This document shows positions 1 to 64,000 of a stretch of 64,000 nucleotides of DNA, piece after piece. The notes beneath the pieces are model-generated. The model did not search any database. It was not told the DNA's origin and worked only from the letters and a program-made list of their open reading frames with translations. The DNA comes from Oscillospiraceae bacterium (lineage in GTDB: Bacteria; Bacillota; Clostridia; Oscillospirales; JAAYXM01). The stretch lies in contig JAFSEA010000046.1 of NCBI GenBank assembly GCA_017435965.1, positions 2,974 through 66,973 of the forward strand, given 5' to 3'. The translations under genes and the position numbers were made by a program. Within the stretch, counting starts at the first letter, position 1, and every line of letters starts with the position of its first letter.

Positions 1-1
1 A

Positions 2-3000
2 ATACGGGAGGAGAATGCATATGTAAACGGTGCACTTATCGGGAATACATACAATGCAAGAATTTCCGCAAAAAAACTCGGCAACACCGTTTTAAGATTT
101 TCAGCAAAGAAAAACGGAGTTGAGTACACCCGTGATGTGACTGTTTCGGTAGTTGAATATCCGATACTCGACAAGGTAAATCTTACCCTTGCAAAAAGAG
201 CTGTTCCGGCAACAAGAAGGACTTCGGCAAGCTTTGAGCTTTTCCGTGTGGGAGACGGCAAGGAATATACAGAGGATTATACTATTCGCTATGAGAGTAC
301 CAATCCCAAGGTCGCAACGGTTGACGAAAAGACGGGTGAGATAGAAGCGTTGGAAGAGGGCGAAACGGTTATTCGTCTTACCGTTACCGACTACAAAGGA
401 AACGAGGTGTCGGCAGAGCAACCTCTTGCGGTAACGGAAAAACCGGTACTCAATTCTCTTTCCGTAAAAGGCAGTCAGATTCTTCTTCCGGGAGAAACTT
501 CAAAGCTTTCTGTCGAGGCTGTTATGACAGACGGTGTTGTCACATCGGCAGATGCATATGAAATAAGCTTTGAAAGCTCCGATGAAGAAATCATCACAAT
601 AACGGATGACGGCGAGATTACTGTGCAGAAAATCGGCTCTGCTGCAATAATCGTGACAGCGATAAATGAAAAGGGCGAGAAGAAGCTTACAGTATTTCCT
701 GTTGATGTTGTTGCGGAAACTTCGGATATAGTTGTCGATTTCGTGCAGACCGAAGAAGCAGACGGCAGAGGTGTTCCCTCTGTCACTCCGGGATATACAA
801 TACTTACCGAAGAAGGAAATGCAAACTATTTTAGAAAATTTTACTGTGAGGATTCCAAGAAACTCCAGGTTTTCCAAATAGGAACACCTTCAAACGGAAA
901 CAAGCCGTGGCCTGAAAACGGTGATACAAGCGGAACCTTTGCACTTTCGGTAAATGCAGACGGTGCAGGGTATTACAGTATGAGCGTCACCGGCGGCGTA
1001 TGGTATGCAGGAAGTGATTATTCCGTTTTTGTAAACTCTTCCTATGCAGGAGACGTGTCCTTCCATCAAAAGGACGAATCGAATACAAAACTCTTCTCGG
1101 GAGAGGAACAGAAGCTTAATACCGTATACCTCCAAAAGGGTGAAAACAAAATATATTTCCGCTTTAAGAAGAAGTATGAGGGTTCTGCTCCATATCTTGT
1201 TCTCAATAACATAACACTCAAGGCAGTAAAGGGCGATGTCGCCTTTAAAGAGCTTCTTATGAGCGAAATTCCAAAGCAGCTTGCTGTTGGTGAGATATTT
1301 GAGGATACTGTTTCTGTGGGACTTTCAGACGGAAGCGTTCTGTCGTTGGGACCCTCTGCAACCGGCGAAGAGCCCGATGAGAGAAACACAATTTCAGCAA
1401 AGCTTATCGGGGATGCCTGCATTGATATGACAGGCTTTGAATATGAGCTTTGCAAAGCAGACAAAAGAAGCTACAAGCTTGTTGCAAAAAAGCCCGGAGA
1501 GGCAAAGCTTGTTTTCAGTCTTACCATTGACGGAAAAACAGAGAGCTTTGAATATCCGATAACAGTTTTGGAAGATGAGCTTATCGGAGCAGATGCAAGA
1601 TGCGAGGCATCCGAGCTTTATGCAGGCGACTCATCAAAGCTTATTGCAAAAGCTATTTTTAAAAGCGGAAGAGAAAGCGAAAATTCTCAGTCTGCAGTCG
1701 CAGAATTTGAGTCTCTCACCCCTGAAATCGCAACTGTTGCAAACGGAATGCTTGTTACTCATTGTGAGGGCATTGCAAAGATAAAAGTGTCGCTCTCATT
1801 CCATAACGTTGTAACGGGTGAAGGTAAAACTGTCGAAGGTATTGCGGAAATTCCTGTTGAGGCACAGGGTATGTCGGGAATTGAGGCAACTGCCGGAGGC
1901 AGCAAAATTATCCGTCTTACGGAAAAGGGAAGAGAAGATACGGTGCCTCTTTATGCCGAGGCGATAAGCAATCTCGGAGAAAAGATGGATATGACGGGTG
2001 CTGTTGTTTCGGCAAAGGCACTTACCCCCGAATATGCGGAAATAAGCGGTCTTGATATTCTTCCCGTTTCGGAGGGAAATGCACAGTTTGAAGTAACTGT
2101 TACAACCAATGACGGACGCACCAGATCACAGATAATTACGCTTCGTGTTGCATATGGCAAGGACAAGGCGACTTATTATACTGCGGAAAAGGCTTTGGCG
2201 GCGCGCGAAAATGCAGAAAAATACAGTTGGGCAAGGAGCACTATCGAAAGCTATGTCAAGAGAGCCGATGGATATATAGAAAATCTTGATAAAATATACG
2301 ATCTCATCCCATCCGAGGGAATTCCCCGTACTATCACTCTTGGAGAAGCAGATGATCCGTCATCATATAACTGCAAATACTGCAATACCGACCTTATGGT
2401 TGAATACGGATCAATTCCATGGGTTCACAATCCGACAAACCGACCGTGGAAGATACAATGCCCCGATTGTAAGCGAGTATTCCCGACAAATGATTTTGAA
2501 AGCTTTTATAAATTAGGTCTCAATGAATACGGCGAATTTGACCGTATGCGTGCACTTAAAGCTCATAGGGAGCTGTTCGGAGATAAATCAGTAACAGAGC
2601 CCGGAAAAGAAAACAGCGCACAGTGGAAAAAATATTACGGCTACGGGGTGAAGGGCGGATACCTCACCAATGAGCTGTATTCCGATCTTTCCGTTTCAAA
2701 AACAATAAATTGCGGTCAGGGATTGCGAGACGGAGAAACAGAAGCGACCTGGGGTGTTGACGACAGCCTCGGTTATGTTCCGTCGATGAGTGACGGCACT
2801 CCGTATACCGTCAACAGCGGCACAACTATTGCTACCGAACGCCACGGATATATAGCCGAGTATGTTCACTTTGGTCTGTGGCGACGTGAAAGTGAAGGCT
2901 ATGCAGGAGCGCTTATTCGCAATGTGGTTATGGACTCTGCCTATGCGTATTTCTATACGGGAGATATAAAATACGGTCGGGTGGCGGCTGTTCTTCTCGA

Positions 3001-6000
3001 CCGCATAGCAGATTTTTACCCCTATTATGAGGTGAAACCGTGGATCGGAAGATTCCGTCTGAACGACGGCGGTTCAGGCTGCGGCGGTATTATGGGAAAT
3101 ATCGTAGAGTCTCAGGAAATGGTGAGATATATTTCAGCCTACGATATGGTTTACGATGTATATGACGATCCGTTTGTTGTAAACTTCATTGCAAACAAGG
3201 GAAAAACACTTAAATACCGTCATGCAAAGGAAACACCTTCGCAGATTCGCACAAATATAGAGGACGGCATTATAAGAACCGTTCTTCAGGGACTTCGTGA
3301 CCACTCAATCAACGGAAACTTCGGTCTCCCACAGAAAACCAATGCTGTTGCGGCAGTAGTTCTTGACAGTATGCCGGAGACCTCCGAGTGGCTTGATTAC
3401 CTTATGGCGGCAGGCTGGCACCGTGACCCTGCAAAGGAGGTTACGGGCGGAGGTATCAATGAAGTGCTTGTAAATACCATAGATGCAGACGGTCAGGGAA
3501 ATGAAGGCTCGCAGTATAACATTGCATGGCACACAAATCTTCTCTCTGTTCAGGAGGTGCTTGACGCCTATGAAAAAGCCGGAGAAGCAAACCTTTATAC
3601 ACATCCGAAATTTATACAGATGTTCTATTCAAACATTCCGCTTATAGCGACATACTACACTCCGGCAATAGGAGATTCCGGAACTACTCAGGGAAGCGGA
3701 CTGTGGGTACAGCAAAATGTTATGCAGGAGGGCTGGAAAAATATAGGTGATCCGATATTTGCACAGCTTTTATATAAGCTCAACGGAAACTCCGCAAAAG
3801 GGCTTAAGTACGGAATATCCGAAAGAAATCCCGAGCGTCTTGAAGACGAAGTTGAGGCAGTTATAAGAGAATACGGCGAATTTCGACCGAAATCGGAAAT
3901 GATGACAAACTTCGGATTCTCAATCATACGGGACGGTAATGAGTTTGTATCAACCTCGGAAGCAAATTCAAAGGATACACGCCGTGATTTGTGGATGTAT
4001 TTCGGAAACAACACAGGACACGCACATCTTGACACTCTCAATCTCGGAATGAGCGCATTCGGTCTTGAGCTTTTGCCGGACCTCGGATACCCCGAAATGG
4101 CAGACAGAAGTGCAAACCGTCTCCAATGGGTAACGGGAACAATCTCTCACAATACCGTTCAGGTTGATAACCGTGAGCAGTTCCACGGAATTGAAGAACG
4201 TGGAGATTCAAAGCATTTTGACGTGAGCGAAACGGTTTCTCTCATGGATGTTTCAACACCGTATATATACCCGTATTCTGTGGAGGAATATCGCAGAAGC
4301 GTTGTTATGATAAAGGTAAACGATGAGATTTCCTATGCAGTTGACTTCTTCCGTGTTCTCGGCGGCTATGAGCATGTTTACAGCTTCCACGCCGCAAGCA
4401 ACACAATGCCTTTCACAGAAGGTCTCGGAGAGCTTGTTCCGCAGATGAAAAACGGTGAGTATGCAGGAACTCTTGCAGGGATTGACGTGCCCTACGGCGC
4501 AGACCCGGGAACAATTTCGGGAACTCTTGAATATCCCAAGGGTTATACCTGGATTGATACCATTGATTATGCGGAAAATCCCGAAAACAAATTTGAAATT
4601 GACTTTAACATAAAGGATTTCAATAAAAATATCAAAGACTCATCCGGAATCCGTCTGCGCATGACGATGCACAATGAAGAGAATGTTGCAAAGGGTGCCG
4701 ATGTCGATGTAAAGATAGGAAATGGATATCCGCCAAATAAGAAAGAAAACAAAAATATCGACAAGCTCAAGTATGTCATTGTGAAAAATACGGGAAATGC
4801 ACTTGATACCGTGTTCACAACGGTGCTTGAACCTTACAGGAATGAACGTTATCTCACATCAAGTGAAGAGCTTAATATGACGGTTGTTTCCGGAATTGAG
4901 AAAGACGGTGCAGCACACCGTGCACTTAAAGTAACCCACGAAAGCGGCAGGGTGGATTATATTTTCTATGCAACGGACAATTCGGTAACATATAAAATCA
5001 CCGATGAAATTGCAGGAGAGCCCGAAGATATTACTTTCCGTGGATTTATCGGAGTTTACACGGTGAATTCCGAAGGTGTGAACATTTACAGCTATGTACA
5101 CGACGGTGATACAATCGGCAAAGAAACAGACTCTTTGTCTGCCGTGACAGGTGTGCTCAAAAGCGTTACAAAAGAGCTTTCGGTAAATAACGAGCTTGTG
5201 ATTATTCCGCAGGAAGAGCTTTCCGGAGAAATTCTTGCAGACCTTCCGGGACGTTACGTCTTTGTGGATAACGGAGCAGAGGTCAGAAGCGGAGCTTGGA
5301 GAATCGAAGATGCTTATATGCGCGGAGAGGATCTTGTTCTTGATGTAGGAAGAGTTACAGCCATTCGTCAGTATGTGGATATGTATGAGCCTGAAAAGGG
5401 ATATGTTTATACTGTCACACCCGGTCAGTCTGTCCGTATTCCGCTTTCCTACAGCGAAGACTTTGCACCGGTATTTGAGTCCGTAAGTGATTCACTTTCA
5501 GCTTCTGTCGGAAGCTTAGTCTCCTTTACCGTAAATGCTGTAAGCGAGCTTGGGGAAACGGTAATATATTCGGAGGAAACTCTTCCGAGAGGAGCAAGCC
5601 TTGATGTCACAACAGGCAAGATTACATGGACTCCGGGAAGCTCACAGGTTGGAAAGAACCACTTTGCAATAACTGCAAGTGATGAATCGGGAAGAAGTAC
5701 AACAATCCACTTCTACATAACGGTCTACGGTTCAACCTCCGGCGGCGGAAGCGGTGCAACCGCACCCACAACCCCCGATAAGGAAGACACAACCGGCAAG
5801 ACGGAGAAACCCGTAGGGGAGGACGCCCCTGTCCTCCCTCCTGAAGATGCGGAAACCGTCCGCTTCACGGACCTCGCCTCCCACGCCTGGGCGGCAGATG
5901 CAATAAACGCTCTTGCAGATAAAGGAATAGTAAAAGGCACAAGTGCAACAACCTATTCACCGGCAAATAATATAACAAGAGCAGACTTTGCAATACTCCT

Positions 6001-6439
6001 TGTGAGAGCGTTTGAAAAGGAATCGGACAACACCGAAAACTTCGCAGATGTAAGTGAGAGCGACTACTTCGCAGCTGAGCTTGCAATAGCAAGAAACACA
6101 GGACTCGTCGGCGGAATAGGTGATAATAAATTCGCACCGAGAGAAAATATCAAGAGATGCGATATGATGCTTATGGTCTATCGAGTTCTGAATACCATTG
6201 ATGCCTCCCTTGTGCAAAGGGAGGAGGACCGCCATACGGCGGTGGAGGGATTGCCTTCGTCGCAATACGCGGATTTTGAAGATGTTCCCGACTACGCAAA
6301 GGAAGCAGTCTCCGCCCTCATAGGTGCAGGACTTGTAAACGGCAAGAATAACCTCATCGCACCTCTTGATAACACAACTCGTGCAGAAGTCGCAGTACTT
6401 ATTAAAAGAGTATTAGACTATAAATCTTCACTTTCGTGA
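2..6439 (+). CDS. Giant SLH-anchored heparinase II/III-type surface protein, paralog A (5' end outside window)
   Basis: Frame 2 is open from nt 2, with no stop before the GTG at 137 used by the ORF track. The upstream residues (RFSAKKNGVEYTRDVTVSVVEYPILDKV) align with an internal part of paralog B (VKVDGEEYTEVVPVSGMEYPVLERV). Contains Big_2-like Ig repeats, a lyase-type core (HAHLDTLNLG, PDLGYP, SHNTVQVDNREQ), a He_PIG-like domain (TLPRGASLDVTTGKITWTP), a Gly/Pro linker and three SLH repeats (FTDLASHAWAADAINALADKGIVKG...). Confidence 0.85.
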   Translation: MREENAYVNGALIGNTYNARISAKKLGNTVLRFSAKKNGVEYTRDVTVSVVEYPILDKVNLTLAKRAVPATRRTSASFELFRVGDGKEYTEDYTIRYESTNPKVATVDEKTGEIEALEEGETVIRLTVTDYKGNEVSAEQPLAVTEKPVLNSLSVKGSQILLPGETSKLSVEAVMTDGVVTSADAYEISFESSDEEIITITDDGEITVQKIGSAAIIVTAINEKGEKKLTVFPVDVVAETSDIVVDFVQTEEADGRGVPSVTPGYTILTEEGNANYFRKFYCEDSKKLQVFQIGTPSNGNKPWPENGDTSGTFALSVNADGAGYYSMSVTGGVWYAGSDYSVFVNSSYAGDVSFHQKDESNTKLFSGEEQKLNTVYLQKGENKIYFRFKKKYEGSAPYLVLNNITLKAVKGDVAFKELLMSEIPKQLAVGEIFEDTVSVGLSDGSVLSLGPSATGEEPDERNTISAKLIGDACIDMTGFEYELCKADKRSYKLVAKKPGEAKLVFSLTIDGKTESFEYPITVLEDELIGADARCEASELYAGDSSKLIAKAIFKSGRESENSQSAVAEFESLTPEIATVANGMLVTHCEGIAKIKVSLSFHNVVTGEGKTVEGIAEIPVEAQGMSGIEATAGGSKIIRLTEKGREDTVPLYAEAISNLGEKMDMTGAVVSAKALTPEYAEISGLDILPVSEGNAQFEVTVTTNDGRTRSQIITLRVAYGKDKATYYTAEKALAARENAEKYSWARSTIESYVKRADGYIENLDKIYDLIPSEGIPRTITLGEADDPSSYNCKYCNTDLMVEYGSIPWVHNPTNRPWKIQCPDCKRVFPTNDFESFYKLGLNEYGEFDRMRALKAHRELFGDKSVTEPGKENSAQWKKYYGYGVKGGYLTNELYSDLSVSKTINCGQGLRDGETEATWGVDDSLGYVPSMSDGTPYTVNSGTTIATERHGYIAEYVHFGLWRRESEGYAGALIRNVVMDSAYAYFYTGDIKYGRVAAVLLDRIADFYPYYEVKPWIGRFRLNDGGSGCGGIMGNIVESQEMVRYISAYDMVYDVYDDPFVVNFIANKGKTLKYRHAKETPSQIRTNIEDGIIRTVLQGLRDHSINGNFGLPQKTNAVAAVVLDSMPETSEWLDYLMAAGWHRDPAKEVTGGGINEVLVNTIDADGQGNEGSQYNIAWHTNLLSVQEVLDAYEKAGEANLYTHPKFIQMFYSNIPLIATYYTPAIGDSGTTQGSGLWVQQNVMQEGWKNIGDPIFAQLLYKLNGNSAKGLKYGISERNPERLEDEVEAVIREYGEFRPKSEMMTNFGFSIIRDGNEFVSTSEANSKDTRRDLWMYFGNNTGHAHLDTLNLGMSAFGLELLPDLGYPEMADRSANRLQWVTGTISHNTVQVDNREQFHGIEERGDSKHFDVSETVSLMDVSTPYIYPYSVEEYRRSVVMIKVNDEISYAVDFFRVLGGYEHVYSFHAASNTMPFTEGLGELVPQMKNGEYAGTLAGIDVPYGADPGTISGTLEYPKGYTWIDTIDYAENPENKFEIDFNIKDFNKNIKDSSGIRLRMTMHNEENVAKGADVDVKIGNGYPPNKKENKNIDKLKYVIVKNTGNALDTVFTTVLEPYRNERYLTSSEELNMTVVSGIEKDGAAHRALKVTHESGRVDYIFYATDNSVTYKITDEIAGEPEDITFRGFIGVYTVNSEGVNIYSYVHDGDTIGKETDSLSAVTGVLKSVTKELSVNNELVIIPQEELSGEILADLPGRYVFVDNGAEVRSGAWRIEDAYMRGEDLVLDVGRVTAIRQYVDMYEPEKGYVYTVTPGQSVRIPLSYSEDFAPVFESVSDSLSASVGSLVSFTVNAVSELGETVIYSEETLPRGASLDVTTGKITWTPGSSQVGKNHFAITASDESGRSTTIHFYITVYGSTSGGGSGATAPTTPDKEDTTGKTEKPVGEDAPVLPPEDAETVRFTDLASHAWAADAINALADKGIVKGTSATTYSPANNITRADFAILLVRAFEKESDNTENFADVSESDYFAAELAIARNTGLVGGIGDNKFAPRENIKRCDMMLMVYRVLNTIDASLVQREEDRHTAVEGLPSSQYADFEDVPDYAKEAVSALIGAGLVNGKNNLIAPLDNTTRAEVAVLIKRVLDYKSSLS

Positions 6440-6447
6440 AAGAAAAG

Positions 6448-6483
6448 CAGAATGCCGGGAGAAATAAGTCTTTTGGCATTCTG
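6448..6483 (+). terminator. Stem-loop after paralog A (CAGAATGCC / GGCATTCTG), weak or partial terminator
   Basis: Perfect 9-bp inverted repeat with an 18-nt loop, 9 nt after the stop codon. There is no clear U-tract, so read-through into paralog B is likely. Confidence 0.35.
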
Positions 6484-6506
6484 AAAGCGAAGATAAGGAG
6501 AAATAT

Positions 6507-9500
6507 ATGAAGAAATTATTATCGCTTATATTAACAACAGCGATGCTTATATCGTTTTTACCTACCGTAGCTTTTGCGGAAGATACAAGAGAAGAAGTGA
6601 TTTATTCTTTCCTTGAAGCGGACTATACGGGACTTAAACCCGATGGTATAACATATGCAAACAGCAATAACACATTGCAGTGGGTAGGAACAACCAGCAC
6701 CAACAAGACAAAGTATGGTTGGGAGGCAGGTTATGCCTTCTTTAATATCCCCGTGGGAAAATATGCCGCATATAAAATGAATATCCCGGCAAAGGGTGAG
6801 TATGTTGCACGTCTTGATTATATCTGCCGTGCGGCAGGCTCCGTTGCGGATATGTATATCATACAGGGAACGCCCGATGATATTGATGCGGCAATCGCAT
6901 CGGCAACGCCGGTGTTTGAGAATATAAATTTCCACAGCACCACCGACAAAGAGAAGAAATATACAACGGTAATCTTCAATGCGGAAACGGCAGGAGAATA
7001 CCTTATGGTCTGGGTAGGCAAGGATAACAGCGTATCCTACGCCGTGAGACCTATGAGCCTTAAGCTCACTCCATACACAAAACCCGTGTATGCCGAAACC
7101 GTTCACACAATGACAGATACGGAAATTGTGGGAAGAGACATAACCTTCACCTCACACATTCTTATGTCTGACGGAGAGAGGTTTATCCCGTCGGCGGAAG
7201 GTGACGGAATAAAGGCATTTTCGGAAACCGAGGACACCGTGGAGATAGTCTCCGAAAGCATGACCGACGGAGTTTATACGGTTACCTTTAAAACTTTAAA
7301 AACAGGTGTTGCAAAAATAAAGCTTGTTTCAACCGTTGAGGGAACACCTTACGAATCGGTACATACTCTGAATGTGATTGAACAGCCTCCGCTTTCACCT
7401 GTTGATATTGAAATGACTCAGGACACAATGCGTTTTACGGATAAAACTGCACCGTCGGAAACTTGGGAAACAGACGGCTTTGAGCTTGTTCTTGAGGGAA
7501 ATAAAATGACAACCTCAATTGCAAGATACACTCCCCGTGTGATAAAAGACCCCCAGGGGAAAACAAAGTATTTCGTTCAGCTTGATACGGGCACAAAGAT
7601 ATGGCCCACAGCGGCAAATGCTATGTTCACAATCAGAAAGAGAATATTCACACCGGGCTATTACAACGTGAGTTACAAGGGCGTTATGCTTAAGAATACG
7701 GGTGACTATTCAATATATGTAAACGGCGAGTATGCAGGCGATTTTGTATCTAATGACCCCAACGCAACAGATGCGGCGGCAAATCTCTATACGAAAGAAA
7801 AGAGTCTTAACACTCTCTATCTGCCGGAAGGATATGTTGAAATATCTTTCCGTGCAAGAAAGATATATTCGGGAAGTGCATTTTTCGTTCCTCACACAGT
7901 ATCACTTGTTCCGATTGAGGTGCAGGAGGCTCCGGAAATAAGTAAAGTAGAGCTTGCAATTTCCGAGAAGATTGCGGAGGGTGAGAGCGAGGACATAACC
8001 GCCCGTGTCCTTATGTCTGACGGCACTTACCGCCATTTCGGACTTGATAACGAGGGAAAAGCCGATGATGACAACAAGGTCATTGAGGTTATCTCCGACA
8101 ACCCCGAGATAATTGATATTTCCGAGGTTTCCTTTATGAACATCGGAACATCTGATGAAATAAAGTTTAAGGCAGAAGCAAAAGGAGTCGGAAATACAAA
8201 TATAAGAATAAAAGTCAAAGTAGACGGAGAGGAATATACGGAGGTCGTCCCCGTCTCCGGTATGGAATATCCCGTCCTTGAGCGTGTTGATGTGGCACTT
8301 GAAAGAAAAAACATCCCGGCAACAAGAAAGACAGAAGCAAGCATCACTCTCACGAGAAGCGAGGACGGAAAGCCCTATACGGATGAATATTCTGTGAGAT
8401 ACGAAAGCTCCGATACAGATATCGCAACAGTTGACGAGGAAACAGGTGAAATTACGGGACAAAATCCCGGAAGGGCAACAATTTATGCCTATGTAACCGA
8501 TTGGGCAGGCAACACAGTTACAGGAAGTGCAGAAATTGTAATTGCGGCAAAGCCTGTTCTCAATGAGATAAAAGCATCCGTTGACACTCAGCTTGTCACG
8601 GGACAGAGCAAGAAGATAACGGTGACGGGACAGATGGACGACGGAATCCCTGCAGATATGGAGGATTACGTCTGCGCCTTTGAAAGCACGGATGACAGTG
8701 TTGTATCGGTTTCCGAAGACGGCACGGTCACGGCTGTGGGCGAGGGTGAAGCGGCAATCTCCGTGACTGCAAAGAATGAGCTTTCAAAGAATTGCTCCCA
8801 TGTAATAATAATTTCCGTAAGCGATGATAAATGGGCTTTTGAAGTTGATTTTTCAAAGACTCAGACGGATGAGTCCAACCGAGGAGTGCTTCACGGAACA
8901 CCGGGATATACGATAATTGAGCGTGAGGACACAACCAATTATTATCGAATCTTCACATTCCCCGATACAAAGCAGAATGTGCTCCAGATTTTCACTCAGG
9001 CAAAGGACAAGCGTATGTGGCCTGAAACCTCCGACCCTAAGGGAGCTACCTTTGCATTCAATGTAGATGTTTCAGATGAAGGATTCTACGGTCTTGAGCT
9101 TTTCGGAGGGCTTTGGGAAGGCTCACCCACGTACTCTCTCTTTGTTGATGAAAATTATGTCGGCGACCACAGCTTCCACGAGGTGGGCGCTGTTCAGAAA
9201 ACCGACAGCGGAAAACAGCTCAACACGGTATATCTCTCCGAGGGAACACATTCCATCCGCTTCCGCCTCAGGAAGAAGGATAAGGACCTTCCCTATATGT
9301 ATGTGAGAAAGCTTGTTTTCTCACCACGTGAGGATGCAGGCTTTGAAAAAATTGAGGTAGAGCTTCCAAACGAGCTTGCCATAGGCGAAAGCGTAAGCGG
9401 AACGGCAAGGGTCAAAATGCGTGACGGAAGTATCCGTCATTTCGGACCTGATTTTGAAGGAAACGCAACAGATGAAGAGAATAAATTCACCCTTGATGTT

Positions 9501-12500
9501 TCAAATGACAGCGTTGAGGCTTCCGGCTTTGAATATCAGCTCGGAAACAGCGCAGAGCGTGACTTCACCATTACCGCAGTAAAGGAAGGAACGGTTGAGG
9601 TTACCTTTACCGCAACAATAGACGGAGTTTCCTATCCCTTAACCTTTGATATTGAGGTAAAGGATGACCCCCTTGTATCAACAGGTGTTGATACCGAGGC
9701 AACTGAGCTTCTTGCAGGTGATGCAACATACATTTTTGCAACACCGAAGCTTTCCTCGGGAAGAATTCTCGGTGCATCCTGCGCCACCTCAACCTTTGAG
9801 TCCCTTGATACGGACGTGGCAACCATTGAGGGCGATTTGCTCAGAACTCACAAACCCGGCATTGCAAGAATTAAGACGGTAACAACCTTCAACGGTGTCC
9901 AAGTAGAGGGAATATCTGAAATAGAAGTTCTGGAGGAAGGTCTTTCGGATATTGTTGTAACAGCAGGCGGAAGTGAGTATATCCGCCTCACGGACGAGGG
10001 CGACACCGTTCCCGTCTATGTTGCGGCATATGACAATCTCGGCAGGGAGATAGATGCCGAAAACTGTGAGATTTCAGCAATTTCTCTCACTCCGGAATAT
10101 GCTACACTTGATAGTGACAACAACATCATTCCCGTAAGCGAGGGTGAGGCAAAGTTTGATGTCACCGTTAAGGTTGACGGACGAATTCGTGAAAAAGAGG
10201 TCACACTCACGGTGGTTTACGGAAAGGCGAAATCCACCTACTACACACCGGAAAAGATTGAAGCGGTGCGTGAAAATTATAAAAAGTATTCCTGGGTAAA
10301 ATCAGAAGGAAATGCATATATAAAGAATGCGGATATATATGTGGATAAGCTCGATGAAATATACGACCTTATCCCGTCCGAGGGACTTCCCCGTGCCATA
10401 TGCATAGGAAATTCAAACGATCCACTTGCATACACCTGCCGTTACTGTAATACCAACGTAATGGAAAAATACGGACAGTTTTCTTGGAAACACAATGCAC
10501 TGAACGATCCGTGGAAAATTCAGTGTCCCGAGTGCAAACGCCGATTCCCGTCAAACGACTTCGGCTCATTCTATAAGCTCGGTCTTGATGAATATGGTGA
10601 GTTTTCTCGTGATCGTGCACTTAATGAGCACGCAAAGCTCTTTGGTGACCTCAATGCCGAGGTTGGCTCTGATGCCTACTACGGCTACGGCAAGGGATAT
10701 CTTGAAAACACTCTCTATAAGGATGTTGCAAGTGAACCTCGCTTAAACGGCGGTGTGGGACTTCGCCCCGGCGAAACTGTTGCCACTTGGGGAGTTGATG
10801 ACGGCTGGGGCTATGTTCCGAAGGATGAAAACGGAAAGCCTTATGAAAATGACGGAAATATTGAACGCCATACCTATATTGCGGAATATATCCATTTGGG
10901 ACTCTGGCGACGTCAGGACAGCTCCGATGCAAACGGCGGTCTCATTCAGCGTGCTATCGGTCAATGTGCCCGTGCATATCTCTATACCGGTGATATAAAG
11001 TATGGAAAAGTAGCGGCTGTACTTCTTGACAGAATAGCAGACTTCTATCCTGATTATGATATCGCTCTGTGGTCAGATTTCGCTGTTAATACCGACGGTG
11101 GACTCAACATAGGAAAGACCATGGGTTGTATCTGGGAGTGTGAAGAGGTTGTAAAGCGCGCAGAGGTCTATGATATAGTCTTTGATGCATACGACGACCC
11201 GTCTGTTATCAGCTACATAAATAATAAAGCACAGAATATCAAGATGCGCCACGCAAAGAATACTGCGGCGCAGATACGAACAAATATTGAGGACGGATTC
11301 CTCCGCACAGCACTTAGTGGACTCGTTGACTGTTCGGTTTCCGGCAACTTCGGACTTCCTCAGGAGGCAAACGCAATCGCCGCAGTTGTTCTTGACACAA
11401 TGCCCGAGACTGCAAAGTGGCTTGATTATCTTATGGCTCCCGGCTGGATTCGCTCAAACACATCACCGTGTCTCGGCGGCGGAGTGAGTGAAGTTCTTGT
11501 AAATACCATAGATGCAGACGGTCAGGGCGATGAAGCATCACAGTATAACATCAACTGGCATACTGCCCTTGCGGATATCCAGAATATCCTCGATAACTAC
11601 GACAGATACGACAAGGTAAATCTCTATAACAATCCCAAGTTCGTACAGATGTTCTATTCAAACATTTCCCTTATGTCAACGTATTACAGTCCGCAGATAG
11701 GCGATACGGGAACAACACAGGGCAAAGGACATTGGATAACGAAGAACACAGCTGTTGAAGGCTGGAGAAAGCTCCGCGATCCGCTTTTTGCTCAGGTTGT
11801 ATATAAGCTCAACGGAAATACCGTGGATGGACTTCGCTATTCTTCCTATGAGAAGGATCCGGAGAGACTTGCCGATGAGATACAGGAGGTCATTGATACC
11901 TACGGCCCTCTTGATCTCAAGTCGGAAATGATGACAAACTTCGGTTTTGGTATTCTTCGTGCAGGCGGAGATTATACATACGCAAACAGCGATACCGCAA
12001 AGGAAACAAGCCGCAATATATGGATGTATTTCGGAAAGAATACCGACCACGGTCACGTTGATACATTAAACCTCGGAATGACGGCATTCGGACTTGACTT
12101 TATGCCGGATCTCGGATATCCTGCTCTTACGGGAACAGACCACGAGCGTTACCAATGGACAAGAACAACACTTTCCCATAACAGCGTGGTAGTAAACAAA
12201 AAAGAGCAGACGGAAACAGGAGAAATCCGAGGCAAAATCAAGCACTTTGATGATGCGGGATTTGCGAAGCTTATGGATGTTTCGGCAGACTATTCATATG
12301 AAAGCACGGAGCAGTACCGCAGAAGCGTTATGATGATTGAGGTTGACGATGAAAACGCATATACGGTTGACTTCTTCCGTGTTCTCGGCGGTAACAGCCA
12401 CTTATATAGTTTCCACGCAACGAGTAACGAAATCAGCGGAACAGAAGGCTTGAATCTCACGCCTCAGACAGATGAAAACGGTAATTACATCGGAACGTAT

Positions 12501-14393
12501 GCAGGAGCTGATGTTCCATTCGGACCTGATGCGGCAGGTACTCACGTTGAATCACAGCTTGAAAATCCAATAGGATTTACATGGCTTAAAAACGTAGACC
12601 GGGATGCAGAGCCATCCGATGTATTTGAAGTAAACTTTAAGATTAAGGACTTCAATAAGCAGATTAAGGATGCAAACGGTCTCTATCTGCACATGACTGT
12701 CCACAATGAGGGCAATTCGGAAAAAGGCTCAAAGACAAACGTTGCAATTGCCGAGGGTCTTCCGCCTCAGGCATCAAAGAACAAAAATGTAGATAAGCTC
12801 AAATATCTCCTTATCGAAAACGAAGGAGAGAATCTTGATACTGTTTTCACAACGGTATTTGAACCCTACAGAAACAACCGATATCTCAAATCAAGCGAAG
12901 AGCTCTCACCGGTTATTGTCGGCGGAGTTGAAAACAGCGGTGATGCAAAGCGTGTCATTAAAGTAACTCACGAAAGCGGAAGATGCGATTATATTTTCTG
13001 GGCAACAAACAACACCGTGACATATAAGCTCACCGATGGGGATGTAGAAATTCTCTTCCGTGGCTTTATGGGTGTGTATACACTCAATAGTGACGGAGAG
13101 AACATATACAGATACGTCCACGACGGTGACATTATCGGAGAAGAGACGGATACAAAGGTTGCGGTTGAAGGCGTTATAAAGCGGTTTACCAAGGAGCTTT
13201 CAGAGAACAACAAAATCACAATAATTCCCACAGAGACTGTGACGGATGAAGAGCTTTCGTCTCTTGCCGGAAGGTATGTATTTATTGACAACGGTGCATC
13301 CGTGAGAAGCGGAACGTATGCAATAAAAGGTGCAGAGCGAAGCGGTGAGGATATTGTTCTTGATGTGGGAAGAATTACCGCGATAAGAAGATATAAGGAC
13401 TCAAACGACCTTGAAAAGGGATATGACTATATGATTTCCGAAGGTCAGTCAGTCCGCATACCCCTTTCAATGAGCGATGATTTCGCACCTGAATTTGAAG
13501 CTGTGAGTGATTCACTTTCCGCATCTGCAGGAAGCTCTGTCTCTCTCAGAGTTCGAGCAGAAAGCGAGCTTTCTGAGACTGTGACATATCTTGCGACAAC
13601 TCTTCCGAGAGGAGCAAGCCTTGACAGCGAAACGGGAGCGATTACCTGGACACCGGATAGTTCTCAGGTTGGAAAGAACCACTTTGCAATAACTGCAAGT
13701 GATGAATCGGGAAGAAGTACAACAGTCCACTTCTACATAACGGTCTACGGTTCAACCTCCGGCGGCGGAGGCGGTGGAGCAACAGCCCCCTCTGATAAAC
13801 CCTCAACCGATGTAGGGGAGGATATCATCCTCCCGCCCGCAGAGCCAGATGTCCGATTCACCGACCTCGGAAACCACGCCTGGGCGGAGGATGCAATCAA
13901 TTCTCTCGCCGATAAGGGAATCATAAAGGGAACAAGCGAAACCACATATTCCCCGGCAAACAATATAACAAGAGCAGACTTTGCGATACTCCTTGTAAGA
14001 GCATTTAAAAAGGAATCGGATAACACCGAAAACTTTGACGATGTAAATGAGTCCGACTACTTCGCACGTGAACTTGCGGTCGCCCGAAACACAGGACTCG
14101 TCGGCGGCGTTGGTGACAACAAATTCGCACCAAGAGATAATATCAAGCGTTGCGATATGATGCTTATGGTATATCGAGTAATTAAGGACAAATTTGTAGG
14201 GGCGGATATCATCCTCCCGGAATACGAAGATTTCGACTCCGTCCCCGACTACGCAAAAGAAGCAGTCTCAGCCCTAATCGGCGCAGGACTCGTAAACGGT
14301 AAAAACAACAAAATCGCACCCAACGACAACACAACAAGAGCAGAAGTAGCGGTTCTCTTGCAGAGAGTCCTCGAATTTGTAGCAGAAAAATAA
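6507..14393 (+). CDS. Giant SLH-anchored heparinase II/III-type surface protein, paralog B (2628 aa)
   Basis: RBS AAGGAGA 7 nt upstream; signal peptide MKKLLSLILTTAMLISFLPTVAFA. Contains several Big_2-like domains and three unassigned beta-sandwich-like modules. Core carries CRYC...CPEC, HGHVDTLNLG, PDLGYP and SHNSVVVNKKEQ. Ends with a He_PIG-like domain, a poly-Gly linker and three SLH repeats. Confidence 0.9.
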   Translation: MKKLLSLILTTAMLISFLPTVAFAEDTREEVIYSFLEADYTGLKPDGITYANSNNTLQWVGTTSTNKTKYGWEAGYAFFNIPVGKYAAYKMNIPAKGEYVARLDYICRAAGSVADMYIIQGTPDDIDAAIASATPVFENINFHSTTDKEKKYTTVIFNAETAGEYLMVWVGKDNSVSYAVRPMSLKLTPYTKPVYAETVHTMTDTEIVGRDITFTSHILMSDGERFIPSAEGDGIKAFSETEDTVEIVSESMTDGVYTVTFKTLKTGVAKIKLVSTVEGTPYESVHTLNVIEQPPLSPVDIEMTQDTMRFTDKTAPSETWETDGFELVLEGNKMTTSIARYTPRVIKDPQGKTKYFVQLDTGTKIWPTAANAMFTIRKRIFTPGYYNVSYKGVMLKNTGDYSIYVNGEYAGDFVSNDPNATDAAANLYTKEKSLNTLYLPEGYVEISFRARKIYSGSAFFVPHTVSLVPIEVQEAPEISKVELAISEKIAEGESEDITARVLMSDGTYRHFGLDNEGKADDDNKVIEVISDNPEIIDISEVSFMNIGTSDEIKFKAEAKGVGNTNIRIKVKVDGEEYTEVVPVSGMEYPVLERVDVALERKNIPATRKTEASITLTRSEDGKPYTDEYSVRYESSDTDIATVDEETGEITGQNPGRATIYAYVTDWAGNTVTGSAEIVIAAKPVLNEIKASVDTQLVTGQSKKITVTGQMDDGIPADMEDYVCAFESTDDSVVSVSEDGTVTAVGEGEAAISVTAKNELSKNCSHVIIISVSDDKWAFEVDFSKTQTDESNRGVLHGTPGYTIIEREDTTNYYRIFTFPDTKQNVLQIFTQAKDKRMWPETSDPKGATFAFNVDVSDEGFYGLELFGGLWEGSPTYSLFVDENYVGDHSFHEVGAVQKTDSGKQLNTVYLSEGTHSIRFRLRKKDKDLPYMYVRKLVFSPREDAGFEKIEVELPNELAIGESVSGTARVKMRDGSIRHFGPDFEGNATDEENKFTLDVSNDSVEASGFEYQLGNSAERDFTITAVKEGTVEVTFTATIDGVSYPLTFDIEVKDDPLVSTGVDTEATELLAGDATYIFATPKLSSGRILGASCATSTFESLDTDVATIEGDLLRTHKPGIARIKTVTTFNGVQVEGISEIEVLEEGLSDIVVTAGGSEYIRLTDEGDTVPVYVAAYDNLGREIDAENCEISAISLTPEYATLDSDNNIIPVSEGEAKFDVTVKVDGRIREKEVTLTVVYGKAKSTYYTPEKIEAVRENYKKYSWVKSEGNAYIKNADIYVDKLDEIYDLIPSEGLPRAICIGNSNDPLAYTCRYCNTNVMEKYGQFSWKHNALNDPWKIQCPECKRRFPSNDFGSFYKLGLDEYGEFSRDRALNEHAKLFGDLNAEVGSDAYYGYGKGYLENTLYKDVASEPRLNGGVGLRPGETVATWGVDDGWGYVPKDENGKPYENDGNIERHTYIAEYIHLGLWRRQDSSDANGGLIQRAIGQCARAYLYTGDIKYGKVAAVLLDRIADFYPDYDIALWSDFAVNTDGGLNIGKTMGCIWECEEVVKRAEVYDIVFDAYDDPSVISYINNKAQNIKMRHAKNTAAQIRTNIEDGFLRTALSGLVDCSVSGNFGLPQEANAIAAVVLDTMPETAKWLDYLMAPGWIRSNTSPCLGGGVSEVLVNTIDADGQGDEASQYNINWHTALADIQNILDNYDRYDKVNLYNNPKFVQMFYSNISLMSTYYSPQIGDTGTTQGKGHWITKNTAVEGWRKLRDPLFAQVVYKLNGNTVDGLRYSSYEKDPERLADEIQEVIDTYGPLDLKSEMMTNFGFGILRAGGDYTYANSDTAKETSRNIWMYFGKNTDHGHVDTLNLGMTAFGLDFMPDLGYPALTGTDHERYQWTRTTLSHNSVVVNKKEQTETGEIRGKIKHFDDAGFAKLMDVSADYSYESTEQYRRSVMMIEVDDENAYTVDFFRVLGGNSHLYSFHATSNEISGTEGLNLTPQTDENGNYIGTYAGADVPFGPDAAGTHVESQLENPIGFTWLKNVDRDAEPSDVFEVNFKIKDFNKQIKDANGLYLHMTVHNEGNSEKGSKTNVAIAEGLPPQASKNKNVDKLKYLLIENEGENLDTVFTTVFEPYRNNRYLKSSEELSPVIVGGVENSGDAKRVIKVTHESGRCDYIFWATNNTVTYKLTDGDVEILFRGFMGVYTLNSDGENIYRYVHDGDIIGEETDTKVAVEGVIKRFTKELSENNKITIIPTETVTDEELSSLAGRYVFIDNGASVRSGTYAIKGAERSGEDIVLDVGRITAIRRYKDSNDLEKGYDYMISEGQSVRIPLSMSDDFAPEFEAVSDSLSASAGSSVSLRVRAESELSETVTYLATTLPRGASLDSETGAITWTPDSSQVGKNHFAITASDESGRSTTVHFYITVYGSTSGGGGGGATAPSDKPSTDVGEDIILPPAEPDVRFTDLGNHAWAEDAINSLADKGIIKGTSETTYSPANNITRADFAILLVRAFKKESDNTENFDDVNESDYFARELAVARNTGLVGGVGDNKFAPRDNIKRCDMMLMVYRVIKDKFVGADIILPEYEDFDSVPDYAKEAVSALIGAGLVNGKNNKIAPNDNTTRAEVAVLLQRVLEFVAEK

Positions 14394-14409
14394 AATCCAC
14401 CACGCCGTA

Positions 14410-14433
14410 GGGAACGACCTATGTGTCGTTCCC
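14410..14433 (+). terminator. Stem-loop after paralog B (GGGAACGAC / GTCGTTCCC)
   Basis: Perfect 9-bp stem with a 6-nt loop, 17 nt after the stop. No U-tract, so the terminator role is uncertain. Confidence 0.3.
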
Positions 14434-14473
14434 TCTCGATTTACGAAAAAATCAACATACAGGAGGGAAAACG

Positions 14474-16033
14474 ATGAGAAAATTCATAGCATTTCTTCTT
14501 GCTTCCGTTATGATACTCGCACTTTGTGCCTGTGGAAAAAATACGGAAATGGATAAAGCCGCAGACCATTCCGGCGCAGACAAGACATTTACCGAAAAAA
14601 CAGTTCTCAAATATCTTGTGCCCTCACACGCAAGCTGGCCTGTACGTGAAGACTGGAAGGTATTTGAGTATATGCAGGAGGGCTCGGGCGCAACTCTCGA
14701 CATTATGGTAGTTCCCATGGGAGATGTTGCAACAAAGCTTCCTCTTATGATATCCGATCCAAAGGAGATGCCCGATCTTCTTGCAGGAGACAATAACAAG
14801 AGTTACAACCAATATTGGGGCGAGGGCATTGCGGCTCTTGACGATTTTGCCGAGTATATGCCAAACTACAATGCGTGGCTTGATTCCCTCTCAGATGATG
14901 AATACTATGTTGCGGTAACAAATCGCAAGGCTGCAGACGGCAAGATCTATTACACACCGGGAACGGGACGTGAGGGCAGAACTCGTATGCGTGCATGGCT
15001 TTATCGCGAAGATATCTTCAAAAAGCACAACCTCAAAGTTCCCGAAACCTTCGACGAGCTTTATAAGGTATGTAAGAAGCTTAAGACCATATATCCCGAT
15101 TCATACCCCTTCAGCACAAGAAGTATCTCATATCTCTTCGATATTTTAGGCTCATCCTTCGATAAATGGTGGGAACACGGTCTCTACTATGATTTCGATG
15201 ACGGCGAATGGCGCTGGGGAGCAACCGAAGACACGGCAAAAGAAGTTCTGGAGTTCTATAAGAGGATGGTAAAGGAAGGTCTTATGCCTGCCGATGCCAT
15301 TTCCCTTGAAGTAACGAAATGGAATGAGTATGTTCTCACAGACCGCACCTTTATTATGCCGCATCTCCAGCTCTATATCGACTACTTCAACAGCCGTGCA
15401 CAGGAAAACAATCCCGAGTTCAAGATTGTCGCCATGAAGCCCCCCGTTGCAAACGAGGATACGGGTGTACCCTTGATGGATCGCGGAGACATTGAGCAGA
15501 TTGGTACAGTTATCGGCGATACGGGCGATCAGGAACGAATGATAAATGCCGCAAAGTTTATCGACTGGATGTATACAGACGAAGCTGTTGAGCTTGTTTC
15601 CTGGGGTAAGGAAGGCGAAACCTTTGAATGGGTCGATAAGGAAAAAGGCGAGAGAAGATATATCACAAATGAAAACAACGACCAGGCGAACACGATGTAT
15701 GGCTTCCAGCTCTACGGAACGTTTATAAAGCTTGACCCCACAGCCGCAAAGGCACTTCAGTCCGAAACAACTCTCGAGTGTGAGGATATAGTTATTGATA
15801 GTGCGCTTCCCTATCACAACCCGGGAATGTGGGTGGCTTTGAATGAAGAGGAGCAGGCGGTCATTGACGAAAAATACACAGCTGTATTAAATTATACAGA
15901 GGAAATGATGACAAAGTTCATGCTTGATCAGGAGCCTATGAGCAAGTATGACAGCTTTGTGAAGGAACTCAAGAAAATGGGTGTTGACGAAATCCTTGAG
16001 GCCTACACATCGGCATACGACAGAGTAAAGTAA
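14474..16033 (+). CDS. Extracellular solute-binding lipoprotein (ABC-type carbohydrate SBP, family 1-like)
   Basis: ATG at 14474 is preceded by AGGAGGG. Lipoprotein signal MRKFIAFLLASVMILALCAC (lipobox LALC). The ~520-aa size and composition are typical of LplA/YtcQ-like sugar SBPs. The ORF-track start at 14423 lacks an RBS. Confidence 0.75.
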   Translation: MRKFIAFLLASVMILALCACGKNTEMDKAADHSGADKTFTEKTVLKYLVPSHASWPVREDWKVFEYMQEGSGATLDIMVVPMGDVATKLPLMISDPKEMPDLLAGDNNKSYNQYWGEGIAALDDFAEYMPNYNAWLDSLSDDEYYVAVTNRKAADGKIYYTPGTGREGRTRMRAWLYREDIFKKHNLKVPETFDELYKVCKKLKTIYPDSYPFSTRSISYLFDILGSSFDKWWEHGLYYDFDDGEWRWGATEDTAKEVLEFYKRMVKEGLMPADAISLEVTKWNEYVLTDRTFIMPHLQLYIDYFNSRAQENNPEFKIVAMKPPVANEDTGVPLMDRGDIEQIGTVIGDTGDQERMINAAKFIDWMYTDEAVELVSWGKEGETFEWVDKEKGERRYITNENNDQANTMYGFQLYGTFIKLDPTAAKALQSETTLECEDIVIDSALPYHNPGMWVALNEEEQAVIDEKYTAVLNYTEEMMTKFMLDQEPMSKYDSFVKELKKMGVDEILEAYTSAYDRVK

Positions 16034-16064
16034 ATAAGTAAAAATTTCATCACGACTATTGAAA

Positions 16065-16109
16065 AGCAGTAGTGAACGACAATCAGTCGTTCACTACTGC
16101 TCATTTTTT
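16065..16109. terminator. Bidirectional rho-independent terminator
   Basis: Perfect 16-bp stem AGCAGTAGTGAACGAC / GTCGTTCACTACTGCT with a 5-nt loop, followed by a T-run on + and flanked by an A-run. Lies between convergent genes and overlaps the stop of the AraC gene. Confidence 0.75.
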
Positions 16110-16898
16110 ATGCAAACTTCGTTTATATTCAAGAGGTGTTTTTCCTGTTTCACGGCGGAATATGCGTGAAAAGTTCTGTGGGTCGAGGCCTACATATTCT
16201 GCAGCGGTTGATACCGATATATCTTCGTTTTTGATAAGCGTGCAAAAACGTTCTATTCGAAGTTTGTTGAGATATGCGTGGGGAGACATTCCCGTAACGC
16301 TTTTGAAAAGTGTTGAAAAATAGCTTCGGGCAAGTCCTACGGAGTCTGCGATGTTCGCTATGTCGAGATTTGTGTTATAGTAGTTTTCCATAATACCGAT
16401 TGCACGGCGTATAGGCACTATGCTGTCACTTTTTTGTCCGACACGCGCAAGCTCGCCGAGAATGGAATAGAGAAAAGAGGTGCGCCGAAGCTCGGCACCG
16501 GGGTCTGTGTCGTTTCGTAGCTCATAAAGACCCTCCATGGCGCGGCAAAGAGAAGGAAACATATCCTTTGGTGCAAATGGGTTTGTTGCGGTTATTCCGC
16601 AGCTTGAAAGGATTCGACCAAGCGAAAGTCCATCGAGAGAACACCATATGCCGCGTCTTGGATTTATGTTGGCTGTGGTGTGAATTATTCTGTCTCCCGG
16701 TAAAAGAATATAAAAATCGCCGGGGGAAACGGGGAACTCCAGACCATTGATTATAACAGAGCCATAGCCGGAAATGTTACAATCGAAAATGTATGCCGAA
16801 CGCACGATTGGACCGAAGACTGTTCCGGGTGCAAGGTCCACATCCCGGTCTATTTCGAGAAGTAAAGGTGCACTTTCTGATATCAGGATATTGTTCAT
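16101..16898 (-). CDS. AraC family transcriptional regulator (cupin-like N-domain + HTH_AraC)
   Basis: The C-terminal 100 aa carry the double HTH typical of AraC/XylS (IADSVGLARSYFSTLFKSVTGMSPHAYLNKLRIERF ... AAEYVGLDPQNFSRIFRRETGKTPLEYKR). RBS GGAGG. Confidence 0.85.
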   Translation of the reverse strand: MNNILISESAPLLLEIDRDVDLAPGTVFGPIVRSAYIFDCNISGYGSVIINGLEFPVSPGDFYILLPGDRIIHTTANINPRRGIWCSLDGLSLGRILSSCGITATNPFAPKDMFPSLCRAMEGLYELRNDTDPGAELRRTSFLYSILGELARVGQKSDSIVPIRRAIGIMENYYNTNLDIANIADSVGLARSYFSTLFKSVTGMSPHAYLNKLRIERFCTLIKNEDISVSTAAEYVGLDPQNFSRIFRRETGKTPLEYKRSLHKK

Positions 16899-16909
16899 TT
16901 GCTATACCT

Positions 16910-16944
16910 CCTGACAAAATGAGGATAAACCCTGACAAAATGAG
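16910..16944 (-). promoter_or_regulatory. Two perfect 14-bp direct repeats (CCTGACAAAATGAG) spaced 21 bp, in the leader of the AraC gene
   Basis: The repeats lie at 16910-16923 and 16931-16944. The proximal copy abuts or overlaps the RBS of the 16101-16898 gene. Confidence 0.4.
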
Positions 16945-17009
16945 CTTCAAAAGCTAACAGATTGATGATACAATTATATCATACATAAAACAAAAGGAAA
17001 AGACAAAAA

Positions 17010-17906
17010 TCATTTTTCCGCTTTTATTTCACGATATTTTTTGATGAATTGCAAAGGCGTTATGCCGGTATCCTTTTTAAATTCAACTATGAAATAAGAA
17101 TCGCTGTTGTAACCAACGGCCGATGCGATATTATGAACGGAAAGAGTTGTGTTTGAAAGAAGCACCTTTGCGTATTTTATGCGGGTCTTATTGAGGTACT
17201 TGCTGAAACCCTCGCCAGTGGCTTTTGAAAAGCATTGTAAGAAGTATTTGTAGCTTAAGCCCAGCATCTTCGCAACATCCTCGCCTTTTATGTTGGTTGC
17301 ATAATTTGCATTTATATATTCGGTTGCTTTCTGCATTGAGGAAAGTGAACTGTTTTCATTTTGCAATTCCCTGTATTTTTTTGATTTGTGAACTTTGGAG
17401 TCTTTGAGAATTGCAAGCAGAAGCTTGCATATGTTCAACTTGTGGGATATTTGGGTGAGATAATCGTTCTTGCCGCATTCGCTTATAAGCTCCGATATGG
17501 GATTTGTGAATTCCTTTGATAATTCATCCGCTTTCCAGAGAAGTTTCTGTTCCGGTGAAGTGAGGGAGAAGAAATATTGAAAAAAAGGAGCTTTGCTTTT
17601 TCCCGCCATTTCCGATATCAGTCTTGAGTGAATGTGAAAATAGTAATATTTTCCTCCGCTTCGGGAGACTGCGAATGTTGAGTGTATGGAATATTGAGGG
17701 AAAAGAACGAGGTCTCCTTCATTGGCGGTGAAATTTCTGTCATTTACCGAGATTTCATACGAGCCGTTTGTAATATAAATAAGCTCAACCTGACTGTGAA
17801 TGTGCGGAAGTGCCTCAATTCCGCATTGTTCGGATTGAATCGGCAAGACACGAACACCTTCGGAAAAGTCGAGATGTGAGTCTGATTCATAAAAATACCG
17901 TTCCAT
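17010..17906 (-). CDS. AraC family transcriptional regulator
   Basis: Cupin-like N-terminus (ALPHIHSQVELIYITNGSYE) and a C-terminal AraC HTH (GEDVAKMLGLSYKYFLQCFSKATGEGFSKYLNKTRIKYAK ... IASAVGYNSDSYFIVEFKKDTGITPLQF). Start chosen at MERYFYE (GGGAGA RBS 7 nt upstream) rather than the ORF-track start at 17969. Confidence 0.8.
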   Translation of the reverse strand: MERYFYESDSHLDFSEGVRVLPIQSEQCGIEALPHIHSQVELIYITNGSYEISVNDRNFTANEGDLVLFPQYSIHSTFAVSRSGGKYYYFHIHSRLISEMAGKSKAPFFQYFFSLTSPEQKLLWKADELSKEFTNPISELISECGKNDYLTQISHKLNICKLLLAILKDSKVHKSKKYRELQNENSSLSSMQKATEYINANYATNIKGEDVAKMLGLSYKYFLQCFSKATGEGFSKYLNKTRIKYAKVLLSNTTLSVHNIASAVGYNSDSYFIVEFKKDTGITPLQFIKKYREIKAEK

Positions 17907-18016
17907 AGAAAAATCTCCCATATAGAAATTTTTATATTTTTGCTTGAAATTATTATAACATATACACATTGAAATTGATATAATAAAATTGAAAATATAA
18001 AAAATGGAGAAGTGAA

Positions 18017-19279
18017 ATGAAAGCTATTGATGTTATCCTGATAGGTGCAGGCATCCGTGGACGGGGATATACAGAATATATGACAGACGGCAAATTTCGT
18101 GTTGTCGCCGTTGCAGACCCCGAAAAGGCGTGCCGTGACTATATAAAAAACAAGCATAATATCCCCGATGATATGTGCTTTGGCGGTTGGGAAGAAATTC
18201 TGGCTCTTCCGAAGTTTGCCGATGTTGCGGTAATTGCAACATCGGATAAAATGCATTATGAGCCGGCAATGAAGGCAATAGAGCTTGGATATAATCTTCT
18301 GCTCGAAAAACCGGTCGCACCCACATACCGTGAATGTCAGGACATTGCCGATGCGGCAAAGGCGAAGAATGTTAAAGTTCTTGTGTGCCACGTTCTCCGC
18401 TACACGGCGTTTTTCAGAAAGATAAAAGACCTTATCAATGAAGGAAAGCTTGGCAAGGTGATTTCTGTTCATCACAGCGAATGTGTGGGAAATATTCATC
18501 AGAGCCACAGTTATGTCCGCGGCAACTGGAACAATACCGAAGAAAGCTCAAATATGCTTCTTGCAAAGTCCTGCCACGATATTGATATTATGCAATGGCT
18601 TGTGGGAAGTCGTGCAAAGAAGGTTTCGTCCTTTGGCTCTCTTTCGTATTTCTGCCGTGACAATGCACCGGATGGCGCACCCAACTATTGCATAGAGGGT
18701 TGTCCCTATGGTGAGACCTGCTATTATAACGCAGTTAAGCTCTATCTTGAGGATGAAGAAAACGACTGGTTCCGTGGTGCGGCAACGAAAAAAGTCAATG
18801 CGACAAACGAAGAAGTTGAAAAAGCACTTCGCACAACACAATACGGAAAATGTATATTCAAATGCAATAACGATGTGGTTGACCATCAGGTTGTAAATAT
18901 TGAATATGAAAACGGAGCTGTTGCTTCATTTAATATGTGTGCTTTCAATGCAGGCGGAAGATACATCCGTGTTATGGGTACAGACGGTGAGCTTTATGGG
19001 GATATGGAAAGTGATGAAATTGATTATTTCAGCTTCAAAACCCGTGAGCACACGGTCATAAATCCTATGGGAAGAGCAATCAGCGGCGAGATCGTAGGCG
19101 GCCACGGCGGCGGTGACGACGGAATCGTTGAGATTCTCTATAAATATATAGCCGAAGATTATGAGGGCGATATGCTCAGCGAAATCGGAATATCGGTTTC
19201 AAACCACGCAACGGTATTTGCCGCAGAAAAGGCACGTCTTGAAAATTACGTTGTTGAAATGAAGGATTTCAATGGCTGA
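18017..19279 (+). CDS. Gfo/Idh/MocA family NAD(P)-dependent oxidoreductase
   Basis: N-terminal Rossmann motif VILIGAGIRGRGY and the family EKP motif (LLLEKPVAP). The ~420-aa length includes a C-terminal alpha/beta domain. RBS GGAGAAG. Confidence 0.85.
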   Translation: MKAIDVILIGAGIRGRGYTEYMTDGKFRVVAVADPEKACRDYIKNKHNIPDDMCFGGWEEILALPKFADVAVIATSDKMHYEPAMKAIELGYNLLLEKPVAPTYRECQDIADAAKAKNVKVLVCHVLRYTAFFRKIKDLINEGKLGKVISVHHSECVGNIHQSHSYVRGNWNNTEESSNMLLAKSCHDIDIMQWLVGSRAKKVSSFGSLSYFCRDNAPDGAPNYCIEGCPYGETCYYNAVKLYLEDEENDWFRGAATKKVNATNEEVEKALRTTQYGKCIFKCNNDVVDHQVVNIEYENGAVASFNMCAFNAGGRYIRVMGTDGELYGDMESDEIDYFSFKTREHTVINPMGRAISGEIVGGHGGGDDGIVEILYKYIAEDYEGDMLSEIGISVSNHATVFAAEKARLENYVVEMKDFNG

Positions 19280-19294
19280 ACGGAGTGAGTTCCG

Positions 19295-20161
19295 ATGAAA
19301 TATGAAGAATACATAAATAAGCTCGGCTTTACGGATGAAGAGCTTATGATAATTTCGGATGTGAATAAAAAATGCCGTGAGTATTTCCCGGAAGAGCTTT
19401 CTTTCGCACGGACGGCATATGACAAAGGTGAGGAGGGCTTTGCCGAATACCTTTCTGAATTTTCCGAAAAATCCGATATCCCCCTCAATACCCTCACGCT
19501 TTATATATATCTTCGTTTGCTTGAAGATACATATAAGCAATATGAGAAGATGGGAATAGACAAGAGTGTATTCCTTGCCACAATGGAAGACTTTTCCGTG
19601 GTGAGCCGTCTTCCGCTGTATACCGATGAGCCCTTCGGCATCTCAAAAGAGGTTTTTCTTCCTTGGCTTCGGAGAAATGTTGATTGCACAATCTACCGCA
19701 TCGGAAATCTTGAATTTGAGATTATGGATGCGCTGTGCGATATGGAGATTGATGGGAGAAGCATTAAAGAGGGAGAAAAGTGTATCGCGGTTCATATCCC
19801 CCGAAAAGTTGATTTTAATGAGGAGCTTTGCGAGGATTCATACAGACGTGCAAGGGAGTTTTTCAAAAAGTATTACGGTATGGAAAATATGATCTTTATG
19901 TGTTGGTCGTGGCTTCTCTATCCGTGGCTTTGTGAAGTTCTTCCCGAAAAATCTTCCATAGTGAAATTCCAAAAGAAGTTCAAAATCATAAAGCTTTATG
20001 AAGACAACTGCGGACTTTACTCACTGTTTGAAGGATGTCTCGGCAAGGACGGAAAAGCACCCATAGAAGACCTTCCCGAAAATACTTCTCTGCGTCGTGC
20101 GGCAAAAAAGAGACTTTCGGAGGGAGGAAATCTCGGCAGGGGTCTCGGAATCAGGTTGTAG
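19295..20161 (+). CDS. Uncharacterised protein resembling NAT_N (DUF5596)/GNAT_C acyltransferase-like family
   Basis: Motifs recalled for that family are present: RIGNLEFE, VHIPRKVDF and MCWSWLLYPWL. Lies 15 nt downstream of the oxidoreductase. The assignment is from memory only. Confidence 0.45.
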   Translation: MKYEEYINKLGFTDEELMIISDVNKKCREYFPEELSFARTAYDKGEEGFAEYLSEFSEKSDIPLNTLTLYIYLRLLEDTYKQYEKMGIDKSVFLATMEDFSVVSRLPLYTDEPFGISKEVFLPWLRRNVDCTIYRIGNLEFEIMDALCDMEIDGRSIKEGEKCIAVHIPRKVDFNEELCEDSYRRAREFFKKYYGMENMIFMCWSWLLYPWLCEVLPEKSSIVKFQKKFKIIKLYEDNCGLYSLFEGCLGKDGKAPIEDLPENTSLRRAAKKRLSEGGNLGRGLGIRL

Positions 20162-20228
20162 ACGGAAATATCCGTTTTTAAAACGGTTTGATATATAAGC
20201 GACTATTATATTTTATGGAGGAGAAATT

Positions 20229-22847
20229 ATGAAAAGATTTATCTCAACATTACTTGTTTTATGTTTGCTTTTCGGCTTTGTGCCTGTAATGGGTGCAAGT
20301 GCAAGCGAGGCAGAAGCTTCAAAAAGCGGAATAACCATAGTTTTTGACTATGCATCACAGTTTCCGATAAAAACCGGCAACGATGCGGCATCGGTTGAAG
20401 CAATGGAGAAATTTACCTTTGATACTTCCCACGGTATCTGGGCTTATGCCGCATATTGGGGCGGCGATGTGCGTTTCAGAAACAAGAGCACCATTCAGCT
20501 CAATTCAAACAATTACTGGGTTGCAATGGAAGTGTATGTTCCCAAAAGCGGATTATATAATATGGAACAGAAATATAATACGTATTCGGGAAGCGGAACT
20601 CTTGAGGTGTATGTAATCCCGAAGGGGGATAACACGACTTACAGCGATTCGCTTATAAACGGTGTTTCGCCCACGCTTTCACAGAGCTGTGACGGTGCAA
20701 ACGGCAACTTTATTGCCCTTGCAGATCCGGCAATAGTGGAAAACGTATATTTTGATGCAGGATATTACTACATAGTCTATAAGGCAAACGGCGGAAGAGC
20801 GATCTTCGGAAACCTCACCCTCAATGGCGGTACGGGAAAAGCTGTTACGGAGATAACATCCGTTTCTGCACCTTCTGAAGTAAAGTCGGGAGCAACCGGT
20901 ACGGTCACAGCCGAGGTTTATTATAGTGATTTAACCTCCGGCAGCGCAGCTGCAGGTGACGTTACATTTGAAAGCAATTCCCCCGATGTTATTGAGATTG
21001 ATGCAACAACAGGTGCATATGTTGCAAAAGCAGGCGGTGTTGCAACCGTTACCGTAAAGTCGGGACTTAAAAGCAAGAGCGTGGAAATAGCTGTTGAAGA
21101 AGTTGAGAAGAGCGGAATAAGTGCAGTTTACAATTGGGGAACGCAGATGAAAACTTCTCCGGAAAATGATCCGGTTCCCCTTAAGGATGCTACTTTCTTA
21201 TCTCAGTTTACATTTGGCAATTCCCATAATTTGTGGGAATACGAAAATCAGCAGTCGTGGTCTACAGTCACATGGAGAGCCGGTAATTTCATCCAGTTCA
21301 ACAGAAGCGGCGGCGGTCTCTGGATGGCATTTGAAATATATGTGCCGAAAAAAGGCATATATACACTTGAACAGAAATACGCACAATTTGGCGGAAGCCA
21401 GTCGGATATCAATGTATATATGTTCCCGAAGACAAGCGGAGTCGCATTTGCACAGAGCGATATGACAGCTGACAGAAAAGTGCTTACCCTTGATTGTAAG
21501 GGTGCAGCCGGTACAGGTCTCCTCGCTCAGTCTCCGGCGAAGAAAGACGTGGAGCTTTCGGAGGGCTATTATTATGTTGCTTATCAGCAGGTAAAAACTG
21601 CCGACGGCACAAACGTCGCTCTCTTTGGTGATCTTACCCTCAACGGCGGAACGGGAAAGGTTGTTACGGAAATAGCATCGGTTTCTGCACCTTCCGAGGT
21701 AAAATCGGGAGCTACAGGTGCTGTCACAGCCGAGGTTTACTATAGTGATCTGACCTCCGGCAGCGCAGCTGCAGGTGATGTTACATTTGAAAGCAATGCC
21801 TCCGATGTTCTTGAGATTGATGCAACAACAGGTGCATACACAGCAAAGGGTGCAGGTGTTGCAACCGTTACGGCGAAGGCTTCTCTTTCAAGCAAAAGCG
21901 CGGAAGTAACGGTTAAGGATACCGCCATGGAAGATGCTTTTGAAGTTACGGTAACTCCTGCAACGGGATATGTTGAATCAACCGTAGCGGGACTTACAGA
22001 CGACAGCACAATTGAGGCGGAAAAGAACTCTGACGGAACATTCACTCTCACAGCCCCAGGAACCAAGGAAAACGCAAAGTTCCTCTACTGGGCAAAGGGA
22101 ATGAGCAGGGATAAGAAGATTATTTCCTTCTCTGCCACACTTTCAGACTATATGCCCGAAGAAAACGGAAAGAATTATCTCATCGCAGTATATGAAGGCG
22201 ATATTTCCGACACAGCGGAATATTACAATGCAAACGGTCAGCGTATTGCAACGGGAACAGAGCCGGCACTTCCTTCAATGGCAGGCTATGGCATATCAAC
22301 AGGTTGGGACAGATACGAAGATACAAATATTTATGTTGCACACTATGACCTCGCAGAGCCTCAAAAGAATATCAATATAACCGTAACCGGCGGTGAGGGA
22401 ACAGGTGTATATGCATACGGTGATACCGTAAACTGCATCGCAACGGGAGAAGGTACTTTCAAGTGCTGGACAAAAACACTTGATGACAATACAACCGAAA
22501 TTGTAAGCGCAGACAGAGAATACAGCTTCAAGGCTTGGGAAAGCTGTACTGTAACTGCAGTATACGGAGAGAACAATTACAGCGGAAGCACGAGAAAGAT
22601 TGTTATAGACAGCTTCTTTGCAGGAAATACACCTGCAGTTATGGCTGAGTTTATCGGCTTTGGAAACAATGTTGTTGAAAAGGGTATTATGTTTGGCGAA
22701 ACAAGAATTGCCATGACAACACCCGGCAATCAGTTTACCGTAACAGGTAGCGCAGGCGAAACTTTCAAGGGTTATGCAATAGTTAAAAACGACACAGAGT
22801 ACAGCCTCATTGTTGATGGTGAGGTAACACTTTCAGACGCAGAATAA
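20229..22847 (+). CDS. Secreted anchorless protein D: 2 unassigned modules + 2 Big_2 domains + C-terminal repeat region (no catalytic core, no SLH)
   Basis: Signal peptide MKRFISTLLVLCLLFGFVPVMGASA. The modules resemble those of protein C. The C-terminal ~300 aa contain F.YW/F.CW motifs reminiscent of Listeria-Bacteroides/InlB B-type repeats. Confidence 0.85.
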   Translation: MKRFISTLLVLCLLFGFVPVMGASASEAEASKSGITIVFDYASQFPIKTGNDAASVEAMEKFTFDTSHGIWAYAAYWGGDVRFRNKSTIQLNSNNYWVAMEVYVPKSGLYNMEQKYNTYSGSGTLEVYVIPKGDNTTYSDSLINGVSPTLSQSCDGANGNFIALADPAIVENVYFDAGYYYIVYKANGGRAIFGNLTLNGGTGKAVTEITSVSAPSEVKSGATGTVTAEVYYSDLTSGSAAAGDVTFESNSPDVIEIDATTGAYVAKAGGVATVTVKSGLKSKSVEIAVEEVEKSGISAVYNWGTQMKTSPENDPVPLKDATFLSQFTFGNSHNLWEYENQQSWSTVTWRAGNFIQFNRSGGGLWMAFEIYVPKKGIYTLEQKYAQFGGSQSDINVYMFPKTSGVAFAQSDMTADRKVLTLDCKGAAGTGLLAQSPAKKDVELSEGYYYVAYQQVKTADGTNVALFGDLTLNGGTGKVVTEIASVSAPSEVKSGATGAVTAEVYYSDLTSGSAAAGDVTFESNASDVLEIDATTGAYTAKGAGVATVTAKASLSSKSAEVTVKDTAMEDAFEVTVTPATGYVESTVAGLTDDSTIEAEKNSDGTFTLTAPGTKENAKFLYWAKGMSRDKKIISFSATLSDYMPEENGKNYLIAVYEGDISDTAEYYNANGQRIATGTEPALPSMAGYGISTGWDRYEDTNIYVAHYDLAEPQKNINITVTGGEGTGVYAYGDTVNCIATGEGTFKCWTKTLDDNTTEIVSADREYSFKAWESCTVTAVYGENNYSGSTRKIVIDSFFAGNTPAVMAEFIGFGNNVVEKGIMFGETRIAMTTPGNQFTVTGSAGETFKGYAIVKNDTEYSLIVDGEVTLSDAE
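20322..21650 (+). repeat. Module-Big_2-module unit homologous to the tandem array in protein C
   Basis: Type-2 module (FTFDTSHGIWAYAAY...FGNLTLNGG), then Big_2, then type-1 module (YNWGTQM...FTFGNSHNLWEYENQQSW...FGDLTLNGG). Includes an 87-nt block (20465-20551) that is almost identical to 25482-25568. Confidence 0.8.
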
Positions 22848-22856
22848 TTTGTATAA

Positions 22857-22884
22857 GTAGCGGAGGGGTTACTCCCTCCGCTAC
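22857..22884 (+). terminator. Stem-loop after protein D (GTAGCGGAGGG / CCCTCCGCTAC)
   Basis: Perfect 11-bp stem with a 6-nt loop, 10 nt after the stop. It is followed by an A-run rather than a T-run, so it is an atypical terminator. Confidence 0.4.
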
Positions 22885-22928
22885 AGCAAAAAAAGGGATA
22901 TGGGAATATAGCGAAACGGAGAAGAGTT

Positions 22929-23564
22929 ATGAACAGATTTGAGCACAGAGAGGAAAAGTGGGCATTTCCGTTTGTGGAGTATTCAGGCGGAAATGAGGAC
23001 AAAAAGCGACCGCTTATTATCCAGCTTCACGGTGCAGGAGAAAGAGGCTCGGGCGGCGAAGACCTTGAAATAGTTGAAACCTATGGTTTTTCGGAGGTCA
23101 TCCGTGATATAGAAAAAGACCTTGTGGTTGTGATGCCTCAATGCCCAGAGGATACATTCTGGGCGGCGAGGGTTGAATCCATAATCCGTTTTGCAGAGCA
23201 GATAATCAAGGAATATAACATTGATGAAGACAGAGTTTATTTAACGGGACTCAGTATGGGAGGCTACGGAACGTGGTTTACGGCGATGGCACGTCCAGAT
23301 ATGTTTGCGGCGATTGCTCCCGTTTGCGGAGGAGGAATGGCGTGGAATGCAAATGTTCTGAAAATGCCGGTATGGGCATTCCACGGTGCCGATGACATTA
23401 CCGTAAGTCCCACCCAGACAGACGAAATGATTGCAAAGCTCCGTGAGTTTAATGAGGATGTGAAATATACAAGACCTTGCGGTGTCGGTCATAACATATC
23501 CGAAACCTCATATGATGCAGAGCTTCTTGAATGGCTTCTTGAGAAAAGAAGAAACCGCGATTAG
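22929..23564 (+). CDS. Alpha/beta-hydrolase esterase (carboxylesterase/CE1- or S9-like), no signal peptide
   Basis: Contains LIIQLHGAGERGSGG, the nucleophile elbow GLSMGG, and the acid and His motifs HGADD and GVGHN. 211 aa with no N-terminal hydrophobic leader. Confidence 0.75.
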   Translation: MNRFEHREEKWAFPFVEYSGGNEDKKRPLIIQLHGAGERGSGGEDLEIVETYGFSEVIRDIEKDLVVVMPQCPEDTFWAARVESIIRFAEQIIKEYNIDEDRVYLTGLSMGGYGTWFTAMARPDMFAAIAPVCGGGMAWNANVLKMPVWAFHGADDITVSPTQTDEMIAKLREFNEDVKYTRPCGVGHNISETSYDAELLEWLLEKRRNRD

Positions 23565-23636
23565 AATTTTGAAAATAATGTTGTCGATGTTTTTAAGACG
23601 ATTTATGATATAAACGATTTTTATGGAGGAGAAATT

Positions 23637-26600
23637 ATGAAAAGATTTATCTCAACATTGCTCGTTTTATGTATGGTCTGCAGTTTTGTGCCCACAATAG
23701 GTGCAGAACCGGCAGAAGCTTCAAAAAGCGGAATAAGCGTAGTTTATGACTGGGGAACGCAGATGAAAACAGAAACGGAAAACGATCCGGCTCCTCTCAA
23801 GGATGCTGCTTTCCTATCGCAGTTTACATTTGACAGTTCCCATAATTTATGGAAATATGACAGCCAACAGTCCTGGTCTACCGTAACATGGAGATACGGC
23901 AATTACGTTCAGTTCAACAGAAGCGGTGGCGGTCTCTGGATGGTTTTTGAAATTTATGTGCCGAAAACCGGTATGTATACACTTGAACAGAAGTATGCAA
24001 AATTCGGAGGAAGTCAGTCGGATATCAATGTATATATGATTCCGAAAGAAAACGGAGCCGCTTTCACAACAGCCGATATGAAAGATGCCAATAAAGTTCT
24101 CACCCTTGACTGCAAAGGCACAAGCGGCGGCATTGTCGGAGATATTGCAACGACAGATAAAGAACTTTCATCGGGTTATTACTATGTAGCTTATCTGCAG
24201 GTAAAAACTGCCGATGGCACAAATGTTGCACTCTTTGGTGACCTCACCCTTAACGGCGGTGAGGGTAAAGCCGTTACGGAAATAACATCCGTTTCTGCAC
24301 CGGCCGAAGTGAAGGTGGGAGCAACGGGAAGTGTGACAGCCGAGGTTTATTATAGTGATCTGACCTCCGGCAGCGCAACTGCCGGTGATGTTACATATGA
24401 AAGTGACAATACCGATGTTCTTGAAATCAACGAAGCAACAGGTGCATATACTGCCAAAGCTTCGGGCGTTGCAACCGTTACCGCAAAGTCGGGCATTCTC
24501 CAAAAGAGCATTGAAATAACTGTGGGTGATGTTGAAAGAAGCGGAATAAGCGCAGTTTATGACTGGGGAAAGCAGATGAATCCGGGATCGGACAATGGTT
24601 CTCTCAAGGACACTACCTTCTTGTCACAATTTACCTTTGACCGTTCACACAATTTGTGGAAATATGACAGTCAGCAGTCATGGGCAACGGTCACATGGCG
24701 ATACGGTGATTATGTTCAGTTCAACAGAGGCGGTGGCGGTCTCTGGATGGTCTTTGAAATATATGTACCCAAGAAAGGTGCATATACACTCCGGCAGAAA
24801 TATGCAAAGTTTGGCGGAAGTCAGTCGGATATCAATGTGTATATGATTCCGAAAGAAAACGGAGCCGCTTTCACAACAGCCGATATGAAAGATGCCAATA
24901 AAGTTCTCACCCTTGATTGTAAAGGCACAAGCGGCGGCATTACGGGAGATACTGAAACAACAGTCAAAGAGCTTCGGGAAGGCAATTATTATGTAGCCTA
25001 TCTGCAGGTGAAAACTGCCGATGGCACAAACGTTGCCCTCTTTGGGGATCTTACCCTCAACGGAGGTTCGGGAAAAGTTGCGACATCAATAAACTCCGTA
25101 TCCATACCGTCGGATGTGAGAATGGGAACTACGGGAACTGCAACAGCCGAGGTCTATTACAGCGACCTTACTTCGGGACCTGGAGACAATGTTACATTTG
25201 AGAGCAGCGCTCCCGATGTTCTTGAAATCAATGCAACAACAGGTGCATACACAGCAAAGGCAGGCGGCGTTGCCACCGTTACCGCAACTGTTGGCAACAT
25301 AAGCAAAAGCATTGAAGTAAAAGTAGGAAATGTTGAAAAAAGCGGAATAAGCGTTGTTTATAATTATTCGGCACAGATGCCCCTGAGAACGGGAAACGAC
25401 ACGGCGAGCGTTTCGGATATGGAAAAGTTCACCTTTGATTCCTCTCACGGACTCTGGGCTTATGCCGCATATTCCGGAAGCGATGTGCGTTTCAGAAACA
25501 AGAGCACCATTCAGCTCAATTCAAACAATTATTGGGTTGCAATGGAAGGCTATGTTCCCAAAAGCGGAGCATATAACATCGAGCAGAAATACAGTACATA
25601 TCCTGGAAGCGGAACTCTTGATGTGTATATAATTCCAAAGGGTGATAACACTTCATACAATGCATCGCTCATAAACGGTGTTTCGCCCACACTTTCACAG
25701 AACTGTGACGGTGAAAACGGAAACTTTGTTGCACTTTCTACACCTGCAATAAAGGAAAACGTATATCTTGATGCAGGATATTATTATATAGTTTATAAAT
25801 CAAACGGCGGAAGGGCAATATTCGGAAACCTCACCCTCAACGGCGGCGAAGGACGTGAGCTTGTTGATTTTGAAGTCGTAAAGCCCGATTTTATCGCCGA
25901 GGGAGAAGCGGGAGAAGTCTCTGTTGTTGCTTATTACAGCGATGCAACAAGCGAAAACTACGCAGGTGAAGTATCGTATGCAACGGAAGACGGAGACATT
26001 CTGAATATTGACGAAAACGGTGCATATGAGGCAATTTCTTCGGGAACTGCCGTTGTAACCGTAGAAGTCGGCGGACTTAAAAAGGATGTCACCTTTGATA
26101 TAAGAGGAAAGAGCGGAATAACTGTAATCTATGATTATGCAAAAGAGTTGCCGCTTTCAAGCTCAAGACAAACAACAGAGTTTGACCTTGGACTTTTCTC
26201 CTTTGAAAACTCAAAGGGACTCTGGGCATATGCAGGACATAACGGAGGCGATATACGCTTCAGAAACGGCAAAATATTCCAGCTTGCCGAAAAGAATTAT
26301 TGGTTTGTAATGGAAATATATGTTCCGAAGAGTGGTATGTATAATCTTGAGCAGGAATATACCACATATCCGGGCAGCGGAACATTGGATGTATATGTGC
26401 TTCCGAAGGGTGAAAATACTTCCTACAGCGACACACTTATAAAGGAAAAAGCCCCCACCTTCTCACAGAGCTGTGAGGGAGCTGACAAAGCATTCACAGC
26501 CCTTTCTGAACCGTCAATAAAGGAAAATGTGTATTTCGACAACGGATATTATTATATAGTTTATAAATCAAACGGCGGCAGAGCAATGTTCGGAAACCTC

Positions 26601-29600
26601 ACCCTCAATGGCGGTGGGGAGCGTGAGCTTGCCACAATTTCCTTTGACATTCCCGAAATTATGGTAAAGGGCGATGGCGGACTTATCGCACCCATAGGAA
26701 CAATGAGTGACGGTACTGCCTTCTCCGTAAAAGACGGATATATTTTCTCAAGCGATAACGAAGATGTGCTTTATGTAAACCGTGAAACGGGAGAATATAC
26801 TGCAAGTGGTGCAGGTGTTGCAACGGTTACCGTTTCTTATGATATCGGAAGAATGATAACCTCCGAGAAAAAGGTTGAGGTTATTGAAGGCGCGGCGGCA
26901 GGCAAGCTGTTTATCTATGATTTTGCAGAAGCAATCCCCGAATATGGAACAGATAAGGCATTTTCCGAGCTTTCAAGCGATGATGCGAGCGGTGCATATC
27001 AATTTGCATCGGCAAGTCAGAGTGGAGTGGGTACTCAGATTCAATACAGAGACACATTCATAAATCTTGGAAAAGGTGAATGGTTCGCCTTTGAAATTGA
27101 CATCCCCGTATCGGGAATATATTCGATAAATCAGAGATATGGCAAATACAACAACTCAACGGGTGCTCTTGAAGCATACATTATTCCGAAAAACGGAAAC
27201 TTTGATATCAGCACCATCAATAACCTTGATGCAACCGGCACACAGAGCTGTTTTGACGGTGATGCATCCGAATATTCGGAAAGTGCAACAGTTTCCGACT
27301 TCGGAGTAGATTTCTTCGAGGCTGGCAAATACTATGTTGTTTACAAGGCTAAATATGGTAGAGCAATGTTTGGAAATCTCATACTTGACGGAAGAAACAC
27401 ATTCAAGAAGCTCATTGTATCTGCTCCGAAGAGTATAGGCGTTGGTGAGCGTGTTGAAATAGGCATAGAGGCAAAGTCTCTTGATATGACAACAATCGAC
27501 ATAGAAACCCTCAATTTGAAGAGTCTTTCATCTGTTCAATTTGCCCTTACAACAGAAATCGGTGACAACAACGAATGTTTTGTCTATGGTGAAAATGAGG
27601 GTGCTTCCGAGATTACAATCACGGCAGATGACGGTGAATTCTCCGATTCAAAGACAGTTGAGATTAAAGTAATTGACTCAAGTGAAGTTCAAAATGTCGA
27701 AATTGATATTTCCGATTATATCTATGTGAGAGCTTCCGAAAACATCAAATTTATCGCTCATATGGGAAGCGGAAAGACTATAGAAATACCGGATGAGACC
27801 TATGAAATCATAGCATCGGAGCCTGAAGGTGCAGGTGTGGTTTCGGGAAATTCCATTACCGGAAATGCAGAAGGAAAGATAACTTTAAAGGCAAGTGCAG
27901 ATTTCAAGGGTGAAATGAGAACTGCCGAAAAGGAAATAGACATTCTTGAGGGAATGTCAAAGCAGGCTCCCACATACTACACCTATGAGATGCGCGAAAA
28001 CGTTAAAAAGAATACCGAAAAGTATTCCTGGGTACGAAGTGAAGTAAATGCGAAAAAAGCAGATGCCGACATCGCTTTAGAGAACCTTGACGCATATTAC
28101 GATATGATAATCGGTGAGGGAATTCCGAGATCAAGAAGTATGAAGACGAAAGGTCATCCCGAAATTGATAATTGTCCTTACTGCGGAGAATATTATCAAT
28201 TTGCGTGGAAATATGATTTTCTCAATCGTCCGTGGAAGGCTCAGTGCCCGGGTTGCAAACGTTTCTTCCCTTCAAATGATTTTGAAAGCTTTATGAAGCT
28301 GGGACTTGATGAACAGAAATATTACGATGTTGACAGAGCAAGACAAGCACATCACGAGATGCTTTTTCACAAGGGCGGAGAAGAATGTACCTGTGAGAAA
28401 CCCGAAACGCCCTATTCCGAAGAGTGGTATGAGTTCTACGGATATGGAAATGAGGAAGGATATCTCTACAACAAGCTTTATAAAGAAGTCGGAAGCGAAA
28501 ATTCAAGTGTGGAGCTCCTTCCCAGCGAAAAGGCCGAGCGCTGGTGCGTTGATGACGGCTTCGGATACTACACAGGAAGAGTTTTCAATACAGGCGTAAA
28601 GGAAATGTATTGCCCGATAGCATTATATAACTATTCTTTGTTACCGGGAATTTCAAACAGAATAAGCTCCCTCGGAATGGCTTATGTATACACGGGAGAG
28701 ACAAAATACGGCGTTGCGGCGGCAATACTTTTAGACCGACTGGCAGACGTTTACCCGAGCCATGATGCCGATTCCTTTGACACCGGTGCATTCCAGATAA
28801 CAGATGGAGGAACGGGAAAAGGAAAAATACAGGGTCTTATTCAGGATGCATATTTCGCAAAGGGCTTTGCTCTGCGTATCGATGAGGTGTTCCCCATCCT
28901 CAAGGATGAGGCCGCCTGCAATCAGGTTATTCAGTATCTGAGCCCGAAAGCAGATGCAATGGGTCTTGAAAATAAGAAGAAAACCGCAGAGGATATATGG
29001 AGAAACTGGGAAGAGAATATTCTTCTTGAGAATTTTGAGGCGGCAAAGCTTTATAAGGTCGGAGGTAACTTCGGCACATACCAGGCTGCCATTGCGGCAA
29101 CTGCGCTTGTTCTTGACAAGAAGCCCGAATCCGATGAGATGATGGATTGGTGCTTCAGAAGCGGTGGAGTTGTTTATCCCCAGAACAGCGAAACGGGAAC
29201 CTACTACAACACAGGTGGAAACATCAATGCCCAGATTGTTGATGAAGTTGACCGTGACGGTCTGGGAACAGAATCCTCCGCAAGCTACAACTGTATGTGG
29301 TGGGAAAAGCTTATAAATATTGCAGAAATGTCTGCAAAATACGGTGATCCGAAATATGATCTTTATCAGAATGTAAAGTTCCTCAAAATGCTGGAGGCAT
29401 TTTCCGATCTCGTAATGACAAACTCCCACACAGTTCATATCGGTGACTGTTCTTCGGGTATCGCATCAGCTACACTCCTCGGAAATGTAAAGCTTCTCTC
29501 CACGATATTCCCGTATGTAAAATACACACCTATGGCTGAAAAGATTGCAAAGTATATAGCATTATATTACAACTACAATCTTGACGGCTTCAGAGAAAGT

Positions 29601-32165
29601 GTTTTTGCGGAAAATCCGGAAGGTCTCGGCGAGGAGATTATGAGCTTTGTCGAAAATGAAGACGGATTCACGGAAAGCAAAATGCTTGCAGGATATGGCT
29701 TCTCGGTGCTTCGTGCAGGTAAGAATTATAAATCCGTGAGCGATTCAACCGAAAATAATAACCTCCGTGACTTCTGGATTTACTTTGGTGGTGCTCAGTC
29801 TCACAGACACCTTGATGCACTCAATCTCGGTATCGAGGCATATGGTCTCAACATAGCTCCCGACCTTGCATACCCCGTAGATGCCACAGTAAATGCAGAG
29901 CGTATGCAATGGACGAGCACAACCCTTTCTCATAACACCGTAACCGTTGACGGACAGCAGCAGAAGAACATCACTCTCCCCGGAAAACCGTTACATTTTG
30001 ATGATTCGGGCATGGTAAAGGTTCTTGATACATCTGTTCCGGAAGTATATGAGGCAACATCGGAATACAGACGAACGGTTGTTATGATTGAAGCGGACGA
30101 CGACATAAGCTATGGCGTTGACTTCTTCCGTGTCGTTGGCGGAAATGAGCATATCTACAGCTTCCACGCACTCAGCGGTGACGATGCCTCCGTTGTTGAC
30201 GGACTCACACTTGTTCCGCAGGTTGATGAGCCGCAGAGTGACTGGACAAGTGAAGACACAAGCTCCTATGCAGGTGCTGACATCAAATACGGTCCTGACC
30301 CGAATCCCATGAAAGACTACAACTACGTCACATATTATCCGAGAGGAACAACGTGGCTCCGCGATGTACGTCGCTCCGATGATGTTGTAAATGACTTTAC
30401 GGCTGATTTCAAGATAACAGACTATAACCGTGTGATAAAGGACAACAAGGATATTCACTTAAGCCTCACAATGGTAAACGATTTTGAGCTTTCTGAGGTT
30501 GCATTTGCAAAGGGTAAAGTTCCTGAAAGAGCAACCAACAAGAATATTCCTTCACACCTTGAGTATATGCTCGCAAAGCGTGAAGGAAAGAACCTCGACA
30601 GCTTGTTTACCGCAGTATATCAGCCGTATAAGAAGGAAGCATATATATCATCGGTTGAACAGATTGTCCCTGAGATAATCAGCGGAACAGAGAAAAACGG
30701 CGATATCGCAAAGGCTGTAAAGGTTACCCACACAAACGGCAGGGTTGATTATATCATCTATGCCACAAACGATGAAGTAACGTATCAGCTTGAAAACAAC
30801 GAAGCTCTGACATTCAGCGGTTTTGTGGGCGTATGGACATTAAATGCAAACCGTGAGATTACATATTCCTATGTCCTTGGCGGAGAAGGCGATGTAACAG
30901 GAAAGATTTCAGGCTTCACGGAAGGGCTCTCCACCAATAACTACATTGATATAACACCGGATAAGGCAGTTTCCCCTGAAAGTCTTGCAGGAAAGTATAT
31001 CTTTATTGAGCACGATGGAGTGGGAAATGCCGCATATGAAATACTTTCCGCAGAAAAGAAAGCAGATGGAGATATCCGTCTTGATATCGGAACAGTAACA
31101 ACAGTTCGCAAGTATATGGATGCAAAGGATTTCGACAAGGGTTATGAATATAACATTGCAAAGAAACAGAAGTTTGTGATTTCAATGCCTGTCATATCGG
31201 ATTCGGCTCCCGTATTTGAAACATATGACGGTGGCGTTGCCGGCGTAAATAGTATATACGAGAGAAAGTTTACGGCAACAAGCTCACTGTCGGGAACAGA
31301 AATTGAGTATATCGGAAGAACTCTCCCGAGAGGTGCCACCATTGATTCGGAAACGGGACTCTTCACATGGAAACCCGCTTCTTCGCAGGTTGGAGATAAC
31401 CACGTTGCCATAACTGCAAGAGATTCTGACGGACGTGAAACAACCATACATATCACCATAACGGTTTACGGTTCAACCTCCGGCGGAAGCATCGGCGGTG
31501 CAGGTAGCGGTGGAACAGGCACGACCACAATACCTCCGGCTGAAAAGGAAGAAGAAAAAGAACCTTCAACCGATGTGGAAAACGGCGGTTCCGACGTTCC
31601 GCAAACTCCGGATTCGGAAAATGTCCGCTTCATAGACCTCGCCTCCCACGCATGGGCCGAGGATGCAATCAACTCTCTTGCAGATGAAGGCATTATAAAG
31701 GGCACAAGCGAAAATACCTTCTCTCCCGGAAACAACATAACAAGAGCAGACTTTGCAATTCTTCTTGTGCGTGCATTCAAGCTTTCTTCCGAAAACACAG
31801 AGAACTTCTCTGATGTCAAGGCTTCCGATTACTTTGCAAGTGAGCTTGCAATAGCACGAAATGAAGGACTTGTCGGCGGAATCGGTGATAATAAGTATGC
31901 ACCATACAACAACATCACCCGTCAGGATATGATGGTTATAGTTTACCGTGCACTTAAATCAATGGACAAACTTGTAGGGGTGGATATCATCCGCCCGGAA
32001 AACGAGGATTTTGAAGATGTAGCAGACTATGCAAAGGAAGCGGTTTCGGTCCTCATAGGTGCAGGTTTAGTCAACGGAAAGAACGGGAAAATCGCTCCCA
32101 CCGACTTCACAACCCGCGCAGAAGTTGCGGTACTTATCAAACGTATTCTCGAATATACCAAGTAA
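23637..32165 (+). CDS. Giant SLH-anchored heparinase II/III-type surface protein, paralog C (2842 aa)
   Basis: RBS GGAGGAG; signal peptide MKRFISTLLVLCMVCSFVPTIGA. Five unassigned modules alternate with Ig-like domains. Core carries CPYC...CPGC, HRHLDALNLG, PDLAYP and SHNTVTVDGQQQ. Ends with a He_PIG-like domain, a Gly-rich linker and three SLH repeats. Confidence 0.9.
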   Translation: MKRFISTLLVLCMVCSFVPTIGAEPAEASKSGISVVYDWGTQMKTETENDPAPLKDAAFLSQFTFDSSHNLWKYDSQQSWSTVTWRYGNYVQFNRSGGGLWMVFEIYVPKTGMYTLEQKYAKFGGSQSDINVYMIPKENGAAFTTADMKDANKVLTLDCKGTSGGIVGDIATTDKELSSGYYYVAYLQVKTADGTNVALFGDLTLNGGEGKAVTEITSVSAPAEVKVGATGSVTAEVYYSDLTSGSATAGDVTYESDNTDVLEINEATGAYTAKASGVATVTAKSGILQKSIEITVGDVERSGISAVYDWGKQMNPGSDNGSLKDTTFLSQFTFDRSHNLWKYDSQQSWATVTWRYGDYVQFNRGGGGLWMVFEIYVPKKGAYTLRQKYAKFGGSQSDINVYMIPKENGAAFTTADMKDANKVLTLDCKGTSGGITGDTETTVKELREGNYYVAYLQVKTADGTNVALFGDLTLNGGSGKVATSINSVSIPSDVRMGTTGTATAEVYYSDLTSGPGDNVTFESSAPDVLEINATTGAYTAKAGGVATVTATVGNISKSIEVKVGNVEKSGISVVYNYSAQMPLRTGNDTASVSDMEKFTFDSSHGLWAYAAYSGSDVRFRNKSTIQLNSNNYWVAMEGYVPKSGAYNIEQKYSTYPGSGTLDVYIIPKGDNTSYNASLINGVSPTLSQNCDGENGNFVALSTPAIKENVYLDAGYYYIVYKSNGGRAIFGNLTLNGGEGRELVDFEVVKPDFIAEGEAGEVSVVAYYSDATSENYAGEVSYATEDGDILNIDENGAYEAISSGTAVVTVEVGGLKKDVTFDIRGKSGITVIYDYAKELPLSSSRQTTEFDLGLFSFENSKGLWAYAGHNGGDIRFRNGKIFQLAEKNYWFVMEIYVPKSGMYNLEQEYTTYPGSGTLDVYVLPKGENTSYSDTLIKEKAPTFSQSCEGADKAFTALSEPSIKENVYFDNGYYYIVYKSNGGRAMFGNLTLNGGGERELATISFDIPEIMVKGDGGLIAPIGTMSDGTAFSVKDGYIFSSDNEDVLYVNRETGEYTASGAGVATVTVSYDIGRMITSEKKVEVIEGAAAGKLFIYDFAEAIPEYGTDKAFSELSSDDASGAYQFASASQSGVGTQIQYRDTFINLGKGEWFAFEIDIPVSGIYSINQRYGKYNNSTGALEAYIIPKNGNFDISTINNLDATGTQSCFDGDASEYSESATVSDFGVDFFEAGKYYVVYKAKYGRAMFGNLILDGRNTFKKLIVSAPKSIGVGERVEIGIEAKSLDMTTIDIETLNLKSLSSVQFALTTEIGDNNECFVYGENEGASEITITADDGEFSDSKTVEIKVIDSSEVQNVEIDISDYIYVRASENIKFIAHMGSGKTIEIPDETYEIIASEPEGAGVVSGNSITGNAEGKITLKASADFKGEMRTAEKEIDILEGMSKQAPTYYTYEMRENVKKNTEKYSWVRSEVNAKKADADIALENLDAYYDMIIGEGIPRSRSMKTKGHPEIDNCPYCGEYYQFAWKYDFLNRPWKAQCPGCKRFFPSNDFESFMKLGLDEQKYYDVDRARQAHHEMLFHKGGEECTCEKPETPYSEEWYEFYGYGNEEGYLYNKLYKEVGSENSSVELLPSEKAERWCVDDGFGYYTGRVFNTGVKEMYCPIALYNYSLLPGISNRISSLGMAYVYTGETKYGVAAAILLDRLADVYPSHDADSFDTGAFQITDGGTGKGKIQGLIQDAYFAKGFALRIDEVFPILKDEAACNQVIQYLSPKADAMGLENKKKTAEDIWRNWEENILLENFEAAKLYKVGGNFGTYQAAIAATALVLDKKPESDEMMDWCFRSGGVVYPQNSETGTYYNTGGNINAQIVDEVDRDGLGTESSASYNCMWWEKLINIAEMSAKYGDPKYDLYQNVKFLKMLEAFSDLVMTNSHTVHIGDCSSGIASATLLGNVKLLSTIFPYVKYTPMAEKIAKYIALYYNYNLDGFRESVFAENPEGLGEEIMSFVENEDGFTESKMLAGYGFSVLRAGKNYKSVSDSTENNNLRDFWIYFGGAQSHRHLDALNLGIEAYGLNIAPDLAYPVDATVNAERMQWTSTTLSHNTVTVDGQQQKNITLPGKPLHFDDSGMVKVLDTSVPEVYEATSEYRRTVVMIEADDDISYGVDFFRVVGGNEHIYSFHALSGDDASVVDGLTLVPQVDEPQSDWTSEDTSSYAGADIKYGPDPNPMKDYNYVTYYPRGTTWLRDVRRSDDVVNDFTADFKITDYNRVIKDNKDIHLSLTMVNDFELSEVAFAKGKVPERATNKNIPSHLEYMLAKREGKNLDSLFTAVYQPYKKEAYISSVEQIVPEIISGTEKNGDIAKAVKVTHTNGRVDYIIYATNDEVTYQLENNEALTFSGFVGVWTLNANREITYSYVLGGEGDVTGKISGFTEGLSTNNYIDITPDKAVSPESLAGKYIFIEHDGVGNAAYEILSAEKKADGDIRLDIGTVTTVRKYMDAKDFDKGYEYNIAKKQKFVISMPVISDSAPVFETYDGGVAGVNSIYERKFTATSSLSGTEIEYIGRTLPRGATIDSETGLFTWKPASSQVGDNHVAITARDSDGRETTIHITITVYGSTSGGSIGGAGSGGTGTTTIPPAEKEEEKEPSTDVENGGSDVPQTPDSENVRFIDLASHAWAEDAINSLADEGIIKGTSENTFSPGNNITRADFAILLVRAFKLSSENTENFSDVKASDYFASELAIARNEGLVGGIGDNKYAPYNNITRQDMMVIVYRALKSMDKLVGVDIIRPENEDFEDVADYAKEAVSVLIGAGLVNGKNGKIAPTDFTTRAEVAVLIKRILEYTK
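23724..27393 (+). repeat. Tandem array of five (unassigned ~190-aa module + Ig-like domain) units, period ~770-815 nt
   Basis: Unit starts are marked by KSGI[ST]V[VI]Y at about 23724, 24538, 25338 and 26107, with a diverged fifth at about 26893. Each module ends with FGNLTLNGG, FGDLTLNGG or FGNLILDG. Confidence 0.85.
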
Positions 32166-32191
32166 AAAATACATCCTCAGGAGGAAAAAAT

Positions 32192-32983
32192 ATGCAAATC
32201 GGAGCACAGCTTTATACTGCATATAACCACACAACAACGCTTGAAGATTTTAGCAAAACATTAAAGAAAGTAGCTGATATCGGATATAAGACTGTTCAAG
32301 TTTCGGGAACTTGTCCTTTTGAGCCGGAGTGGTTGCGTGAAGAGCTTTTGAAAAACGAGCTTAAGTGTGTTCTTACACACGTTTCTCCCATGAGTCTTAT
32401 TGAGGGAAATCTTGAAAAGATAATTGCAGACCATGCAGTATTCGGATGCAAGAATATAGGTATCGGAAGCCTTCCTCCGGGTGGCTCTGATCCCATTGAA
32501 AGATATGAGCTGTTTCGTGAAAAATTTGTTCCGATAGCAAAAGAAATGCGTGATCTCGGAGCAAAGCTTCATTACCACAATCACGATCAGGAATTCCGGG
32601 GCTGTTTTGCAGAAAAAAGTGTGCTCGACCGTATTTTAGAGGATTTTCCGGAAGATTCCATTGATTTCACACTTGATCTCGGTTGGGCAGCATGGGCAGA
32701 TGTGGATGTTGTCTCACTCATAAAGAAGCTCAACGGAAGACTTTCGAGAATCCATTTAAAAGATTATCTCGATGAAATTCCTGAAGGTATTGACGAAAAA
32801 GAGGTATACCTCCGTCCGATATATGAGGGAAAGCTTGATTATGATGCATACATAAAAACTCTTTCTGAAGCTGGCTGCGAATATATGCTTGTTGAGCAGG
32901 ATAGTTGTTATAACGAAGATGAATTTGAATGCCTCAGAAGAAGCTTTGTGAATGTAACAAGTCGATTCCCCGAAGTTAAGTAA
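32192..32983 (+). CDS. Sugar phosphate isomerase/epimerase (xylose isomerase-like TIM barrel)
   Basis: RBS AGGAGG, 26 nt after the stop of protein C. Family-like motifs include HYHNHDQEF, DLGWA and RIHLKDY. No signal peptide. Confidence 0.8.
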   Translation: MQIGAQLYTAYNHTTTLEDFSKTLKKVADIGYKTVQVSGTCPFEPEWLREELLKNELKCVLTHVSPMSLIEGNLEKIIADHAVFGCKNIGIGSLPPGGSDPIERYELFREKFVPIAKEMRDLGAKLHYHNHDQEFRGCFAEKSVLDRILEDFPEDSIDFTLDLGWAAWADVDVVSLIKKLNGRLSRIHLKDYLDEIPEGIDEKEVYLRPIYEGKLDYDAYIKTLSEAGCEYMLVEQDSCYNEDEFECLRRSFVNVTSRFPEVK

Positions 32984-33004
32984 TCGTAAGAAGGAGAGAG
33001 TATC

Positions 33005-33901
33005 TTGAAAAAGATTGACCTTCATTGTCACACTTATGCACCACAGGAAAATTCTTCTCGGTGTCTCAAAGAAGATGCCGAGAGAATATCCCCGGAGGAG
33101 CAGATAGAAATTTTTGATAAACTCAATGTGGAAAAAGGCGTTATCCTTCCGCTTATTACGGCTAAACATCCGGATGGACTCGCGGCAGTTGAAAACTGCA
33201 GATATATTGCGGATAAATACCCCGATCGCTTTTCGTGGTTCTGCAATATTGACCCACGCGCAGAAGGCTTTGATGAAAAAACCGATCTCGGTGAATATTT
33301 CGGGCGCTATAAAGAACTTGGTGCAAAGGGAGTGGGAGAAATTACCACTCCTCTTTATGCGGACAGCCCTCTTATGGATAACCTTTTTCATCATTGTGCC
33401 CGGTGCGATATGCCGGCTCTTATACATATCGGAACAACACCCCAAGAAAATTATGGCATCGTAGATGAAAAGGGACTGCCACGGATAGAAAAGATGCTGA
33501 AAAAACATAAAAATCTTCGCATAATCGGTCACTCTGCGGCGTTCTGGTGTGAGATTTCCGAAAATGGTTATCCCGAAGACAGAAACGACTATCCCAAGGG
33601 AAAAGTATCCGATGGTCGCCTTGCTTTTCTTTTCCGTGAATATGAAAATCTCTACTGTGATTTGTCTGCAGGAAGCGGCTCAAACGCAATGATGCGTGAC
33701 CGTGAGTATGCCGCAAAATTCCTCACGGAATTTGCCGACAGGATTTATTACGGAACAGATATGACAGGAAAAAGTCAGAAGTTCCCATATGTGTTTGACG
33801 ACTTTCTCACATCACTTCTTACCGACAAGATGATAAGTGATGTGGTTTATGAAAAAATAGTTTATAAAAATGCCGCAAAACTTCTGGGTATCCAAGGATA
33901 A
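33005..33901 (+). CDS. Amidohydrolase-family metal-dependent hydrolase (TIM barrel)
   Basis: TTG start with RBS AGGAGAG. N-terminal metal motif IDLHCHT, with later IHIG, IIGHSA and YYGTD. About 300 aa, no signal peptide. Confidence 0.65.
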   Translation: MKKIDLHCHTYAPQENSSRCLKEDAERISPEEQIEIFDKLNVEKGVILPLITAKHPDGLAAVENCRYIADKYPDRFSWFCNIDPRAEGFDEKTDLGEYFGRYKELGAKGVGEITTPLYADSPLMDNLFHHCARCDMPALIHIGTTPQENYGIVDEKGLPRIEKMLKKHKNLRIIGHSAAFWCEISENGYPEDRNDYPKGKVSDGRLAFLFREYENLYCDLSAGSGSNAMMRDREYAAKFLTEFADRIYYGTDMTGKSQKFPYVFDDFLTSLLTDKMISDVVYEKIVYKNAAKLLGIQG

Positions 33902-33915
33902 GGAGAATTTTAAAT

Positions 33916-35847
33916 ATGAAAATTATGGTTTGCCACGTAGGCTTAAATGAAACGGTGGAGTTTGCATCGGAAGAGCTTCGCCGATACCTTTACAAGATAG
34001 ACAAAACCATCGAAGTTGAAATCACCTCGTATGATACATATAATCCAACACGAAATGATGCCATTTGGCTCATTGTCGATCCGGCACTTGCACCTGAAGT
34101 TTCGGATCCTTCAATGGATGATGCTTTTCGCATTACTATAAACAACAACACAGGTATGATTGCAGGAACAAATCCCATATCGGTTCTTATCGGTGTGTAC
34201 AGTCTTCTTAAGAAACTTGGATGCAAATGGATTCGCCCCGGTCGTGACGGAGAAGTTATTGAAGAGAAGATACTCTCTCCTCTCAATTTCAATTATGAAG
34301 AAAAGGCGGCTTACCGTTTCAGGGGCATTGACCCTGCCGTAGGCACATCTCTTCAGAGAAACATTGACCTGATTGACTGGCTTCCCAAAGAGGGAATGAA
34401 CAACCATTTCAAAGAAATGCTTTCTCCTGAAAAGGGATATAAAAAATACAAGGAATATGAAGACTTTACCGACGAGGATTGCATGGCTACCTTCAAAACA
34501 ATCGTCCGTGAGATGAAAAAGAGAGGAATCAAACGTCATGGAGTGGGTCACGGTTGGCATATGGAAGCAATCGGATTTCACGATCATTCAGATTGCTGGA
34601 AACTTTCTGATGATGACCTCACCGAAGAGCAACATTCAATGCTTGCTCTCCGTGACGGAAAGCGCAATCTGTATCTCGGTCGCAACCTTTTCGGCACACA
34701 GCTCTGCTATTCTCAGGATAAAATCCGTGATTCAATCGTAGGGCAGATTGTGGATTATCTCGGGGAGCATCCCGAGATTGATTATCTGCATTTCTGGCTT
34801 GCAGACGGTTGTAACAACCATTGCGAATGTGAGGAATGTCAGAAACACAGACCATCAGACTGGTATGTAATGATGCTTAACGACCTTGACAGACGTCTTA
34901 CGGAAGAAGGAATCAAGTCACGGGTTGTTTGCCTTATTTATGTTGACCTTTTGTGGGAGCCTGTTGAGTTTTCAATAAACAATCCCGACAGATTCATTCT
35001 TATGTTTGCGCCCATCACAAGAGAGTATGATACAAGCTATTCAGATTTTGATAAGCCTGCCGAGAAGATGCCTTATGTCCGCAATAAGCTTGTTTGGCCG
35101 GCTTCTGCAGCTGAAAATATCGCATATCTCCGTGATTGGCAGGAAAAGCAGATTAAAGGCGATTCATTCCTCTTTGATTATCATCTTATGTGGAATCAGT
35201 ATAAAGACCCAAGCTTCCGCAATGTTTCAAGAGTTGTTTATGAAGATATGTATAACCTCAAAAACCTTGGACTCGGCGGAAATATATCCTGCGAAGTATT
35301 CACAGGTCAGATTCCCAATGATTTCCCCAGAAGAATTATGGCAAGAACACTCTGGAACAGAGATGTTGACTATTACGAAGAAGAAAAACAGTGCTACGAG
35401 GAAACTTACGGATCGGGTGCAGACAAAGCAGCCGAATATCTTGCAAAGCTTGCAGATGTATTCTCTTTAATGTATCGCTATTATAAAGAACCCGAAAACA
35501 CACGTGAAGAACAGAAGGCATTTGCCGCAAATGTTGAAAAAATTGTAAATGACTTTAAGCCTGTAATCAAAAAGTACCTTGAGGCTGACCTTCCCCGTGC
35601 TCAGCACATTTCCTGGGAGCTTCTTGATGCACAGACGGAATATAACATTGAGCTTGCACGGGCATATTGCGCAAAATACATCGGTGAAGAGAAAACTGCG
35701 GATGAGCATCTTGAGAAGTTCAATAAAATCTGCGACGATATTGACGAAAAATATGGCTACTACTTCAATGCCAATCAGGCAAAGTATTCCATAAAACAAT
35801 TTTACAATGAGATAACAAGAGAGGGTCCCAGAGTTATTATTCAATAA
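33916..35847 (+). CDS. DUF4838-like putative glycoside-hydrolase-related protein, copy 1
   Basis: The N-terminus FASEELRRYLYKI resembles the GH20b/GH67N-like lead-in of DUF4838 proteins. Conserved block HFWLADGCNNHCECEECQKHRPSDWYVMMLNDLD. Paralog of 40088-42031. Family assignment is from memory. Confidence 0.55.
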   Translation: MKIMVCHVGLNETVEFASEELRRYLYKIDKTIEVEITSYDTYNPTRNDAIWLIVDPALAPEVSDPSMDDAFRITINNNTGMIAGTNPISVLIGVYSLLKKLGCKWIRPGRDGEVIEEKILSPLNFNYEEKAAYRFRGIDPAVGTSLQRNIDLIDWLPKEGMNNHFKEMLSPEKGYKKYKEYEDFTDEDCMATFKTIVREMKKRGIKRHGVGHGWHMEAIGFHDHSDCWKLSDDDLTEEQHSMLALRDGKRNLYLGRNLFGTQLCYSQDKIRDSIVGQIVDYLGEHPEIDYLHFWLADGCNNHCECEECQKHRPSDWYVMMLNDLDRRLTEEGIKSRVVCLIYVDLLWEPVEFSINNPDRFILMFAPITREYDTSYSDFDKPAEKMPYVRNKLVWPASAAENIAYLRDWQEKQIKGDSFLFDYHLMWNQYKDPSFRNVSRVVYEDMYNLKNLGLGGNISCEVFTGQIPNDFPRRIMARTLWNRDVDYYEEEKQCYEETYGSGADKAAEYLAKLADVFSLMYRYYKEPENTREEQKAFAANVEKIVNDFKPVIKKYLEADLPRAQHISWELLDAQTEYNIELARAYCAKYIGEEKTADEHLEKFNKICDDIDEKYGYYFNANQAKYSIKQFYNEITREGPRVIIQ

Positions 35848-35916
35848 TTAAACATAGTTGTTCGGGGAAAAGTTTGTAGTATTCACAAAACTGATTTCAT
35901 ACAAAAATGAGGATTG

Positions 35917-37707
35917 ATGATGAAGCTGAGATATAAAATATACAAAGAAAAAGTATACGGATGCTTTACCGGCAAAAGCGTAGGTGGTACATTGGGGATG
36001 CCGTTTGAAGGACAATTGGACGTAGACTCGGTTACATATTATGATCCTGTACCAACCGAAATGGTGCCTAACGACGACTTGGATTTGCAGGTGGTCAATC
36101 TTGAAACGCTTCTTCGCACAGGTTTTCCGGTTTCCCGTCATCATATCGGCGAAATCTGGTTGCACCATATGGAAGATAATGCCCCTGATGAATATAGTGT
36201 CGGCATAGCAAACCATAAGCTCGGCATCAGAGGACCGCTTTCGGGGCAGTATCGCAATAAGTTCCACAGCGGTATGGGTGCCGCGATTCGCAGTGAACTT
36301 TGGGCGTGTGTTGCTCCTGCGAATCCAAAACTTGCAGCACTTCTCGCAAGAGAAGATGCCTGCACTGATCACACAGGTGACGGCATATATACGGAAATGT
36401 TTCTCGCTGCTGTTGAAAGTCAGGCATTTATAGAGAACGATTTGGAAAAACTCATCCAAACGGGACTTGAGTTTGTGGACAAAGAAAGCAAGCTTTATAA
36501 AGTCTTTGGAGATGTTATTCGTTTGTATAAAGAAACGAAGGATGTCTATGCAGTAAAAGAGTATATATTGAGACAATATCCTTGTGATAACTGGACAGAT
36601 GTAACGATAAATGTTTCGTTTATTCTTTTGGCATTAATAGCTTCCGATGGCGACTTCGACAAAGCAATTTGCACAGCTACTTCATTGGGATATGATGCTG
36701 ATTGTACTGCCGCTACAGTCGGTGCAATTTTTGGAATTATGAAACCTGACAGTATTGACGAAAAGTGGACAAATCCGATAGGCGATGCTTTGGTTCTTTC
36801 GCCTTGCATTGTTAATATGCATAGCTTTGATACAATAAGTGAGTTTTGCGAAGTGGTAATGTCTGTTGCGAATTATGCACAAGAGTATTATCAAACAGGA
36901 ATACAGTTTGAAGGCGCTGACGGTTTTGCTGATATACGTCTTGCAGATAGCTGGACGGATGATTACAAAAGTCTTTATGATTGGAAAATCGGAGCAAAGG
37001 AATCCCTCCTGACGGGCTTGCCTTGCCTGATGAGCTTGGTCTATCCGGAAGAGGTTGCTGCCGAACCGGGTAAAAGTAAGGAATACACCTTGAAATTATG
37101 CGCAGATAAAGACATATCGGGTTCTGTTAAATTGTTTGTGCCGGAAAAGTGGCAGGTATCTTCGGAAACGTTCTCGTTCAATCTTTCAAAAGGTGAAACA
37201 AAAGAAATTTCGTTCTTTGTTAAACCTGATGCAGAACAAGGGTTGAGATGTCAGAAAAATATTTTAACGATGCGTTTTTGCATAAATGGTGTTACTTTTG
37301 TGCAAGAGGCAGGACTTCCTGTTTCAACTCCGTGGATGGTTACTGCTGCCGATGGCAGAGAGTACGTATATGAAGCAACGTCCATTTACTTCCCGGTTCC
37401 GTCGGGTGAGTACAGATATAAAACGCGCGTAAACTCACCGATACAAAAAAATGTTCGTATGGCATGCAACGGAACAAGACCGTTTATCGTTAAATTGAAT
37501 GGTGAAACAGTGTATGAAGGCGATGGTTCTTTCTATGTACCTGCATTTCATCGCGGAGATACCTGGACAAACGTTGTGTTGAATACCGGAGCATCAAATG
37601 AGATAGAAGTTGTTTTCCCTGAATATAAAGAGGGCGAGTTCTTCTTTGGTTTCGGAACAACCTTCGGATGTGCAACATGGTTAGATACGATTGAAAGAAC
37701 GCTCTGA
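35917..37707 (+). CDS. ADP-ribosylglycohydrolase (ARH) family protein with ~250-aa C-terminal extension
   Basis: ARH motifs are present: GCFTGKSVGGTLGMPFEG, NDDLDLQ and LGYDADCTAATVGAIFG. The extra C-terminal region after about aa 340 looks beta-rich. Start is ambiguous among TTG 35914, ATG 35917 and ATG 35920. Confidence 0.75.
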   Translation: MMKLRYKIYKEKVYGCFTGKSVGGTLGMPFEGQLDVDSVTYYDPVPTEMVPNDDLDLQVVNLETLLRTGFPVSRHHIGEIWLHHMEDNAPDEYSVGIANHKLGIRGPLSGQYRNKFHSGMGAAIRSELWACVAPANPKLAALLAREDACTDHTGDGIYTEMFLAAVESQAFIENDLEKLIQTGLEFVDKESKLYKVFGDVIRLYKETKDVYAVKEYILRQYPCDNWTDVTINVSFILLALIASDGDFDKAICTATSLGYDADCTAATVGAIFGIMKPDSIDEKWTNPIGDALVLSPCIVNMHSFDTISEFCEVVMSVANYAQEYYQTGIQFEGADGFADIRLADSWTDDYKSLYDWKIGAKESLLTGLPCLMSLVYPEEVAAEPGKSKEYTLKLCADKDISGSVKLFVPEKWQVSSETFSFNLSKGETKEISFFVKPDAEQGLRCQKNILTMRFCINGVTFVQEAGLPVSTPWMVTAADGREYVYEATSIYFPVPSGEYRYKTRVNSPIQKNVRMACNGTRPFIVKLNGETVYEGDGSFYVPAFHRGDTWTNVVLNTGASNEIEVVFPEYKEGEFFFGFGTTFGCATWLDTIERTL

Positions 37708-37779
37708 TAAAACAGATAATGAAAAGTTAAAATGCAATCCGACAGATGATTTTTACAAAACAAAATAAGGAGGAAAATC

Positions 37780-38673
37780 ATGGAAACAAGATGGTTACAT
37801 ACAACAAGTGAAGATTTTAAAAAGCTCCGTGAAGAATCGGAAAGAGTGTGCGTTATTCCTATGGGATGCCTTGAAAAACATTCCGTTTATCTTCCTCTGG
37901 GCACCGATGTTATCATAGCAAATAATATGGCATATGATGCATCTCAGCTTGAAACAGTATGTGTTTTCCCTGATTTCGCATTCGGTGATGTTCCCTGCGG
38001 TGACCATGCGGCTCGCCCTGACGGAACAATCGCCCTTGATGTTCGCATACAGATGCTTTTGCTGGAGAATCTTTGTGGCGAGATTTCCGCAAACGGCTTT
38101 AATAAAATTCTCGTTGTAAATGGTCACGGCGGAAACCTTCCGTGGCTCCAGACCTTTGCAAGAAATCTCGGTTGCAAGCCTCATAAATATGTTTTTGCAT
38201 ATGTGGATGTTCCCGATACAGTTCCGCATCAGATGGCAGAGTTCCTCCTTGAAAAAGGAAGCGGTTCTATTCCGGAGCTTACGGCGGAGGATGAAGAGCT
38301 TATAATCAAATACTACAAGGCTGATATGCAGCTTGGCCACGCCTGCATGCAGGAGGCGGCATACACTATGGAATATGCCCCCGAAAGCGTACATCTTGAC
38401 CGCCTTGGAAGAGAAGACGGCTCTCCGAGAGACCTACCCGAGCTTCAGAAGCTTCTTGACCTTAAAGTGCGCCTTTCCATGGGCGGTTGGGATCATTTAT
38501 ACCCCGACTGGTATGCAGGGGATGACCCATATGGACTCAATGAGCGTATAGCACGCGCCGCAACAAGAATTGCCACGGAAAAGCTTGCAGAGGTCTATAA
38601 GGCATTTAAGGAAGATAAGTTCCTTCTCGGACGTGCAAAAGAAAACTACAAGGACAAAACTTGGTTTGAATAA
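37780..38673 (+). CDS. Creatininase-family amidohydrolase
   Basis: RBS AAGGAGG. Family signature IPMGCLEKHSVYLPLGTDVIIA ... DGTIAL ... ILVVNGHGGN. Confidence 0.8.
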   Translation: METRWLHTTSEDFKKLREESERVCVIPMGCLEKHSVYLPLGTDVIIANNMAYDASQLETVCVFPDFAFGDVPCGDHAARPDGTIALDVRIQMLLLENLCGEISANGFNKILVVNGHGGNLPWLQTFARNLGCKPHKYVFAYVDVPDTVPHQMAEFLLEKGSGSIPELTAEDEELIIKYYKADMQLGHACMQEAAYTMEYAPESVHLDRLGREDGSPRDLPELQKLLDLKVRLSMGGWDHLYPDWYAGDDPYGLNERIARAATRIATEKLAEVYKAFKEDKFLLGRAKENYKDKTWFE

Positions 38674-38697
38674 GGAAACACAAAGGGAGAATTTTCT

Positions 38698-40032
38698 ATG
38701 AAAACAGGTTTTTCAAAAGTTTGCATCAATCCGCCTTACGGTGCGCCGATGGTGGGTTATTATGAAGCTCGTTTTGTTAAGGGAATTGAGCAGAATCTTT
38801 ATGCAAGGGCTGTTGCGTTTGATGACGGATGCAAAAAGGCTGTTGTTATTGCCGTTGATGTTATCGGCCTTACCTTGGATTTCTGCAATATGGCAAAAGA
38901 TGCTATTGCCGCTTCAACGGGAATTGAGAAAGATGCAATTTTTATAAACTTCTCACATACACACACAGGCCCTCTTGTGGGAGAAGACTTCGCCTCGGAA
39001 ACAAAAAGCTCCGATGCCTATAATGATTTTCTCATCACAGGTATCCGTGATGCGGCAATATATGCACTTGACGATCTTTGTGAGTCGAGATTTGAGGTAG
39101 GGGATGCCGAGGCAAAGAACATCTCATTTATCCGCCGTTACAGAATGAAAGACGGCGGAGTTGTGACAAACCCCGGTGCTTATAACGAGAATATTGACCA
39201 TCCGCTGGGGACTCCCGATGAAACCGTGAAGCTCGTTAAAATAGTGAGAGACGGTAGCGACGATATATTCATAATCAATTTCGGAACACACGCCGATGCG
39301 GTAGGCGGAGAATATATAAACTCGGATTATATGGGATATGCGTGTTCCACCCTTGAAAAGGCAATCCCCGGAATAAATTGCATTTTCCTTCTCGGTCCTC
39401 AGGGAGATGTCAATCACATCAACATCAACCCAACAAAAGGCGAATGGAATATTCTCGAGGATAAAGAAGCCGTGTGTCCACATAGTGTGCGACACTCTCA
39501 GCATATGGGAAGAGTTATTGCAGGTGCAGTCCTTTCGGTATGCTCCGTTACGGAGGAGATAAACGCCGATAGGATTTCGTATGGTGTTAAAGAAGTACAG
39601 CTTCCCTCATACCGGGAAAATGACAAGCTTGATGAAGCAAGAAGAATCTGGACACTCCACGAAAGCGGAAAAGATGACGAGCTTCCATACAAAGGAATGG
39701 AGCTCACAACGGTTATTGCGGAAGCAAAGCGAATTGTCGGGCTTGAAAACGGTCCGGAATCTTTCCCGTTCCTTATTTCGGCGTTAAGAATAGGCGAGCT
39801 TGTTTTTGCCGGAATCGGCGGTGAGCCGTTTACGGAAATAGGTGTAAGGATATCGGATGCATCGCCCTTTAAAAACACAATAGTATGTTGCCTTACAAAC
39901 AATAGTGGAAGCTATATTCCAACAAAAAGCGCATACGATGAAGGTGGATATGAGGCAAGAGCCTCTGTTCTTATGCCCGGCGGTGATGATATCATCGTTG
40001 AAGGTGTGGTCGAGCTTTTAAAAACACTTTAG
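38698..40032 (+). CDS. Neutral/alkaline ceramidase-N-terminal-like hydrolase, copy 1
   Basis: The N-terminus KTGFSKVCINPPYGAPMVGYY...LYARAVAFDDG matches the ceramidase_alk-type lead motif. Paralog of 42047-43378. No signal peptide. Confidence 0.65.
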   Translation: MKTGFSKVCINPPYGAPMVGYYEARFVKGIEQNLYARAVAFDDGCKKAVVIAVDVIGLTLDFCNMAKDAIAASTGIEKDAIFINFSHTHTGPLVGEDFASETKSSDAYNDFLITGIRDAAIYALDDLCESRFEVGDAEAKNISFIRRYRMKDGGVVTNPGAYNENIDHPLGTPDETVKLVKIVRDGSDDIFIINFGTHADAVGGEYINSDYMGYACSTLEKAIPGINCIFLLGPQGDVNHININPTKGEWNILEDKEAVCPHSVRHSQHMGRVIAGAVLSVCSVTEEINADRISYGVKEVQLPSYRENDKLDEARRIWTLHESGKDDELPYKGMELTTVIAEAKRIVGLENGPESFPFLISALRIGELVFAGIGGEPFTEIGVRISDASPFKNTIVCCLTNNSGSYIPTKSAYDEGGYEARASVLMPGGDDIIVEGVVELLKTL

Positions 40033-40046
40033 TTATAAAACCGAAT

Positions 40047-40089
40047 AACAAACGCCTTGTGAATTGACACAAGGCGTTTGTTATTTTTT
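40047..40089. terminator. Bidirectional rho-independent terminator between convergent operons
   Basis: Perfect 15-bp stem AACAAACGCCTTGTG / CACAAGGCGTTTGTT with a 6-nt loop, followed by ATTTTTT. Overlaps the stop of the minus-strand gene. Confidence 0.85.
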
Positions 40090-42031
40090 AGAGAATTACA
40101 ACTGTTTTCTTATCGGCAGGGCCGCTTATTTTGTCTGCAATACTTACGCAGGCAAGATAAAGGTCAAAATAACGCTCAATATAAATCTCGTATTCGGAAA
40201 ATTTGTGGAGAAGGCGTTTCATAGTTGCTGATGCCATAGAATTGTTGCCCAAAGCCAGATAGCTTATGAACTCTGCCATTCCCGAAATCCATTCTGTGTG
40301 GTATTCGATGATTTTCCAGGAAACCGCACGGGCACGGATGGGATTGTTTTTCTCACTTGAAACAAGTGGTGCGAAGTCTTTGAGAAGCTCTGCAACCTTC
40401 TCTTTGCAATCGCTCATTTCAAGATTATAGTGCTTGCCCTTTTCGGGATTTTGTGACTTAAAGCCTGAAATATATTCAAAGTCAAAAATATCACGGACAC
40501 GCTCAAGATATCCAACAACCTCACGCCACTTATCGCCAAAGGCGTGGGAGAAATAGTCCTCAACAAGTTCATCGAAGCTTCTGCTTTTGTCGTAAAGTGC
40601 TTCGGCATATACAAAAAAGGCAAAGCCCGTGGGGAAAAAGCTTCTCTGTGAGCCGTCCTCAATTATTCCCGAAAGACCTCTTGAATGAAGGGCGTGGATA
40701 TCATCATATAAAAGCTTTCCGAGATACATACCACTCTGGTCTATATACTGCTGCATCCAGAAATGATATTCGTAGCAGAAACAGTCACCCTTCCAATGTT
40801 CCTGCCATCGGCTTAAGTATCCGAGGCATTCTGACATACCCTCGGGAGGTGTGTTTTTGTTGAGACTGAAGGGTTTTGTCGATGCAACATCGGGCGTTTC
40901 TCCGTAGGTTTCGGTATAGAGACGGAAAATCGGGGCATAGAGCATTGTGAAACGCTTTGTGTTGTTAAGCTTTTCTTCAACAGGAGCCCAAAATGTTTCC
41001 GTGTATACGATAAACACAAGGTGGGTATCAAGCCCTCTGCGCTCAAGCTCTGCATCAATATCGTTGAGAAGCATTACATACCAGTCGGAGGGAGTTTTCT
41101 TCCGACATTCACTACATTCACAATGGTTGTTTATGTTGTCGGCGAGCCATATATGAAGAAAATCAACGTTGTTCTGGGTTTCTGCATAGTCGGCAACGTA
41201 GTTTGCCACTACCCGACGTGCCTTGGGATTTGACATACATATGTTTGTGTCGGAGGGGCGGCAGAAAACGCCACGCTTTCCGTTGACTTCGGCAAGAAGC
41301 ATAAGAGTATCTTCGGGAATGTTTTCCTGAACACCACGGAGGCTTCCGTCAAGTCCGAAGGGAAGGCAGGTCCAGCCGTGACCCATATCGTGAAAGTGAA
41401 GTCCGCGCTTTTCAATTTCCACCTCGCATTGTCTCTTCCATTGGAGAATTGTTTCACGGGTTACGGGCTCAGGCTCACGGAAGGTGTTGTGGACATGGTT
41501 ATAATACTGGTCGTAGTAATAGGTGGGGATATCAAATTCCAGCATAAATGTGTTAAGTCCTATTTTCGGAGTGAAGTCAATGGCTTCAAGCATATTGCTC
41601 TGGAATTCCGAGCCCTCGTTGCATTGACCACGATAGCGATGGTCAGCAAGATGACGATAATCAACGGGAGGGAGATTCTCAAGAAGCGGAATGTGCTCAC
41701 CGTCAACTCCGGGGAAAAGCCAACGACAACCGCACTCACGGAGATAGCGATAGACGGCGATAAGAAGTGCGCCATAGTTTGTGCCGGCAATGATTCCGCC
41801 TTTTTCGGTTGTCTTTATATAGATGATATCATCAAGTGCAGGTATCTTTGCATCTGAAATATCAAGTCCGAAGTCCTGCATAAGACCGAGTTTGAAGCCA
41901 TCCGTTTCATCGGCAGATGCATTTATCGGAATATTGCCTCCCCTCGGAAGCATCATACGAAGATATTTTTTAAGCTCCTCTGCCGCAAAAATTGCGGTGG
42001 GGTGTGCTGTGAGAGTTGAGATTGAATACAT
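40088..42031 (-). CDS. DUF4838-like putative glycoside-hydrolase-related protein, copy 2
   Basis: N-terminus FAAEELKKYLRMM; conserved block LHIWLADNINNHCECSECRKKTPSDWYVMLLNDID. Same length class as copy 1 (647 vs 643 aa). Confidence 0.55.
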   Translation of the reverse strand: MYSISTLTAHPTAIFAAEELKKYLRMMLPRGGNIPINASADETDGFKLGLMQDFGLDISDAKIPALDDIIYIKTTEKGGIIAGTNYGALLIAVYRYLRECGCRWLFPGVDGEHIPLLENLPPVDYRHLADHRYRGQCNEGSEFQSNMLEAIDFTPKIGLNTFMLEFDIPTYYYDQYYNHVHNTFREPEPVTRETILQWKRQCEVEIEKRGLHFHDMGHGWTCLPFGLDGSLRGVQENIPEDTLMLLAEVNGKRGVFCRPSDTNICMSNPKARRVVANYVADYAETQNNVDFLHIWLADNINNHCECSECRKKTPSDWYVMLLNDIDAELERRGLDTHLVFIVYTETFWAPVEEKLNNTKRFTMLYAPIFRLYTETYGETPDVASTKPFSLNKNTPPEGMSECLGYLSRWQEHWKGDCFCYEYHFWMQQYIDQSGMYLGKLLYDDIHALHSRGLSGIIEDGSQRSFFPTGFAFFVYAEALYDKSRSFDELVEDYFSHAFGDKWREVVGYLERVRDIFDFEYISGFKSQNPEKGKHYNLEMSDCKEKVAELLKDFAPLVSSEKNNPIRARAVSWKIIEYHTEWISGMAEFISYLALGNNSMASATMKRLLHKFSEYEIYIERYFDLYLACVSIADKISGPADKKTVVIL

Positions 42032-42046
42032 AATTTTACCTCCGTT

Positions 42047-43378
42047 TTATTCTTGTGCGAAAAAGAGATTATCAAGAACTTCTTTTCCTGTTTCCGTCAG
42101 TTTTTTTGCAGTCCCCTCTTTGTAACGTGCGCTTAAAACTTCATAGCCGCCGTCGGCATAGGTAGAGTCATTTGGGAAATATCCTTCATATCCGTTTGCA
42201 CAACAGGAAATGAAGGTCATTTTAAACTTTGAACTTTCCTTTATTCTGCGTCCGATATCGGTAAAGGGTTCGCCCGGCAGACCGAGAATTGCAAAATCTC
42301 CGATTGAGAGACCCGAAACGTAAAGCTCTTTAAAGTCGGGAGCATTTTCGAGCTTTACCATTCTCGTTGAAACAACAAGATTGAGAATAGGGATGAGATC
42401 GCCTTTCTGCGGAATTTCATCGTCTCTTCCGCTTTCGTGAAGGTCTACTATAACACGGGCTTCACGAAGCTCTTCTTCCGTTGCCTTGTTGTGGGGGACA
42501 TTTGTGTTTTTCTGATATGCACGGATGGGAGTAGCTTTTGTTTTCTTTGCCATTGCACGGAGTGACATTGCCGTTCCTGCAATGGTGCGCCCCATATGAC
42601 GGGAAAATTCATAGCCTGCTTTCAGCTCACCGTCGGGAGTTTCAACGTTTATGTGATTTGTATCACCCTGAGCACCGTTTATGTACATACAAAGGGAGTT
42701 TTCAACTGCCGCTTCATACGTTCTGCGCACAAATCCGGGATAGTCTGCGGAAAGCTCAAGACCTCCCACAACATCGGGATGAACCTGGAAGTTTATGATT
42801 GCAATTTCGGGAGCATTTTCACGGACAAAGTTTATGAGTGCAACACGTCTGTCGGCATCACCGTCGGGGAAGGTTTCAACGCTTGTGTCAAACTTTCCCG
42901 TGTTTGCAACGAGCTTTCCATCCTTTGTTTTGCGACGGCGGATAAAGGAAATATCAACGGGAGTTTCCGCTGAATTTGTGTACATCTCGGAAGGCTTCAT
43001 ATCGTCAATCGCCATTTTAGCCAACCCCGAAAGCTTGTCTGTAAGAGACAACATAAGCTCATGATACCTTTCATCGGAAAGATCCGTTACGGGGTATGCA
43101 AGATGAGTGTGGGTGCAGGAGATAAAGACCGCTTCACGGGAAAGCCCATATCGCTTTGCAATTTCATCGCGGACAAGGTCGCAGAACTCCTGCCTGAGAC
43201 CCAAAACATCCGCACTAATTATAACGGCAGTTGTTTTTCCGTCATTTACTGCAACGGCTGTTGCAAGAAGGGGATCGAGTATACCTTCCGAAAGTCTTTC
43301 GTGATAATAGCCGGACATATTATGTCCGATGGGCGGTGTGATGTCAATACGGGCAAATCCTGCTTTTAAATTTTCCAT
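42047..43378 (-). CDS. Neutral/alkaline ceramidase-N-terminal-like hydrolase, copy 2
   Basis: N-terminus KAGFARIDITPPIGHNMSGYYHERLSEGILDPLLATAVAVNDG. 443 aa vs 444 aa for copy 1. Lies 15 nt upstream of DUF4838-like copy 2. Confidence 0.65.
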   Translation of the reverse strand: MENLKAGFARIDITPPIGHNMSGYYHERLSEGILDPLLATAVAVNDGKTTAVIISADVLGLRQEFCDLVRDEIAKRYGLSREAVFISCTHTHLAYPVTDLSDERYHELMLSLTDKLSGLAKMAIDDMKPSEMYTNSAETPVDISFIRRRKTKDGKLVANTGKFDTSVETFPDGDADRRVALINFVRENAPEIAIINFQVHPDVVGGLELSADYPGFVRRTYEAAVENSLCMYINGAQGDTNHINVETPDGELKAGYEFSRHMGRTIAGTAMSLRAMAKKTKATPIRAYQKNTNVPHNKATEEELREARVIVDLHESGRDDEIPQKGDLIPILNLVVSTRMVKLENAPDFKELYVSGLSIGDFAILGLPGEPFTDIGRRIKESSKFKMTFISCCANGYEGYFPNDSTYADGGYEVLSARYKEGTAKKLTETGKEVLDNLFFAQE

Positions 43379-43391
43379 ATGGAGTGCCTCC

Positions 43392-44177
43392 TTATAAATC
43401 CTCTGTTTGTATATTTGCCGCCATTTGGCTCTTTTTATATAAACCGGGAGTTATATTCATATACCTTTTAAACATTTTGTTGAAATAATAAACGTCTGTG
43501 AATCCACAAATTTCCGACACCTGCTCAATGGTATATATCCCCGTGAGAAGAAGATTTGATGCGTGGTCAATCTTTTTGCGGAGGATATACTTTCTCGGAG
43601 TCTCGCCGTAATACTCTTTAAAAAGAGTTGTGAAGCGGCGCTCACTCAGGGAGCACATATCCGCAAGAGCCGAGTTTAAAAGGGTACTTGTGAGATAATT
43701 TGTTTCTATATAGTCAAATGCCTTTTGCAAAACGGAGCTTTTGGGGGAAATATGATGCTCTTTCTTTTGCATACCGTCAACAATGTGAAACACTTCATAA
43801 AGGGCGGATAAACAATAATAGAGGTTTGAAGTCTCGTTGAGGTTGTTGTTTGCAAGAAGCTTCTTGAAAATCGTTCTGATTCTTAGATTGTTTTCGCAAT
43901 CAATCGAAAAACTCTCCATATCCGTATCACCCGTGAAAACAACACAAATGCTTTCTGTGGGTTCTTCGAGAACTACATCATAAGCATCGTTTTTTGACAA
44001 AAACAGAAGTGTGTCTTCCTTGTTGCGGAAAGAGTTGTTCTTTGTTTTATGAATGTTTTTTCCCGAGGTGTGATATGCAAGATAATGGGCACTCCGGGGT
44101 GCAGGAGCGTGCCAGGAAGGTTCATCGCTGTAAAAAAGGTGAATGCTTATGACATTTTCAATATACAGTTTCTCCAT
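43392..44177 (-). CDS. AraC family transcriptional regulator (first gene of the minus-strand operon)
   Basis: C-terminal AraC HTH (LADMCSLSERRFTTLFKEYYGETPRKYILRKKIDHA ... VSEICGFTDVYYFNKMFKRYMNITPGLY). Start chosen at MEKLYIE (GGAG 9 nt upstream). Confidence 0.8.
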   Translation of the reverse strand: MEKLYIENVISIHLFYSDEPSWHAPAPRSAHYLAYHTSGKNIHKTKNNSFRNKEDTLLFLSKNDAYDVVLEEPTESICVVFTGDTDMESFSIDCENNLRIRTIFKKLLANNNLNETSNLYYCLSALYEVFHIVDGMQKKEHHISPKSSVLQKAFDYIETNYLTSTLLNSALADMCSLSERRFTTLFKEYYGETPRKYILRKKIDHASNLLLTGIYTIEQVSEICGFTDVYYFNKMFKRYMNITPGLYKKSQMAANIQTEDL

Positions 44178-44347
44178 AGTCATCATCTCCGTATATAAAG
44201 GTAACACAAAAATACAAACAAAGTCAATGTATAATACGGATTTGCCGGGAATTATATTTCCGTTTTATACAAAAGTGCAATTTCGCACATTGAAATTCAT
44301 TATAAGTAAGTATAGACTTGTAATTAAGTGAGGAGTATTTCGCAAAA

Positions 44348-46612
44348 ATGTGGAAAGAGGTATTGGAAATGGAATATGCTTCAATAAAAAAAGAACTTAA
44401 CAAATATTATTTGGATGTCGCTCCGAAAAGTGCAAAGAAACTTCAGAAAGAATGTTTTGCGTTTCTGGATGAAGCCGCAAAAGAGATTTCCGATGCCGAC
44501 AATTTCACTCTAAAAAGTATGCAATATAAATGCATTGCCGACAAAATTGAACCCGTTATATTTCCGAAACTTCCATTCTATTTCGAAATGGGCTCAATGC
44601 ACCCCTTTTGTGACGGGCATTATCTGCGAGGAATGCTTCATGCAAACGGCTGGCTCATTCAGAAAAATGAACACATTTTCAGAGAAGAAAATCCTCATAT
44701 GAACAAAGTCCGCATTGCAAACACGGGAGAAAAGCTCTATCTCGGCGATGAGATGTATTTTGATCTTGAGCATTTCAGTATTCCCTTGAAAAAGATATTC
44801 AAGGGAGGTCTTCGCGGTGTTTGGGAAGAGGCAAAACAGACTCTCCAAAGATGCGAAACCGAAGCTGAGAGAAAATTCGTCCTCACCGCAATAGACGGAA
44901 TTGAGGCGGTAAAGTCTCTTTCCGAAAAGTTTTCAAAAAAGGCAGAAGAGCTTGCTCTCACGGTTACAGACGAAAGTGAGAGGAAAAACCTTGAGCTTAT
45001 CAAAGAAACTGCCGCACGTATTCCCTGGGAAGCACCAAAGAGCGTTTATGAAGGCCTTGCCACAATAGCCTTTATGCGAAAAGCCGTGGGAAGCCTCGAA
45101 GGAGTCGGCTACAACACCATGGGAAGAGTTGACGTTCTTCTTTATCCCTTATATGAAGAGGATAAGAAAAAAGGCATTTCGGACGATGAGATTTATGACC
45201 TTGTCTGCAAATTCCTTCTTATATGGGATGCTCATATCGACAAGGTAAAAGAAATGTCGGGCTATGCCGACTATGAATATGAAAATGCGTTGACCCTTGG
45301 CGGTTGCGACAAAGACGGAAATGAAGTATTCAATGAAATAACAAAATTTTTCTTAAAGGCACATTATGAGCTTGACAATACATATCCGAAAATAATGTGT
45401 CGCTATTCGGCTAAATCATCAAAGGAATATATCGGTATGATAACCGAGCCGATACTGAATAAAAAAAGCGTCCTGCTCTATTGCAATGACGACAAGGTTA
45501 TGCCGGCAATGAAAAAGCATGGCTTTTCGGATGAACACATATATGATTATACCGTTTCCGGTTGCTGGGACATAGGTATTGATGATTACTGTCACGGTCA
45601 ATGCGGACAGTATATAAACGTTCTTCGTGCTCTTGAATGGTCAATGTATTTTCCTAAAGAGAAAATAGAAAATTGTGAGCTTTCCTTAAAGCCTCTTGAA
45701 AATGCCTCCTCCTTTGAGGAAGTATATGAGATTTTTATGCATAATCTTATGCAGATTATATATAAGAAAGCGGAGCAGGAGGCCTTCGGCACTCGCAACT
45801 GGTCGAGAATTTCACCTCTTTGCCTGACCTCGGCTTTGACATACGGACCTTTTGAAAAACGCCGTGACCACACCGATGGGGGTAGCACATATAACTGGGA
45901 AGCAATGCTTCTTGCGGCAGTTCCGGATGCAATAGATTCCCTTATTGCCATAAAAACCCTTTGCTATGATAAAAAGGTCTGCACTTTGAAAGAACTCATA
46001 GAATGTTGCAGAAACAACTGGGACAATGAGGTTTTGCGGCAGATGGCAATTTCCGCACCGTCATACGGCGATGGCTCGGAAGAAGCGTCAAGGCTTATTG
46101 CAAAATTTGTTGATGATGTATATAATAAAACAAGAAATCTGCCAACGGCATATGGCGGAAGCTGGCAGATCGGCTCATATATGTATACCGAGATAATCTG
46201 GTGGGGAAAAGAAATTGCGGCAACTCCCAACGGTCGCCGAAACGGGGAACTCATATCTCAAGGATTTACTCCGTCAAGACTCAAAAAGATTGATTCCGTA
46301 ACGGATGTATTCACAAGCCTTTGTTATCTTGACAGCGAAAAGCTTTCGCAGGGAGTCGTAATAAACGTTGTTCTTCCTGCGACAAATATGACCGGAGATA
46401 TAATCGAGAGCTTTCTCCGGGGATGTGCAAGGTCAAACACATATATAATGCAGATAAATTGTGTTGACAAAGAGGATTTGCTGAAGGCACAGAAGAACCC
46501 CGAAAACTACGGACACATAATAGTGAGAGTCTGCGGCTTTTCGGCGCAGTTCATAAGCCTTTCAAAAGAATATCAGGACGAGTTTTTGAGTCGGAATTTC
46601 TATATCAATTAG
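44348..46612 (+). CDS. Glycyl radical enzyme (PFL2/dehydratase-like superfamily), function unknown
   Basis: C-terminal glycyl-radical motif IIVRVCGFSAQF (Gly codon 46535-46537). Upstream blocks ATPNGRRNGELISQGFTPS and QINCVDKEDLLKAQKNPENY. Candidate Cys loop TVSGCWD (Cys codon 45563-45565), 324 aa before the Gly. An alternative start at ATG 44369 has a better RBS (AAGAGG). Confidence 0.85.
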   Translation: MWKEVLEMEYASIKKELNKYYLDVAPKSAKKLQKECFAFLDEAAKEISDADNFTLKSMQYKCIADKIEPVIFPKLPFYFEMGSMHPFCDGHYLRGMLHANGWLIQKNEHIFREENPHMNKVRIANTGEKLYLGDEMYFDLEHFSIPLKKIFKGGLRGVWEEAKQTLQRCETEAERKFVLTAIDGIEAVKSLSEKFSKKAEELALTVTDESERKNLELIKETAARIPWEAPKSVYEGLATIAFMRKAVGSLEGVGYNTMGRVDVLLYPLYEEDKKKGISDDEIYDLVCKFLLIWDAHIDKVKEMSGYADYEYENALTLGGCDKDGNEVFNEITKFFLKAHYELDNTYPKIMCRYSAKSSKEYIGMITEPILNKKSVLLYCNDDKVMPAMKKHGFSDEHIYDYTVSGCWDIGIDDYCHGQCGQYINVLRALEWSMYFPKEKIENCELSLKPLENASSFEEVYEIFMHNLMQIIYKKAEQEAFGTRNWSRISPLCLTSALTYGPFEKRRDHTDGGSTYNWEAMLLAAVPDAIDSLIAIKTLCYDKKVCTLKELIECCRNNWDNEVLRQMAISAPSYGDGSEEASRLIAKFVDDVYNKTRNLPTAYGGSWQIGSYMYTEIIWWGKEIAATPNGRRNGELISQGFTPSRLKKIDSVTDVFTSLCYLDSEKLSQGVVINVVLPATNMTGDIIESFLRGCARSNTYIMQINCVDKEDLLKAQKNPENYGHIIVRVCGFSAQFISLSKEYQDEFLSRNFYIN

Positions 46613-46621
46613 GAGATATAT

Positions 46622-47410
46622 ATGAAGATAGCAATTTCCAACATTCAGAATTTCTGTGTTCACGACGGACCGGGAATACGAACGGTTTTCTTCCTTTCGG
46701 GATGTCCTTTGCGATGTAAGTGGTGTCACAATCCCGAAACGTGGGAAAGCTCTCCCTCCATTGCGTTTGAAAAGGAAAGGTGCATTTTGTGCAAAGGCTG
46801 CAATGTATGTTCACAGGGTGTGCATACATTCCGGGGAGAACATCTCATAAACCGAAGTCTGTGCAAAAGATGCGGAAGGTGCATTGAAAATTGTCCGACA
46901 AAAGCTATTTCTTTTACTGCAAGAGAATATGAGGAGAGGGAAATTCTTGAGATTATAGATAAACAAAGTGCGTTTTTCGGAGACGTCGGCGGAGTTACCT
47001 TCTCCGGCGGCGAGCCCCTTACGCAATGGGAGAGGGTAAGCCGTCTCTGCAAGAACATATCGGTATCAAAAGCTGTTGAAACCTGCGGATATACAGGGAG
47101 CGAAACATTTAAAAAAATGCTCTCCGATGTTGACTATGTTATGATGGATATAAAGCTTTATGACGAAAGTCAACACATAAAATATACGGGAGTATCGAAT
47201 AAGCCGATACTTGAAAATCTTAAGCTTTTAAAAGAAAGTGGTATCGACTGTTGCATCCGCACTCCGCTGATTCCCGGGATTACCGATACGGAAGAAAACC
47301 TTTCCGGAATACAGGGAATTATAGGTGATCTCCCGTGGGAGAAGCTTCCGTATAATGCGATTACACCTCAGAAGTATGAAAGACTCGGAATGACTTTTTC
47401 GCTTTCTTGA
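46622..47410 (+). CDS. Glycyl-radical enzyme activating protein (radical SAM)
   Basis: FCVHDGPGIRTVFFLSGCPLRCKWCHNPE (CX3CX2C at 46703-26), plus two ferredoxin-type Cys clusters (CILCKGCNVC, CKRCGRCIENCP). Lies 9 nt after the GRE stop. Confidence 0.9.
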   Translation: MKIAISNIQNFCVHDGPGIRTVFFLSGCPLRCKWCHNPETWESSPSIAFEKERCILCKGCNVCSQGVHTFRGEHLINRSLCKRCGRCIENCPTKAISFTAREYEEREILEIIDKQSAFFGDVGGVTFSGGEPLTQWERVSRLCKNISVSKAVETCGYTGSETFKKMLSDVDYVMMDIKLYDESQHIKYTGVSNKPILENLKLLKESGIDCCIRTPLIPGITDTEENLSGIQGIIGDLPWEKLPYNAITPQKYERLGMTFSLS

Positions 47411-47442
47411 CAAGTATTGTATCGATATAAGCAATTAAACAT

Positions 47443-48402
47443 ATGAAGACGGGAGTTGAAGCTGTGTATACAGGAATAGACATAGGAGGAACAAAGTGTG
47501 CAGTTGTGAAAGGCAACAGCTGTGACGGAATTGTTGAAAAAATCAGATTTGACACCACCGATGTTGAAGAGACTTTAAAAAATATTTTTGAGGCAGTGGA
47601 AAAACTGGGGAATACAAAGGCAATCGGAATAAGCTGCGGTGGGCCTCTTAATTCGAGAAAAGGCATAATAATGTCACCGCCAAACCTTCCCGGATGGGAC
47701 AATATACATATTTGTGATATGCTGAGAGACAGATTTAATGTTCCGGCAGGATTACAAAACGATGCAAATGCCTGTGCTCTTGCCGAGTGGAAATATGGCG
47801 CGGGAAGAAATACAAGAAATATGATTTTCCTCACCTTCGGCACAGGTCTCGGAGCAGGTCTTATCTTAAACGGAAGGTTATATTCGGGAACAAATGATAT
47901 GGCAGGAGAGGTTGGTCATATAAGGCTCTCGGAATTCGGCCCCGTTGGGTATGGAAAAAGCGGATCCTTTGAAGGCTTCTGTTCGGGAGGAGGAATCGCA
48001 GGACTTGGCAGGTTGATTGCGGAAGAATGGTTACAGGCAGGAAGAAAAACAGCTTTTTGTAAATCTTATGATGACCTTGATAAAATAAACGCAAAGCTTA
48101 TTGCGGAATGTGCAAAAAACGGTGACGAAGCGGCAAAGAAGGTGTATAACATTTGTGCCGAAAAGCTCGGCACAGGCCTTTCAATTTTGATTGATATATT
48201 AAACCCCGAGCGTATTGTAATCGGAAGCATATTTGAGCGAAGTGAAAATCTTCTCCGTGAAGGTATGCAGAAAGTAATTGAAAAAGAAGCACTTAAGTAT
48301 TCGAAGAATGTCTGTGAAATCGTTCCGGCAGAGCTTGGAGATTCAATCGGTGACTGGGCAGCCATTGCCGTTGCCCAAAATTGTGTTTGCGAGGATGTGT
48401 GA
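47443..48402 (+). CDS. ROK family protein (putative sugar kinase) lacking the Cys-rich zinc motif
   Basis: Contains GIDIGGTKCAVV, NDANACALAEWKYGAG and GTGLGAGLILNGRLYSG..MAGEVGH. The usual CxCGxxGCxE position reads VGYGKSGSFE. Confidence 0.75.
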   Translation: MKTGVEAVYTGIDIGGTKCAVVKGNSCDGIVEKIRFDTTDVEETLKNIFEAVEKLGNTKAIGISCGGPLNSRKGIIMSPPNLPGWDNIHICDMLRDRFNVPAGLQNDANACALAEWKYGAGRNTRNMIFLTFGTGLGAGLILNGRLYSGTNDMAGEVGHIRLSEFGPVGYGKSGSFEGFCSGGGIAGLGRLIAEEWLQAGRKTAFCKSYDDLDKINAKLIAECAKNGDEAAKKVYNICAEKLGTGLSILIDILNPERIVIGSIFERSENLLREGMQKVIEKEALKYSKNVCEIVPAELGDSIGDWAAIAVAQNCVCEDV

Positions 48403-48405
48403 ATT

Positions 48406-49002
48406 ATGAAAGAATTGTTTGAAAGATACCCAAAATTAGAAGCGTGCAAAGAAGATATCGAAAAAGCTCTTGAGCTTATTTTGGATACATATAAAAATGG
48501 AGGAAAAGTTCTTCTTTGCGGAAACGGCGGAAGTGCCGCGGACTGTGAGCATATTGTGGGTGAACTTATGAAGGGCTTTAAGAGTATGAGAAAGGTTTCG
48601 GATGAGAGACTTCCCGAGGAAATACGGGAGAAACTCCAGGGCTCATTGCCTGCAATATCCCTTCCGAGTCAATCTGCCATAATATCGGCATACTGCAATG
48701 ATATTTCACCCGAGATGGTATATGCCGAGCTTGTATACGGCTATGCCAAACGTGAAGATCTCGTAATTGCCCTGTCAACATCGGGTAATTCAAAGAATAT
48801 TGTCCGTGCGGCAGAGGTTGCGGGGTGTCTTGGGGTAAAAACTCTTGCACTTACGGGAATGGGAGGCGGAGAGCTCTCAAAGCTTGCAACGGTAACGATA
48901 AAAGTTCCCGAAACCGAAACATACAAGGTTCAGGAACTTCATCTGCCGATATACCATTATCTGTGTGCCGAAACCGAAAAAAAGATTTTTGGAAACGAAT
49001 GA
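48406..49002 (+). CDS. SIS-domain phosphosugar isomerase (GmhA/phosphoheptose isomerase-like)
   Basis: Contains LLCGNGGSAADCEHIVGEL and ALSTSGNSKNIV. About 198 aa. Lies 3 nt after the ROK gene. Confidence 0.8.
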   Translation: MKELFERYPKLEACKEDIEKALELILDTYKNGGKVLLCGNGGSAADCEHIVGELMKGFKSMRKVSDERLPEEIREKLQGSLPAISLPSQSAIISAYCNDISPEMVYAELVYGYAKREDLVIALSTSGNSKNIVRAAEVAGCLGVKTLALTGMGGGELSKLATVTIKVPETETYKVQELHLPIYHYLCAETEKKIFGNE

Positions 49003-49034
49003 TTGAATGAAGCGTTTCCTTTGTGCCTTTTTTA
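48991..49034 (+). terminator. Putative terminator of the GRE operon
   Basis: Stem GGAAACG / CGTTTCC with a 15-nt loop, followed by TTTGTGCCTTTTTT. Overlaps the SIS stop codon. Confidence 0.45.
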
Positions 49035-49122
49035 TAGTCTCTGTTGTACTGTAAAAACATAGAATGTGATATGTAAATCGGATGCCTATTTCTGCGAAAA
49101 GTATTGAACCTTATATCTTGAT

Positions 49123-49716
49123 TTGGTTGATGTGGAAGTTCGCCCTTTGTGTAATTCTATTGATGAAATCAGTTTACAAGACGAGAGAAAATTCAAATTA
49201 ACAATTACGGAAGATACGTTAAATGATGCCCAAAGAGAAGAATTTGTTTTTTCTCCAATAAAAAAAGGTTTGCAATTGAATCGGGACTATATCAAAGAAC
49301 TTTCTTTGAGAGAAATTATGTCGGTGATTTTTGTGTTGGCCAATATGGATGAATCTTCTTTGTCAGATGATGCAAAAAAGATCAAGGAAGGCAACCGGGG
49401 TTTTTTACTTTCAATGGTGGCTGAACGGCTGAAAAACAATACTTTTTATGTTGTGTGCACTAAAAATAACGATGTGCCGATTACGATGTCTCAAAATGGT
49501 ATGATTTTTACATTTGTTTATTCGTCAAAAGAGTATGCTGAAACTGCAATCAACGGAGATGTTAATTTGTTGTGCAGAGAAATTTCTTCTCAAAAAACCG
49601 AATTCTGGCAATTGTTAGCACAAAATGGTATTTCTCAGATTGTTGTTGACAACAGCCCTATGACTGTAACTGTACAAGGCTGCTATATGTATTCAATTGC
49701 AACTGTGCAGGAATAG
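49123..49716 (+). CDS. Hypothetical protein (faint SseB-like flavour)
   Basis: ORF with a non-ATG start and no clear RBS. No motif was recognised with confidence. Confidence 0.35.
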   Translation: MVDVEVRPLCNSIDEISLQDERKFKLTITEDTLNDAQREEFVFSPIKKGLQLNRDYIKELSLREIMSVIFVLANMDESSLSDDAKKIKEGNRGFLLSMVAERLKNNTFYVVCTKNNDVPITMSQNGMIFTFVYSSKEYAETAINGDVNLLCREISSQKTEFWQLLAQNGISQIVVDNSPMTVTVQGCYMYSIATVQE

Positions 49717-49729
49717 GCAAAATCGAATC

Positions 49730-49758
49730 TTGACACAGATATGCTCAAATGATAAAAT
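49730..49758 (+). promoter_or_regulatory. Sigma-A type promoter of coaD
   Basis: TTGACA (49730-35), a 17-nt spacer, then TAAAAT (49753-58) with an upstream TG (TGATAAAAT). Confidence 0.65.
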
Positions 49759-49779
49759 CTTTACAGAGGTGAAGAGATA

Positions 49780-50253
49780 ATGAGCAATATAGCAATTTAT
49801 CCGGGGTCTTTTGACCCTTTTACAAATGGGCATTTGGATATTGTAAAAAAGGGTGCAAAGCTTTTTGATGAAGTACACATCTTAATCGGCATCAATGCCA
49901 ATAAAAAGCGAACATATGACAGTATGGTGATGAAAACTGCCATCGAAGAAACTCTTATTAAAAATAACATATCAAACTGTAAAGTTGATATTTACGATGG
50001 ACTTGTCGCCGAATATACAAAAAAGAACAACATCGGATATATGATACGCGGACTTCGCAACAATATGGACTATAACTACGAAGAAAACATTGCGGAAGTA
50101 AATAAGCTCATAAATCAGAAGCTTGAATATGTCTATTTCAGGGCAGAAAATGTGGCAGTATCTTCTTCAATGGTGAAAGAACTTTCGTATTACGGCAGAG
50201 ATGTATCGAAGTTTGTTCCGAAACCTGTTCTTGAGGTTATGAAAAACAGCTGA
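49780..50253 (+). CDS. coaD: Phosphopantetheine adenylyltransferase
   Basis: IAIYPGSFDPFTNGHLDIVKKG matches the PPAT T/HxGH nucleotidyltransferase signature. 157 aa. Confidence 0.92.
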   Translation: MSNIAIYPGSFDPFTNGHLDIVKKGAKLFDEVHILIGINANKKRTYDSMVMKTAIEETLIKNNISNCKVDIYDGLVAEYTKKNNIGYMIRGLRNNMDYNYEENIAEVNKLINQKLEYVYFRAENVAVSSSMVKELSYYGRDVSKFVPKPVLEVMKNS

Positions 50254-50277
50254 TTTTCGGGTTTGGTTAAAAAACAG

Positions 50278-50315
50278 AACACAGAGCTTTCAAAATCAGA
50301 AGCTCTGTGTTTTCT
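50278..50315. terminator. Bidirectional terminator
   Basis: 12-bp stem AACACAGAGCTT / AAGCTCTGTGTT, with a T-run on + and an A-run upstream. Lies between convergent genes. Confidence 0.65.
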
Positions 50316-50784
50316 TGATTTTTATTCTTTCTATTATCTGCAGGACGAGAATAATTGCATTGAGTATGAATGAGCAGGAAGAGATGATAAATGATATTTC
50401 AATTAAGGTATTGTTATGTATGAGTCCGAAAAAGGCATATGATCCGGTATCACCTCCGTCCGGGAGGAATATATAACCTGCGAGATATGTGATATAAGAC
50501 AGGACGGAATACCTTTTGATTCCGGCAGATTTGTCAATGTAAGTAAGGGCTAAATCGTTTATAAATAAAAAGGCAATGGTGTGAATTGTCGGTATTGCAA
50601 GAAATGTCATAAAAAACCTGAGCCAACCAAAGTTTAGAAACCAGGAAATAATTGCAATGAGTGCACACAGACCGGAAAGGAGGGTGAATTTAATTTTCGC
50701 TATATTTCCGGTTTGTTTTGAATGAATGATTGAGTGTATTAAGATAGCAAATCCTGCGATTACGCCAAGAAAATTTATCAACAT
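50296..50784 (-). CDS. Hypothetical multi-pass membrane protein
   Basis: Start chosen at MLINFLGVIAG (RBS AAGGTGGTG 6 nt upstream). Contains four to five hydrophobic segments. The longer ORF-track start would overlap the neighbouring gene. Confidence 0.5.
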   Translation of the reverse strand: MLINFLGVIAGFAILIHSIIHSKQTGNIAKIKFTLLSGLCALIAIISWFLNFGWLRFFMTFLAIPTIHTIAFLFINDLALTYIDKSAGIKRYSVLSYITYLAGYIFLPDGGDTGSYAFFGLIHNNTLIEISFIISSCSFILNAIILVLQIIERIKIKKTQSF

Positions 50785-50894
50785 CAAAAACACCACCTTG
50801 TGTTCAGTATACCATACAAGCCGTGATATTTCAACGTAGGTGTTCTTTTTGATTTTTTCTGTGCATATACTCCAACAGAAATGTATGGAGGTAT

Positions 50895-51242
50895 ATGACG
50901 ATGACAAAAGGAAAAGTTTACAAAGGAATAGCAATTATTTTATTTGCACTTATATTTATAGGTGCGGTGGCTGTGGGGAATTCTGAAATATTCCGTGTTA
51001 TTTCGGAAGACGAATTTAATTTCGGAGTGTTTTTCTACATCCTTATAACGGGACTTCTTGCCTGCATTCCCATTTATGGAATAGGTGATGCTGTTGAGGC
51101 GAAAGGTCTTTGCAACTGTGGGAATGCGGAGAAAAGCAACGAGAGCGCACCGCCTTCTTCCGACGGTTGGATATGCAAGAAGTGCTCTGTTAAAAATGAC
51201 AGCCTTTCCGCGTTTTGCAAAAACTGCGGCGAATACAAGTAA
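50895..51242 (+). CDS. Small membrane protein with C-terminal zinc-ribbon (CKKC...CKNC)
   Basis: Two hydrophobic helices followed by WICKKCSVKNDSLSAFCKNCG. RBS GGAG. Confidence 0.5.
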   Translation: MTMTKGKVYKGIAIILFALIFIGAVAVGNSEIFRVISEDEFNFGVFFYILITGLLACIPIYGIGDAVEAKGLCNCGNAEKSNESAPPSSDGWICKKCSVKNDSLSAFCKNCGEYK

Positions 51243-51245
51243 AAA

Positions 51246-51280
51246 AGAGCTTCGGGAGAAAAAACTTCCGAAGCTTTTTG
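51246..51280 (+). terminator. Rho-independent terminator
   Basis: Stem AGCTTCGG / CCGAAGCT followed by TTTTG. Confidence 0.6.
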
Positions 51281-51309
51281 TTGACACGGATATGAGTAAA
51301 TGGTAAAAT
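51281..51309 (+). promoter_or_regulatory. Sigma-A type promoter of the sulfite-reductase-like gene
   Basis: TTGACA (51281-86), a 17-nt spacer, then TAAAAT (51304-09) with an upstream TG. Confidence 0.65.
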
Positions 51310-51339
51310 CTTTATATAAATAGTGAGAAGGTGAAACGA

Positions 51340-52248
51340 ATGAAAAACGCAAACGATTTTCCTGTTAAAAGCACGGTTTCTGCAGAGGATGCCGCACGTG
51401 TTAAAGGTCTCGGCTTTTTGCGAGATAAAAACACCCCCGATTGCTTTAACGGAAGAGTTATAACAAGAAACGGAAAGATTACTGCAGATGAGAGCATCGC
51501 CATTGCCGAAGCTGCACGCCGTTTCGGAAGTGGTGAGGTTGCGATGACTTCACGACTCACAGTTGAAATTCAAAAGGTCCCTTTTAATAATATTGCACCG
51601 CTTTGTGAGTTCCTTGCAGCCCACGGTCTTGAAACAGGAGGAACGGGACCGAAGGTTCGTCCCATAGTTTCCTGTAAGGGAACAACCTGCGTGTTTGGAC
51701 TTATTGACACCTTTGCTCTTTCCCGTGAGATTCACGAGCGTTTTTATAAGGGATACCACGATGTGAAGCTTCCTCATAAGTTCAAGATAGGCGTTGGCGG
51801 ATGTCCCAACAACTGCGTGAAGCCGGATCTTAACGATGTGGGAATCATCGGTCAGAGAGTTGTTAAGGTTGATTATGACAAGTGTCGCGGCTGCAAGAAG
51901 TGCGCAATTGAAGAAGCTTGTCCCATAAAGGCTGCAAAGCTTTCGGGTGATAAAATCACGGTTGATAAAGAAGAATGCAACAATTGCGGAAGATGTGTAA
52001 AGAAGTGCCCCTTTGGTGCATTTGAGGAATATACAAACGGTTGCAGAATGTATATCGGCGGAAGATGGGGAAAGAAAACTGCACGTGGAATCCCTCTTTC
52101 AAAGGTATTTACAGACAAGGAAGAAGTGCTTGAAGTTCTTGAAAGGGCAATTTGCTTCTTCCGTGACAACGGTATTCCGGGAGAAAGATTTGCCGATACA
52201 ATCGCAAGGATAGGCTTTGAAAACGTGGAAAAGGCTCTTCTCGGATAA
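51340..52248 (+). CDS. Nitrite/sulfite reductase-like 4Fe-4S/siroheme-type protein with ferredoxin insert (AsrC/DsrA-like small form)
   Basis: Cys motifs SCKGTTC and GGCPNNC resemble the siroheme-[4Fe-4S] site. Two ferredoxin CxxCxxCxxxCP motifs (CRGCKKCAIEEACP, CNNCGRCVKKCP). ATG 51340 has RBS GAAGGTGA; GTG 51331 is also possible. Confidence 0.65.
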   Translation: MKNANDFPVKSTVSAEDAARVKGLGFLRDKNTPDCFNGRVITRNGKITADESIAIAEAARRFGSGEVAMTSRLTVEIQKVPFNNIAPLCEFLAAHGLETGGTGPKVRPIVSCKGTTCVFGLIDTFALSREIHERFYKGYHDVKLPHKFKIGVGGCPNNCVKPDLNDVGIIGQRVVKVDYDKCRGCKKCAIEEACPIKAAKLSGDKITVDKEECNNCGRCVKKCPFGAFEEYTNGCRMYIGGRWGKKTARGIPLSKVFTDKEEVLEVLERAICFFRDNGIPGERFADTIARIGFENVEKALLG

Positions 52249-52267
52249 AAAATAAACACAAAGAAAA

Positions 52268-52307
52268 AACACGCAAGAATCTCCGGAAAAGGGGATTTTT
52301 GCGTGTT
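52268..52307. terminator. Bidirectional terminator
   Basis: Stem AACACGCAA / TTGCGTGTT enclosing an inner stem (ATCTCC/GGGGAT). T-rich 3' flank. Lies between convergent genes. Confidence 0.55.
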
Positions 52308-52315
52308 CGTTATTT

Positions 52316-53020
52316 TTATGTATTTTTCTTTGATATGAAAGGAATGAACAGACACAGGAAAAGAAGGATTGAGGTGGTAATCGTTCCTGTTCCCACAAAT
52401 GACCCGATGTCAATGTTGAGAGCTATTGCTGCGCCGAAGCCAAGAATTAAAATAACGGCAAGATTTGCAAGAACAGCTATCCTAAATAAAAATTTACTGT
52501 TTTTTGCTGCAGCAATCATCATTACAATGAAGAGGACAAGGATGACAACGAGCATAAAGAAAACAAGGAGAAGAGGCGTGCGTATTTGATTTAGCATAGG
52601 GATAAGCACTCTTTCGATATCAGAAGCAGTTTTCTCAAAAGAGATTGCGAGAAAAGCCACAATGCCCTTTTTTATGATATCGTTTTTTTTCTGATCGGAG
52701 ATATCGAATTTGTCGAGCTCCTCATCTGACATTCTGAGGATATTGATTTCCTCTCTGGTGAGGGTTTCGGTTTCAACCAGTTTCTCAAGAGTCTCTTCGG
52801 ACAGCTCTTCGGCAAAGTTCACGATTTCGCCATTTGCCATCTCCGGAAACTCTATGCCCATAAAGGAAAGCTGAATGGCATCTGTTGCATAGAGGTTGAT
52901 GCCGCCTAACTGATCAAGGGTAAAAAGTGGTAAAAAGGAGAAGCACATAAAGGTGATTAGAAGTATCAAAAGCATTCTGACTCTATAATCTTTTTTTGCT
53001 GTGGCAGTTGGATTGTCCAT
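52316..53020 (-). CDS. Hypothetical membrane protein
   Basis: An N-terminal and several C-terminal hydrophobic segments flank an acidic central region. Own promoter upstream. Confidence 0.55.
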   Translation of the reverse strand: MDNPTATAKKDYRVRMLLILLITFMCFSFLPLFTLDQLGGINLYATDAIQLSFMGIEFPEMANGEIVNFAEELSEETLEKLVETETLTREEINILRMSDEELDKFDISDQKKNDIIKKGIVAFLAISFEKTASDIERVLIPMLNQIRTPLLLVFFMLVVILVLFIVMMIAAAKNSKFLFRIAVLANLAVILILGFGAAIALNIDIGSFVGTGTITTSILLFLCLFIPFISKKNT

Positions 53021-53096
53021 TGCGATATCCCCTGTGTAATTTTTATATTGTTATCCTCTTGTGCAAGCGTGCTGATTTGCCCAAACTGTTAAGTTT

Positions 53097-53125
53097 ATGA
53101 TATCACAATTGTCGTTATGTGTCAA
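53097..53125 (-). promoter_or_regulatory. Sigma-A type promoter (minus strand) for 52316-53020
   Basis: Read on the minus strand: TTGACA (53125-53120), a 17-nt spacer, then TATCAT (53102-53097) with an upstream TG. Confidence 0.55.
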
Positions 53126-53165
53126 TATTTTTGAAGGCACATCGAGTGTTGTGAGCAATGTTATA

Positions 53166-53194
53166 GAAAAAGCGGTCAAGTTACTGACCGCTTT
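53166..53194 (-). terminator. Terminator downstream of tyrS
   Basis: Stem AGCGGTCA / TGACCGCT with a 6-nt loop. On the minus strand it is followed by a T-run. Confidence 0.6.
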
Positions 53195-53326
53195 GAAACT
53201 TTTAGTTTGTCTTTTCCTTTTTCTTTCTGAACAGGAGGAAAATACAGAGAGCGAGGAGAATTATCGTCCATGCCATTCCTCCGCCCATAAATGAACCGGC
53301 ATCAACATCGAGGAACACATTTGATA

Positions 53327-54547
53327 TTACTTAATAATTGCCTTGTGGAAGACTTTCTTGCCCTTCTTTATCTTAACACCGTTTTTGAGAACATCGGCAG
53401 AAACTACAAAGTCTGCTGCAGCTACCTTCTCACCGTCGAGAGCGACACCGCCCTGCTGAACAAGACGTCTTGCCTCGCCCTTTGAGGGAGTGAGACCGCA
53501 CATCATAAGGAGATCGAGGATTCCCACACCATCGCCTACATCACTTGCAGAAAGCTCGGTTGTGGGCATATTGGAATCATCTCCACCGCCTGAGAAGAGA
53601 CTTCTTGCGGCATCACGTGCCTTAATTGCTTCTTCCTCACCGTGAACAAGAGCTGTGAGCTCATAGGCGAGAAGCTCTTTCTTTTCGTTGATGCGATTGT
53701 CTTCCCATTTTTCAATTTCGTCAATCTCTTCAATGGGAATAAATGTGAGCATTCTGATGCACTTCATAACATCGGCATCGTCAACGTTTCTCCAGTACTG
53801 GAAGAACTCGAAGGGAGTTGTTTTCTCAGGGTCAAGCCATACTGCACCGCGTGCGGTTTTGCCCATCTTCTTGCCCTCGGAATTGAGAAGAAGGGTGATT
53901 GTCATAGCGTGGGCATCCTTGCCGAGCTTTCTTCTTATAAGCTCTGTTCCGCCAAGCATATTGCTCCACTGGTCGTTTCCGCCAAACTGCATATTGCAGC
54001 CGAGCTTCTGATACATATAATAGAAGTCATAGGACTGCATAATCATATAGTTGAATTCAAGGAAGGAAAGTCCCTTTTCCATTCTCTGCTTATAGCACTC
54101 CGCACGGAGCATATTATTTACCGAGAAGCAAGCACCGACTTCGCGGAGAACATCGATATAGTTGAGGTCCAAAAGCCAATCGGCATTGTTTACCATCATA
54201 GCCTTGCCTTCGCCGAACTCGATGAATCTCTCCATCTGCTTCTTGAAGCAGTCGCAGTTGTGCTGAATTGTTTCTTTTGTCATCATAGAGCGCATATCTG
54301 TACGTCCCGAGGGGTCACCGATCATCGCTGTTCCGCCACCGATAAGAACGATAGGCTTGTTTCCTGCCATCTGAAGACGCTTCATAAGGCAGAGTGCCAT
54401 AAAGTGACCTACATGGAGGGAATCGGCAGTGGGGTCAAAGCCGATATAGAAAGTTGCCTTACCGTTGTTTACGAGCTCACGGATTTCTTCTTCGTTTGTA
54501 ACCTGAGCAATAAGACCACGGGCAACGAGTTCTTCATAAATTTTCAT
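53327..54547 (-). CDS. tyrS: Tyrosine--tRNA ligase
   Basis: HIGH motif (HVGHF), KMSKS-type motif (KMGKT) and a C-terminal S4-like domain. Start chosen at MKIYEELVARGLIAQV (ATG 54547). Confidence 0.92.
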   Translation of the reverse strand: MKIYEELVARGLIAQVTNEEEIRELVNNGKATFYIGFDPTADSLHVGHFMALCLMKRLQMAGNKPIVLIGGGTAMIGDPSGRTDMRSMMTKETIQHNCDCFKKQMERFIEFGEGKAMMVNNADWLLDLNYIDVLREVGACFSVNNMLRAECYKQRMEKGLSFLEFNYMIMQSYDFYYMYQKLGCNMQFGGNDQWSNMLGGTELIRRKLGKDAHAMTITLLLNSEGKKMGKTARGAVWLDPEKTTPFEFFQYWRNVDDADVMKCIRMLTFIPIEEIDEIEKWEDNRINEKKELLAYELTALVHGEEEAIKARDAARSLFSGGGDDSNMPTTELSASDVGDGVGILDLLMMCGLTPSKGEARRLVQQGGVALDGEKVAAADFVVSADVLKNGVKIKKGKKVFHKAIIK

Positions 54548-54677
54548 AACTTTAAAAACCTTCTTTCGTTTCATAAACATACACATGTAATATACCATAT
54601 CGTGCCATAAAAATCAAGGAATTATGATTAAAAACCGTGATTTTGCACTTGTGATGCAATTTTTAATGAAAAAATTA

Positions 54678-54706
54678 TTGACAGAAAAAAATAACGGTGC
54701 TATAAT
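54678..54706 (+). promoter_or_regulatory. Consensus sigma-A promoter driving the T-box leader
   Basis: TTGACA (54678-83), a 17-nt spacer, then TATAAT (54701-06). Confidence 0.75.
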
Positions 54707-54730
54707 TATTTATAATTTAATATGTATAAA

Positions 54731-54990
54731 CCGTTGAGACAGAAAAAAGTCAGGGCAGGGTCTTTTATAGCGAGCGAAAGATGGTGAGAGTTTCGCAAAG
54801 ATTCTCTGAGTAATATGGGCTGTTGAGGGCTGTGAAGAAATGCACGGACGTGTGACCTGCGTTAAAGGTCGGGAGTATGATTGTACTCTTAAGGCGCATC
54901 GGTTTTCCCGATGAATCAAGGTGGCACCGCGGATATAAGCTTATGTTCGTCCTTGGCAGAAATAATGTTGTTCTGTCGGGGCGTTTTTTT
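54731..54990 (+). promoter_or_regulatory. T-box riboswitch leader, probable Trp (UGG) specifier
   Basis: K-turn-like GUUGAGA at 54734. Stem I helices ACAG (54739-42)/CUGU (54820-23) and AGGGUCUUU/AAAGAUUCU. Distal hairpin GCGAAA...UUUCGC. UGG at 54816-18 is followed by a purine directly before the closing helix. Stem III CATCGG/CCGATG. T-box AAUCAAGGUGGCACCGCGG at 54914-32. Terminator plus U7 at 54948-90. Confidence 0.8.
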
Positions 54991-55030
54991 ATAGCCTTTG
55001 CAGAAAGACTCGAAGAAAGGATATGTTATT

Positions 55031-56251
55031 ATGAATTTGAACGGCGTTGATTTTGAAACTTACTTTAACAATTACCCCGATAAAGACGGATACTTCGGAA
55101 AATACGGCGGAGTGTATATTGACGATAAGCTCAAAACCGCCATGGCAGAGATTACCGAGGCATATTATTCCATATGCCAGTCAAGAAAGTTTATTGCGGA
55201 GCTTCGCAGAATAAGAAAGGAATTCCAGGGAAGACCCACTCCCGTAACCCACCTTGAAAGACTTTCCGATGCTCTCGGCGGAAAGGTTCAGCTTTATGCA
55301 AAGCGTGAGGATTTGAACCACTCCGGTGCACATAAGCTTAATCACTGTATGGGTGAAGCACTTCTTGCAAAGTATATGGGCAAGAAGAAGGTTATTGCAG
55401 AAACGGGTGCCGGTCAGCACGGTGTTGCTCTTGCAACAGCGGCGGCATATTTCGGTCTTGAATGTGATATCTATATGGGTTCTGTTGATATAAAGAAGCA
55501 GGCTCCGAATGTTGCAAGAATGAAGATACTCGGTGCAAACGTTGTTGAGGTAACCCACGGTCTCCAGACTCTCAAAGAGGCTGTTGATGCGGCGTTTGAT
55601 GCATATAGCAAGGAATATAACGATGCTATCTATTGCATCGGCTCGGTTCTCGGTCCTCATCCCTTCCCGATGATGGTAAGAGACTTCCAGAGCGTTGTGG
55701 GAATTGAGGCAAGAGACCAGTTTATTGATATGACAGGACATCTTCCGGATGCAATCGTTGCCTGCGTTGGCGGTGGCTCCAATGCTGCAGGTCTTTTTGC
55801 GGGATTCCTCAATGACCCTGTTGATATTTACGGTATTGAACCTCTCGGAAGAGGACCTAAGCTCGGCGACCACGCCGCAAGCCTTAAGTATGGCGAAGAG
55901 GGCATTATGCATGGTTTTAACAGCATTATGCTCAAAGACGAAAACGGCGAGCCTGCTCCTGTTTATTCAGTTGCAAGCGGTCTTAACTATCCATCCTCTG
56001 GTCCTGAGCACGCATTCCTTCAGGAAATCGGCAGAGTAAAGTATGATGTTATTGACGATGAAGAAACAGTTGATGCATTCTATCGTCTTGCAAGACTTGA
56101 GGGCATTATTCCGGCAATCGAGAGTGCTCACGCCGTTGCATTCGGTATGAAGCTTGCAAAGCAGATGGACAAAGGCTCCATTCTCATAAATCTCTCCGGC
56201 CGTGGCGATAAGGATATGGACTATATCATAGAAAACTTCGGAATAAGATAA
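55031..56251 (+). CDS. trpB: Tryptophan synthase beta chain (stand-alone, no trpA nearby)
   Basis: Collinear with canonical TrpB: [22 protein letters not shown] (PLP Lys), [16 protein letters not shown] and [12 protein letters not shown] 55031 has RBS AAAGGA; the ORF-track TTG at 54998 lies inside the terminator tail. Confidence 0.9.
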
Positions 56252-56256
56252 AAGAT

Positions 56257-56291
56257 AAGGGTTGAGCGAATCGCTCAACCCTTTGTTTGTG
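56257..56291. terminator. Palindromic bidirectional terminator, copy 1 (AAGGGTTGAGCG / CGCTCAACCCTT)
   Basis: 12-bp stem followed by TGTTTGTG. Lies between convergent trpB and the DUF1273 gene and contains the DUF1273 stop codon. Confidence 0.7.
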
Positions 56292-56721
56292 TAAAATTTT
56301 CCGCAAGATTGATTGCTGTTTTACCTCGTTTTTTGGCAAGTTCAAAATATCTGTTCGCGCCACCGATGGGGCGTGAGATATAACCGATAACAAAATCCGC
56401 GTTTTTTACCAGCCATTCGTTGCGGTGAGCGATAGCAAATCGTGGATGAACAAGCTCAAGCCCATCGGGAATTATGGTATCGGAATAGTCCTCATCGTTT
56501 TTCTTTGGAAAATAGGCAAGAACCACAAAATATCTGATGTGAGGGTATTTTTCGGAAAGGGAACGGAGAATACCTCTTACATATGAGTCAAACTTTCCTT
56601 GATTGCCAACATAAAAAGTATCAACTCCGTGTGTTGAAATAAGCTCTTCTATTGCCTTTATGATATAAGGCTTAATTCCTTCCGGAGTATCTCTGTGCCC
56701 GAAAAAAGTACATACATGCAT
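56275..56721 (-). CDS. SLOG-fold DUF1273 (YpsA-like) protein
   Basis: N-terminal VCTFFGHRD followed by FYVGNQGKFD, typical of DUF1273. About 148 aa from ATG 56721. Confidence 0.7.
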   Translation of the reverse strand: MHVCTFFGHRDTPEGIKPYIIKAIEELISTHGVDTFYVGNQGKFDSYVRGILRSLSEKYPHIRYFVVLAYFPKKNDEDYSDTIIPDGLELVHPRFAIAHRNEWLVKNADFVIGYISRPIGGANRYFELAKKRGKTAINLAENFTQTKG

Positions 56722-56768
56722 AATACAAATCACCCTTATTGACCAATATCACGGTCTATATTTTCTTG

Positions 56769-56797
56769 AGTATAGCATAAAATAATAGAAATTGCAA
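56769..56797 (-). promoter_or_regulatory. Candidate promoter of the DUF1273 gene
   Basis: Minus strand: TTGCAA, a 17-nt spacer, then TATACT. Confidence 0.4.
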
Positions 56798-56825
56798 CTA
56801 ATGCCGGTCAAAAAGAGGTGAGGGT

Positions 56826-57074
56826 ATGGAACAAAAATTACGTCGTGATAGGTGTATGGGAGATAATTTAAGGAAGATGCGCCTTGAACACAAGCTTTCA
56901 CAGGAAAAGCTTTGTACCATGCTTCAGCTCAGAGGATGCGATATAGGAAGAACAACATATGAAAAATATGAGTGCGGAGAATTAAATATCAAGATAAGCG
57001 TTATTATCCAGCTCAAAAAAATGTATAATTGTTCATATGATGATTTCTTCGAAGGACTTGATGTTGAAAAATGA
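56826..57074 (+). CDS. XRE-family HTH regulator
   Basis: LRKMRLEHKLSQEKLCTMLQLRGCDIGRTTYEKYECGE is an HTH_3-type pattern. RBS AGAGGTGAG. Confidence 0.7.
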   Translation: MEQKLRRDRCMGDNLRKMRLEHKLSQEKLCTMLQLRGCDIGRTTYEKYECGELNIKISVIIQLKKMYNCSYDDFFEGLDVEK

Positions 57075-57289
57075 GCAGATTAAAAGAGTTGAGAAAAGAG
57101 AAAGGATATACTCAGATAAAAATGCAGATGCTCACAGGAATAGACCAGAGCGACTATTCAAAGATTGAATGCGGAAAACGTTATTATACTTTTGAGCAAT
57201 GCGTTAAAATTGCAAAAGTACTGGGAACAAGTATGGATTATCTCGCAGGACTTACCGACGAAAAGAAACCCTATCCGAGAAAGGGTTAG
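57071..57289 (+). CDS. XRE-family HTH regulator
   Basis: LKELRKEKGYTQIKMQMLTGIDQSDYSKIECGKRY ... LGTSMDYLAGLTDE. Its ATGA start/stop overlaps the upstream XRE gene. Confidence 0.8.
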   Translation: MSRLKELRKEKGYTQIKMQMLTGIDQSDYSKIECGKRYYTFEQCVKIAKVLGTSMDYLAGLTDEKKPYPRKG

Positions 57290-57345
57290 TTGTTATCGTA
57301 TAAAGAGTACGTCTGATAATTGCTGTAAATGCTTCAAAAATACAA

Positions 57346-57384
57346 CAAAGGGTTGAGTGATTTCGCTCAACCCTTTGTTTTGTC
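57346..57384. terminator. Palindromic bidirectional terminator, copy 2 (ACAAAGGGTTGAG / CTCAACCCTTTGT)
   Basis: 13-bp stem with nearly the same sequence as 56257-56291, followed by TTTTG. Lies between convergent genes. Confidence 0.7.
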
Positions 57385-57392
57385 TCTATAAG

Positions 57393-59756
57393 TTATACCA
57401 CATTAAAACCGCTTGACCATACTTTCTGAGTTCCCGAAGTATCTGTTGCTGTAACCTGAAGCACATAGTAGCCTTTTGCGAGCTTATTGAATATAAGATT
57501 GTTGTTTACATTTGCGTATCTTATATCCATAGAGGTGGAATTGGGATAATCTGTTGTTCTTTGAACAACATTTCCCTTTGAATCGTGGATAGTGCCGATT
57601 ACAGTTGTAATTTTATAGTTTGATGTTACACTTCCGCGAAGACCGAAGGACTTGCCCTTATTTATGCTTGTGGGATATTTTGTGAGATTTACATTAAGGG
57701 TAGATTTCGGTTTTGAGGATGATGAACTTGATGAAGAGGAGGAAGACTTACCTTTGACGGTGAATTCTTTACTCCACGTTTTTGTTCCTGCAGAGTTCTT
57801 TGCGGTGAACTTCAATGTATATGTGCCTGCACCGAGGGTGTTGAAGGTTATCTTATTGTTGGCGTTCATATTCTTGATGTTGCCGGTTGAGTTTGCGGAG
57901 ATAGTGTCGGCTGTTGAGAGAACTGCTTTTCCGCTTTTGTTGATAACCTCGGTTGTAACAGTGGTCTTTGCACCGTTTGCATAAATTGTACCGCGAAGAC
58001 CATAGGAACTTCCCTGATTTATGCTTGTGGGATAGCTTGTTACATCAATCGACGGCTTTTTTGCCGTGGATTGAGTTGATGTAGTTGCTTTTGATGAACT
58101 TGTGTTTTTGCTTGATGAACTTGATGAAGAGGAGGAAGATTTACCTTTAACGGTGAATTCTTTACTCCACGTTTTCTTTCCTGCGGAGTTCTTTGCGGTG
58201 AACTTCAATGTATATGTTCCTGCACCGAGGGTGTTGAAGGTTATCTTATTGTTGGCGTTCATATTCTTGATGTTGCCGGTTGAGTTTGCGGAGATAGTGT
58301 CGGTTGTTGAGAGAACTGCTTTTCCGTTTTTGTTGATAACCTCGGTTGTAACAGTAGTCTTTGCGCCGTTTGCATAAATTGTGCCGCGGAGACCATAGGA
58401 GCTTCCCTGATTTATGCTTGTGGGATACCTTGTTACATCAATCGAAGGCTTTTTTGCTGTGGATTGAGTTGATGTAGTTGTTTTCGATGAACTTGTATTT
58501 TTGCTCGATGAGGATGAACTTGTGTTTTTGCTTGATGAGGACGATGCGGGAGTCTGTTTTTGGTATTTCTTGTCAAAATCCTTAGCGTAGACATATGCTG
58601 TTACTGTTTTCTTTGTTGAGTTGTCATAGTAGCTTATAGCATACCATTTATTCTTGTAAGCATTTGTGACATATCCGACAACTGTGATCTTGTTTGTGAC
58701 CTTGTATGGATATGCTGCAGCATCCTCATAAGGTTCTTTGTAAATGCCGATTTTGCTGCTTTTATAGTTGTCTTTGAGCTCATAAACCTGTGTTGTTAGC
58801 TTTTTGAGGGTGTATTTATAAGCCTTACCGCAGACCTTGCAAACACCGGGCTTGCCATTTTTTGTTTGGTATGAGGTGCAGGTATGGGTGGTAGTTGCAG
58901 GCTTGGTTGTTGTGGTGGATTTTGAGGTGGTAGTACTTTGGGCAGTATCAATGTAGGCGATGTAGCCATCTATGCTATTTGACATACTATCATATAAATT
59001 TTTGGCACCTTTATGAGTTAAAGCACCTTTACTGTTATAATGATCGCTATATTGCCACGTTTTCGTATAAAGCTCTCTCCCATCGCCCCAACCGACGTCA
59101 ACGCCATCTATTGCATAAAAGATATAGTCGTCTCCGCTTTTAACAAAATCGGTGAAGACAATACAATGACCACTTCCGCGATAATGAACGCCTTCCGGAT
59201 GTTCAAGAAGAAGATTTGCTAAAAATTCTCTGAATTTTTTGTCTGAGTTTATTCCGTATTTACTTGTCATTGTGGGTTTGGAAATTTGAACAAATTTATA
59301 TTTGTTTCCATTTTTTGCGGTAAACGTATATTTATACCATTGAGAAGTAGCATTATCATATTCATAACCATTGCCATAATACATTTTGCAGTTTCCAGTA
59401 TGATAAAAATCAACACCTGCAGCTGTAACTGTATTACCGCAAGCAGATATCACATCAGACATAGTAAAAACATTGTTTGAAGATAAAGAACTACCGATAT
59501 CATACGCTAATCGTCTGTTCAAAAGCTGAGTAGCAGCCACAATGTTACATATTCCTGGATTAGTGCTTTTTGATTTATAAGAATTCCCGTTTTTTACTAC
59601 ACGATAGCTTTGTTTTTGTAAAGGAATAGATAACTTGTTGAGATTATCAACTTTAGCTTTGTATGAATTATAATCTGTTGCTGCTGATACTGAAATTGAT
59701 GGTAGTATAGACAGTATCATAGCACAACAGAGGATAAGGCTTAAAAACTTTTTCAT
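57393..59756 (-). CDS. Secreted Ser-rich repeat protein: papain-like (clan CA-like) domain + SH3b-like domain + three Ig-like repeats
   Basis: Signal peptide MKKFLSLILCCAMILSILPSISVSA. Candidate Cys/His pair (NPGICNIVAATQLL; GSGHCIVFTDF). SH3b-like stretch (IGIYKEPYEDAAAYPYKV...NKWYAISYY). Three ~105-aa repeats are joined by poly-Ser/Thr linkers. Confidence 0.85.
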   Translation of the reverse strand: MKKFLSLILCCAMILSILPSISVSAATDYNSYKAKVDNLNKLSIPLQKQSYRVVKNGNSYKSKSTNPGICNIVAATQLLNRRLAYDIGSSLSSNNVFTMSDVISACGNTVTAAGVDFYHTGNCKMYYGNGYEYDNATSQWYKYTFTAKNGNKYKFVQISKPTMTSKYGINSDKKFREFLANLLLEHPEGVHYRGSGHCIVFTDFVKSGDDYIFYAIDGVDVGWGDGRELYTKTWQYSDHYNSKGALTHKGAKNLYDSMSNSIDGYIAYIDTAQSTTTSKSTTTTKPATTTHTCTSYQTKNGKPGVCKVCGKAYKYTLKKLTTQVYELKDNYKSSKIGIYKEPYEDAAAYPYKVTNKITVVGYVTNAYKNKWYAISYYDNSTKKTVTAYVYAKDFDKKYQKQTPASSSSSKNTSSSSSSKNTSSSKTTTSTQSTAKKPSIDVTRYPTSINQGSSYGLRGTIYANGAKTTVTTEVINKNGKAVLSTTDTISANSTGNIKNMNANNKITFNTLGAGTYTLKFTAKNSAGKKTWSKEFTVKGKSSSSSSSSSSKNTSSSKATTSTQSTAKKPSIDVTSYPTSINQGSSYGLRGTIYANGAKTTVTTEVINKSGKAVLSTADTISANSTGNIKNMNANNKITFNTLGAGTYTLKFTAKNSAGTKTWSKEFTVKGKSSSSSSSSSSSKPKSTLNVNLTKYPTSINKGKSFGLRGSVTSNYKITTVIGTIHDSKGNVVQRTTDYPNSTSMDIRYANVNNNLIFNKLAKGYYVLQVTATDTSGTQKVWSSGFNVV
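57714..58454 (-). repeat. Two near-identical tandem coding repeats (393-nt unit: Ig-like domain + Ser/Thr linker)
   Basis: Copy 1 is 58062-58454 and copy 2 is 57714-58061. The domain parts differ at 4 of 105 aa. A diverged third copy lies at 57393-57713. Confidence 0.85.
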
Positions 59757-59774
59757 ATTAAAAATCCTTTCTTG

Positions 59775-60626
59775 TTATTTTTCGTAATTTGCAAGAGTTC
59801 CGCTTTCGAGGTCATAATATCCTTCGAACATTTCTGAACCATCGGTTTTTACTATGTAGCTTGTTGCTCTCGATGTGTAAGGTTCTCCCGTCACCTGATC
59901 AACAAGAACCGTGCTTACCTCAATCTGATAATAGCTTTCGCCTTCATACTCAAAGAAGTATTCAAAGGAGGCAACCATTCCATCAGCGAGGGTTTCGGCA
60001 ACGAGTGAAACAGCTTCTTCGTCTGTCAGGGCGGTGGAGCTTTCTTCTGTTTCGGGAATTTCGGGAACTGCAACTTCATCTTCCTGAGGCTCTGTTTCTT
60101 CCGGAGCTTCCACAGGTGCTTCCTCTTCGGTTGGCTCGGAAGTATCAGCTTTGGGATTTGAGGTTATTATAACGCTTCTTGTTTCGTGAATCCACTCGAT
60201 ATCCGTTCCCCAGATTTCGCAGAAAGCACGGATGGGAATATGGAAGCTTCCGTTATGGATTGTTGCAGGAACATCAAGTGTGTATTCCTCGGTTGTTCCG
60301 TCAGCGTATGTTATGAGTGCGGTTGAAGAGTCGTTTGTGAAGGTACAGGAAGTATCGTCACTTTGGAATGTGGCTGATTTTATGCTGTCATCATAAGCAA
60401 TGCCGTCTTCTGCCCAACCCATTGCCTCAAAAATGGGGCGGAGGGGAACCAATGTGCGGTCATTGATGATACAGGGCTTGTTTTCGCTGTTTGCATAGAC
60501 ATCTTCGCCGTTATAATAAACGGACAAGTCTTCGGAGTAGCTGTTTATTTCTACGGCAGATGCAAATGATAAGAGCATAAATACCGAGAGAGAAACAGCT
60601 AAAAGGGTGGAAAGTGCTTTTTTCAT
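59775..60626 (-). CDS. Secreted copper-amine-oxidase-N-terminal-like (stalk) domain protein
   Basis: Signal peptide MKKALSTLLAVSLSVFMLLSFASA. The motif INDRTLVPLRPIFEAMGW is typical of the Cu_amine_oxidN1 domain. Contains an acidic Pro/Glu linker. Start at ATG 60626 (RBS GAAGGAA). Confidence 0.75.
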   Translation of the reverse strand: MKKALSTLLAVSLSVFMLLSFASAVEINSYSEDLSVYYNGEDVYANSENKPCIINDRTLVPLRPIFEAMGWAEDGIAYDDSIKSATFQSDDTSCTFTNDSSTALITYADGTTEEYTLDVPATIHNGSFHIPIRAFCEIWGTDIEWIHETRSVIITSNPKADTSEPTEEEAPVEAPEETEPQEDEVAVPEIPETEESSTALTDEEAVSLVAETLADGMVASFEYFFEYEGESYYQIEVSTVLVDQVTGEPYTSRATSYIVKTDGSEMFEGYYDLESGTLANYEK

Positions 60627-60658
60627 AAATATTCCTTCTTTCATAAATATTACTCACT

Positions 60659-60682
60659 AATATTGAGTATATACTCAATATT
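60659..60682. promoter_or_regulatory. 24-bp perfect palindrome (AATATTGAGTATATACTCAATATT), candidate XRE operator
   Basis: Lies in the divergent intergenic region. Overlaps the -10 and predicted start site of the minus-strand promoter at 60678-60706. Confidence 0.6.
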
Positions 60683-60706
60683 ATCAAATTCAAATTGGAT
60701 TGTCAA
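60678..60706 (-). promoter_or_regulatory. Sigma-A type promoter of the 59775-60626 / 57393-59756 operon
   Basis: Minus strand: TTGACA (60706-60701), a 17-nt spacer, then TAATAT (60683-60678) with an upstream TG. Confidence 0.6.
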
Positions 60707-60719
60707 GAGTATAAAATAG

Positions 60720-60995
60720 ATGTTGTCAAATAAATATATGATAGGATTGAGTTTTATGCTGGGCGAAAATGAATACAACGGAATACTTCTTGATATAGGA
60801 ATAAAAATCGGATATTATCGCAGACGTGCCGGAATGACACAGGCAGAGCTTGCGGAGCATACGGGGCTTACATTATCATATATCAGTCAGCTTGAAAGCC
60901 CGAATCTTCCTTATTGCCCATCAATAAAAGCACTTTTTACCATAGCAAAAGCACTCGGCGTGAAAGCTTCAAAGATTATTGACTTGGAAGACTGA
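60720..60995 (+). CDS. XRE-family HTH regulator (start uncertain)
   Basis: IGYYRRRAGMTQAELAEHTGLTLSYISQLESPN is an HTH_3 pattern. In-frame ATGs at 60738 and 60756 are alternatives. Confidence 0.7.
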   Translation: MLSNKYMIGLSFMLGENEYNGILLDIGIKIGYYRRRAGMTQAELAEHTGLTLSYISQLESPNLPYCPSIKALFTIAKALGVKASKIIDLED

Positions 60996-61003
60996 AAAAA
61001 CAA

Positions 61004-61037
61004 ATAGCCGTAGCAAGGGATTTCTTGCTACGGCTAT
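61004..61037. terminator. Bidirectional terminator
   Basis: 14-bp stem ATAGCCGTAGCAAG / CTTGCTACGGCTAT with a T-rich flank. Lies between convergent genes. Confidence 0.7.
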
Positions 61038-61038
61038 T

Positions 61039-61257
61039 TTATATGATACTGTTAAAATACTCTTCGCTGACACGAAGTTGTTTCTTTAATATTTCACGCC
61101 ACAAATGGGTATGTATTTCACCGCTTCCTTTTGATACCTTTGTCATGCGGATGGTGCCGTCTTTATCCCTTTTGCGATAAAAATAATGATCGGTGTCTTT
61201 ATACAGTTCCCAACCGTCGCGCTCACAAAAACGCTTTAATTCTTTCCATCTTGGCAT
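61039..61257 (-). CDS. HicA/YcfA-like type II toxin
   Basis: MPRWKELKRFCERDGWELYKDTDHYFYRK...TKVSKGSGEIHTHLWREILKKQL fits the HicA-like pattern (K.L.K.L...GW ... H). RBS GGAGAG. Its 5' end overlaps the upstream gene by 22 nt. Confidence 0.65.
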   Translation of the reverse strand: MPRWKELKRFCERDGWELYKDTDHYFYRKRDKDGTIRMTKVSKGSGEIHTHLWREILKKQLRVSEEYFNSII

Positions 61258-61661
61258 TGAATACACTCTCCAATTCTTTCGGAATCATCGAGTATAATAG
61301 CTTTGATTATATATGGAATGTGGCCCTTTCTCTCGGGAGAAGAGGACCAATACTTGTAGTCCTCATAAAAATCGTGAGAATATTCAAGTATGGCCGAGGC
61401 AAGCTTTTCTTTTGCAAGAGCTTCGGTTTCTGCATTCTCGACAAGGTCAATTTCATTTAAAGAAAGAGTGATGCTTCCGTCAGACTCTGTGTATCTGTTG
61501 GCAGTAAAGTTATATACAGACAAGATGTCTTGCATAAGTTCAATATTTGAAAGCATCATATAATCCCGTGTGCGCTTTATAAAGCTGGGACGCTCTCTGA
61601 TAACGCTATCGGAGACGGCACTCCAATTTTTACGGACATCCGTTGCATTTACAGTCAACAT
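61236..61661 (-). CDS. Putative antitoxin with Phd/YefM-like N-terminus
   Basis: MLTVNATDVRKNWSAVSDSVIRERPSFIKRTRDYMMLSNIELMQDIL resembles Phd/YefM antitoxin N-domains. RBS AAGGAG 7 nt upstream of ATG 61661. About 141 aa. Confidence 0.55.
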   Translation of the reverse strand: MLTVNATDVRKNWSAVSDSVIRERPSFIKRTRDYMMLSNIELMQDILSVYNFTANRYTESDGSITLSLNEIDLVENAETEALAKEKLASAILEYSHDFYEDYKYWSSSPERKGHIPYIIKAIILDDSERIGECIQCQDGKN

Positions 61662-61686
61662 ATCATTCAACTCCTTATCACCTCCG

Positions 61687-61715
61687 ATTATAGCATAAAA
61701 CGTACATTGTGTCAA
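61687..61715 (-). promoter_or_regulatory. Consensus sigma-A promoter of the toxin-antitoxin operon
   Basis: Minus strand: TTGACA (61715-61710), a 17-nt spacer, then TATAAT (61692-61687). Confidence 0.75.
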
Positions 61716-61728
61716 CAATGTACGTTTT
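61697..61728. promoter_or_regulatory. 13-bp perfect inverted repeat bracketing the -35 box (AAAACGTACATTG-TGTCAA-CAATGTACGTTTT), candidate TA operator
   Basis: The arms are 61697-61709 and 61716-61728. The central hexamer is the -35 element of the TA promoter. Confidence 0.6.
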
Positions 61729-61766
61729 AGTATATGTATGAACATATTTTTTATTCCTGCAAACGA

Positions 61767-61815
61767 AAATAGAGAAAGACCGGTCTGATGTGCGCAGACC
61801 GGTCTTTCTCTATTT
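61767..61815 (-). terminator. Strong terminator downstream of tadA
   Basis: Perfect 21-bp stem AAATAGAGAAAGACCGGTCTG / CAGACCGGTCTTTCTCTATTT with a 7-nt loop. On the minus strand it is followed by TTTTCGTTT. Confidence 0.8.
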
Positions 61816-61950
61816 GTTACAATAGGAGTGTGGGGAGGAGTAACAGAGAAAAGATTATTATCAATTTATGTAAACAGCCTTTCGGCTGATTACGTTTAAT
61901 ATTATAACTTGATTTTGTTAACAAATAAATCGAATTCTGTTAAGCAAATG

Positions 61951-62448
61951 TTAAACTTCATCTTTTTTCTCTTTTTTTCGCAGTTTGTTTCGCTCGCGAA
62001 GCCCACGGAAGAAGCGGGAGAGGATATCGGAGCATTCCGCTTCAAGCACACCCTCCGTGATTTCCGGCTTGTGGTTATAGGGAAGCTCAAAGAGATTTAT
62101 CACAGAGCCACAGCTTCCGGCTTTGGGGTCTCTTGCACCGAATATAACTCTCTCAACTCTTGAATTGATGCAGGCACCGGCACACATGGGACAAGGCTCC
62201 AATGTGACATAAAGCTCGCAGTCAACAAGTCGGAAGCTTTTCACTTTTTCCGAGGCTTCATTTATTGCGATAACTTCTGCATGGGTGAGGGGATTTCCGC
62301 TGCTTTCACGGAGATTATAGCCGCGGCCGATGATTTCATCACCGAGGACTATGACACAACCCACGGGAGCTTCTCCAAGCTCATATGCCTTCTCTGCAAG
62401 TGCGAGAGCTTCCTTCATATATAATTCATCACGTTTGATATCACACAT
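61951..62448 (-). CDS. tadA: tRNA adenosine(34) deaminase
   Basis: Zinc motifs HAEVIAINEA and PCPMCAGA. Start chosen at MCDIKRDELYMKEAL (ATG 62448), 4 nt after the upstream stop. Confidence 0.9.
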   Translation of the reverse strand: MCDIKRDELYMKEALALAEKAYELGEAPVGCVIVLGDEIIGRGYNLRESSGNPLTHAEVIAINEASEKVKSFRLVDCELYVTLEPCPMCAGACINSRVERVIFGARDPKAGSCGSVINLFELPYNHKPEITEGVLEAECSDILSRFFRGLRERNKLRKKEKKDEV

Positions 62449-62452
62449 GGCT

Positions 62453-63811
62453 TTAGTTCTTCTGACTGTGGATGGGGGCAGGGATTCTGCCGCCACGGGA
62501 TATAAGCTTTAAGGGTGAGCAGGTGCTGATGGGCATAATTGGTGCTTCGCCGAGGAGTCCGCCGTAGCTTACCGAATCGCCAACGCCCTTGCCATAGGCA
62601 GGGATAACACGGACAGCCGTCGTTTTATTATTGACAACGCCGATTGAGATTTCGTCTGCAATGATTGCGGAAATAACCTCGGGGGGAGTGTCGCCGGGAA
62701 CAGCTATCATATCAAGACCAACGGAGCATACTGCAGTCATTGCTTCAAGCTTATCAAAGGAAAGAAGTCCTTTTCTTGCCGCTTCAATCATACCTGCATC
62801 TTCGGAAACGGGGATGAACGCACCGGAGAGACCGCCGACATGGGGAGATGCCATAACGCCGCCTTTCTTGACTGCATCGTTGAGCATTGCAAGAGCCGCA
62901 GTTGTACCGTGGCTTCCAACGGAGGAAAGTCCCATCTCTTCAATGATATGTGCAACGGAATCACCTATCGCAGGAGTGGGGGCAAGGGATAAATCAACGA
63001 TACCGAAGGGGATGCCGAGTCTTTCTGCCGCAGTTTTTGCGACAAGCTGACCTGCACGGGTAATCTTGAAGGCAGTTCGCTTTATAACCTCGGCAAGGTC
63101 TGTGAGGTTGCAATCACCTGCACGCTTTATTGCCTTATGAACAACACCGGGGCCTGATACACCGACATTGATAACAGCTTCGCCTTCGCCGACACCGTGG
63201 AAAGCACCTGCCATAAAGGGGTTATCCTCGGTGGAGTTTGCAAATGCAACAAACTTTGCACAGGCAACGCTTTCGCGGTCACGGGTAAGATATGCCATCT
63301 TGCATACAAGCTCACCGAGAGTCTTGACCGCATCCATATTGATGCCTGCCCTTGTTGTTGCAACGTTTACAAATGAGCACACACGCTCGGTTTCGGAAAG
63401 TGCTTCGGGGAGAGAGTTTATAAGGGCAGTATCGCCCTTTGTCATACCCTTATGAACGAGAGCACCATAGCCTCCGATAAAGTTTATACCGAGAGTATCG
63501 GCGGCACGGTCGAGTGCCTTTGCAAGGATTGTTATATCCTCGCTCTCAACTGCATCGGCAAGCATTGATATGGGAGTTACGGAAACACGCTTGTTTACAA
63601 TCGGGATACCATATTCAACGGAAATCTGCTCCGCTGTGGGAACAAGCTTTTCTGCAGTTTTTGTAATTTTGTCATACACCTTGTCTGCAACGCGGTTTAT
63701 GTCGCTTCCTGCACAGTCACGGAGGGAGATTCCCATTGTGACGGTGCGGATATCAAGATGCTCTTCTTCGATCATCTTGATGGTTTCGAGAATGTCAAAT
63801 GAATTTATCAT
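62453..63811 (-). CDS. UPF0210 (DUF711, PFL-family-named) protein
   Basis: The N-terminus [33 protein letters not shown] is characteristic of UPF0210. About 452 aa. Sits downstream of an ACT-domain gene, as in the usual pair. ATG 63811 has RBS AGAGGTGAA. Confidence 0.85.
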
Positions 63812-63826
63812 GGAGAGCTTCACCTC

Positions 63827-64000
63827 TTATATTCTGTGCATTGTGTTGAAGATATCCTCGTGCATTGCGAGAATCTTAAGACCCATATTGTCACCAAGGG
63901 TTGTAAGCTCGCCCTGAAGGGAAGCAAAGTCAACCTTGCTTGAAGTGATGTCAACAAGCATAACCATCACGAACATATCAGAGAGAACGCTCTGATTGAT
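63827..64000 (-). CDS. ACT-domain protein UPF0237 (3' part only; 5' end outside window)
   Basis: The minus-strand frame reads ...INQSVLSDMFVMVMLVDITSSKVDFASLQGELTTLGDNMGLKILAMHEDIFNTMHRI*. This is the typical C-terminus of the small ACT protein that precedes UPF0210 genes. Confidence 0.75.
   Translation of the reverse strand: MNQSVLSDMFVMVMLVDITSSKVDFASLQGELTTLGDNMGLKILAMHEDIFNTMHRI

Follow-up and report, generated by a model that had tools for sequence, protein, structure and literature searches.

The closest described systems to the locus studied here are lyases that pair a toroid with a beta-domain, and large wall-held enzymes of Gram-positive bacteria. The PL40 ulvan lyase Uly1040 of Alteromonas macleodii (9VTK; PMC12915356) is a 97-kDa two-domain enzyme of a family mainly found in marine Bacteroidota (92.6% Bacteroidota reported), in which E301, Y305, D358, H485 and H487 are all important or essential by mutagenesis (PMC12915356). 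PL17 alginate lyases are represented by Alg17c (4NEI, 4OJZ), AlgL17 (9IRQ) and a Zobellia structure (7BJT). Heparinase II (PL21), heparinase III (PL12) and the PL15 exo-lyases are of the same fold class and carry the Pfam Hepar_II_III_C beta-domain. The fold is also shared by human dermatan-sulfate epimerase 1 (6HZN), a eukaryotic Golgi biosynthetic enzyme in which related His/Tyr chemistry abstracts the C5 proton. With regard to display, Gram-positive SLH-anchored multimodular CAZymes are giant secreted proteins in which CBM/Ig arrays are combined with an SLH triplet at the C-terminus. Examples are the chitinase ChiW (PMC5132251) and Pjdr2_1997 of Paenibacillus sp. JDR-2 (CBM4,9/AL3/HP/3SLH, 229 kDa; PMC4765114), the latter an uncharacterised enzyme of the alginate-lyase/heparinase type.

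The window, i.e., the whole analysed stretch of 64,000 nucleotides, encodes three giant paralogues (A, B and C) with a common plan: a core of about 1,100 aa, a He_PIG Ig domain, a G/P/T linker and three SLH repeats. We consider them probably to be secreted, wall-held polysaccharide-lyase-like enzymes, whose nearest solved relatives are PL17 and PL40 at superfamily distance. The genes and their parts, all on the + strand, are as follows.

2..6439, +: gene A, 5'-truncated by the window start and open from nt 2; 2,145 aa seen
2-2023, +: A, Ig/CBM-like N-terminal modules
2024-5545, +: A, lyase-like core
~5465-5725, +: A, He_PIG domain, followed by the linker and three SLH repeats at ~5861-6436 (translation, Pfam, blastp to B)
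6507..14393, +: gene B, 2,628 aa, signal peptide at 6507-6578
6579-9998, +: B, CBM-like/Big_2 modules
9999-13499, +: B, core
13500-13745, +: B, He_PIG domain, followed by the G/P/T linker and three SLH repeats at ~13854-14390
23637..32165, +: gene C, 2,842 aa, with signal peptide
23727-27671, +: C, five tandem jelly-roll + Big_2 units
27750-31301, +: C, core
~31293-31466, +: C, He_PIG domain, followed by the linker and three SLH repeats at ~31626-32162

A and B are 54% identical over 2,132 aa (blastp), where the alignment to the truncated A begins at B residue 555; identities to C are 41% (A) and 42% (B) over about 1,500 aa each. Each protein shows three SLH stretches (Pfam E 2.6e-29, 5.4e-31 and 5.6e-27 for A, B and C) and a He_PIG domain (5e-17, 2.4e-13 and 6.7e-8, respectively). 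B and C start with signal peptides, while the N-terminus of A lies outside the window. The combination of a Sec signal peptide with three tandem SLH repeats, as visible in B and C, is that of SLH-anchored surface proteins. A previous sequence-only reading had reported three paralogous SLH-anchored open reading frames, and their coordinates, frames, paralogy and shared C-terminal plan were all reproduced by translation, Pfam and blastp. The motifs it quoted (HxH[LV]D[TA]LNLG, PDL[GA]YP, SHN[TS]V and TLPRGA..D..TG..TW.P) are all present in the translations, and the wall tethering it proposed is supported by the signal peptides and C-terminal SLH triplets. It had called the large size and the several paralogues unusual, but both are typical of the family. 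The latter falls into at least 1,237 clusters when grouped at 50% identity, its proteins have a median length near 2,360 aa, and at least 13-14 copies occur in some gut Oscillospiraceae MAGs. Hosts are ruminant and human hindgut Clostridia (among them Oscillospiraceae of goat, buffalo and human Hadza MAGs) and soil Paenibacillus, in which the family is common as well. Literature searches on newer PL families, on SLH with heparinase and on PL40 in Firmicutes returned no characterised member. A, B and C belong to a large, biochemically uncharacterised polysaccharide-lyase-like family and are good candidates for new acidic-glycan cutters. Rfam and tandem-repeat scans gave no matches.

For the core of B, we generated an AlphaFold model (pLDDT 89.1, pTM 0.88). 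It folds into an (alpha/alpha)6 toroid and a beta-sandwich, both of which match PL17 alginate lyases and the PL40 lyase Uly1040, such that the modelled core belongs by fold to the toroid plus beta-sandwich lyases of the PL17/PL40/PL39/PL12/PL21/PL15 type. Foldseek reports E values of about 1e-23 with target TM of 0.68-0.71 for PL17 (9irq, Alg17c 4ojz) and E 6e-23 with TM 0.63 for Uly1040 (9vtk). These alignments span about 770-800 columns to chains of 705-803 residues, i.e., both domains. PL39, PL12, PL21 and PL15 rank thereafter, where PL12 and PL21 trail PL17 and PL40 by about ten orders of magnitude. The idea of a gellan-lyase (PL33) relationship was dropped, given that the structural match to BtPL33HA (E about 1e-10) is much weaker than those to PL17 and PL40. 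The domains of the core are listed below.

10875..11903, +: B core, (alpha/alpha)6 toroid domain (model secondary structure, Foldseek, hhalign, conservation)
11925..13481, +: B core, beta-sandwich (Hepar_II_III_C-like) and extra C-terminal beta domains (Pfam, 42.4 bits)
10437..10535, +: B core, Cys4 (CxxC...CxxC) zinc-ribbon-like insert within an N-terminal elaboration (C1311, C1314, C1340, C1343)
2372-2470 and 28173-28256: equivalents of the Cys4 insert in A and C

All four Cys are kept in 30/38 family cores, while the remaining 8/38 have no Cys in any of the respective columns. Matches of the insert to zinc fingers are weak only.

At sequence level, Pfam detects only the beta-domain of the cores. 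Scanned as whole proteins, A, B and C score 38.2, 40.4 and 22.7 bits for Hepar_II_III_C (cut-off 24); the beta-domain of C scanned alone reaches 25.1 bits, i.e., it is above the 24-bit gathering cut-off, and all three are thus placed in the superfamily. For the toroid part of all three proteins, Pfam returns no toroid family even at E <= 10. A PDB search with the B core as single sequence gave nothing meaningful, and a profile was needed. Against the PDB sequences, the family profile finds Uly1040 with E 8.8e-13 and PL17 chains with 1e-11 to 5e-6. Here, HMMER covers the beta-domain only (profile 539-932 to Uly1040 448-840) and PL17 matches are restricted to the HxH/SHN region. Searched against all PDB sequences, the profile hits no PL12 or PL21 chain at E <= 1 and the PL15 enzyme Atu3025 only at E 0.17. 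A comparison of the family with PL40 via hhalign yields a probability of 99.7% (E 1.2e-26, 672 columns, 12% identity), using a PL40 alignment built from the matches of a Uly1040-fragment search, which are mostly truncated PL40 proteins. An HMM made from PL40 sequences matches the beta-domain of B (E 7e-15), A (8e-12) and C (4e-11), while the toroid part scores -3.4 bits. With a dbCAN-type threshold (E < 1e-15, coverage > 0.35), B is borderline for this home-made HMM and A and C fall short. NCBIfam provided no model for the cores, gene D (see below), the two DUF4838-like proteins or the ADP-ribosylglycohydrolase-domain protein.

The sequence-only reading had suggested PL-type enzymes and named PL12, PL15, PL17 and PL21. 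The enzyme type is upheld by significant profile and fold signals (HMMER, Foldseek, hhalign), but PL12, PL15 and PL21 are not recovered at sequence level, and the nearest solved structures, those of PL17 and PL40, are at superfamily distance. Membership of PL12, PL15, PL17, PL21 or PL40 is not supported by the sequences. We consider it very unlikely that A, B and C are ordinary PL40 or PL17 members, i.e., wall-displayed ulvan or alginate lyases. Both families do provide the best sequence and structure matches of the cores, and some homologues show faint Pfam Ulvan_lyaseC matches. Yet identities are just 12-17%, the PL40 HMM peaks at the above value for B within the beta-domain alone, and similarity over the whole catalytic module, as expected for PL40, was not found. 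Furthermore, Pfam identifies neither the Alginate_lyase toroid (PF05426) that accompanies Hepar_II_III_C in PL17, nor a PL40 N-domain or any Ulvan-lyase match on A, B or C. The cores are also about 300-400 aa longer, with the Cys4 insert and extra beta domains, and neither ulvan nor alginate is expected in the habitats of hindgut Clostridia or soil Paenibacillus.

We scored residue conservation across 38 family cores, A, B and C among them. The positions of interest in B are the following (nucleotide coordinates).

11346-11348, +: N1614, putative carboxylate neutraliser (toroid)
11532-11534, +: E1676 (toroid)
11544-11546, +: Y1680, putative catalytic acid (toroid)
11703-11705, +: D1733 (toroid)
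12048-12050, +: H1848, putative base (beta-sandwich)
12054-12056, 12108-12110 and 12177-12179, +: H1850, D1868 and H1891, putative metal site (beta-sandwich)

The equivalents are N1106, E1168, Y1172, D1225, H1340 and H1342 in A and N1811, E1879, Y1884, D1937, H2056 and H2058 in C. E1676, Y1680, D1733, H1848 and H1850 are paired by hhalign with Uly1040 E301, Y305, D358, H485 and H487. E1676, Y1680, H1848 and H1850 are invariant (38/38), D1733 is kept in 37/38 cores, and all five residues are found in A, B and C. In the HMM alignments, H1848/H1850 coincide with Uly1040 H485/H487 as well as with residues 413/415 of Alg17c, and the metal-site positions are matched by H1850, D/E1868 and H1891. The invariant Asn of the GNFG motif (N1614) is put by hhalign inside an 11-residue insert and remains ambiguous under three hhalign settings; it is the probable equivalent of the neutralising Asn of PL40. 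With this Asn counted as a probable equivalent, the PL40 constellation of Asn, Glu, Tyr, Asp, His base and metal His is present. A loss of the catalytic residues in all three paralogues had been named beforehand as a possible refutation; instead, the Tyr and His, together with the His/Asp assisting the base, are retained in each. Given the fold match and the alignment of the Uly1040 catalytic residues onto conserved positions, a lyase mechanism of the cores is well supported by model and alignment.

The N-terminal modules gave no substrate clue, neither by Pfam nor by Foldseek. A model of one jelly-roll + Ig (Big_2) unit of C (pLDDT 89.4; repeat units were defined by motif and alignment) shows a jelly roll of the CBM/MAM/ephrin type and an Ig domain. 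Its best domain-level Foldseek match is the xanthan-binding module MiXBM (TM 0.69), the others being generic jelly-roll or Ig matches. Pfam reports nothing significant for the N-terminal modules (hints only: CBM_35 with E 0.012, Golvesin_C with E 0.004), and the jelly-roll alignment had no match in a word-indexed search. The N-terminal modules of C are shared by a fourth gene, which the sequence-only reading had overlooked.

20229..22847, +: gene D, 872 aa, secreted accessory protein with two jelly-roll + Big_2 units and a C-terminal domain of about 300 aa

D is 59% identical to the N-terminus of C over 575 aa (blastp) and has neither SLH repeats nor a lyase core. Proteins with relatives of its C-terminal domain are encoded in 12 related loci; some of them match Flg_new_2, a divergent InlB B-repeat.

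The neighbourhood of A and B comprises uptake and regulatory genes, and C is located in an apparent 11-gene operon (18017..40032, +; Pfam, short intergenic gaps, only weak internal terminator-like sites) that ends at a strong hairpin (40044-40085). Beside C and D, the respective features are given below.

14423..16033, +: large solute-binding lipoprotein (SBP_bac_1), probable ATG start 14474, lipobox LALCAC
16101-16898 and 17010-17969, -: two divergent AraC-type regulators with cupin sensor domains (Pfam)
18017-19279, +: GFO/IDH/MocA oxidoreductase, C operon
19295-20161, +: NAT_N/GNAT_C protein, C operon
22929-23564, +: S9-type esterase, C operon, between D and C
32192-32983, +: xylose-isomerase-like TIM barrel, C operon
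33005-33901, +: Amidohydro_2 protein, C operon
33916-35847, +: DUF4838-like glycosidase (related to DUF4838), C operon
35914-37707, +: ADP-ribosylglycohydrolase-domain protein, C operon
37780-38673, +: creatininase-family amidase, C operon
38698-40032, +: ceramidase-like protein, C operon

A, B and the solute-binding protein gene look like one operon, since the latter begins 30 nt 3' of B and a strong terminator hairpin (16065-16101) comes after it. AraC regulators, a large solute-binding protein and a gene-D-type accessory protein are the recurrent partners across related loci. Solute-binding protein homologues flank family members in 17-19/85 related loci (14/109 immediate neighbours), and an AraC regulator is found in 33/85 (13/109). 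PDB sequence searches with a 643-aa protein and an 855-aa recurrent neighbour were empty. The absence of the usual partners from the 64 kb, as stated by the sequence-only reading, was borne out: Pfam detects no GH88/GH105, sulfatase, KduI or KduD family in the ORFs of at least 150 aa, those at 61236-61745 and 61951-62496 excepted from the scan. GH88/GH105 and KduI/KduD are also not recurrent in related loci.

This absence speaks against a lyase, as GH88/GH105 and KduI/KduD are usually needed after one. The core could instead be a uronate C5-epimerase or modify polymers in some other way, or it could be a catalytically silent module for glycan binding or adhesion on a giant S-layer-associated protein, all of which we regard as unlikely. 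Human dermatan-sulfate epimerase 1 uses the same fold and His/Tyr residues (6hzn, Foldseek E 7e-11), and the very large Ig/CBM arrays are adhesin-like. A silent module is, however, difficult to reconcile with a whole catalytic and metal constellation that is strictly conserved over 38 diverse cores, and no extracellular bacterial epimerase of the core fold is among the Foldseek structural matches. Nutrient acquisition is a better fit to genes that are co-transcribed, under AraC control, with those of a solute-binding protein and of catabolic enzymes.

The missing sulfatase and GH88 also speak against another alternative, namely that A, B and C are genuine glycosaminoglycan lyases like those of the heparinase II/III kind (PL12/PL21-like), with heparan sulfate, heparin, chondroitin or hyaluronan of the gut host as substrate. 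This is quite unlikely in our view, even though the Hepar_II_III_C matches, the fold class of HepII and HepIII and the gut origin of the closest relatives agree with it, as do neighbours of the hexosaminidase type (the window encodes two DUF4838 proteins, and 5 related loci have GH20) and nearby ROK and SIS genes. Beside the low PL12/PL21 ranking in profile and Foldseek searches described above, neighbours in other loci are mixed (fucosidase, rhamnosidase, rhamnogalacturonase-like, GH42-like) and soil Paenibacillus commonly carry family members as well.

For the preferred reading of A, B and C as wall-held lyase-like enzymes, we infer the following course. The signal peptide would export the protein and the C-terminal SLH triplet bind secondary cell-wall polymer non-covalently, with the G/P/T linker and the He_PIG domain as stalk. 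The N-terminal jelly-roll (CBM-like) and Ig arrays would reach outward and capture polymer, which may be a HexNAc- and uronate-containing glycan. In the predicted active site, the cleft between toroid and beta-sandwich, the invariant N1614 (B numbering) would neutralise the uronate carboxylate. With Asp1733, His1850 and a metal activating it, His1848 would remove the C5 proton, and Tyr1680 would protonate the leaving glycosidic oxygen; a 4,5-unsaturated uronate would thus arise by beta-elimination. Products might then enter via the adjacent lipoprotein solute-binding protein under AraC-type control and be finished by cytoplasmic enzymes of the surrounding operon.

A more far-reaching reading, which we put forward tentatively, is a new polysaccharide lyase family of at least 1,200 clusters (50% identity) with its own jelly-roll binding module and Cys4 ribbon, of which A, B and C would be founding examples. 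Uncultured gut Oscillospiraceae would have expanded it to batteries of at least 14 giant wall-anchored enzymes that differ in specificity and whose products enter a pathway without GH88/GH105/Kdu. Its non-canonical steps could be taken by the GFO-type oxidoreductase, the xylose-isomerase-like TIM barrel, Amidohydro_2, DUF4838-type hexosaminidases and unusual amidases. Possible substrates are HexNAc/uronate glycans, e.g., bacterial capsules, teichuronic acids or unsulfated GAG-like polymers.

Should the family be active, a large unassigned lyase group would be added to the carbohydrate-active enzyme catalogue, and the specialisation of poorly known, uncultured hindgut Oscillospiraceae would be explained. 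The missing GH88/Kdu partners point to an undescribed handling of unsaturated uronates. The toroid, which makes up about half of the catalytic module, escapes Pfam. Automatic annotation thus picks up no more than a faint 'heparinase II/III C-terminal' signal, which may be misleading on the substrate. As targets for expression the cores are well delimited, and clear predictions can be made for mutations in them.

Compared to the known systems, Uly1040 is the best HMMER match and shares the (alpha/alpha)6 toroid and antiparallel beta-sheet; its Glu, Tyr acid, Asp, His base and metal-binding His align to conserved core residues. The cores differ by the low identity (12%) and the restriction of HMMER alignments to the beta-domain, by about 200 extra N-terminal residues including the Cys4 ribbon, by the extra C-terminal beta domains and by a Phe that replaces Trp246 beside the Asn. 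In contrast to the two-domain Uly1040, they are part of multi-modular SLH giants from Clostridia and Paenibacillus. PL17 provides the best structural superposition (target TM 0.65-0.71, rmsd 4.5-5.8 A), with HxH on Alg17c 413/415 and the SHN motif on the metal-site His, but identities are 13-17%, the toroid has no Alginate_lyase match, the context is not alginate-related and the PL17 core measures about 700 aa vs. about 1,100 aa here. PL21, PL12 and PL15 enzymes share fold class and beta-domain at Foldseek E 1e-13 to 1e-14 and rmsd > 10 A. Dermatan-sulfate epimerase 1 is a weaker match from a biosynthetic setting, while the context here is catabolic. SLH-anchored enzymes of the JDR-2/ChiW type are likewise wall-displayed giants, but mostly of known GH or PL families, whereas the catalytic family described here is uncharacterised and reaches at least 13-14 copies per genome in some gut Oscillospiraceae MAGs.

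The window encodes three SLH-anchored, lyase-like paralogues, and each motif cited for them in the sequence-only reading was found:

2-6439: A, open from nt 2, i.e., cut by the window
6507-14393: B
23637-32165: C

The alignment of A to B begins at B residue 555 and shows 54% identity across 2,132 aa; A vs. C and B vs. C reach 41% and 42%, respectively, each across about 1,500 aa (blastp). Pfam confirms three SLH repeats in each protein (E 2.6e-29 to 5.6e-27) as well as the He_PIG domain (A 5e-17, B 2.4e-13, C 6.7e-8) and also finds Big_2 domains in the three proteins. Hepar_II_III_C scores 38.2, 40.4 and 22.7 bits for A, B and C (cut-off 24), and 25.1 bits when the beta-domain of C is scanned by itself. 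B and C start with signal peptides, and in C a unit made up of a ~177-aa jelly roll and a Big_2 Ig domain occurs five times in tandem. No catalytic domain was found in the N-terminal halves of A, B and C.

We then consider the core, i.e., the ~1,100-aa toroid plus beta-domain region, using that of B (nt 9999-13499, 1,167 aa). As a single-sequence query against the PDB it has no match. Its AlphaFold model, based on a 38-sequence alignment of family cores (pLDDT 89.1, pTM 0.88), shows, in order, a small beta domain and helices, then a four-Cys stretch that is poorly structured, followed by the helical toroid (residues 293-635, approximately) and the large beta region (643-1161). The top group of Foldseek matches in the PDB consists of PL17 alginate lyases (9irq; Alg17c, 4ojz/4nei), which reach target TM values of 0.68-0.71 at E about 1e-23, and of Uly1040, a PL40 ulvan lyase (9vtk), with TM 0.63 at E 6e-23. 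Since 770-800 columns are aligned with PL17 and PL40 each, both core domains match. Next in rank is PL39 Dp0100, followed by PL12 heparinase III, PL21 heparinase II and PL15 (E about 1e-13) and finally by PL35, dermatan-sulfate epimerase 1, PL33 and PL8.

On the sequence level, the family profile retrieves Uly1040 (E 8.8e-13) and PL17 (1e-11 to 5e-6) from the PDB sequences via the beta-domain only; at E <= 1, chains of PL12 and PL21 are absent. The PL40 HMM likewise matches only the beta-domains (B 7e-15, A 8e-12, C 4e-11), and for the three toroid segments Pfam offers no family match, even at E <= 10. Assignment of the three proteins by sequence failed for PL12, PL15, PL17 and PL21, which the sequence-only reading had named, as well as for PL40. 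At about 1,000-1,100 aa, the core is also longer than in PL17 and PL40 (700-850 aa), in part owing to an N-terminal elaboration that carries a CxxC...CxxC set, located as follows:

2372-2470: CxxC...CxxC set, secreted core of A
10437-10535: CxxC...CxxC set, secreted core of B
28173-28256: CxxC...CxxC set, secreted core of C

All four Cys are present in 30/38 family cores, and the other 8 have Cys in none of the four columns; this all-or-none pattern suggests an optional structural zinc ribbon. The remaining extra length consists of added C-terminal beta domains in the B core model.

For Uly1040, catalytic roles were assigned via structure, docking and mutagenesis (PMC12915356): the carboxylate is neutralised by Asn245/Trp246, Tyr305 serves as the acid and His485 as the base, which is activated by Asp358, His487 and Mn2+, and Glu301 and Tyr511 aid substrate binding (PMC12915356). 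We compared the 38 cores with a PL40 alignment assembled from database relatives of a Uly1040 fragment (hhalign; probability 99.7%, E 1.2e-26, 672 columns aligned, 12% identity). Here, E512/Y516/D569/H684/H686 (numbered within the B core) correspond to Uly1040 E301/Y305/D358/H485/H487. E512, Y516, H684 and H686 are invariant in 38/38 cores and D569 is kept in 37/38. Further invariant positions are N450 (GNFG), H727-N728 (SHN) and D688; D/E704 and Y707 are likewise conserved. In the family profile comparison with PDB sequences, the HxH also aligns with Alg17c residues 413/415. The equivalent residues, whose loss in all three paralogues the sequence-only reading had named as counting against its proposal, are retained (numbered here per protein):

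A: N1106, E1168, Y1172, D1225, H1340, H1342
B: N1614, E1676, Y1680, D1733, H1848, H1850
C: N1811, E1879, Y1884, D1937, H2056, H2058

The weak point of this assignment is the tentative equivalence of the invariant core Asn to the Asn of the PL40 SNW motif. At all three settings used, hhalign places the former in an 11-residue insert relative to SNW; ungapped backward extension from the following helix puts both at most one residue apart.

Searching 1.84 billion representatives with the family profile yields 3,842 proteins at E <= 1e-3 (1,237 at E <= 1e-30), and relatives are encoded on at least 373 stretches of one-genome-per-species contigs. Most of the best 150 proteins span 2,000-4,100 aa, and the median family ORF in the fetched related loci has 2,363 aa. 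Counted from the best 80 loci and thus as lower bounds, individual MAGs hold at least 14 (SIG480), 13 (JAZSHZ01), 7, 6 and 6 family loci. Size and paralogy, considered unusual in the sequence-only reading, are therefore the rule in the family and not peculiar to the window. The best 80 loci stem from Oscillospiraceae/Eubacteriales gut MAGs (goat caecum and rectum, water buffalo, Hadza humans), anaerobic digesters as well as Paenibacillus species; among them, the sequence nearest to B (86% identity) comes from a goat-caecum MAG. One protein (P0184, 4,066 aa) contains two complete cores, and family loci are sometimes paired within about 15 kb (L010/L042, L043/L072; contigs SVLF01, JAZSHZ01; loci L008-L079). 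Stand-alone ~1,000-aa members without SLH repeats occur in loci L001 (5272-9948) and L086 (6207-9932), where proteins of 945 and 1,241 aa, both large and Pfam-less, adjoin them as further partners without assignment; L001 also has two aldose 1-epimerase genes.

Within the window, the genes are arranged in two apparent operons with the following features in and around them:

14423-16033 (+): solute-binding lipoprotein, operon 1, after A and B
20229-22847 (+): D, predicted secreted accessory protein, 872 aa
33916-35847 (+) and 40088-42031 (-): DUF4838-type paralogues, ~645 aa (31% identity, E 3e-91)
35914-37707 (+): ADP-ribosylglycohydrolase-domain protein, ~320-aa C-terminal half without assignment
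37780-38673 (+): creatininase-family amidase
38698-40032 (+) and 42047-43378 (-): neutral-ceramidase-like paralogues

Operon 1 has gaps of 68 nt (A-B) and 30 nt (B-lipoprotein), ends with a 16-bp-stem terminator and is adjoined by two divergent AraC regulators. No ABC permease or ATPase gene was found beside the lipoprotein or elsewhere in the 64 kb. Operon 2 (18017-40032) comprises 11 same-strand genes including C with short gaps, no strong internal terminator and a closing 18-bp-stem hairpin. According to Pfam, it starts with a GFO/IDH/MocA oxidoreductase, a NAT_N/GNAT_C protein, D and an S9-type esterase and also encodes a xylose-isomerase-like TIM barrel, an Amidohydro_2 enzyme, a 643-aa protein and the ADP-ribosylglycohydrolase-domain, creatininase-family and ceramidase-like proteins. 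The latter three types, in or beside the operon, form an odd amidase set for a glycan locus. The 643-aa protein is invisible to Pfam alone; its minus-strand paralogue matches DUF4838, the catalytic domain of GH163 and GH185 beta-N-acetylglucosaminidases (PMC10570127). Neither paralogue has an obvious signal peptide. An AraC regulator followed by a 754-aa glycyl-radical enzyme with activase, a ROK kinase and a SIS-domain protein occupies 43392-49002; with 275 bits against 678 at best, the glycyl-radical enzyme falls well short of all NCBIfam equivalog cut-offs. The Rfam scan of the full window (gathering threshold) yields no RNA family, such that a T-box leader is not called upstream of tyrS, the gene for tyrosyl-tRNA synthetase (53327-54598, -). 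Consistent with the sequence-only reading, Pfam finds no GH88/GH105, KduI/KduD or sulfatase families in the scanned ORFs of the window, nor in nine annotated homologue loci.

D, not mentioned in that reading, consists of two jelly-roll + Big_2 units and a ~300-aa C-terminal domain. It is 59% identical to the N-terminal repeat units of C across 575 aa (blastp; individual units 59-75%). Some related accessory proteins match Flg_new_2 (divergent InlB B-repeat) through the C-terminal domain; D itself is below the Pfam threshold. In Foldseek, the model of the C unit (pLDDT 89.4) has generic matches to CBM, MAM and ephrin-receptor jelly rolls and matches to Ig domains, with the xanthan-binding module MiXBM as best domain-level match (TM 0.69). 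The jelly-roll HMM matches 32/89 family ORFs in fetched loci (1-6 copies each), 7 accessory ORFs and 47/132 top family representatives; the module is therefore dedicated to this family.

Among 85 related loci, recurrent neighbours are AraC regulators (33), a large solute-binding protein (17), D-type accessory proteins (12 plus 6), GFO oxidoreductase and GH42M/GLMA-like proteins (6 each) as well as GH20 and Amidohydro_2 (5 each). Other immediate neighbours vary (fucosidase, rhamnosidase, rhamnogalacturonase-like, GDSL esterases), which suggests that separate paralogues serve separate glycans.

Given their homology to PL40 and PL17, A, B and C would act as lyases. Signal peptide and SLH repeats point to predicted display on the wall, and the adjacent, recurrent solute-binding protein to a putative uptake route. 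The amidases, together with the DUF4838, GH20, ROK and SIS genes, might hint at a substrate with HexNAc and uronate. We found no characterised family member in the literature; the sole precedent is an uncharacterised 229-kDa CBM/alginate-lyase/heparinase/3xSLH protein of Paenibacillus sp. JDR-2 (PMC4765114). The family is a good enzymology lead rather than a new principle. A, B and C probably represent a new lyase family inside a known fold superfamily. Their predicted mode of action resembles that of PL17 and PL40, yet their sequences fail to place them in these families or in PL12, PL15 or PL21.

Follow-up and report, generated by a model that had tools for sequence, protein, structure and literature searches.

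The four cysteines of a paired CxxC motif in three wall-anchored lyase paralogs probably serve together as a single structural metal site, of the zinc-ribbon type. Zn2+ is the most likely metal, and iron is possible. This reading draws on sequence comparison and structural models. The motif, hereafter the Cys4 module, is among the features that define a family with hundreds of clusters and is found well beyond these three paralogs. The three genes, A, B, and C, lie in the window, i.e., the whole 64,000-nucleotide stretch of DNA that was analyzed.

Host genes and domain architecture

2..6439, + strand: gene A, ORF open at the 5' end (window edge)
6507..14393, + strand: gene B, 2628 residues
23637..32165, + strand: gene C, ORF

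Gene B encodes, in order, a Sec signal peptide, CBM-like and Ig-like modules, the catalytic core, a He_PIG domain, a Gly-rich linker, and three SLH repeats. The signal peptides of these proteins are Sec-type and have no twin arginine. By prediction from the signal peptide and SLH repeats, the proteins are exported and anchored to the cell wall.

Catalytic core and lyase kinship

10179..13496, + strand: catalytic core of B, 1106 residues (AF2 model, pLDDT 89.5, pTM 0.87)
2114-5446: catalytic core of A
27915-31271: catalytic core of C
11346-11348: N390 of B, putative catalytic residue
11544-11546: Y456 of B, putative catalytic residue
11703-11705: D509 of B, putative catalytic residue
12048..12062, + strand: HGHVD motif of B, with H624 as putative catalytic base and H626 as putative catalytic-metal ligand

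The modelled core is composed of a helical toroid, a β-sandwich, and an additional C-terminal β domain. Its best Foldseek match is the PL17 enzyme Alg17c (E 2.5e-26, TM 0.70 on the target), and PL40, PL39, PL12, PL15, PL21, PL33, and PL35 are also matched (E 1e-26 to 1e-12 overall). The only Pfam match in the core is Hepar_II_III_C (PF07940), which scores 40.4 bits in B and 38.2 bits in A against a cut-off of 24; C, at 22.7 bits, is slightly under it. When the core was compared by phmmer with every PDB chain, no lyase was returned, only chance matches (AcvB, Rubisco activase), and an NCBIfam scan of the core gave nothing meaningful. A profile built from 33 sequences detects kinship in the β domain only (PL17 2.9e-14, PL40 6.9e-11, PL39 6e-05), and sequence similarity to a characterized PL17, PL39, or PL40 member did not extend over the whole module.

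In the PL40 ulvan lyase Uly1040, His485 is the base and His487 is the Mn2+ ligand (PMC12915356). H624 and H626 of B fall on these two residues in the HMM alignment. N390, Y456, and D509 are presumably equivalent to Asn245, Tyr305, and Asp358 of Uly1040, as judged from spacing and weak alignments. In the 33-sequence alignment, no variation is seen at N390, Y456, or H624, and conservation at D509 reaches at least 90%. By its modelled fold, the enzyme is a member of an uncharacterized PL17/PL39/PL40-like polysaccharide lyase family that keeps the predicted catalytic set. The family might be that of the gellan lyase that Bacillus (Paenibacillus) sp. GL1 makes as a giant precursor. "Gellan lyase" does not occur among the source names in the homologue tables, and the gellan lyase literature that was found concerns PL33.

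The Cys4 module

10437..10535, + strand: Cys4 module of B (CRYC ... CPEC), translation CRYCNTNVMEKYGQFSWKHNALNDPWKIQCPEC
2372..2470, + strand: Cys4 module of A (CKYC ... CPDC), translation CKYCNTDLMVEYGSIPWVHNPTNRPWKIQCPDC
28173..28256, + strand: Cys4 module of C (CPYC ... CPGC), translation CPYCGEYYQFAWKYDFLNRPWKAQCPGC
10512..10562, + strand: second-knuckle block of B, WKIQCPECKRRFPSNDF, with invariant W, K, P, N, D, and F flanking the knuckle
2447-2497: second-knuckle block equivalent in A
28233-28283: second-knuckle block equivalent in C
28350..28394, + strand: second His/Cys cluster, HHEMLFHKGGEECTC, in a sub-insertion present in C only among the paralogs (pattern and alignment)

An earlier sequence-only reading had placed paired CxxC knuckles at the same position in all three paralogs. 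Translation of the three intervals bears this out, with the form CxxC-x(20-25)-CxxC. The spacing of 25-29 residues given by that reading applies to A and B, which have 25 residues between the inner cysteines, and not to C, which has 20; the loop between the knuckles is thus five residues shorter in C. Across the family, the knuckles are approximately 20 to 29 residues apart, and their consensus is CRYCG for the first and CP.CK for the second. In B, the module spans protein residues 1311-1343, and its cysteines are C87, C90, C116, and C119 in core numbering.

Cysteine is rare in paralogs A-C, at 12-20 per 2145-2842 residues. The one other CxxC in these proteins is in the signal peptide of C. 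From composition, 0.65-2.2e-4 CxxC-x15-45-CxxC motifs would be expected per protein by chance.

The second His/Cys cluster of C follows the pattern HH.x.F[VF][CH]..G..C.[CH], which 19 of the genome's 57 motif-bearing frames contain. This cluster may be a second metal site.

The insertion domain and its fold

10371..10928, + strand: insertion domain of B, ~185 residues, core residues 65-250, in the N-terminal helical toroid
~2291-2902: insertion domain equivalent in A
~28092-28643: insertion domain equivalent in C

The Cys4 module is located in this insertion domain together with a second invariant motif, WGVDDG.GY. The insert follows the third helix of the toroid and precedes the next helices. 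Helices before it align to the N-terminus of Uly1040 and those after it to residues 61-144 of AlgL17, and the stretch between is unmatched. With 17% of the core length, the domain accounts for 14 of the 45 invariant columns.

A fragment covering 10356-10928 folds confidently when modelled alone (pLDDT 92.5, pTM 0.88). Within the core model, the Cys4 module of B has a pLDDT of 82-96, and each knuckle is flanked by hairpin strands. DSSP places these strands at 86/93 and 114-115/122-123, with a third strand at 104-105. Each CxxC knuckle is therefore at a β-hairpin turn in two independent confident models, the arrangement of a zinc ribbon. AlphaFold places no metals; that the four sulfurs converge, and on which metal, is our inference.

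The sequence-only reading took paired CxxC knuckles to be no known feature of characterized heparinase/alginate-lyase folds. In Foldseek, the whole core retrieves all of the solved PL17, PL40, PL39, PL12, PL15, PL21, PL33, and PL35 structures, and the isolated insert retrieves none; these structures have no counterpart to it. Against the PDB and BFVD, the isolated insert has no significant match, i.e., none with E below 1; among the short sub-threshold matches, small proteins with a zinc ribbon or CxxC predominate. The sub-threshold Pfam matches of the module are all zinc fingers or zinc ribbons. In a copy of Pfam without the newer families PF26374 and PF26918, both of which are named in precomputed domain lists, no curated zinc-ribbon family is reached: DZR scores 16-17 bits and Zn_ribbon_3 12-14 bits, where ~27 would be needed. 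Paralog C has a marginal match to zf-Tbcl_FmdE (23.6 vs. 23.2 bits) that covers the first knuckle only. The zinc-ribbon assignment of the earlier reading is upheld by the paired-knuckle sequence and predicted secondary structure; the Pfam and Foldseek resemblances point the same way but are all below significance.

Conservation across the family

The four cysteines are invariant across 33 aligned cores that share 32-58% identity. In the same alignment, the WK.QCP.CKR.FP[ST]NDF block, singled out earlier as the most conserved stretch between the paralogs, ranks first among the 17-residue windows in the 1106-residue core (mean column conservation 0.897). It is also joint first in the comparison of B with C.

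Among the 120 closest database homologues, 119 have CxxC...CxxC, and in the remaining one the first knuckle is CxxxxC. All 54 paralogs of the 2.65-Mb genome carry the motif, these paralogs having been picked up by a motif scan. The earlier reading had raised the question of how widespread the insert is; among 338 homologous cores in public data, approximately 220 carry the Cys4 module. A search of representatives gave 1887 clusters with E up to 1e-3, of which 679 reached 1e-30 or better. Hosts of the Cys4 homologues are Oscillospiraceae gut MAGs, and single gut Oscillospiraceae genomes can have at least 54 copies, ~16% of their DNA. A search for free-standing homologues of the insert found none; it gave only seven short matches, mostly on short contigs, and these are probably gene fragments. 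A literature search returned nothing relevant on zinc ribbons in polysaccharide lyases, SLH heparinases of Oscillospiraceae, or Paenibacillus FIMAH heparinases.

Cys-free relatives and repeated loss

The 338 cores fall into 220 with at least four module cysteines, 115 with none, and 3 intermediates. The Cys4 state is ancestral on the tree. The Cys-free sequences of Paenibacillaceae form a sister clade in which a Cys4 pair is nested (node supports 0.95-0.999), a pattern that requires the whole set of cysteines to have been lost independently at least four times. Replacements are polar, SPV[ST]G and DP.SG (Ser, Thr, Asp), and the remainder of the module is retained, including W-K and F-P-x-N-D-F. 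The hosts of the Cys-free forms are aerobic or facultative Paenibacillus and Cohnella, and the link between an aerobic host and the Cys-free state comes mainly from one large clade.

This distribution bears on a direct role of the cysteines in catalysis or substrate binding, e.g., a catalytic metal that touches the uronate. Such a role would account for the second-knuckle block being conserved above the recognized catalytic motifs in the 33-sequence alignment and for the enrichment of invariant residues in the insert. In PL39 and PL40 enzymes, however, the catalytic metal sits at the His-x-His of the β domain (PMC12915356). Moreover, the Cys-free cores, 115 of the 338 sampled, retain the catalytic His, Tyr, Asp, and Asn as well as the WK/NDF residues, so the cysteines are dispensable for family function. 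A catalytic role was rejected on this ground and is very improbable.

Metal site versus disulfides or a redox center

The sequence-only reading had offered either a metal site or two disulfides. Two disulfides that staple the hairpins of the insert outside the cell, with no metal, would suit an exported and wall-anchored protein, as disulfides are the usual extracellular staple, and the joint loss of four cysteines also fits two coupled disulfides. CxxC at a hairpin tip is instead the geometry of a metal knuckle, and the cysteines within one CxxC rarely pair in structural disulfides. The hosts are strict gut anaerobes, and no DsbB, VKOR, Thioredoxin_4, DSBA, or BdbD-like gene was found in the genome in a search that included positive controls. 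The genome is 88% complete, so the missing Dsb genes are no proof of absence, and disulfides could also form non-enzymatically. The aerobic Paenibacillaceae, which generally have such machinery, would gain most from disulfides, yet they dropped all four cysteines. Their Ser, Thr, and Asp replacements also differ from the hydrophobic pairs that are usual for buried cystines. All-or-none loss, polar replacements, the lack of Dsb/VKOR genes, and the Cys-free forms in aerobes together favor a metal over disulfides, which are unlikely here.

The choice between Zn and Fe is less settled, since Fe2+ is plentiful in anoxic gut fluid and uses the same ligand set. A pre-assembled Fe-S cluster was rejected; Sec-type signal peptides without a twin arginine argue against any pre-assembled cofactor.

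A rubredoxin-type iron center or a labile Zn-thiolate could also act as a redox or oxygen switch, in which oxidation frees the metal, unfolds the insert, and stops the enzyme. The knuckles resemble rubredoxin in sequence and spacing (CxxCG ... W.CPxC), and Fe2+ is available in anoxic gut contents. The repeated removal of the four cysteines in aerobic lineages, with the fold kept, is what would be expected if the thiolates were a liability in air. It is equally explained by the avoidance of oxidative damage at a purely structural site. Rubredoxin (PF00301) is absent from the Pfam matches of the module even at E up to 10. A wall-anchored lyase has no evident redox partner or electron path, and lyase chemistry is electron-free. 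A switch of this kind is distinctly unlikely.

For the preferred structural metal site, the mechanism would be as follows. Zn2+ would be acquired extracellularly, following Sec export. With a CxxC at the tip of each β-hairpin, the metal would join both hairpins, and this tie would fix the strand that bears the invariant Trp-Lys and Phe-Pro-x-Asn-Asp-Phe. The Cys4 module would thus be the conserved heart of the ~185-residue insertion domain. The conserved WK/NDF residues may contact the substrate or the catalytic cleft. The module might also gate or stabilize the entrance to the active site, as the sequence-only reading proposed.

It is conceivable, if doubtful, that the Cys4 module is an oxygen-labile metal-thiolate clasp and that the WK/NDF insert is a specificity element whose shape is held only under anoxia. 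If so, the activity of the wall-anchored lyases would be tied to the anaerobic conditions of the gut lumen, and there would be a reason for aerobic Paenibacillaceae to have swapped the four cysteines, several times, for a hydrogen-bonded Ser/Thr/Asp set. Together with the conserved insert, this would make the lyases a new polysaccharide lyase family, marked by a metal-braced domain for substrate recognition.

Significance

The window proteins most likely represent a large uncharacterized heparinase II/III-like branch with a metal-braced insert seen in no solved polysaccharide lyase. A structural zinc site by itself is no conceptual surprise. If the reading is right, the metal-braced insertion domain is a diagnostic and simple sequence marker for the family. 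It would also advise that these proteins be expressed with added Zn under reducing conditions, or that the natural Cys-free Paenibacillus versions be used. Production of active protein is the first step to finding the substrates of the family, which carries ecological weight at 54 or more copies per gut Oscillospiraceae genome.

Comparison with known systems

PL17 is represented by Alg17c of Saccharophagus degradans (PDB 4nei/4ojz/4ok2) and AlgL17 (9irq), which likewise have a toroid and an antiparallel β-sandwich. The H-x-H-x-D and SHNTV motifs of the PL17 β domain align with the window proteins. Sequence kinship is detected by profile only and in the C-terminal half only (E 2.9e-14). PL17 has no counterpart to the 185-residue insert or the Cys4 module, and the window proteins possess an additional C-terminal β domain and ~1200-1500 residues of CBM-like, Ig-like, and SLH modules.

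Uly1040 (PDB 9vtk) and the PL39 alginate lyase Dp0100 (6jp4) have a fold in common with the window core. Neither a zinc ribbon nor any cysteine is mentioned in the paper on Uly1040 (PMC12915356). The identity of the two enzymes to the window core is ~14-17%, and the catalytic logic of the window lyases, as far as aligned residues indicate, appears to be the same.

The zinc ribbons of ribosomal proteins L31, L33, L36, and S14 keep or lose all four ligands, with the fold retained and in correlation with lifestyle. These proteins are unrelated to the lyases and serve as an analogy only; the Cys4 and Cys-free lyases are found in different lineages and are not paralogs of one genome.

Zinc ribbons and rubredoxin knuckles, e.g., DZR, Zn_ribbon_3, the TFIIB ribbon, and the FmdE treble clef, have two hairpin-tip CxxC motifs 20-29 residues apart, as observed here. 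As in the Cys4 module, their first knuckle is followed by a Gly and their second reads CPxC. Zinc ribbons mostly bind nucleic acids or proteins in the cytoplasm, whereas the Cys4 module lies inside a larger secreted enzyme domain.

Lyase genes and their Cys4 modules

Each of the three paralogous lyase genes in the window (A, B, and C) encodes a Cys4 module, a CxxC...CxxC pair. The motif had been reported from all three paralogs at the intervals listed here, and the translations agree exactly with that sequence-only reading.

Lyase genes, Cys4 modules, and the core (catalytic region) of B
2..6439, + strand, long ORF of A, 5' end open
2372-2470, + strand, Cys4 module of A, translation CKYCNTDLMVEYGSIPWVHNPTNRPWKIQCPDC
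6507..14393, + strand, long ORF of B
10179-13496, + strand, core of B, 1106 residues, boundaries set in this analysis
10437-10535, + strand, Cys4 module of B, translation CRYCNTNVMEKYGQFSWKHNALNDPWKIQCPEC
23637..32165, + strand, long ORF of C
28173-28256, + strand, Cys4 module of C, translation CPYCGEYYQFAWKYDFLNRPWKAQCPGC

The Cys4 observation is real and not due to chance. The A, B, and C proteins are low in cysteine (12-20 per 2145-2842 residues), and composition alone predicts ~1e-4 double knuckles per protein. The only other CxxC pair in the three proteins lies in the signal peptide of C.

Pfam searches identify Big_2 and other Ig-like domains, He_PIG, and three SLH repeats at the C-terminus; Hepar_II_III_C is matched weakly. 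The ~600 residues preceding Hepar_II_III_C have no Pfam match. Sec-type signal peptides are found at the start of B and C, and the three products are predicted to be wall-anchored surface enzymes. Their cores are 42-58% identical. Between and after the lyase genes (14423-23564 and 32192-35847) are genes for an ABC solute-binding protein, two AraC regulators, a GFO/IDH/MocA oxidoreductase, a GNAT-like protein, an 872-residue protein with an Ig-like domain, an alpha/beta hydrolase, a xylose-isomerase-like TIM barrel, and an amidohydrolase. By gene content, the lyase genes and their neighbors resemble a Gram-positive glycan-utilization locus.

Family size and distribution

A representative search recovered 1887 family clusters at E 1e-3 or better, of which 679 reach 1e-30 or better. 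Among 61 related genomes examined, the protein family is present in 29 of the 32 from the window's own taxonomic family and was not found in 29 other families of the same order. Within one genus, genomes carry between 0 and at least 54 copies, and candidates number as many as 82 (G001-G031, the related genomes). Copy number climbs with genome size from ~1.4 to 3.2 Mb: genomes of ~1.4-1.6 Mb have 0-2 copies, and those of 2.7-3.2 Mb have at least 54. Much of the difference in genome size may be due to this expansion.

The family is hugely expanded in the window's own genome (2.65 Mb, 88% complete). A profile search gave 60 matches; one ORF holds two, so the number of cores is ~59. Nearly all sit in open frames 2000-3300 residues long. 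The 54 stop-to-stop frames from the motif scan alone occupy 15.9% of the assembled bases. Domain lists of homologues cite the newer Pfam families PF26374, PF26918, and PF26182. PF26374 may cover part of the core, because it is listed for core-only Paenibacillus proteins of 1007 residues.

Conservation of the module

Of the 120 closest homologues in the database (40-86% identity), 119 have the CxxC...CxxC pair; in the one exception, and in a few other homologues, the first knuckle is CxxxxC. This minority form (CRYPDC, CPHPDC) is seen in the homologues P0071, P0149, P0170, P0174, P0186, and P0207 and on contig C70 of this genome. Across 33 sequences (32-58% identity), the four cysteines, W112, K113, P124, N126, D127, and F128 are invariant (numbered along the core of B). 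The W-K-x-Q-C-P...N-D-F block had been singled out as the best-conserved stretch, and WKIQCPECKRRFPSNDF is indeed the highest-ranking 17-residue window of the whole core, above the catalytic motifs. The four cysteines occur in all 54 family ORFs from the motif scan of this genome. Pfam matches to the module are all sub-threshold and all to zinc fingers or zinc ribbons. The Cys4 module is a family hallmark and not peculiar to this locus.

P0011, a 4066-residue JGI metagenome protein with leucine-rich-repeat domains, has two full lyase cores, with Cys4 modules at residues 1521 and 2758. A locus from a Candidatus Latescibacterota MAG (L032), far outside Bacillota, encodes a core 28% identical with the module intact; the family is either old or has been transferred between phyla. 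C also carries a second His/Cys cluster (28350-28394, HHEMLFHKGGEECTC; elsewhere HHE.FVCE..G..C.[CH]) in a variable sub-insertion ~30-45 residues past the Cys4 module. This cluster, a candidate second metal site, occurs in 19 of 57 motif-bearing frames genome-wide, about a third of the paralogs, and is absent from A and B.

Fold and putative catalytic residues of the core

No PDB entry was matched when the core sequence was searched directly. A 33-sequence profile matches PL17 (9irq, 7bjt, 4ojz), PL40 (Uly1040, an ulvan lyase, 9vtk), PL39 (6jp4), PL12 (5jmd), and PL15 (3a0o), in every case confined to the beta domain. The AlphaFold2 model built from the same alignment (pLDDT 89.5, pTM 0.87) has as its top Foldseek match the PL17 oligo-alginate lyase Alg17c (E 2.5e-26, target TM 0.70), followed by PL40, PL39, PL12, PL15, PL21, PL35, and PL33.

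In Uly1040, His485 is the catalytic base and His487 a Mn2+ ligand, with Asp358, Tyr305, and Asn245 (PMC12915356). In the HMM alignment, these two residues correspond to the histidines of the HGHVD motif (H624 to His485, H626 to His487). N390, Y456, and H624 are invariant in the 33-sequence alignment, and D509 is at least 90% conserved. Spacings, too, are similar: Y456-D509 is 53 in the window family and 53 for the Uly1040 pair, and N390-Y456 is 66 compared with 60 in Uly1040. The core thus appears to be an active lyase of the PL17/39/40 type, or a His/Tyr enzyme related to these. Its distance from PL17, PL39, and PL40 is too great for filing in any of these CAZy families.

The insert domain

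The Cys4 module sits in a ~185-residue segment (core 65-250) that has no counterpart in the alignments on either side of it. Core 24-64, the first three helices, aligns weakly to the Uly1040 N-terminus by HMM, and residues 61-105 of the PL17 oligo-alginate lyase AlgL17 align with the AYxYTGDxKY helix pair (core ~255-292). Foldseek alignments to PL17 span ~770-805 columns out of 1106 residues, roughly the core minus this insert and an extra C-terminal beta domain. With 17% of the length, the insert accounts for 14 of the 45 invariant columns.

Modeled alone (10356-10928), the insert is predicted to be a compact domain (pLDDT 92.5, pTM 0.88). Foldseek found nothing significant for it, with a best E of 3.9 in the PDB and of 1.0 among viral models, and these matches include none of the lyases readily matched by the whole core. 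The earlier word "insert" is thus upheld: the Cys4 stretch is, by these models, a true insertion whose equivalent is missing from every solved lyase of this fold. The homologue search found no free-standing homologue of the insert. In both models, each CxxC is flanked by residues that DSSP assigns to strands (86/93 and 114-115/122-123), and residues 104-105 form a third strand. This modeled arrangement matches a zinc-ribbon layout.

Cysteine-free relatives and the probable metal site

On the question of metal or disulfide, the most telling result is a sister clade without the cysteines. In it are numerous proteins of Paenibacillus and Cohnella that carry the annotation "heparinase II/III family". 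These retain the module as YGNYPW.ADP.N.PWKI ... KFPTNDF, with SPV[ST]G in place of the first knuckle and DP.SG in place of the second. Among 338 cores, 220 have at least four cysteines in the module, 115 have none, one has three, and two have one. Kept or lost together, the four behave as one functional unit. The ancestral state on the maximum-likelihood tree is Cys4. A Cys4 pair is nested inside the cysteine-free clade (enclosing-node supports 0.95-0.999). This requires that all four cysteines were lost independently at least four times, or else an unlikely regain.

The sequence-only reading left a choice between a structural Zn/Fe site and two disulfides. The zinc-ribbon reading is the best supported, and the Cys4 module is probably a structural Zn/Fe site. 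Pairing of the four cysteines into two disulfides is improbable, because the replacements in cysteine-free forms are polar, because those forms belong to aerobic or facultative soil bacteria and the Cys4 forms to gut anaerobes, and because genes for DsbB, VKOR, DsbA, and Thioredoxin_4 were not found in this genome (88% complete; positive controls included). A redox-sensitive or rubredoxin-type site is similarly unlikely; rubredoxin is absent from the Pfam matches of the module, sub-threshold ones included. That the cysteines are directly catalytic is very doubtful, as the cysteine-free clade keeps the catalytic set. For a structural site, Sec export means that the metal would be acquired outside the cell, which points to Zn2+, or possibly, in anoxic gut contents, to Fe2+.

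With or without the cysteines, W-K and F-P-x-N-D-F are conserved. The conserved function therefore probably rests in these residues, together with the WGVDDG.GY motif that follows later in the insert, and they may line the catalytic cleft. The metal would hold in place the hairpin that bears the W-K and F-P-x-N-D-F residues. The Cys4 insert is new relative to the solved and described lyases; structurally, it embellishes a fold already known.

Follow-up and report, generated by a model that had tools for sequence, protein, structure and literature searches.

A tandem beta-jelly-roll module of a heparinase II/III-like, S-layer homology protein and its predicted kinship with CBM6/35-like domains

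Multi-CBM glycanases anchored by S-layer homology (SLH) domains are known from Gram-positive bacteria, and polysaccharide-utilisation loci are known to encode non-catalytic proteins that bind glycans at the cell surface. Some binding modules are carried by lyases, such as the hyaluronan-binding CBM70 of the pneumococcal hyaluronate lyase (4d0q). Another example is MiXBM (7ehg), the xanthan-binding module of the PL8 xanthan lyase from Microbacterium sp. XT11, an enzyme that acts on an anionic polymer; the MXL modules have been described as CBM84 (PMC10881899).

We analysed a 64,000-nucleotide stretch of DNA from an Oscillospiraceae bacterium, an uncultured clostridium of gut type, (the window) that encodes a giant protein, C, and a smaller one, D. 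Protein C resembles the multi-CBM SLH-anchored glycanases in its signal peptide, binding-type modules, catalytic-type core and C-terminal SLH anchor, and like them it is encoded beside an ABC-transporter binding protein and AraC regulators. Protein D is comparable to the surface glycan-binding proteins, being separate, non-catalytic and built with the same module types as C. The differences are that both the binding-type module and the core of C lie outside curated families, and that the modules of C and D are unusual in their number (five plus two) and in keeping their subtypes in a conserved positional order. We consider it moderately probable that the module represents a discrete beta-jelly-roll family related to CBM6/35 and that its copies form a polysaccharide-capturing array on a lyase-like enzyme.

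Module copies and architecture of proteins C and D

Protein C consists of a signal peptide, five units of module plus Ig-like domain, a further Ig-like region, a heparinase II/III-like core of ~1040 aa, a He_PIG Ig domain, a Gly/Ser/Thr linker and three SLH domains (Table 1). The Pfam E-values are 5.6e-27 (SLH), 2.8e-12 (Big_2), 6.7e-8 (He_PIG) and 8e-5 (Hepar_II_III_C); the NCBI name, "S-layer homology domain-containing protein", says nothing more. The further Ig-like region has no Pfam family. Its C-terminal part shares homology with the corresponding regions in two other proteins of the window, A and B (iE 8.7e-15 and 6.1e-19), and it was matched by 52 of 150 database proteins (the best 150 of the 259 described below). 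With its modules at the N-terminus and the SLH anchor at the C-terminus, C places the array distal to the cell, beyond the catalytic core. Protein D has a signal peptide, one type 2 and one type 1 module, each followed by an Ig domain, and a ~310-aa tail without a family; a domain scan of D detected neither SLH nor catalytic domains.

Table 1. Positions of the modules and neighbouring features, counted from the first nucleotide of the window
Feature	Position (nt)	Strand	Details
Module copy in protein B (eighth, diverged)	~6645..7025	+	aa 47-173, directly after the B signal peptide
Protein D	20229..22847	+	872 aa; MBQ7119355.1, NCBI "hypothetical protein"
Module D1 (type 2)	20325..20831	+	aa 33-201; alignment and HMM scan
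Module D2 (type 1)	21111..21650	+	aa 295-474; alignment and HMM scan
Protein C	23637..32165	+	2842 aa; MBQ7119357.1; ORF, translation, Pfam
Module C1 (type 1)	23727..24260	+	aa 31-208; alignment and HMM scan; sequence modelled by AF2
Big_2 Ig-like spacer following C1	24261..24539	+	Pfam Big_2 at aa 212-296
Module C2 (type 1)	24540..25067	+	aa 302-477; 86% identical to C1; alignment and HMM scan
Module C3 (type 2)	25341..25847	+	aa 569-737; 80% identical to D1; alignment and HMM scan
Module C4 (type 2, own sub-branch)	26112..26615	+	aa 826-993; 61% identical to C3; alignment and HMM scan
Module C5 (diverged third type)	26898..27395	+	aa 1088-1253; alignment and HMM scan
Equivalent Ig-like spacers	25068-25340, 25848-26111, 26616-26897	+	Pfam: Ig_NUP210_16th, aa 509-554; Big-like, aa 779-818
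Further Ig-like region, array to core	27396..28133	+	aa 1254-1499
Heparinase II/III-like core	28134..31256	+	~1040 aa (aa 1500-2540); shared with A and B; profile A3 against PDB
He_PIG Ig domain	31293..31466	+	Pfam
Three SLH domains, cell-wall anchor	31611..32162	+	aa ~2659-2842; Pfam, three stretches; NCBIfam alignment aa 2659-2833

An earlier note, made from the sequence of the window, had described a five-fold tandem array in C with two more copies in D. Motif searches, alignment and an HMM scan across all six reading frames located these seven strong copies (domain E-values 1e-62 to 1e-81) at essentially the coordinates it gave. Its module size of ~190 aa was too large, the measured length being 166-180 aa, and its copy count, right for the strong copies, overlooked a further one in protein B. 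The latter was found by hmmsearch with a profile (A2) built from 32 diverse members of the module family, broader than our first profile (iE 2.6e-20 / 3.5e-18, profile positions 26-162).

In C each module is followed by a Big_2 Ig-like domain. The start-to-start spacing is 807-819 nt in units led by type 1 and 768 nt in type 2 units, and it is 786 nt both from C4 to C5 and from D1 to D2. The Ig-like spacers were also seen as DNA repeat families D2, D4 and D5, which are repeat labels and not modules. Alignment recovered the two subtypes of the earlier note, type 1 (C1, C2 and D2; mutual identity 70-86%) and type 2 (C3, C4 and D1; 60-80%), together with its diverged fifth copy, C5, which shares 27-37% identity with the remaining copies.

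Purifying selection acts on the paralogous copies. Their dN/dS values of 0.11-0.30 (0.11 for C2 against C1) at dS of 0.6-1.1 indicate maintained units, neither fresh duplications nor chance similarities. The subtypes are genuine and follow one another in a conserved order: orthologues retain the succession type 1, C3-like, C4-like and C5-like, and their modules share 65-71% identity with the positional counterpart versus 28-41% with the other types. Modules C4 (70-71%) and C5 (69%, in P0001 and L001) have positional orthologues of their own. The positions conserved across the whole family are Gly, Pro and Tyr residues (Y7, P79, G82, Y84, G150, Y152, G164 and G171); among the ones located within or beside predicted strands, several look fold-determining. 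Type-specific motifs rich in Trp and Tyr occupy the N-terminal extension and, within the N-terminal half, segments of coil and strand.

The module is a genuine domain family without annotation in Pfam or NCBIfam. Searched exhaustively with the module HMM, 1.84 billion (1.84e9) representative proteins gave 259 matches at E<=1e-3, 108 of them at E<=1e-10. The best 150 of the 259 contain 414 module instances, mostly 2-6 per protein with nine single-copy proteins, and nearly all have N-terminal tandem arrays; among 60 of these 150 that were listed, the spacing is ~270-300 aa and the first module, with a few exceptions, stands close to the N-terminus. Most of the 150 are either giants with the ~1040-aa core of C or D-like partners of ~900 aa.

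The lyase-like core, the locus and a probable role of the array

The core of C is common to proteins A and B (iE 6e-183 and 9e-196) and begins with a CxxC...CxxC motif at 28173-28256, the four Cys of which are retained in 51 of 52 cases. Hepar_II_III_C passes the Pfam gathering score in A and B and falls short of it in C. A search of the PDB with core profile A3 produced part-length matches to PL17 alginate lyases (3.7e-5 and 9.3e-5) and to the PL40 enzyme Uly1040 (1.4e-3). Across the Hepar_II_III_C region the core is related, though only distantly, to enzymes of PL17, PL40 and PL15, and lyase activity is predicted from its sequence. The C-type core occurs in 51 of the 67 proteins that bear the module and reach at least 1500 aa (among the best 150 of 259). 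Pfam recognised no CAZyme catalytic domain in the module-bearing proteins without this core, and no glycoside hydrolase or lyase domain joined to the module except the C-type core. The hallmark of classical CBMs, occurrence on diverse CAZymes, is therefore missing.

The locus in the window looks like a polysaccharide-utilisation setting: besides three heparinase II/III-like proteins anchored to the cell, it encodes sugar-modifying enzymes, AraC regulators and an ABC-transporter binding protein. A D-like gene is the immediate upstream neighbour of the giant gene in three other MAG loci (L003, L004 and L005), and in two an SBP homologue lies downstream. The D and C genes are also homologous across their ribosome-binding sites and signal peptides, where 20211-20297 and 23619-23705 show 86% nucleotide identity.

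Carbohydrate binding, the nature of the ligand and a division of labour among the subtypes are inferences. At the N-terminal end of C the five copies, which represent at least three conserved subtypes and take turns with Big_2 Ig spacers, most likely form a multivalent glycan-binding array. With the C-terminus of C fixed to the cell wall by the three SLH domains, the distal array would capture a complex polysaccharide and hold it before the heparinase II/III-like (PL17/PL40/PL15-like) core, and the subtypes would probably read different features of one polymer. Protein D, with one module of each main type, would most likely bind the same substrate as a non-catalytic partner, and the products would be imported via the ABC-transporter binding protein encoded beside such giants.

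An unlikely alternative, yet the one that fares best, is that the modules have no ligand of their own and form, together with Big_2, a long stalk, rigid or extensible, on which the core is carried out past the S-layer or capsule. Strict alternation of module and Ig domain with a variable copy number of 2-6 is reminiscent of surface-protein stalks, the family-wide Gly, Pro and Tyr residues look like determinants of the fold, and the lack of association with known CAZyme domains other than one core is compatible with a structural part. However, a spacer is expected on the anchor side, between core and wall, and the array lies beyond the core; the preserved subtypes and their order are more in keeping with distinct specificities than with interchangeable spacers, and the two modules of D have nothing to project.

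Curated families, predicted fold and remote relatives

The earlier note could not place the module in any family. This held for curated collections: no Pfam family scored above its gathering score with the window modules (best sub-threshold matches DUF6600, E 1.4e-3; Golvesin_C, 2.3e-3; DUF7591, 8.8e-3), and single modules matched nothing in NCBIfam or among PDB sequences. It did not hold for remote relatives, as profile and fold comparisons found CBM6/35-like ones. Membership of individual families was also examined. CBM_35 (PF16990, gathering score 28) was unlisted at E<=10 for the three window modules scanned and reached 3 of the 32 diverse members at E<=0.1 (best 0.021; 10-17 bits). CBM_6 (PF03422) touched one of the 32 at a sub-threshold E of 0.012, and Golvesin_C (PF25275) two at E<=0.1, its best score being 18.4 bits (C5) versus a gathering score of 31.6. 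For CBM84, 7ehg was absent from the PDB profile searches with A2 (E<=1) and A1 (E<=10).

One CAZy criterion for a binding module is a contiguous sequence with an autonomous fold, and here the repeat boundaries are sharp and the single domain is confidently modelled. Another, location within a carbohydrate-active enzyme, turns on the weakly matched core of C, since Pfam shows no CAZyme domain in the carriers that lack it. The AF2 model, built for the C1 sequence from an alignment of the 32 diverse members (pLDDT 91.1, pTM 0.89), is almost entirely beta-strand and adopts a beta-jelly-roll. The top Foldseek match in the PDB was MiXBM (7ehg; TMq 0.53, TMt 0.68, E 2e-6), followed by CBM6 (2cdp, 1uxz, 5fui), CBM35 (2w1w, plus 3wnk), CBM70 (4d0q), Eph ligand-binding and meprin entries, all with probability 1.00 and E-values of 2e-6 to 7e-5; TM was about 0.45-0.68 with 11-23% identity among the matches listed. 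The predicted fold is lectin/CBM-like, in agreement with what the earlier note had expected. Nonetheless, TM values of only 0.45-0.68 indicate a shared fold class and not a shared function, and the Eph and meprin entries score equal to the CBMs; Eph ligand-binding domains bind proteins.

At the sequence level, profile A1 matched 5x7o in the PDB (E 8.3e-5, chain residues 881-909 and 993-1041), and the best matches of A2 among 177,635 PDB sequences were 5x7o (2.4e-3), 3wnl/3wnk (4e-3) and 2bgo (0.029), centred on a "VPxxGxYxL..RYan" strand. We take the enzymes 5x7o and 3wnk to carry CBM35 modules at the matched residues, and 2bgo, the endo-mannanase 5C module entry, presumably is a CBM35; the tool labels only 2w1w as CBM35. 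This link to CBM35 (E 1e-2 to 1e-5) is concentrated on one strand-turn-strand motif. The module and CBM35 have in common the motif "V-P-x-x-G-x-Y-x-L ... Y-a-x", a late "aGxYxv.f" strand and the beta-jelly-roll (2w1w, TMq 0.45/TMt 0.58; 3wnk, TMq 0.44; a likeness of fold class only), and both are non-catalytic appendages on a polysaccharide-degrading type of enzyme, the activity of the core being predicted. The module differs in its length (166-180 aa versus the 121 positions of the CBM_35 Pfam model), in the ~40 N-terminal residues ("SGIxVVYDW...") upstream of the best-matched core, and in its 2-6-fold arrays alternating with Big_2. An hhalign comparison with the shorter A/B module family also left ~16 residues of the module unaligned, where the AF2 model has short helices (residues ~115-122). 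MiXBM, the nearest structural neighbour, is 13-15% identical and measures 133-136 aa versus ~170 aa (rmsd ~6.5-6.9 Å). CBM6 (2cdp, 2cdo, 1uxz, 5fui) and CBM70 share the fold class (TMq 0.44-0.49), and CBM70 is also borne by a lyase, as the module is by a predicted one; they differ in size and loop lengths and have no significant sequence match to it.

Taken with the fold, the weak CBM35 and CBM6 profile signals suggest that the module is a remote, family-level branch of the CBM6/35-like jelly-roll class, new with respect to Pfam, NCBIfam and the PDB. Its predicted resemblance to known sugar-binding modules would make it probably a new but not exotic CBM family. Less likely again than a stalk is that it is a divergent member of a numbered CAZy CBM family, which would affect novelty only and is compatible with a capturing array. 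CAZy defines many such families, novelty was judged here against Pfam, NCBIfam and the PDB, and the CBM35 and CBM6 signals, if weak, are consistent. On the other hand, those signals are far below the gathering thresholds and confined to a few members, the closest solved structures share 11-23% identity at TMq <=0.53, our searches of the literature on new, lyase-borne CBM families yielded no protein resembling C, and the NCBI pipeline gives D no functional name.

The least probable reading is that the modules serve protein-protein contacts or cell-cell adhesion in an Eph-like manner, assembling D onto C, binding the S-layer or adhering to host or microbial surfaces: the equal Foldseek scores, the conserved gene pair with its shared module types (which heteromeric assembly would also explain) and the weak touch of the PPC pre-peptidase domain in 3 of 32 members favour it, but the sequence-level matches are the three entries taken as CBM35-bearing, not Eph or MAM, and the locus is polysaccharide-utilisation-like.

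Anatomy of the module array

A motif search, an alignment with MAFFT and a six-frame HMM scan identified seven strong copies of the module in the window, five in protein C, one of three giant SLH-anchored proteins (A, B and C), and two in the smaller protein D encoded upstream of it. The tandem array described in the earlier note, with its two subtypes and a diverged fifth copy, was recovered completely; the copies measured 166-180 aa, slightly shorter than the ~190 aa given there. In the alignment, type 1 copies were 70-86% identical to each other and type 2 copies 60-80%, and C5 was 27-37% identical to every other window copy. The DNA start-to-start spacing was 807-819 nt for units led by type 1, 768 nt for type 2 units, and 786 nt from C4 to C5 as well as from D1 to D2, with Big_2-type Ig domains (Pfam) located between consecutive modules. 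D and C have a ribosome-binding site and signal peptide in common (86% nucleotide identity). The seven copies listed in the earlier note were all confirmed, and an eighth, diverged one, absent from that list, was detected in protein B (iE 2.6e-20) only with A2, a broader profile of 32 diverse family members.

Divergence between the paralogous modules (dS 0.6-1.1, dN/dS 0.11-0.30) indicated that the copies are old and are being maintained. The modules follow the same order as in C (type 1, C3-like, C4-like, C5-like) in two orthologous giants, the database protein P0001 and the one found at locus L001 of another MAG, where they are 65-71% identical to their positional counterparts and 28-41% to the other types. 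A recent-duplication artefact or an assembly repeat was ruled out by the dS and dN/dS values together with this shared order.

Features of the window and of related loci (nucleotide positions in the window unless another locus is named)
Feature	Position	Strand	Remarks
Protein C	23637-32165	+	2842-aa ORF; carries C1-C5
Module C1	23727-24260	+	type 1
Module C2	24540-25067	+	type 1
Module C3	25341-25847	+	type 2
Module C4	26112-26615	+	type 2
Module C5	26898-27395	+	diverged
Protein D	20229-22847	+	872-aa ORF; carries D1-D2
Module D1	20325-20831	+	type 2
Module D2	21111-21650	+	type 1
C-terminal region of D	21906-22844		aa 560-872
Eighth module copy	~6645-7025		protein B aa 47-173, directly after signal peptide
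Protein A	137-6439		
Protein B	6507-14393		
Second module, protein A	722-1237		aa 196-367
Second module, protein B	7395-7928, 8823-9341		aa 297-474, 773-945
Heparinase II/III-like core, protein C			aa ~1500-2540
Cys4 motif, protein C	28173-28256		aa 1513-1540
Cys4 motif, protein A			aa 746-778
Cys4 motif, protein B			aa 1311-1343
Esterase gene	22929-23564		between D and C
Accessory set downstream of C	38698-40032; 40088-42031 (-); 42047-43378 (-); 35914-37707; 37780-38673		
Glycyl-radical enzyme, activase, ROK kinase and 4Fe-4S protein	44348-47410 and 51331-52248		
PF11797 protein	57393-59756	-	787 aa
L003	6188-9025 / 9029-12898		D-like / giant module-plus-core gene
L004	2175-5051 / 5055-12266		D-like / giant module-plus-core gene
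L005	4370-6739 / 6799-14583		D-like / giant module-plus-core gene

Family assignment and predicted fold

The module is without family assignment with respect to Pfam, NCBIfam and the PDB. Single modules gave no Pfam match above the gathering score (best sub-threshold matches DUF6600, 1.4e-3; Golvesin_C, 2.3e-3; DUF7591, 8.8e-3), no match in NCBIfam and, in a single-sequence search, none among PDB sequences. The NCBI entries identical to D and C, both from an Oscillospiraceae MAG, are named 'hypothetical protein' (MBQ7119355.1) and 'S-layer homology domain-containing protein' (MBQ7119357.1). Literature searches covering Golvesin_C, lyases of heparinase type combined with SLH domains, and new families of CBMs or PLs found nothing on such a protein type.

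The AF2 model built from the seven window copies reached a pLDDT of 80, and that built from 32 diverse family members a pLDDT of 91.1 and a pTM of 0.89. The predicted fold consists almost wholly of beta-strands; short helices occur at residues ~115-122, and two further short ones in an N-terminal extension. The top Foldseek match in the PDB was MiXBM (7ehg; TMq 0.53, TMt 0.68), which binds xanthan and belongs to a PL8 xanthan lyase; the modules of this enzyme have been described as CBM84 (PMC10881899). The next matches were Eph ligand-binding domains, CBM6 (2cdp, 2cdo, 1uxz, 5fui), CBM35 (2w1w, plus 3wnk), the hyaluronan-binding CBM70 of a hyaluronate lyase (4d0q) and meprin entries. All matches had a probability of 1.00, with TMq ~0.39-0.53 and 11-23% identity.

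Profile searches of the PDB pointed in a similar direction. The profile of the seven window copies (A1) matched the GH31 enzyme 5x7o (chain residues 881-909 and 993-1041, E 8.3e-5), and the best matches of A2 among 177,635 PDB sequences were 5x7o (2.4e-3), the cycloisomaltooligosaccharide glucanotransferase 3wnl/3wnk (4e-3) and the endo-mannanase 5C module 2bgo (0.029), all of which we take to be matches to CBM35. The signal in common consists of a 'V-P-x-x-G-x-Y-x-L...Y' strand-turn-strand and a later 'aGeYyvvyk' strand. SH3 matches seen with A1 (E 0.1-1.5) disappeared with the broader profile and were considered noise. Three of the 32 members touched Pfam CBM_35 and one CBM_6, every score being sub-threshold. 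Residues Y7, P79, G82, Y84, G150, Y152, G164 and G171 are near-invariant across the family, and these Gly, Pro and Tyr residues look like fold determinants; the type-specific Trp/Tyr-rich motifs are located in the N-terminal half. Residues conserved within a type include W9, W41, W50, W55, R56 and W70 of C1 and, in type 2, the motifs 'GgD.RFRN' and 'YW'. The modules' net charge, pI and aromatic content carried no information about the ligand. In our reading the module represents a family-level novelty within the CBM6/35-like jelly-roll class. The candidate new carbohydrate-binding family of the earlier note is partly supported: the module forms a genuine unannotated CBM-like domain family, one that can be placed through its CBM6/35-like links.

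Proteins A and B carry a second unassigned beta-sandwich-type module in their N-terminal parts, with the pattern '...GYY..S..GG.W....DYS.FVN..YAGD...LNTVYL.EG...I.FR.RKK'. It matched Pfam CBM_35 at E 0.0065 and 0.043 and gave no match among PDB sequences; hhalign against the main module family gave a probability of 68% (E 4.7e-5). Compared with this shorter module, the main module has an additional N-terminal extension and an inserted stretch.

Distribution and the associated core

When 1.84 billion cluster representatives were searched exhaustively with hmmsearch, 259 proteins scored E<=1e-3, and 108 of them reached E<=1e-10. Given these matches, the 0 matches returned by a word-index homologue search with C3 or the 32-member alignment were taken as a limit of the index, not as absence. 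The best 150 of the 259 proteins contain 414 module instances, mostly 2-6 copies each (9 are single-copy). Among 60 of these 150, the copies are spaced ~270-300 aa apart and, with few exceptions, the first is close to the N-terminus. Two size classes predominate, D-like proteins of ~800-1000 aa (40/150) and C-like giants, mostly of 2000-3600 aa. The ~1040-aa heparinase II/III-like core of C occurs in 51 of 67 module-bearing proteins with lengths of 1500 aa or more; the He_PIG and SLH tail of C is common to 37 of the 150. Pfam scans of 12 module-bearing proteins without this core revealed no recognisable CAZyme catalytic domain. The C-terminal ~310 aa of D, for which no Pfam family was found, also occur in 12 of the 40 proteins in the 800-1000-aa class and in 17 of the best 150 overall. 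By eye, repeated '...F.GW/YW...' motifs in this tail resemble Listeria-Bacteroides (Flg_new/InlB B-repeat) type repeats, and a Flg_new match occurs in a related protein, P0037.

All five genome loci retrieved with A1 belong to Eubacteriales or Oscillospiraceae MAGs. In L003, L004 and L005 the giant gene is immediately preceded by a D-like gene, whose product has ~790-960 aa; in the window, unlike these loci, an esterase gene is interposed. Downstream of the giant, L001 and L004 encode a protein homologous to the ABC-transporter binding protein of the window.

Pfam Hepar_II_III_C matched the core weakly in C (8e-5) and more clearly in A (1.6e-9) and B (3.1e-10). A single-sequence search of the core against PDB sequences gave no match. 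The three-sequence core profile matched the PL17 alginate lyases 9irq (3.7e-5) and 7bjt (9.3e-5) and, very weakly (E 0.53), the oligo alginate lyase 3a0o, presumably PL15. It also matched Uly1040, a PL40 ulvan lyase (PMC12915356), at 1.4e-3. All these matches span the beta-sandwich region, which holds conserved His and Asp motifs. Judging by these profiles, the core is plausibly a heparinase II/III-like superfamily lyase for a polymer that contains uronate, and it falls outside those families for which structures exist.

A and B have the same core and tail as C and different N-termini. With cores 39-42% identical, the three are SLH-anchored paralogues with different N-terminal module sets. Protein A has a GTG start, lacks a signal peptide and begins with a segment resembling an internal part of B; this could reflect a truncated gene or, close to the edge of the window, a disrupted true start. 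The extracellular core opens with a putative zinc ribbon of the pattern CxxC-(20-25 residues)-CPxC, which is invariant in A, B and C, was found in 51 of the 52 database relatives that bear the core and is unusual in a secreted lyase-type enzyme.

Proposed role of the array and the surrounding locus

The locus also includes genes for an ABC-transporter binding protein, AraC regulators, a GFO/IDH/MocA oxidoreductase, an esterase, a sugar-isomerase-like TIM barrel and an amidohydrolase. We consider it reasonably probable that C, fixed to the wall by its C-terminal SLH domains, captures a complex polysaccharide multivalently through the array at its distal N-terminus and delivers it to the central core. 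The positionally conserved subtypes would probably recognise different features of one polymer; D, with one module of each main type and neither anchor nor catalytic domain, would act as a non-catalytic binding partner, and oligosaccharide products would be imported via the ABC system. That the modules form a purely structural stalk is unlikely: the array is distal to the core instead of between core and anchor, its subtypes keep their positions in orthologues, and D contains nothing for a stalk to project. It is improbable, too, that the module is a diverged representative of a CBM family already defined in CAZy, which would bear on novelty only. Protein-protein or cell adhesion, as with Eph domains, is compatible with the Foldseek result taken alone and is quite improbable in view of the presumed CBM35 sequence matches and the polysaccharide-utilisation context.

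Extending the capture-and-delivery reading, we tentatively raise a broader possibility, less probable when taken as a whole: a new CBM family for CAZy, restricted to uncultured Oscillospiraceae and Eubacteriales related to them, with at least three positionally conserved subtypes each reading a different epitope of one complex, probably uronic acid-containing polysaccharide, and acting with an unclassified heparinase II/III-like Cys4-motif lyase family and the dedicated non-catalytic partner D. Such a system would be a Gram-positive counterpart of the pairs of surface glycan-binding protein and enzyme in Bacteroidota. Uncultured gut- or rumen-type Clostridia encode many giant surface proteins without annotated function; if binding is confirmed, they would supply one more CBM family and probably a lyase family too. 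The modules could serve as probes for the substrate of a recurrent locus that encodes three paralogues of a cell-anchored enzyme, and the conserved subtype order offers a tractable case for cooperation of tandem non-identical CBMs on a heterogeneous polymer. Since new CBM families of this jelly-roll fold class are described regularly, the result is more useful than surprising, and it leaves the accepted view of how such enzymes work unchallenged.

Just downstream of C are encoded two neutral/alkaline ceramidase-like proteins and DUF4838, ADP-ribosylglycohydrolase-family and creatininase-family proteins, an accessory set that is unusual for a polysaccharide locus. Farther along, a protein with a WxL-interacting-protein host-binding domain (PF11797, E 6.4e-10) appears unrelated to the module finding. 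The window also encodes a glycyl-radical enzyme (PFL-like plus Gly_radical) with a radical-SAM activase, followed by a ROK kinase and, ~4 kb beyond these genes, a nitrite/sulfite-reductase-type 4Fe-4S protein; this gene set might point to a metabolism of organosulfonates or of unusual sugars with a link to the locus.
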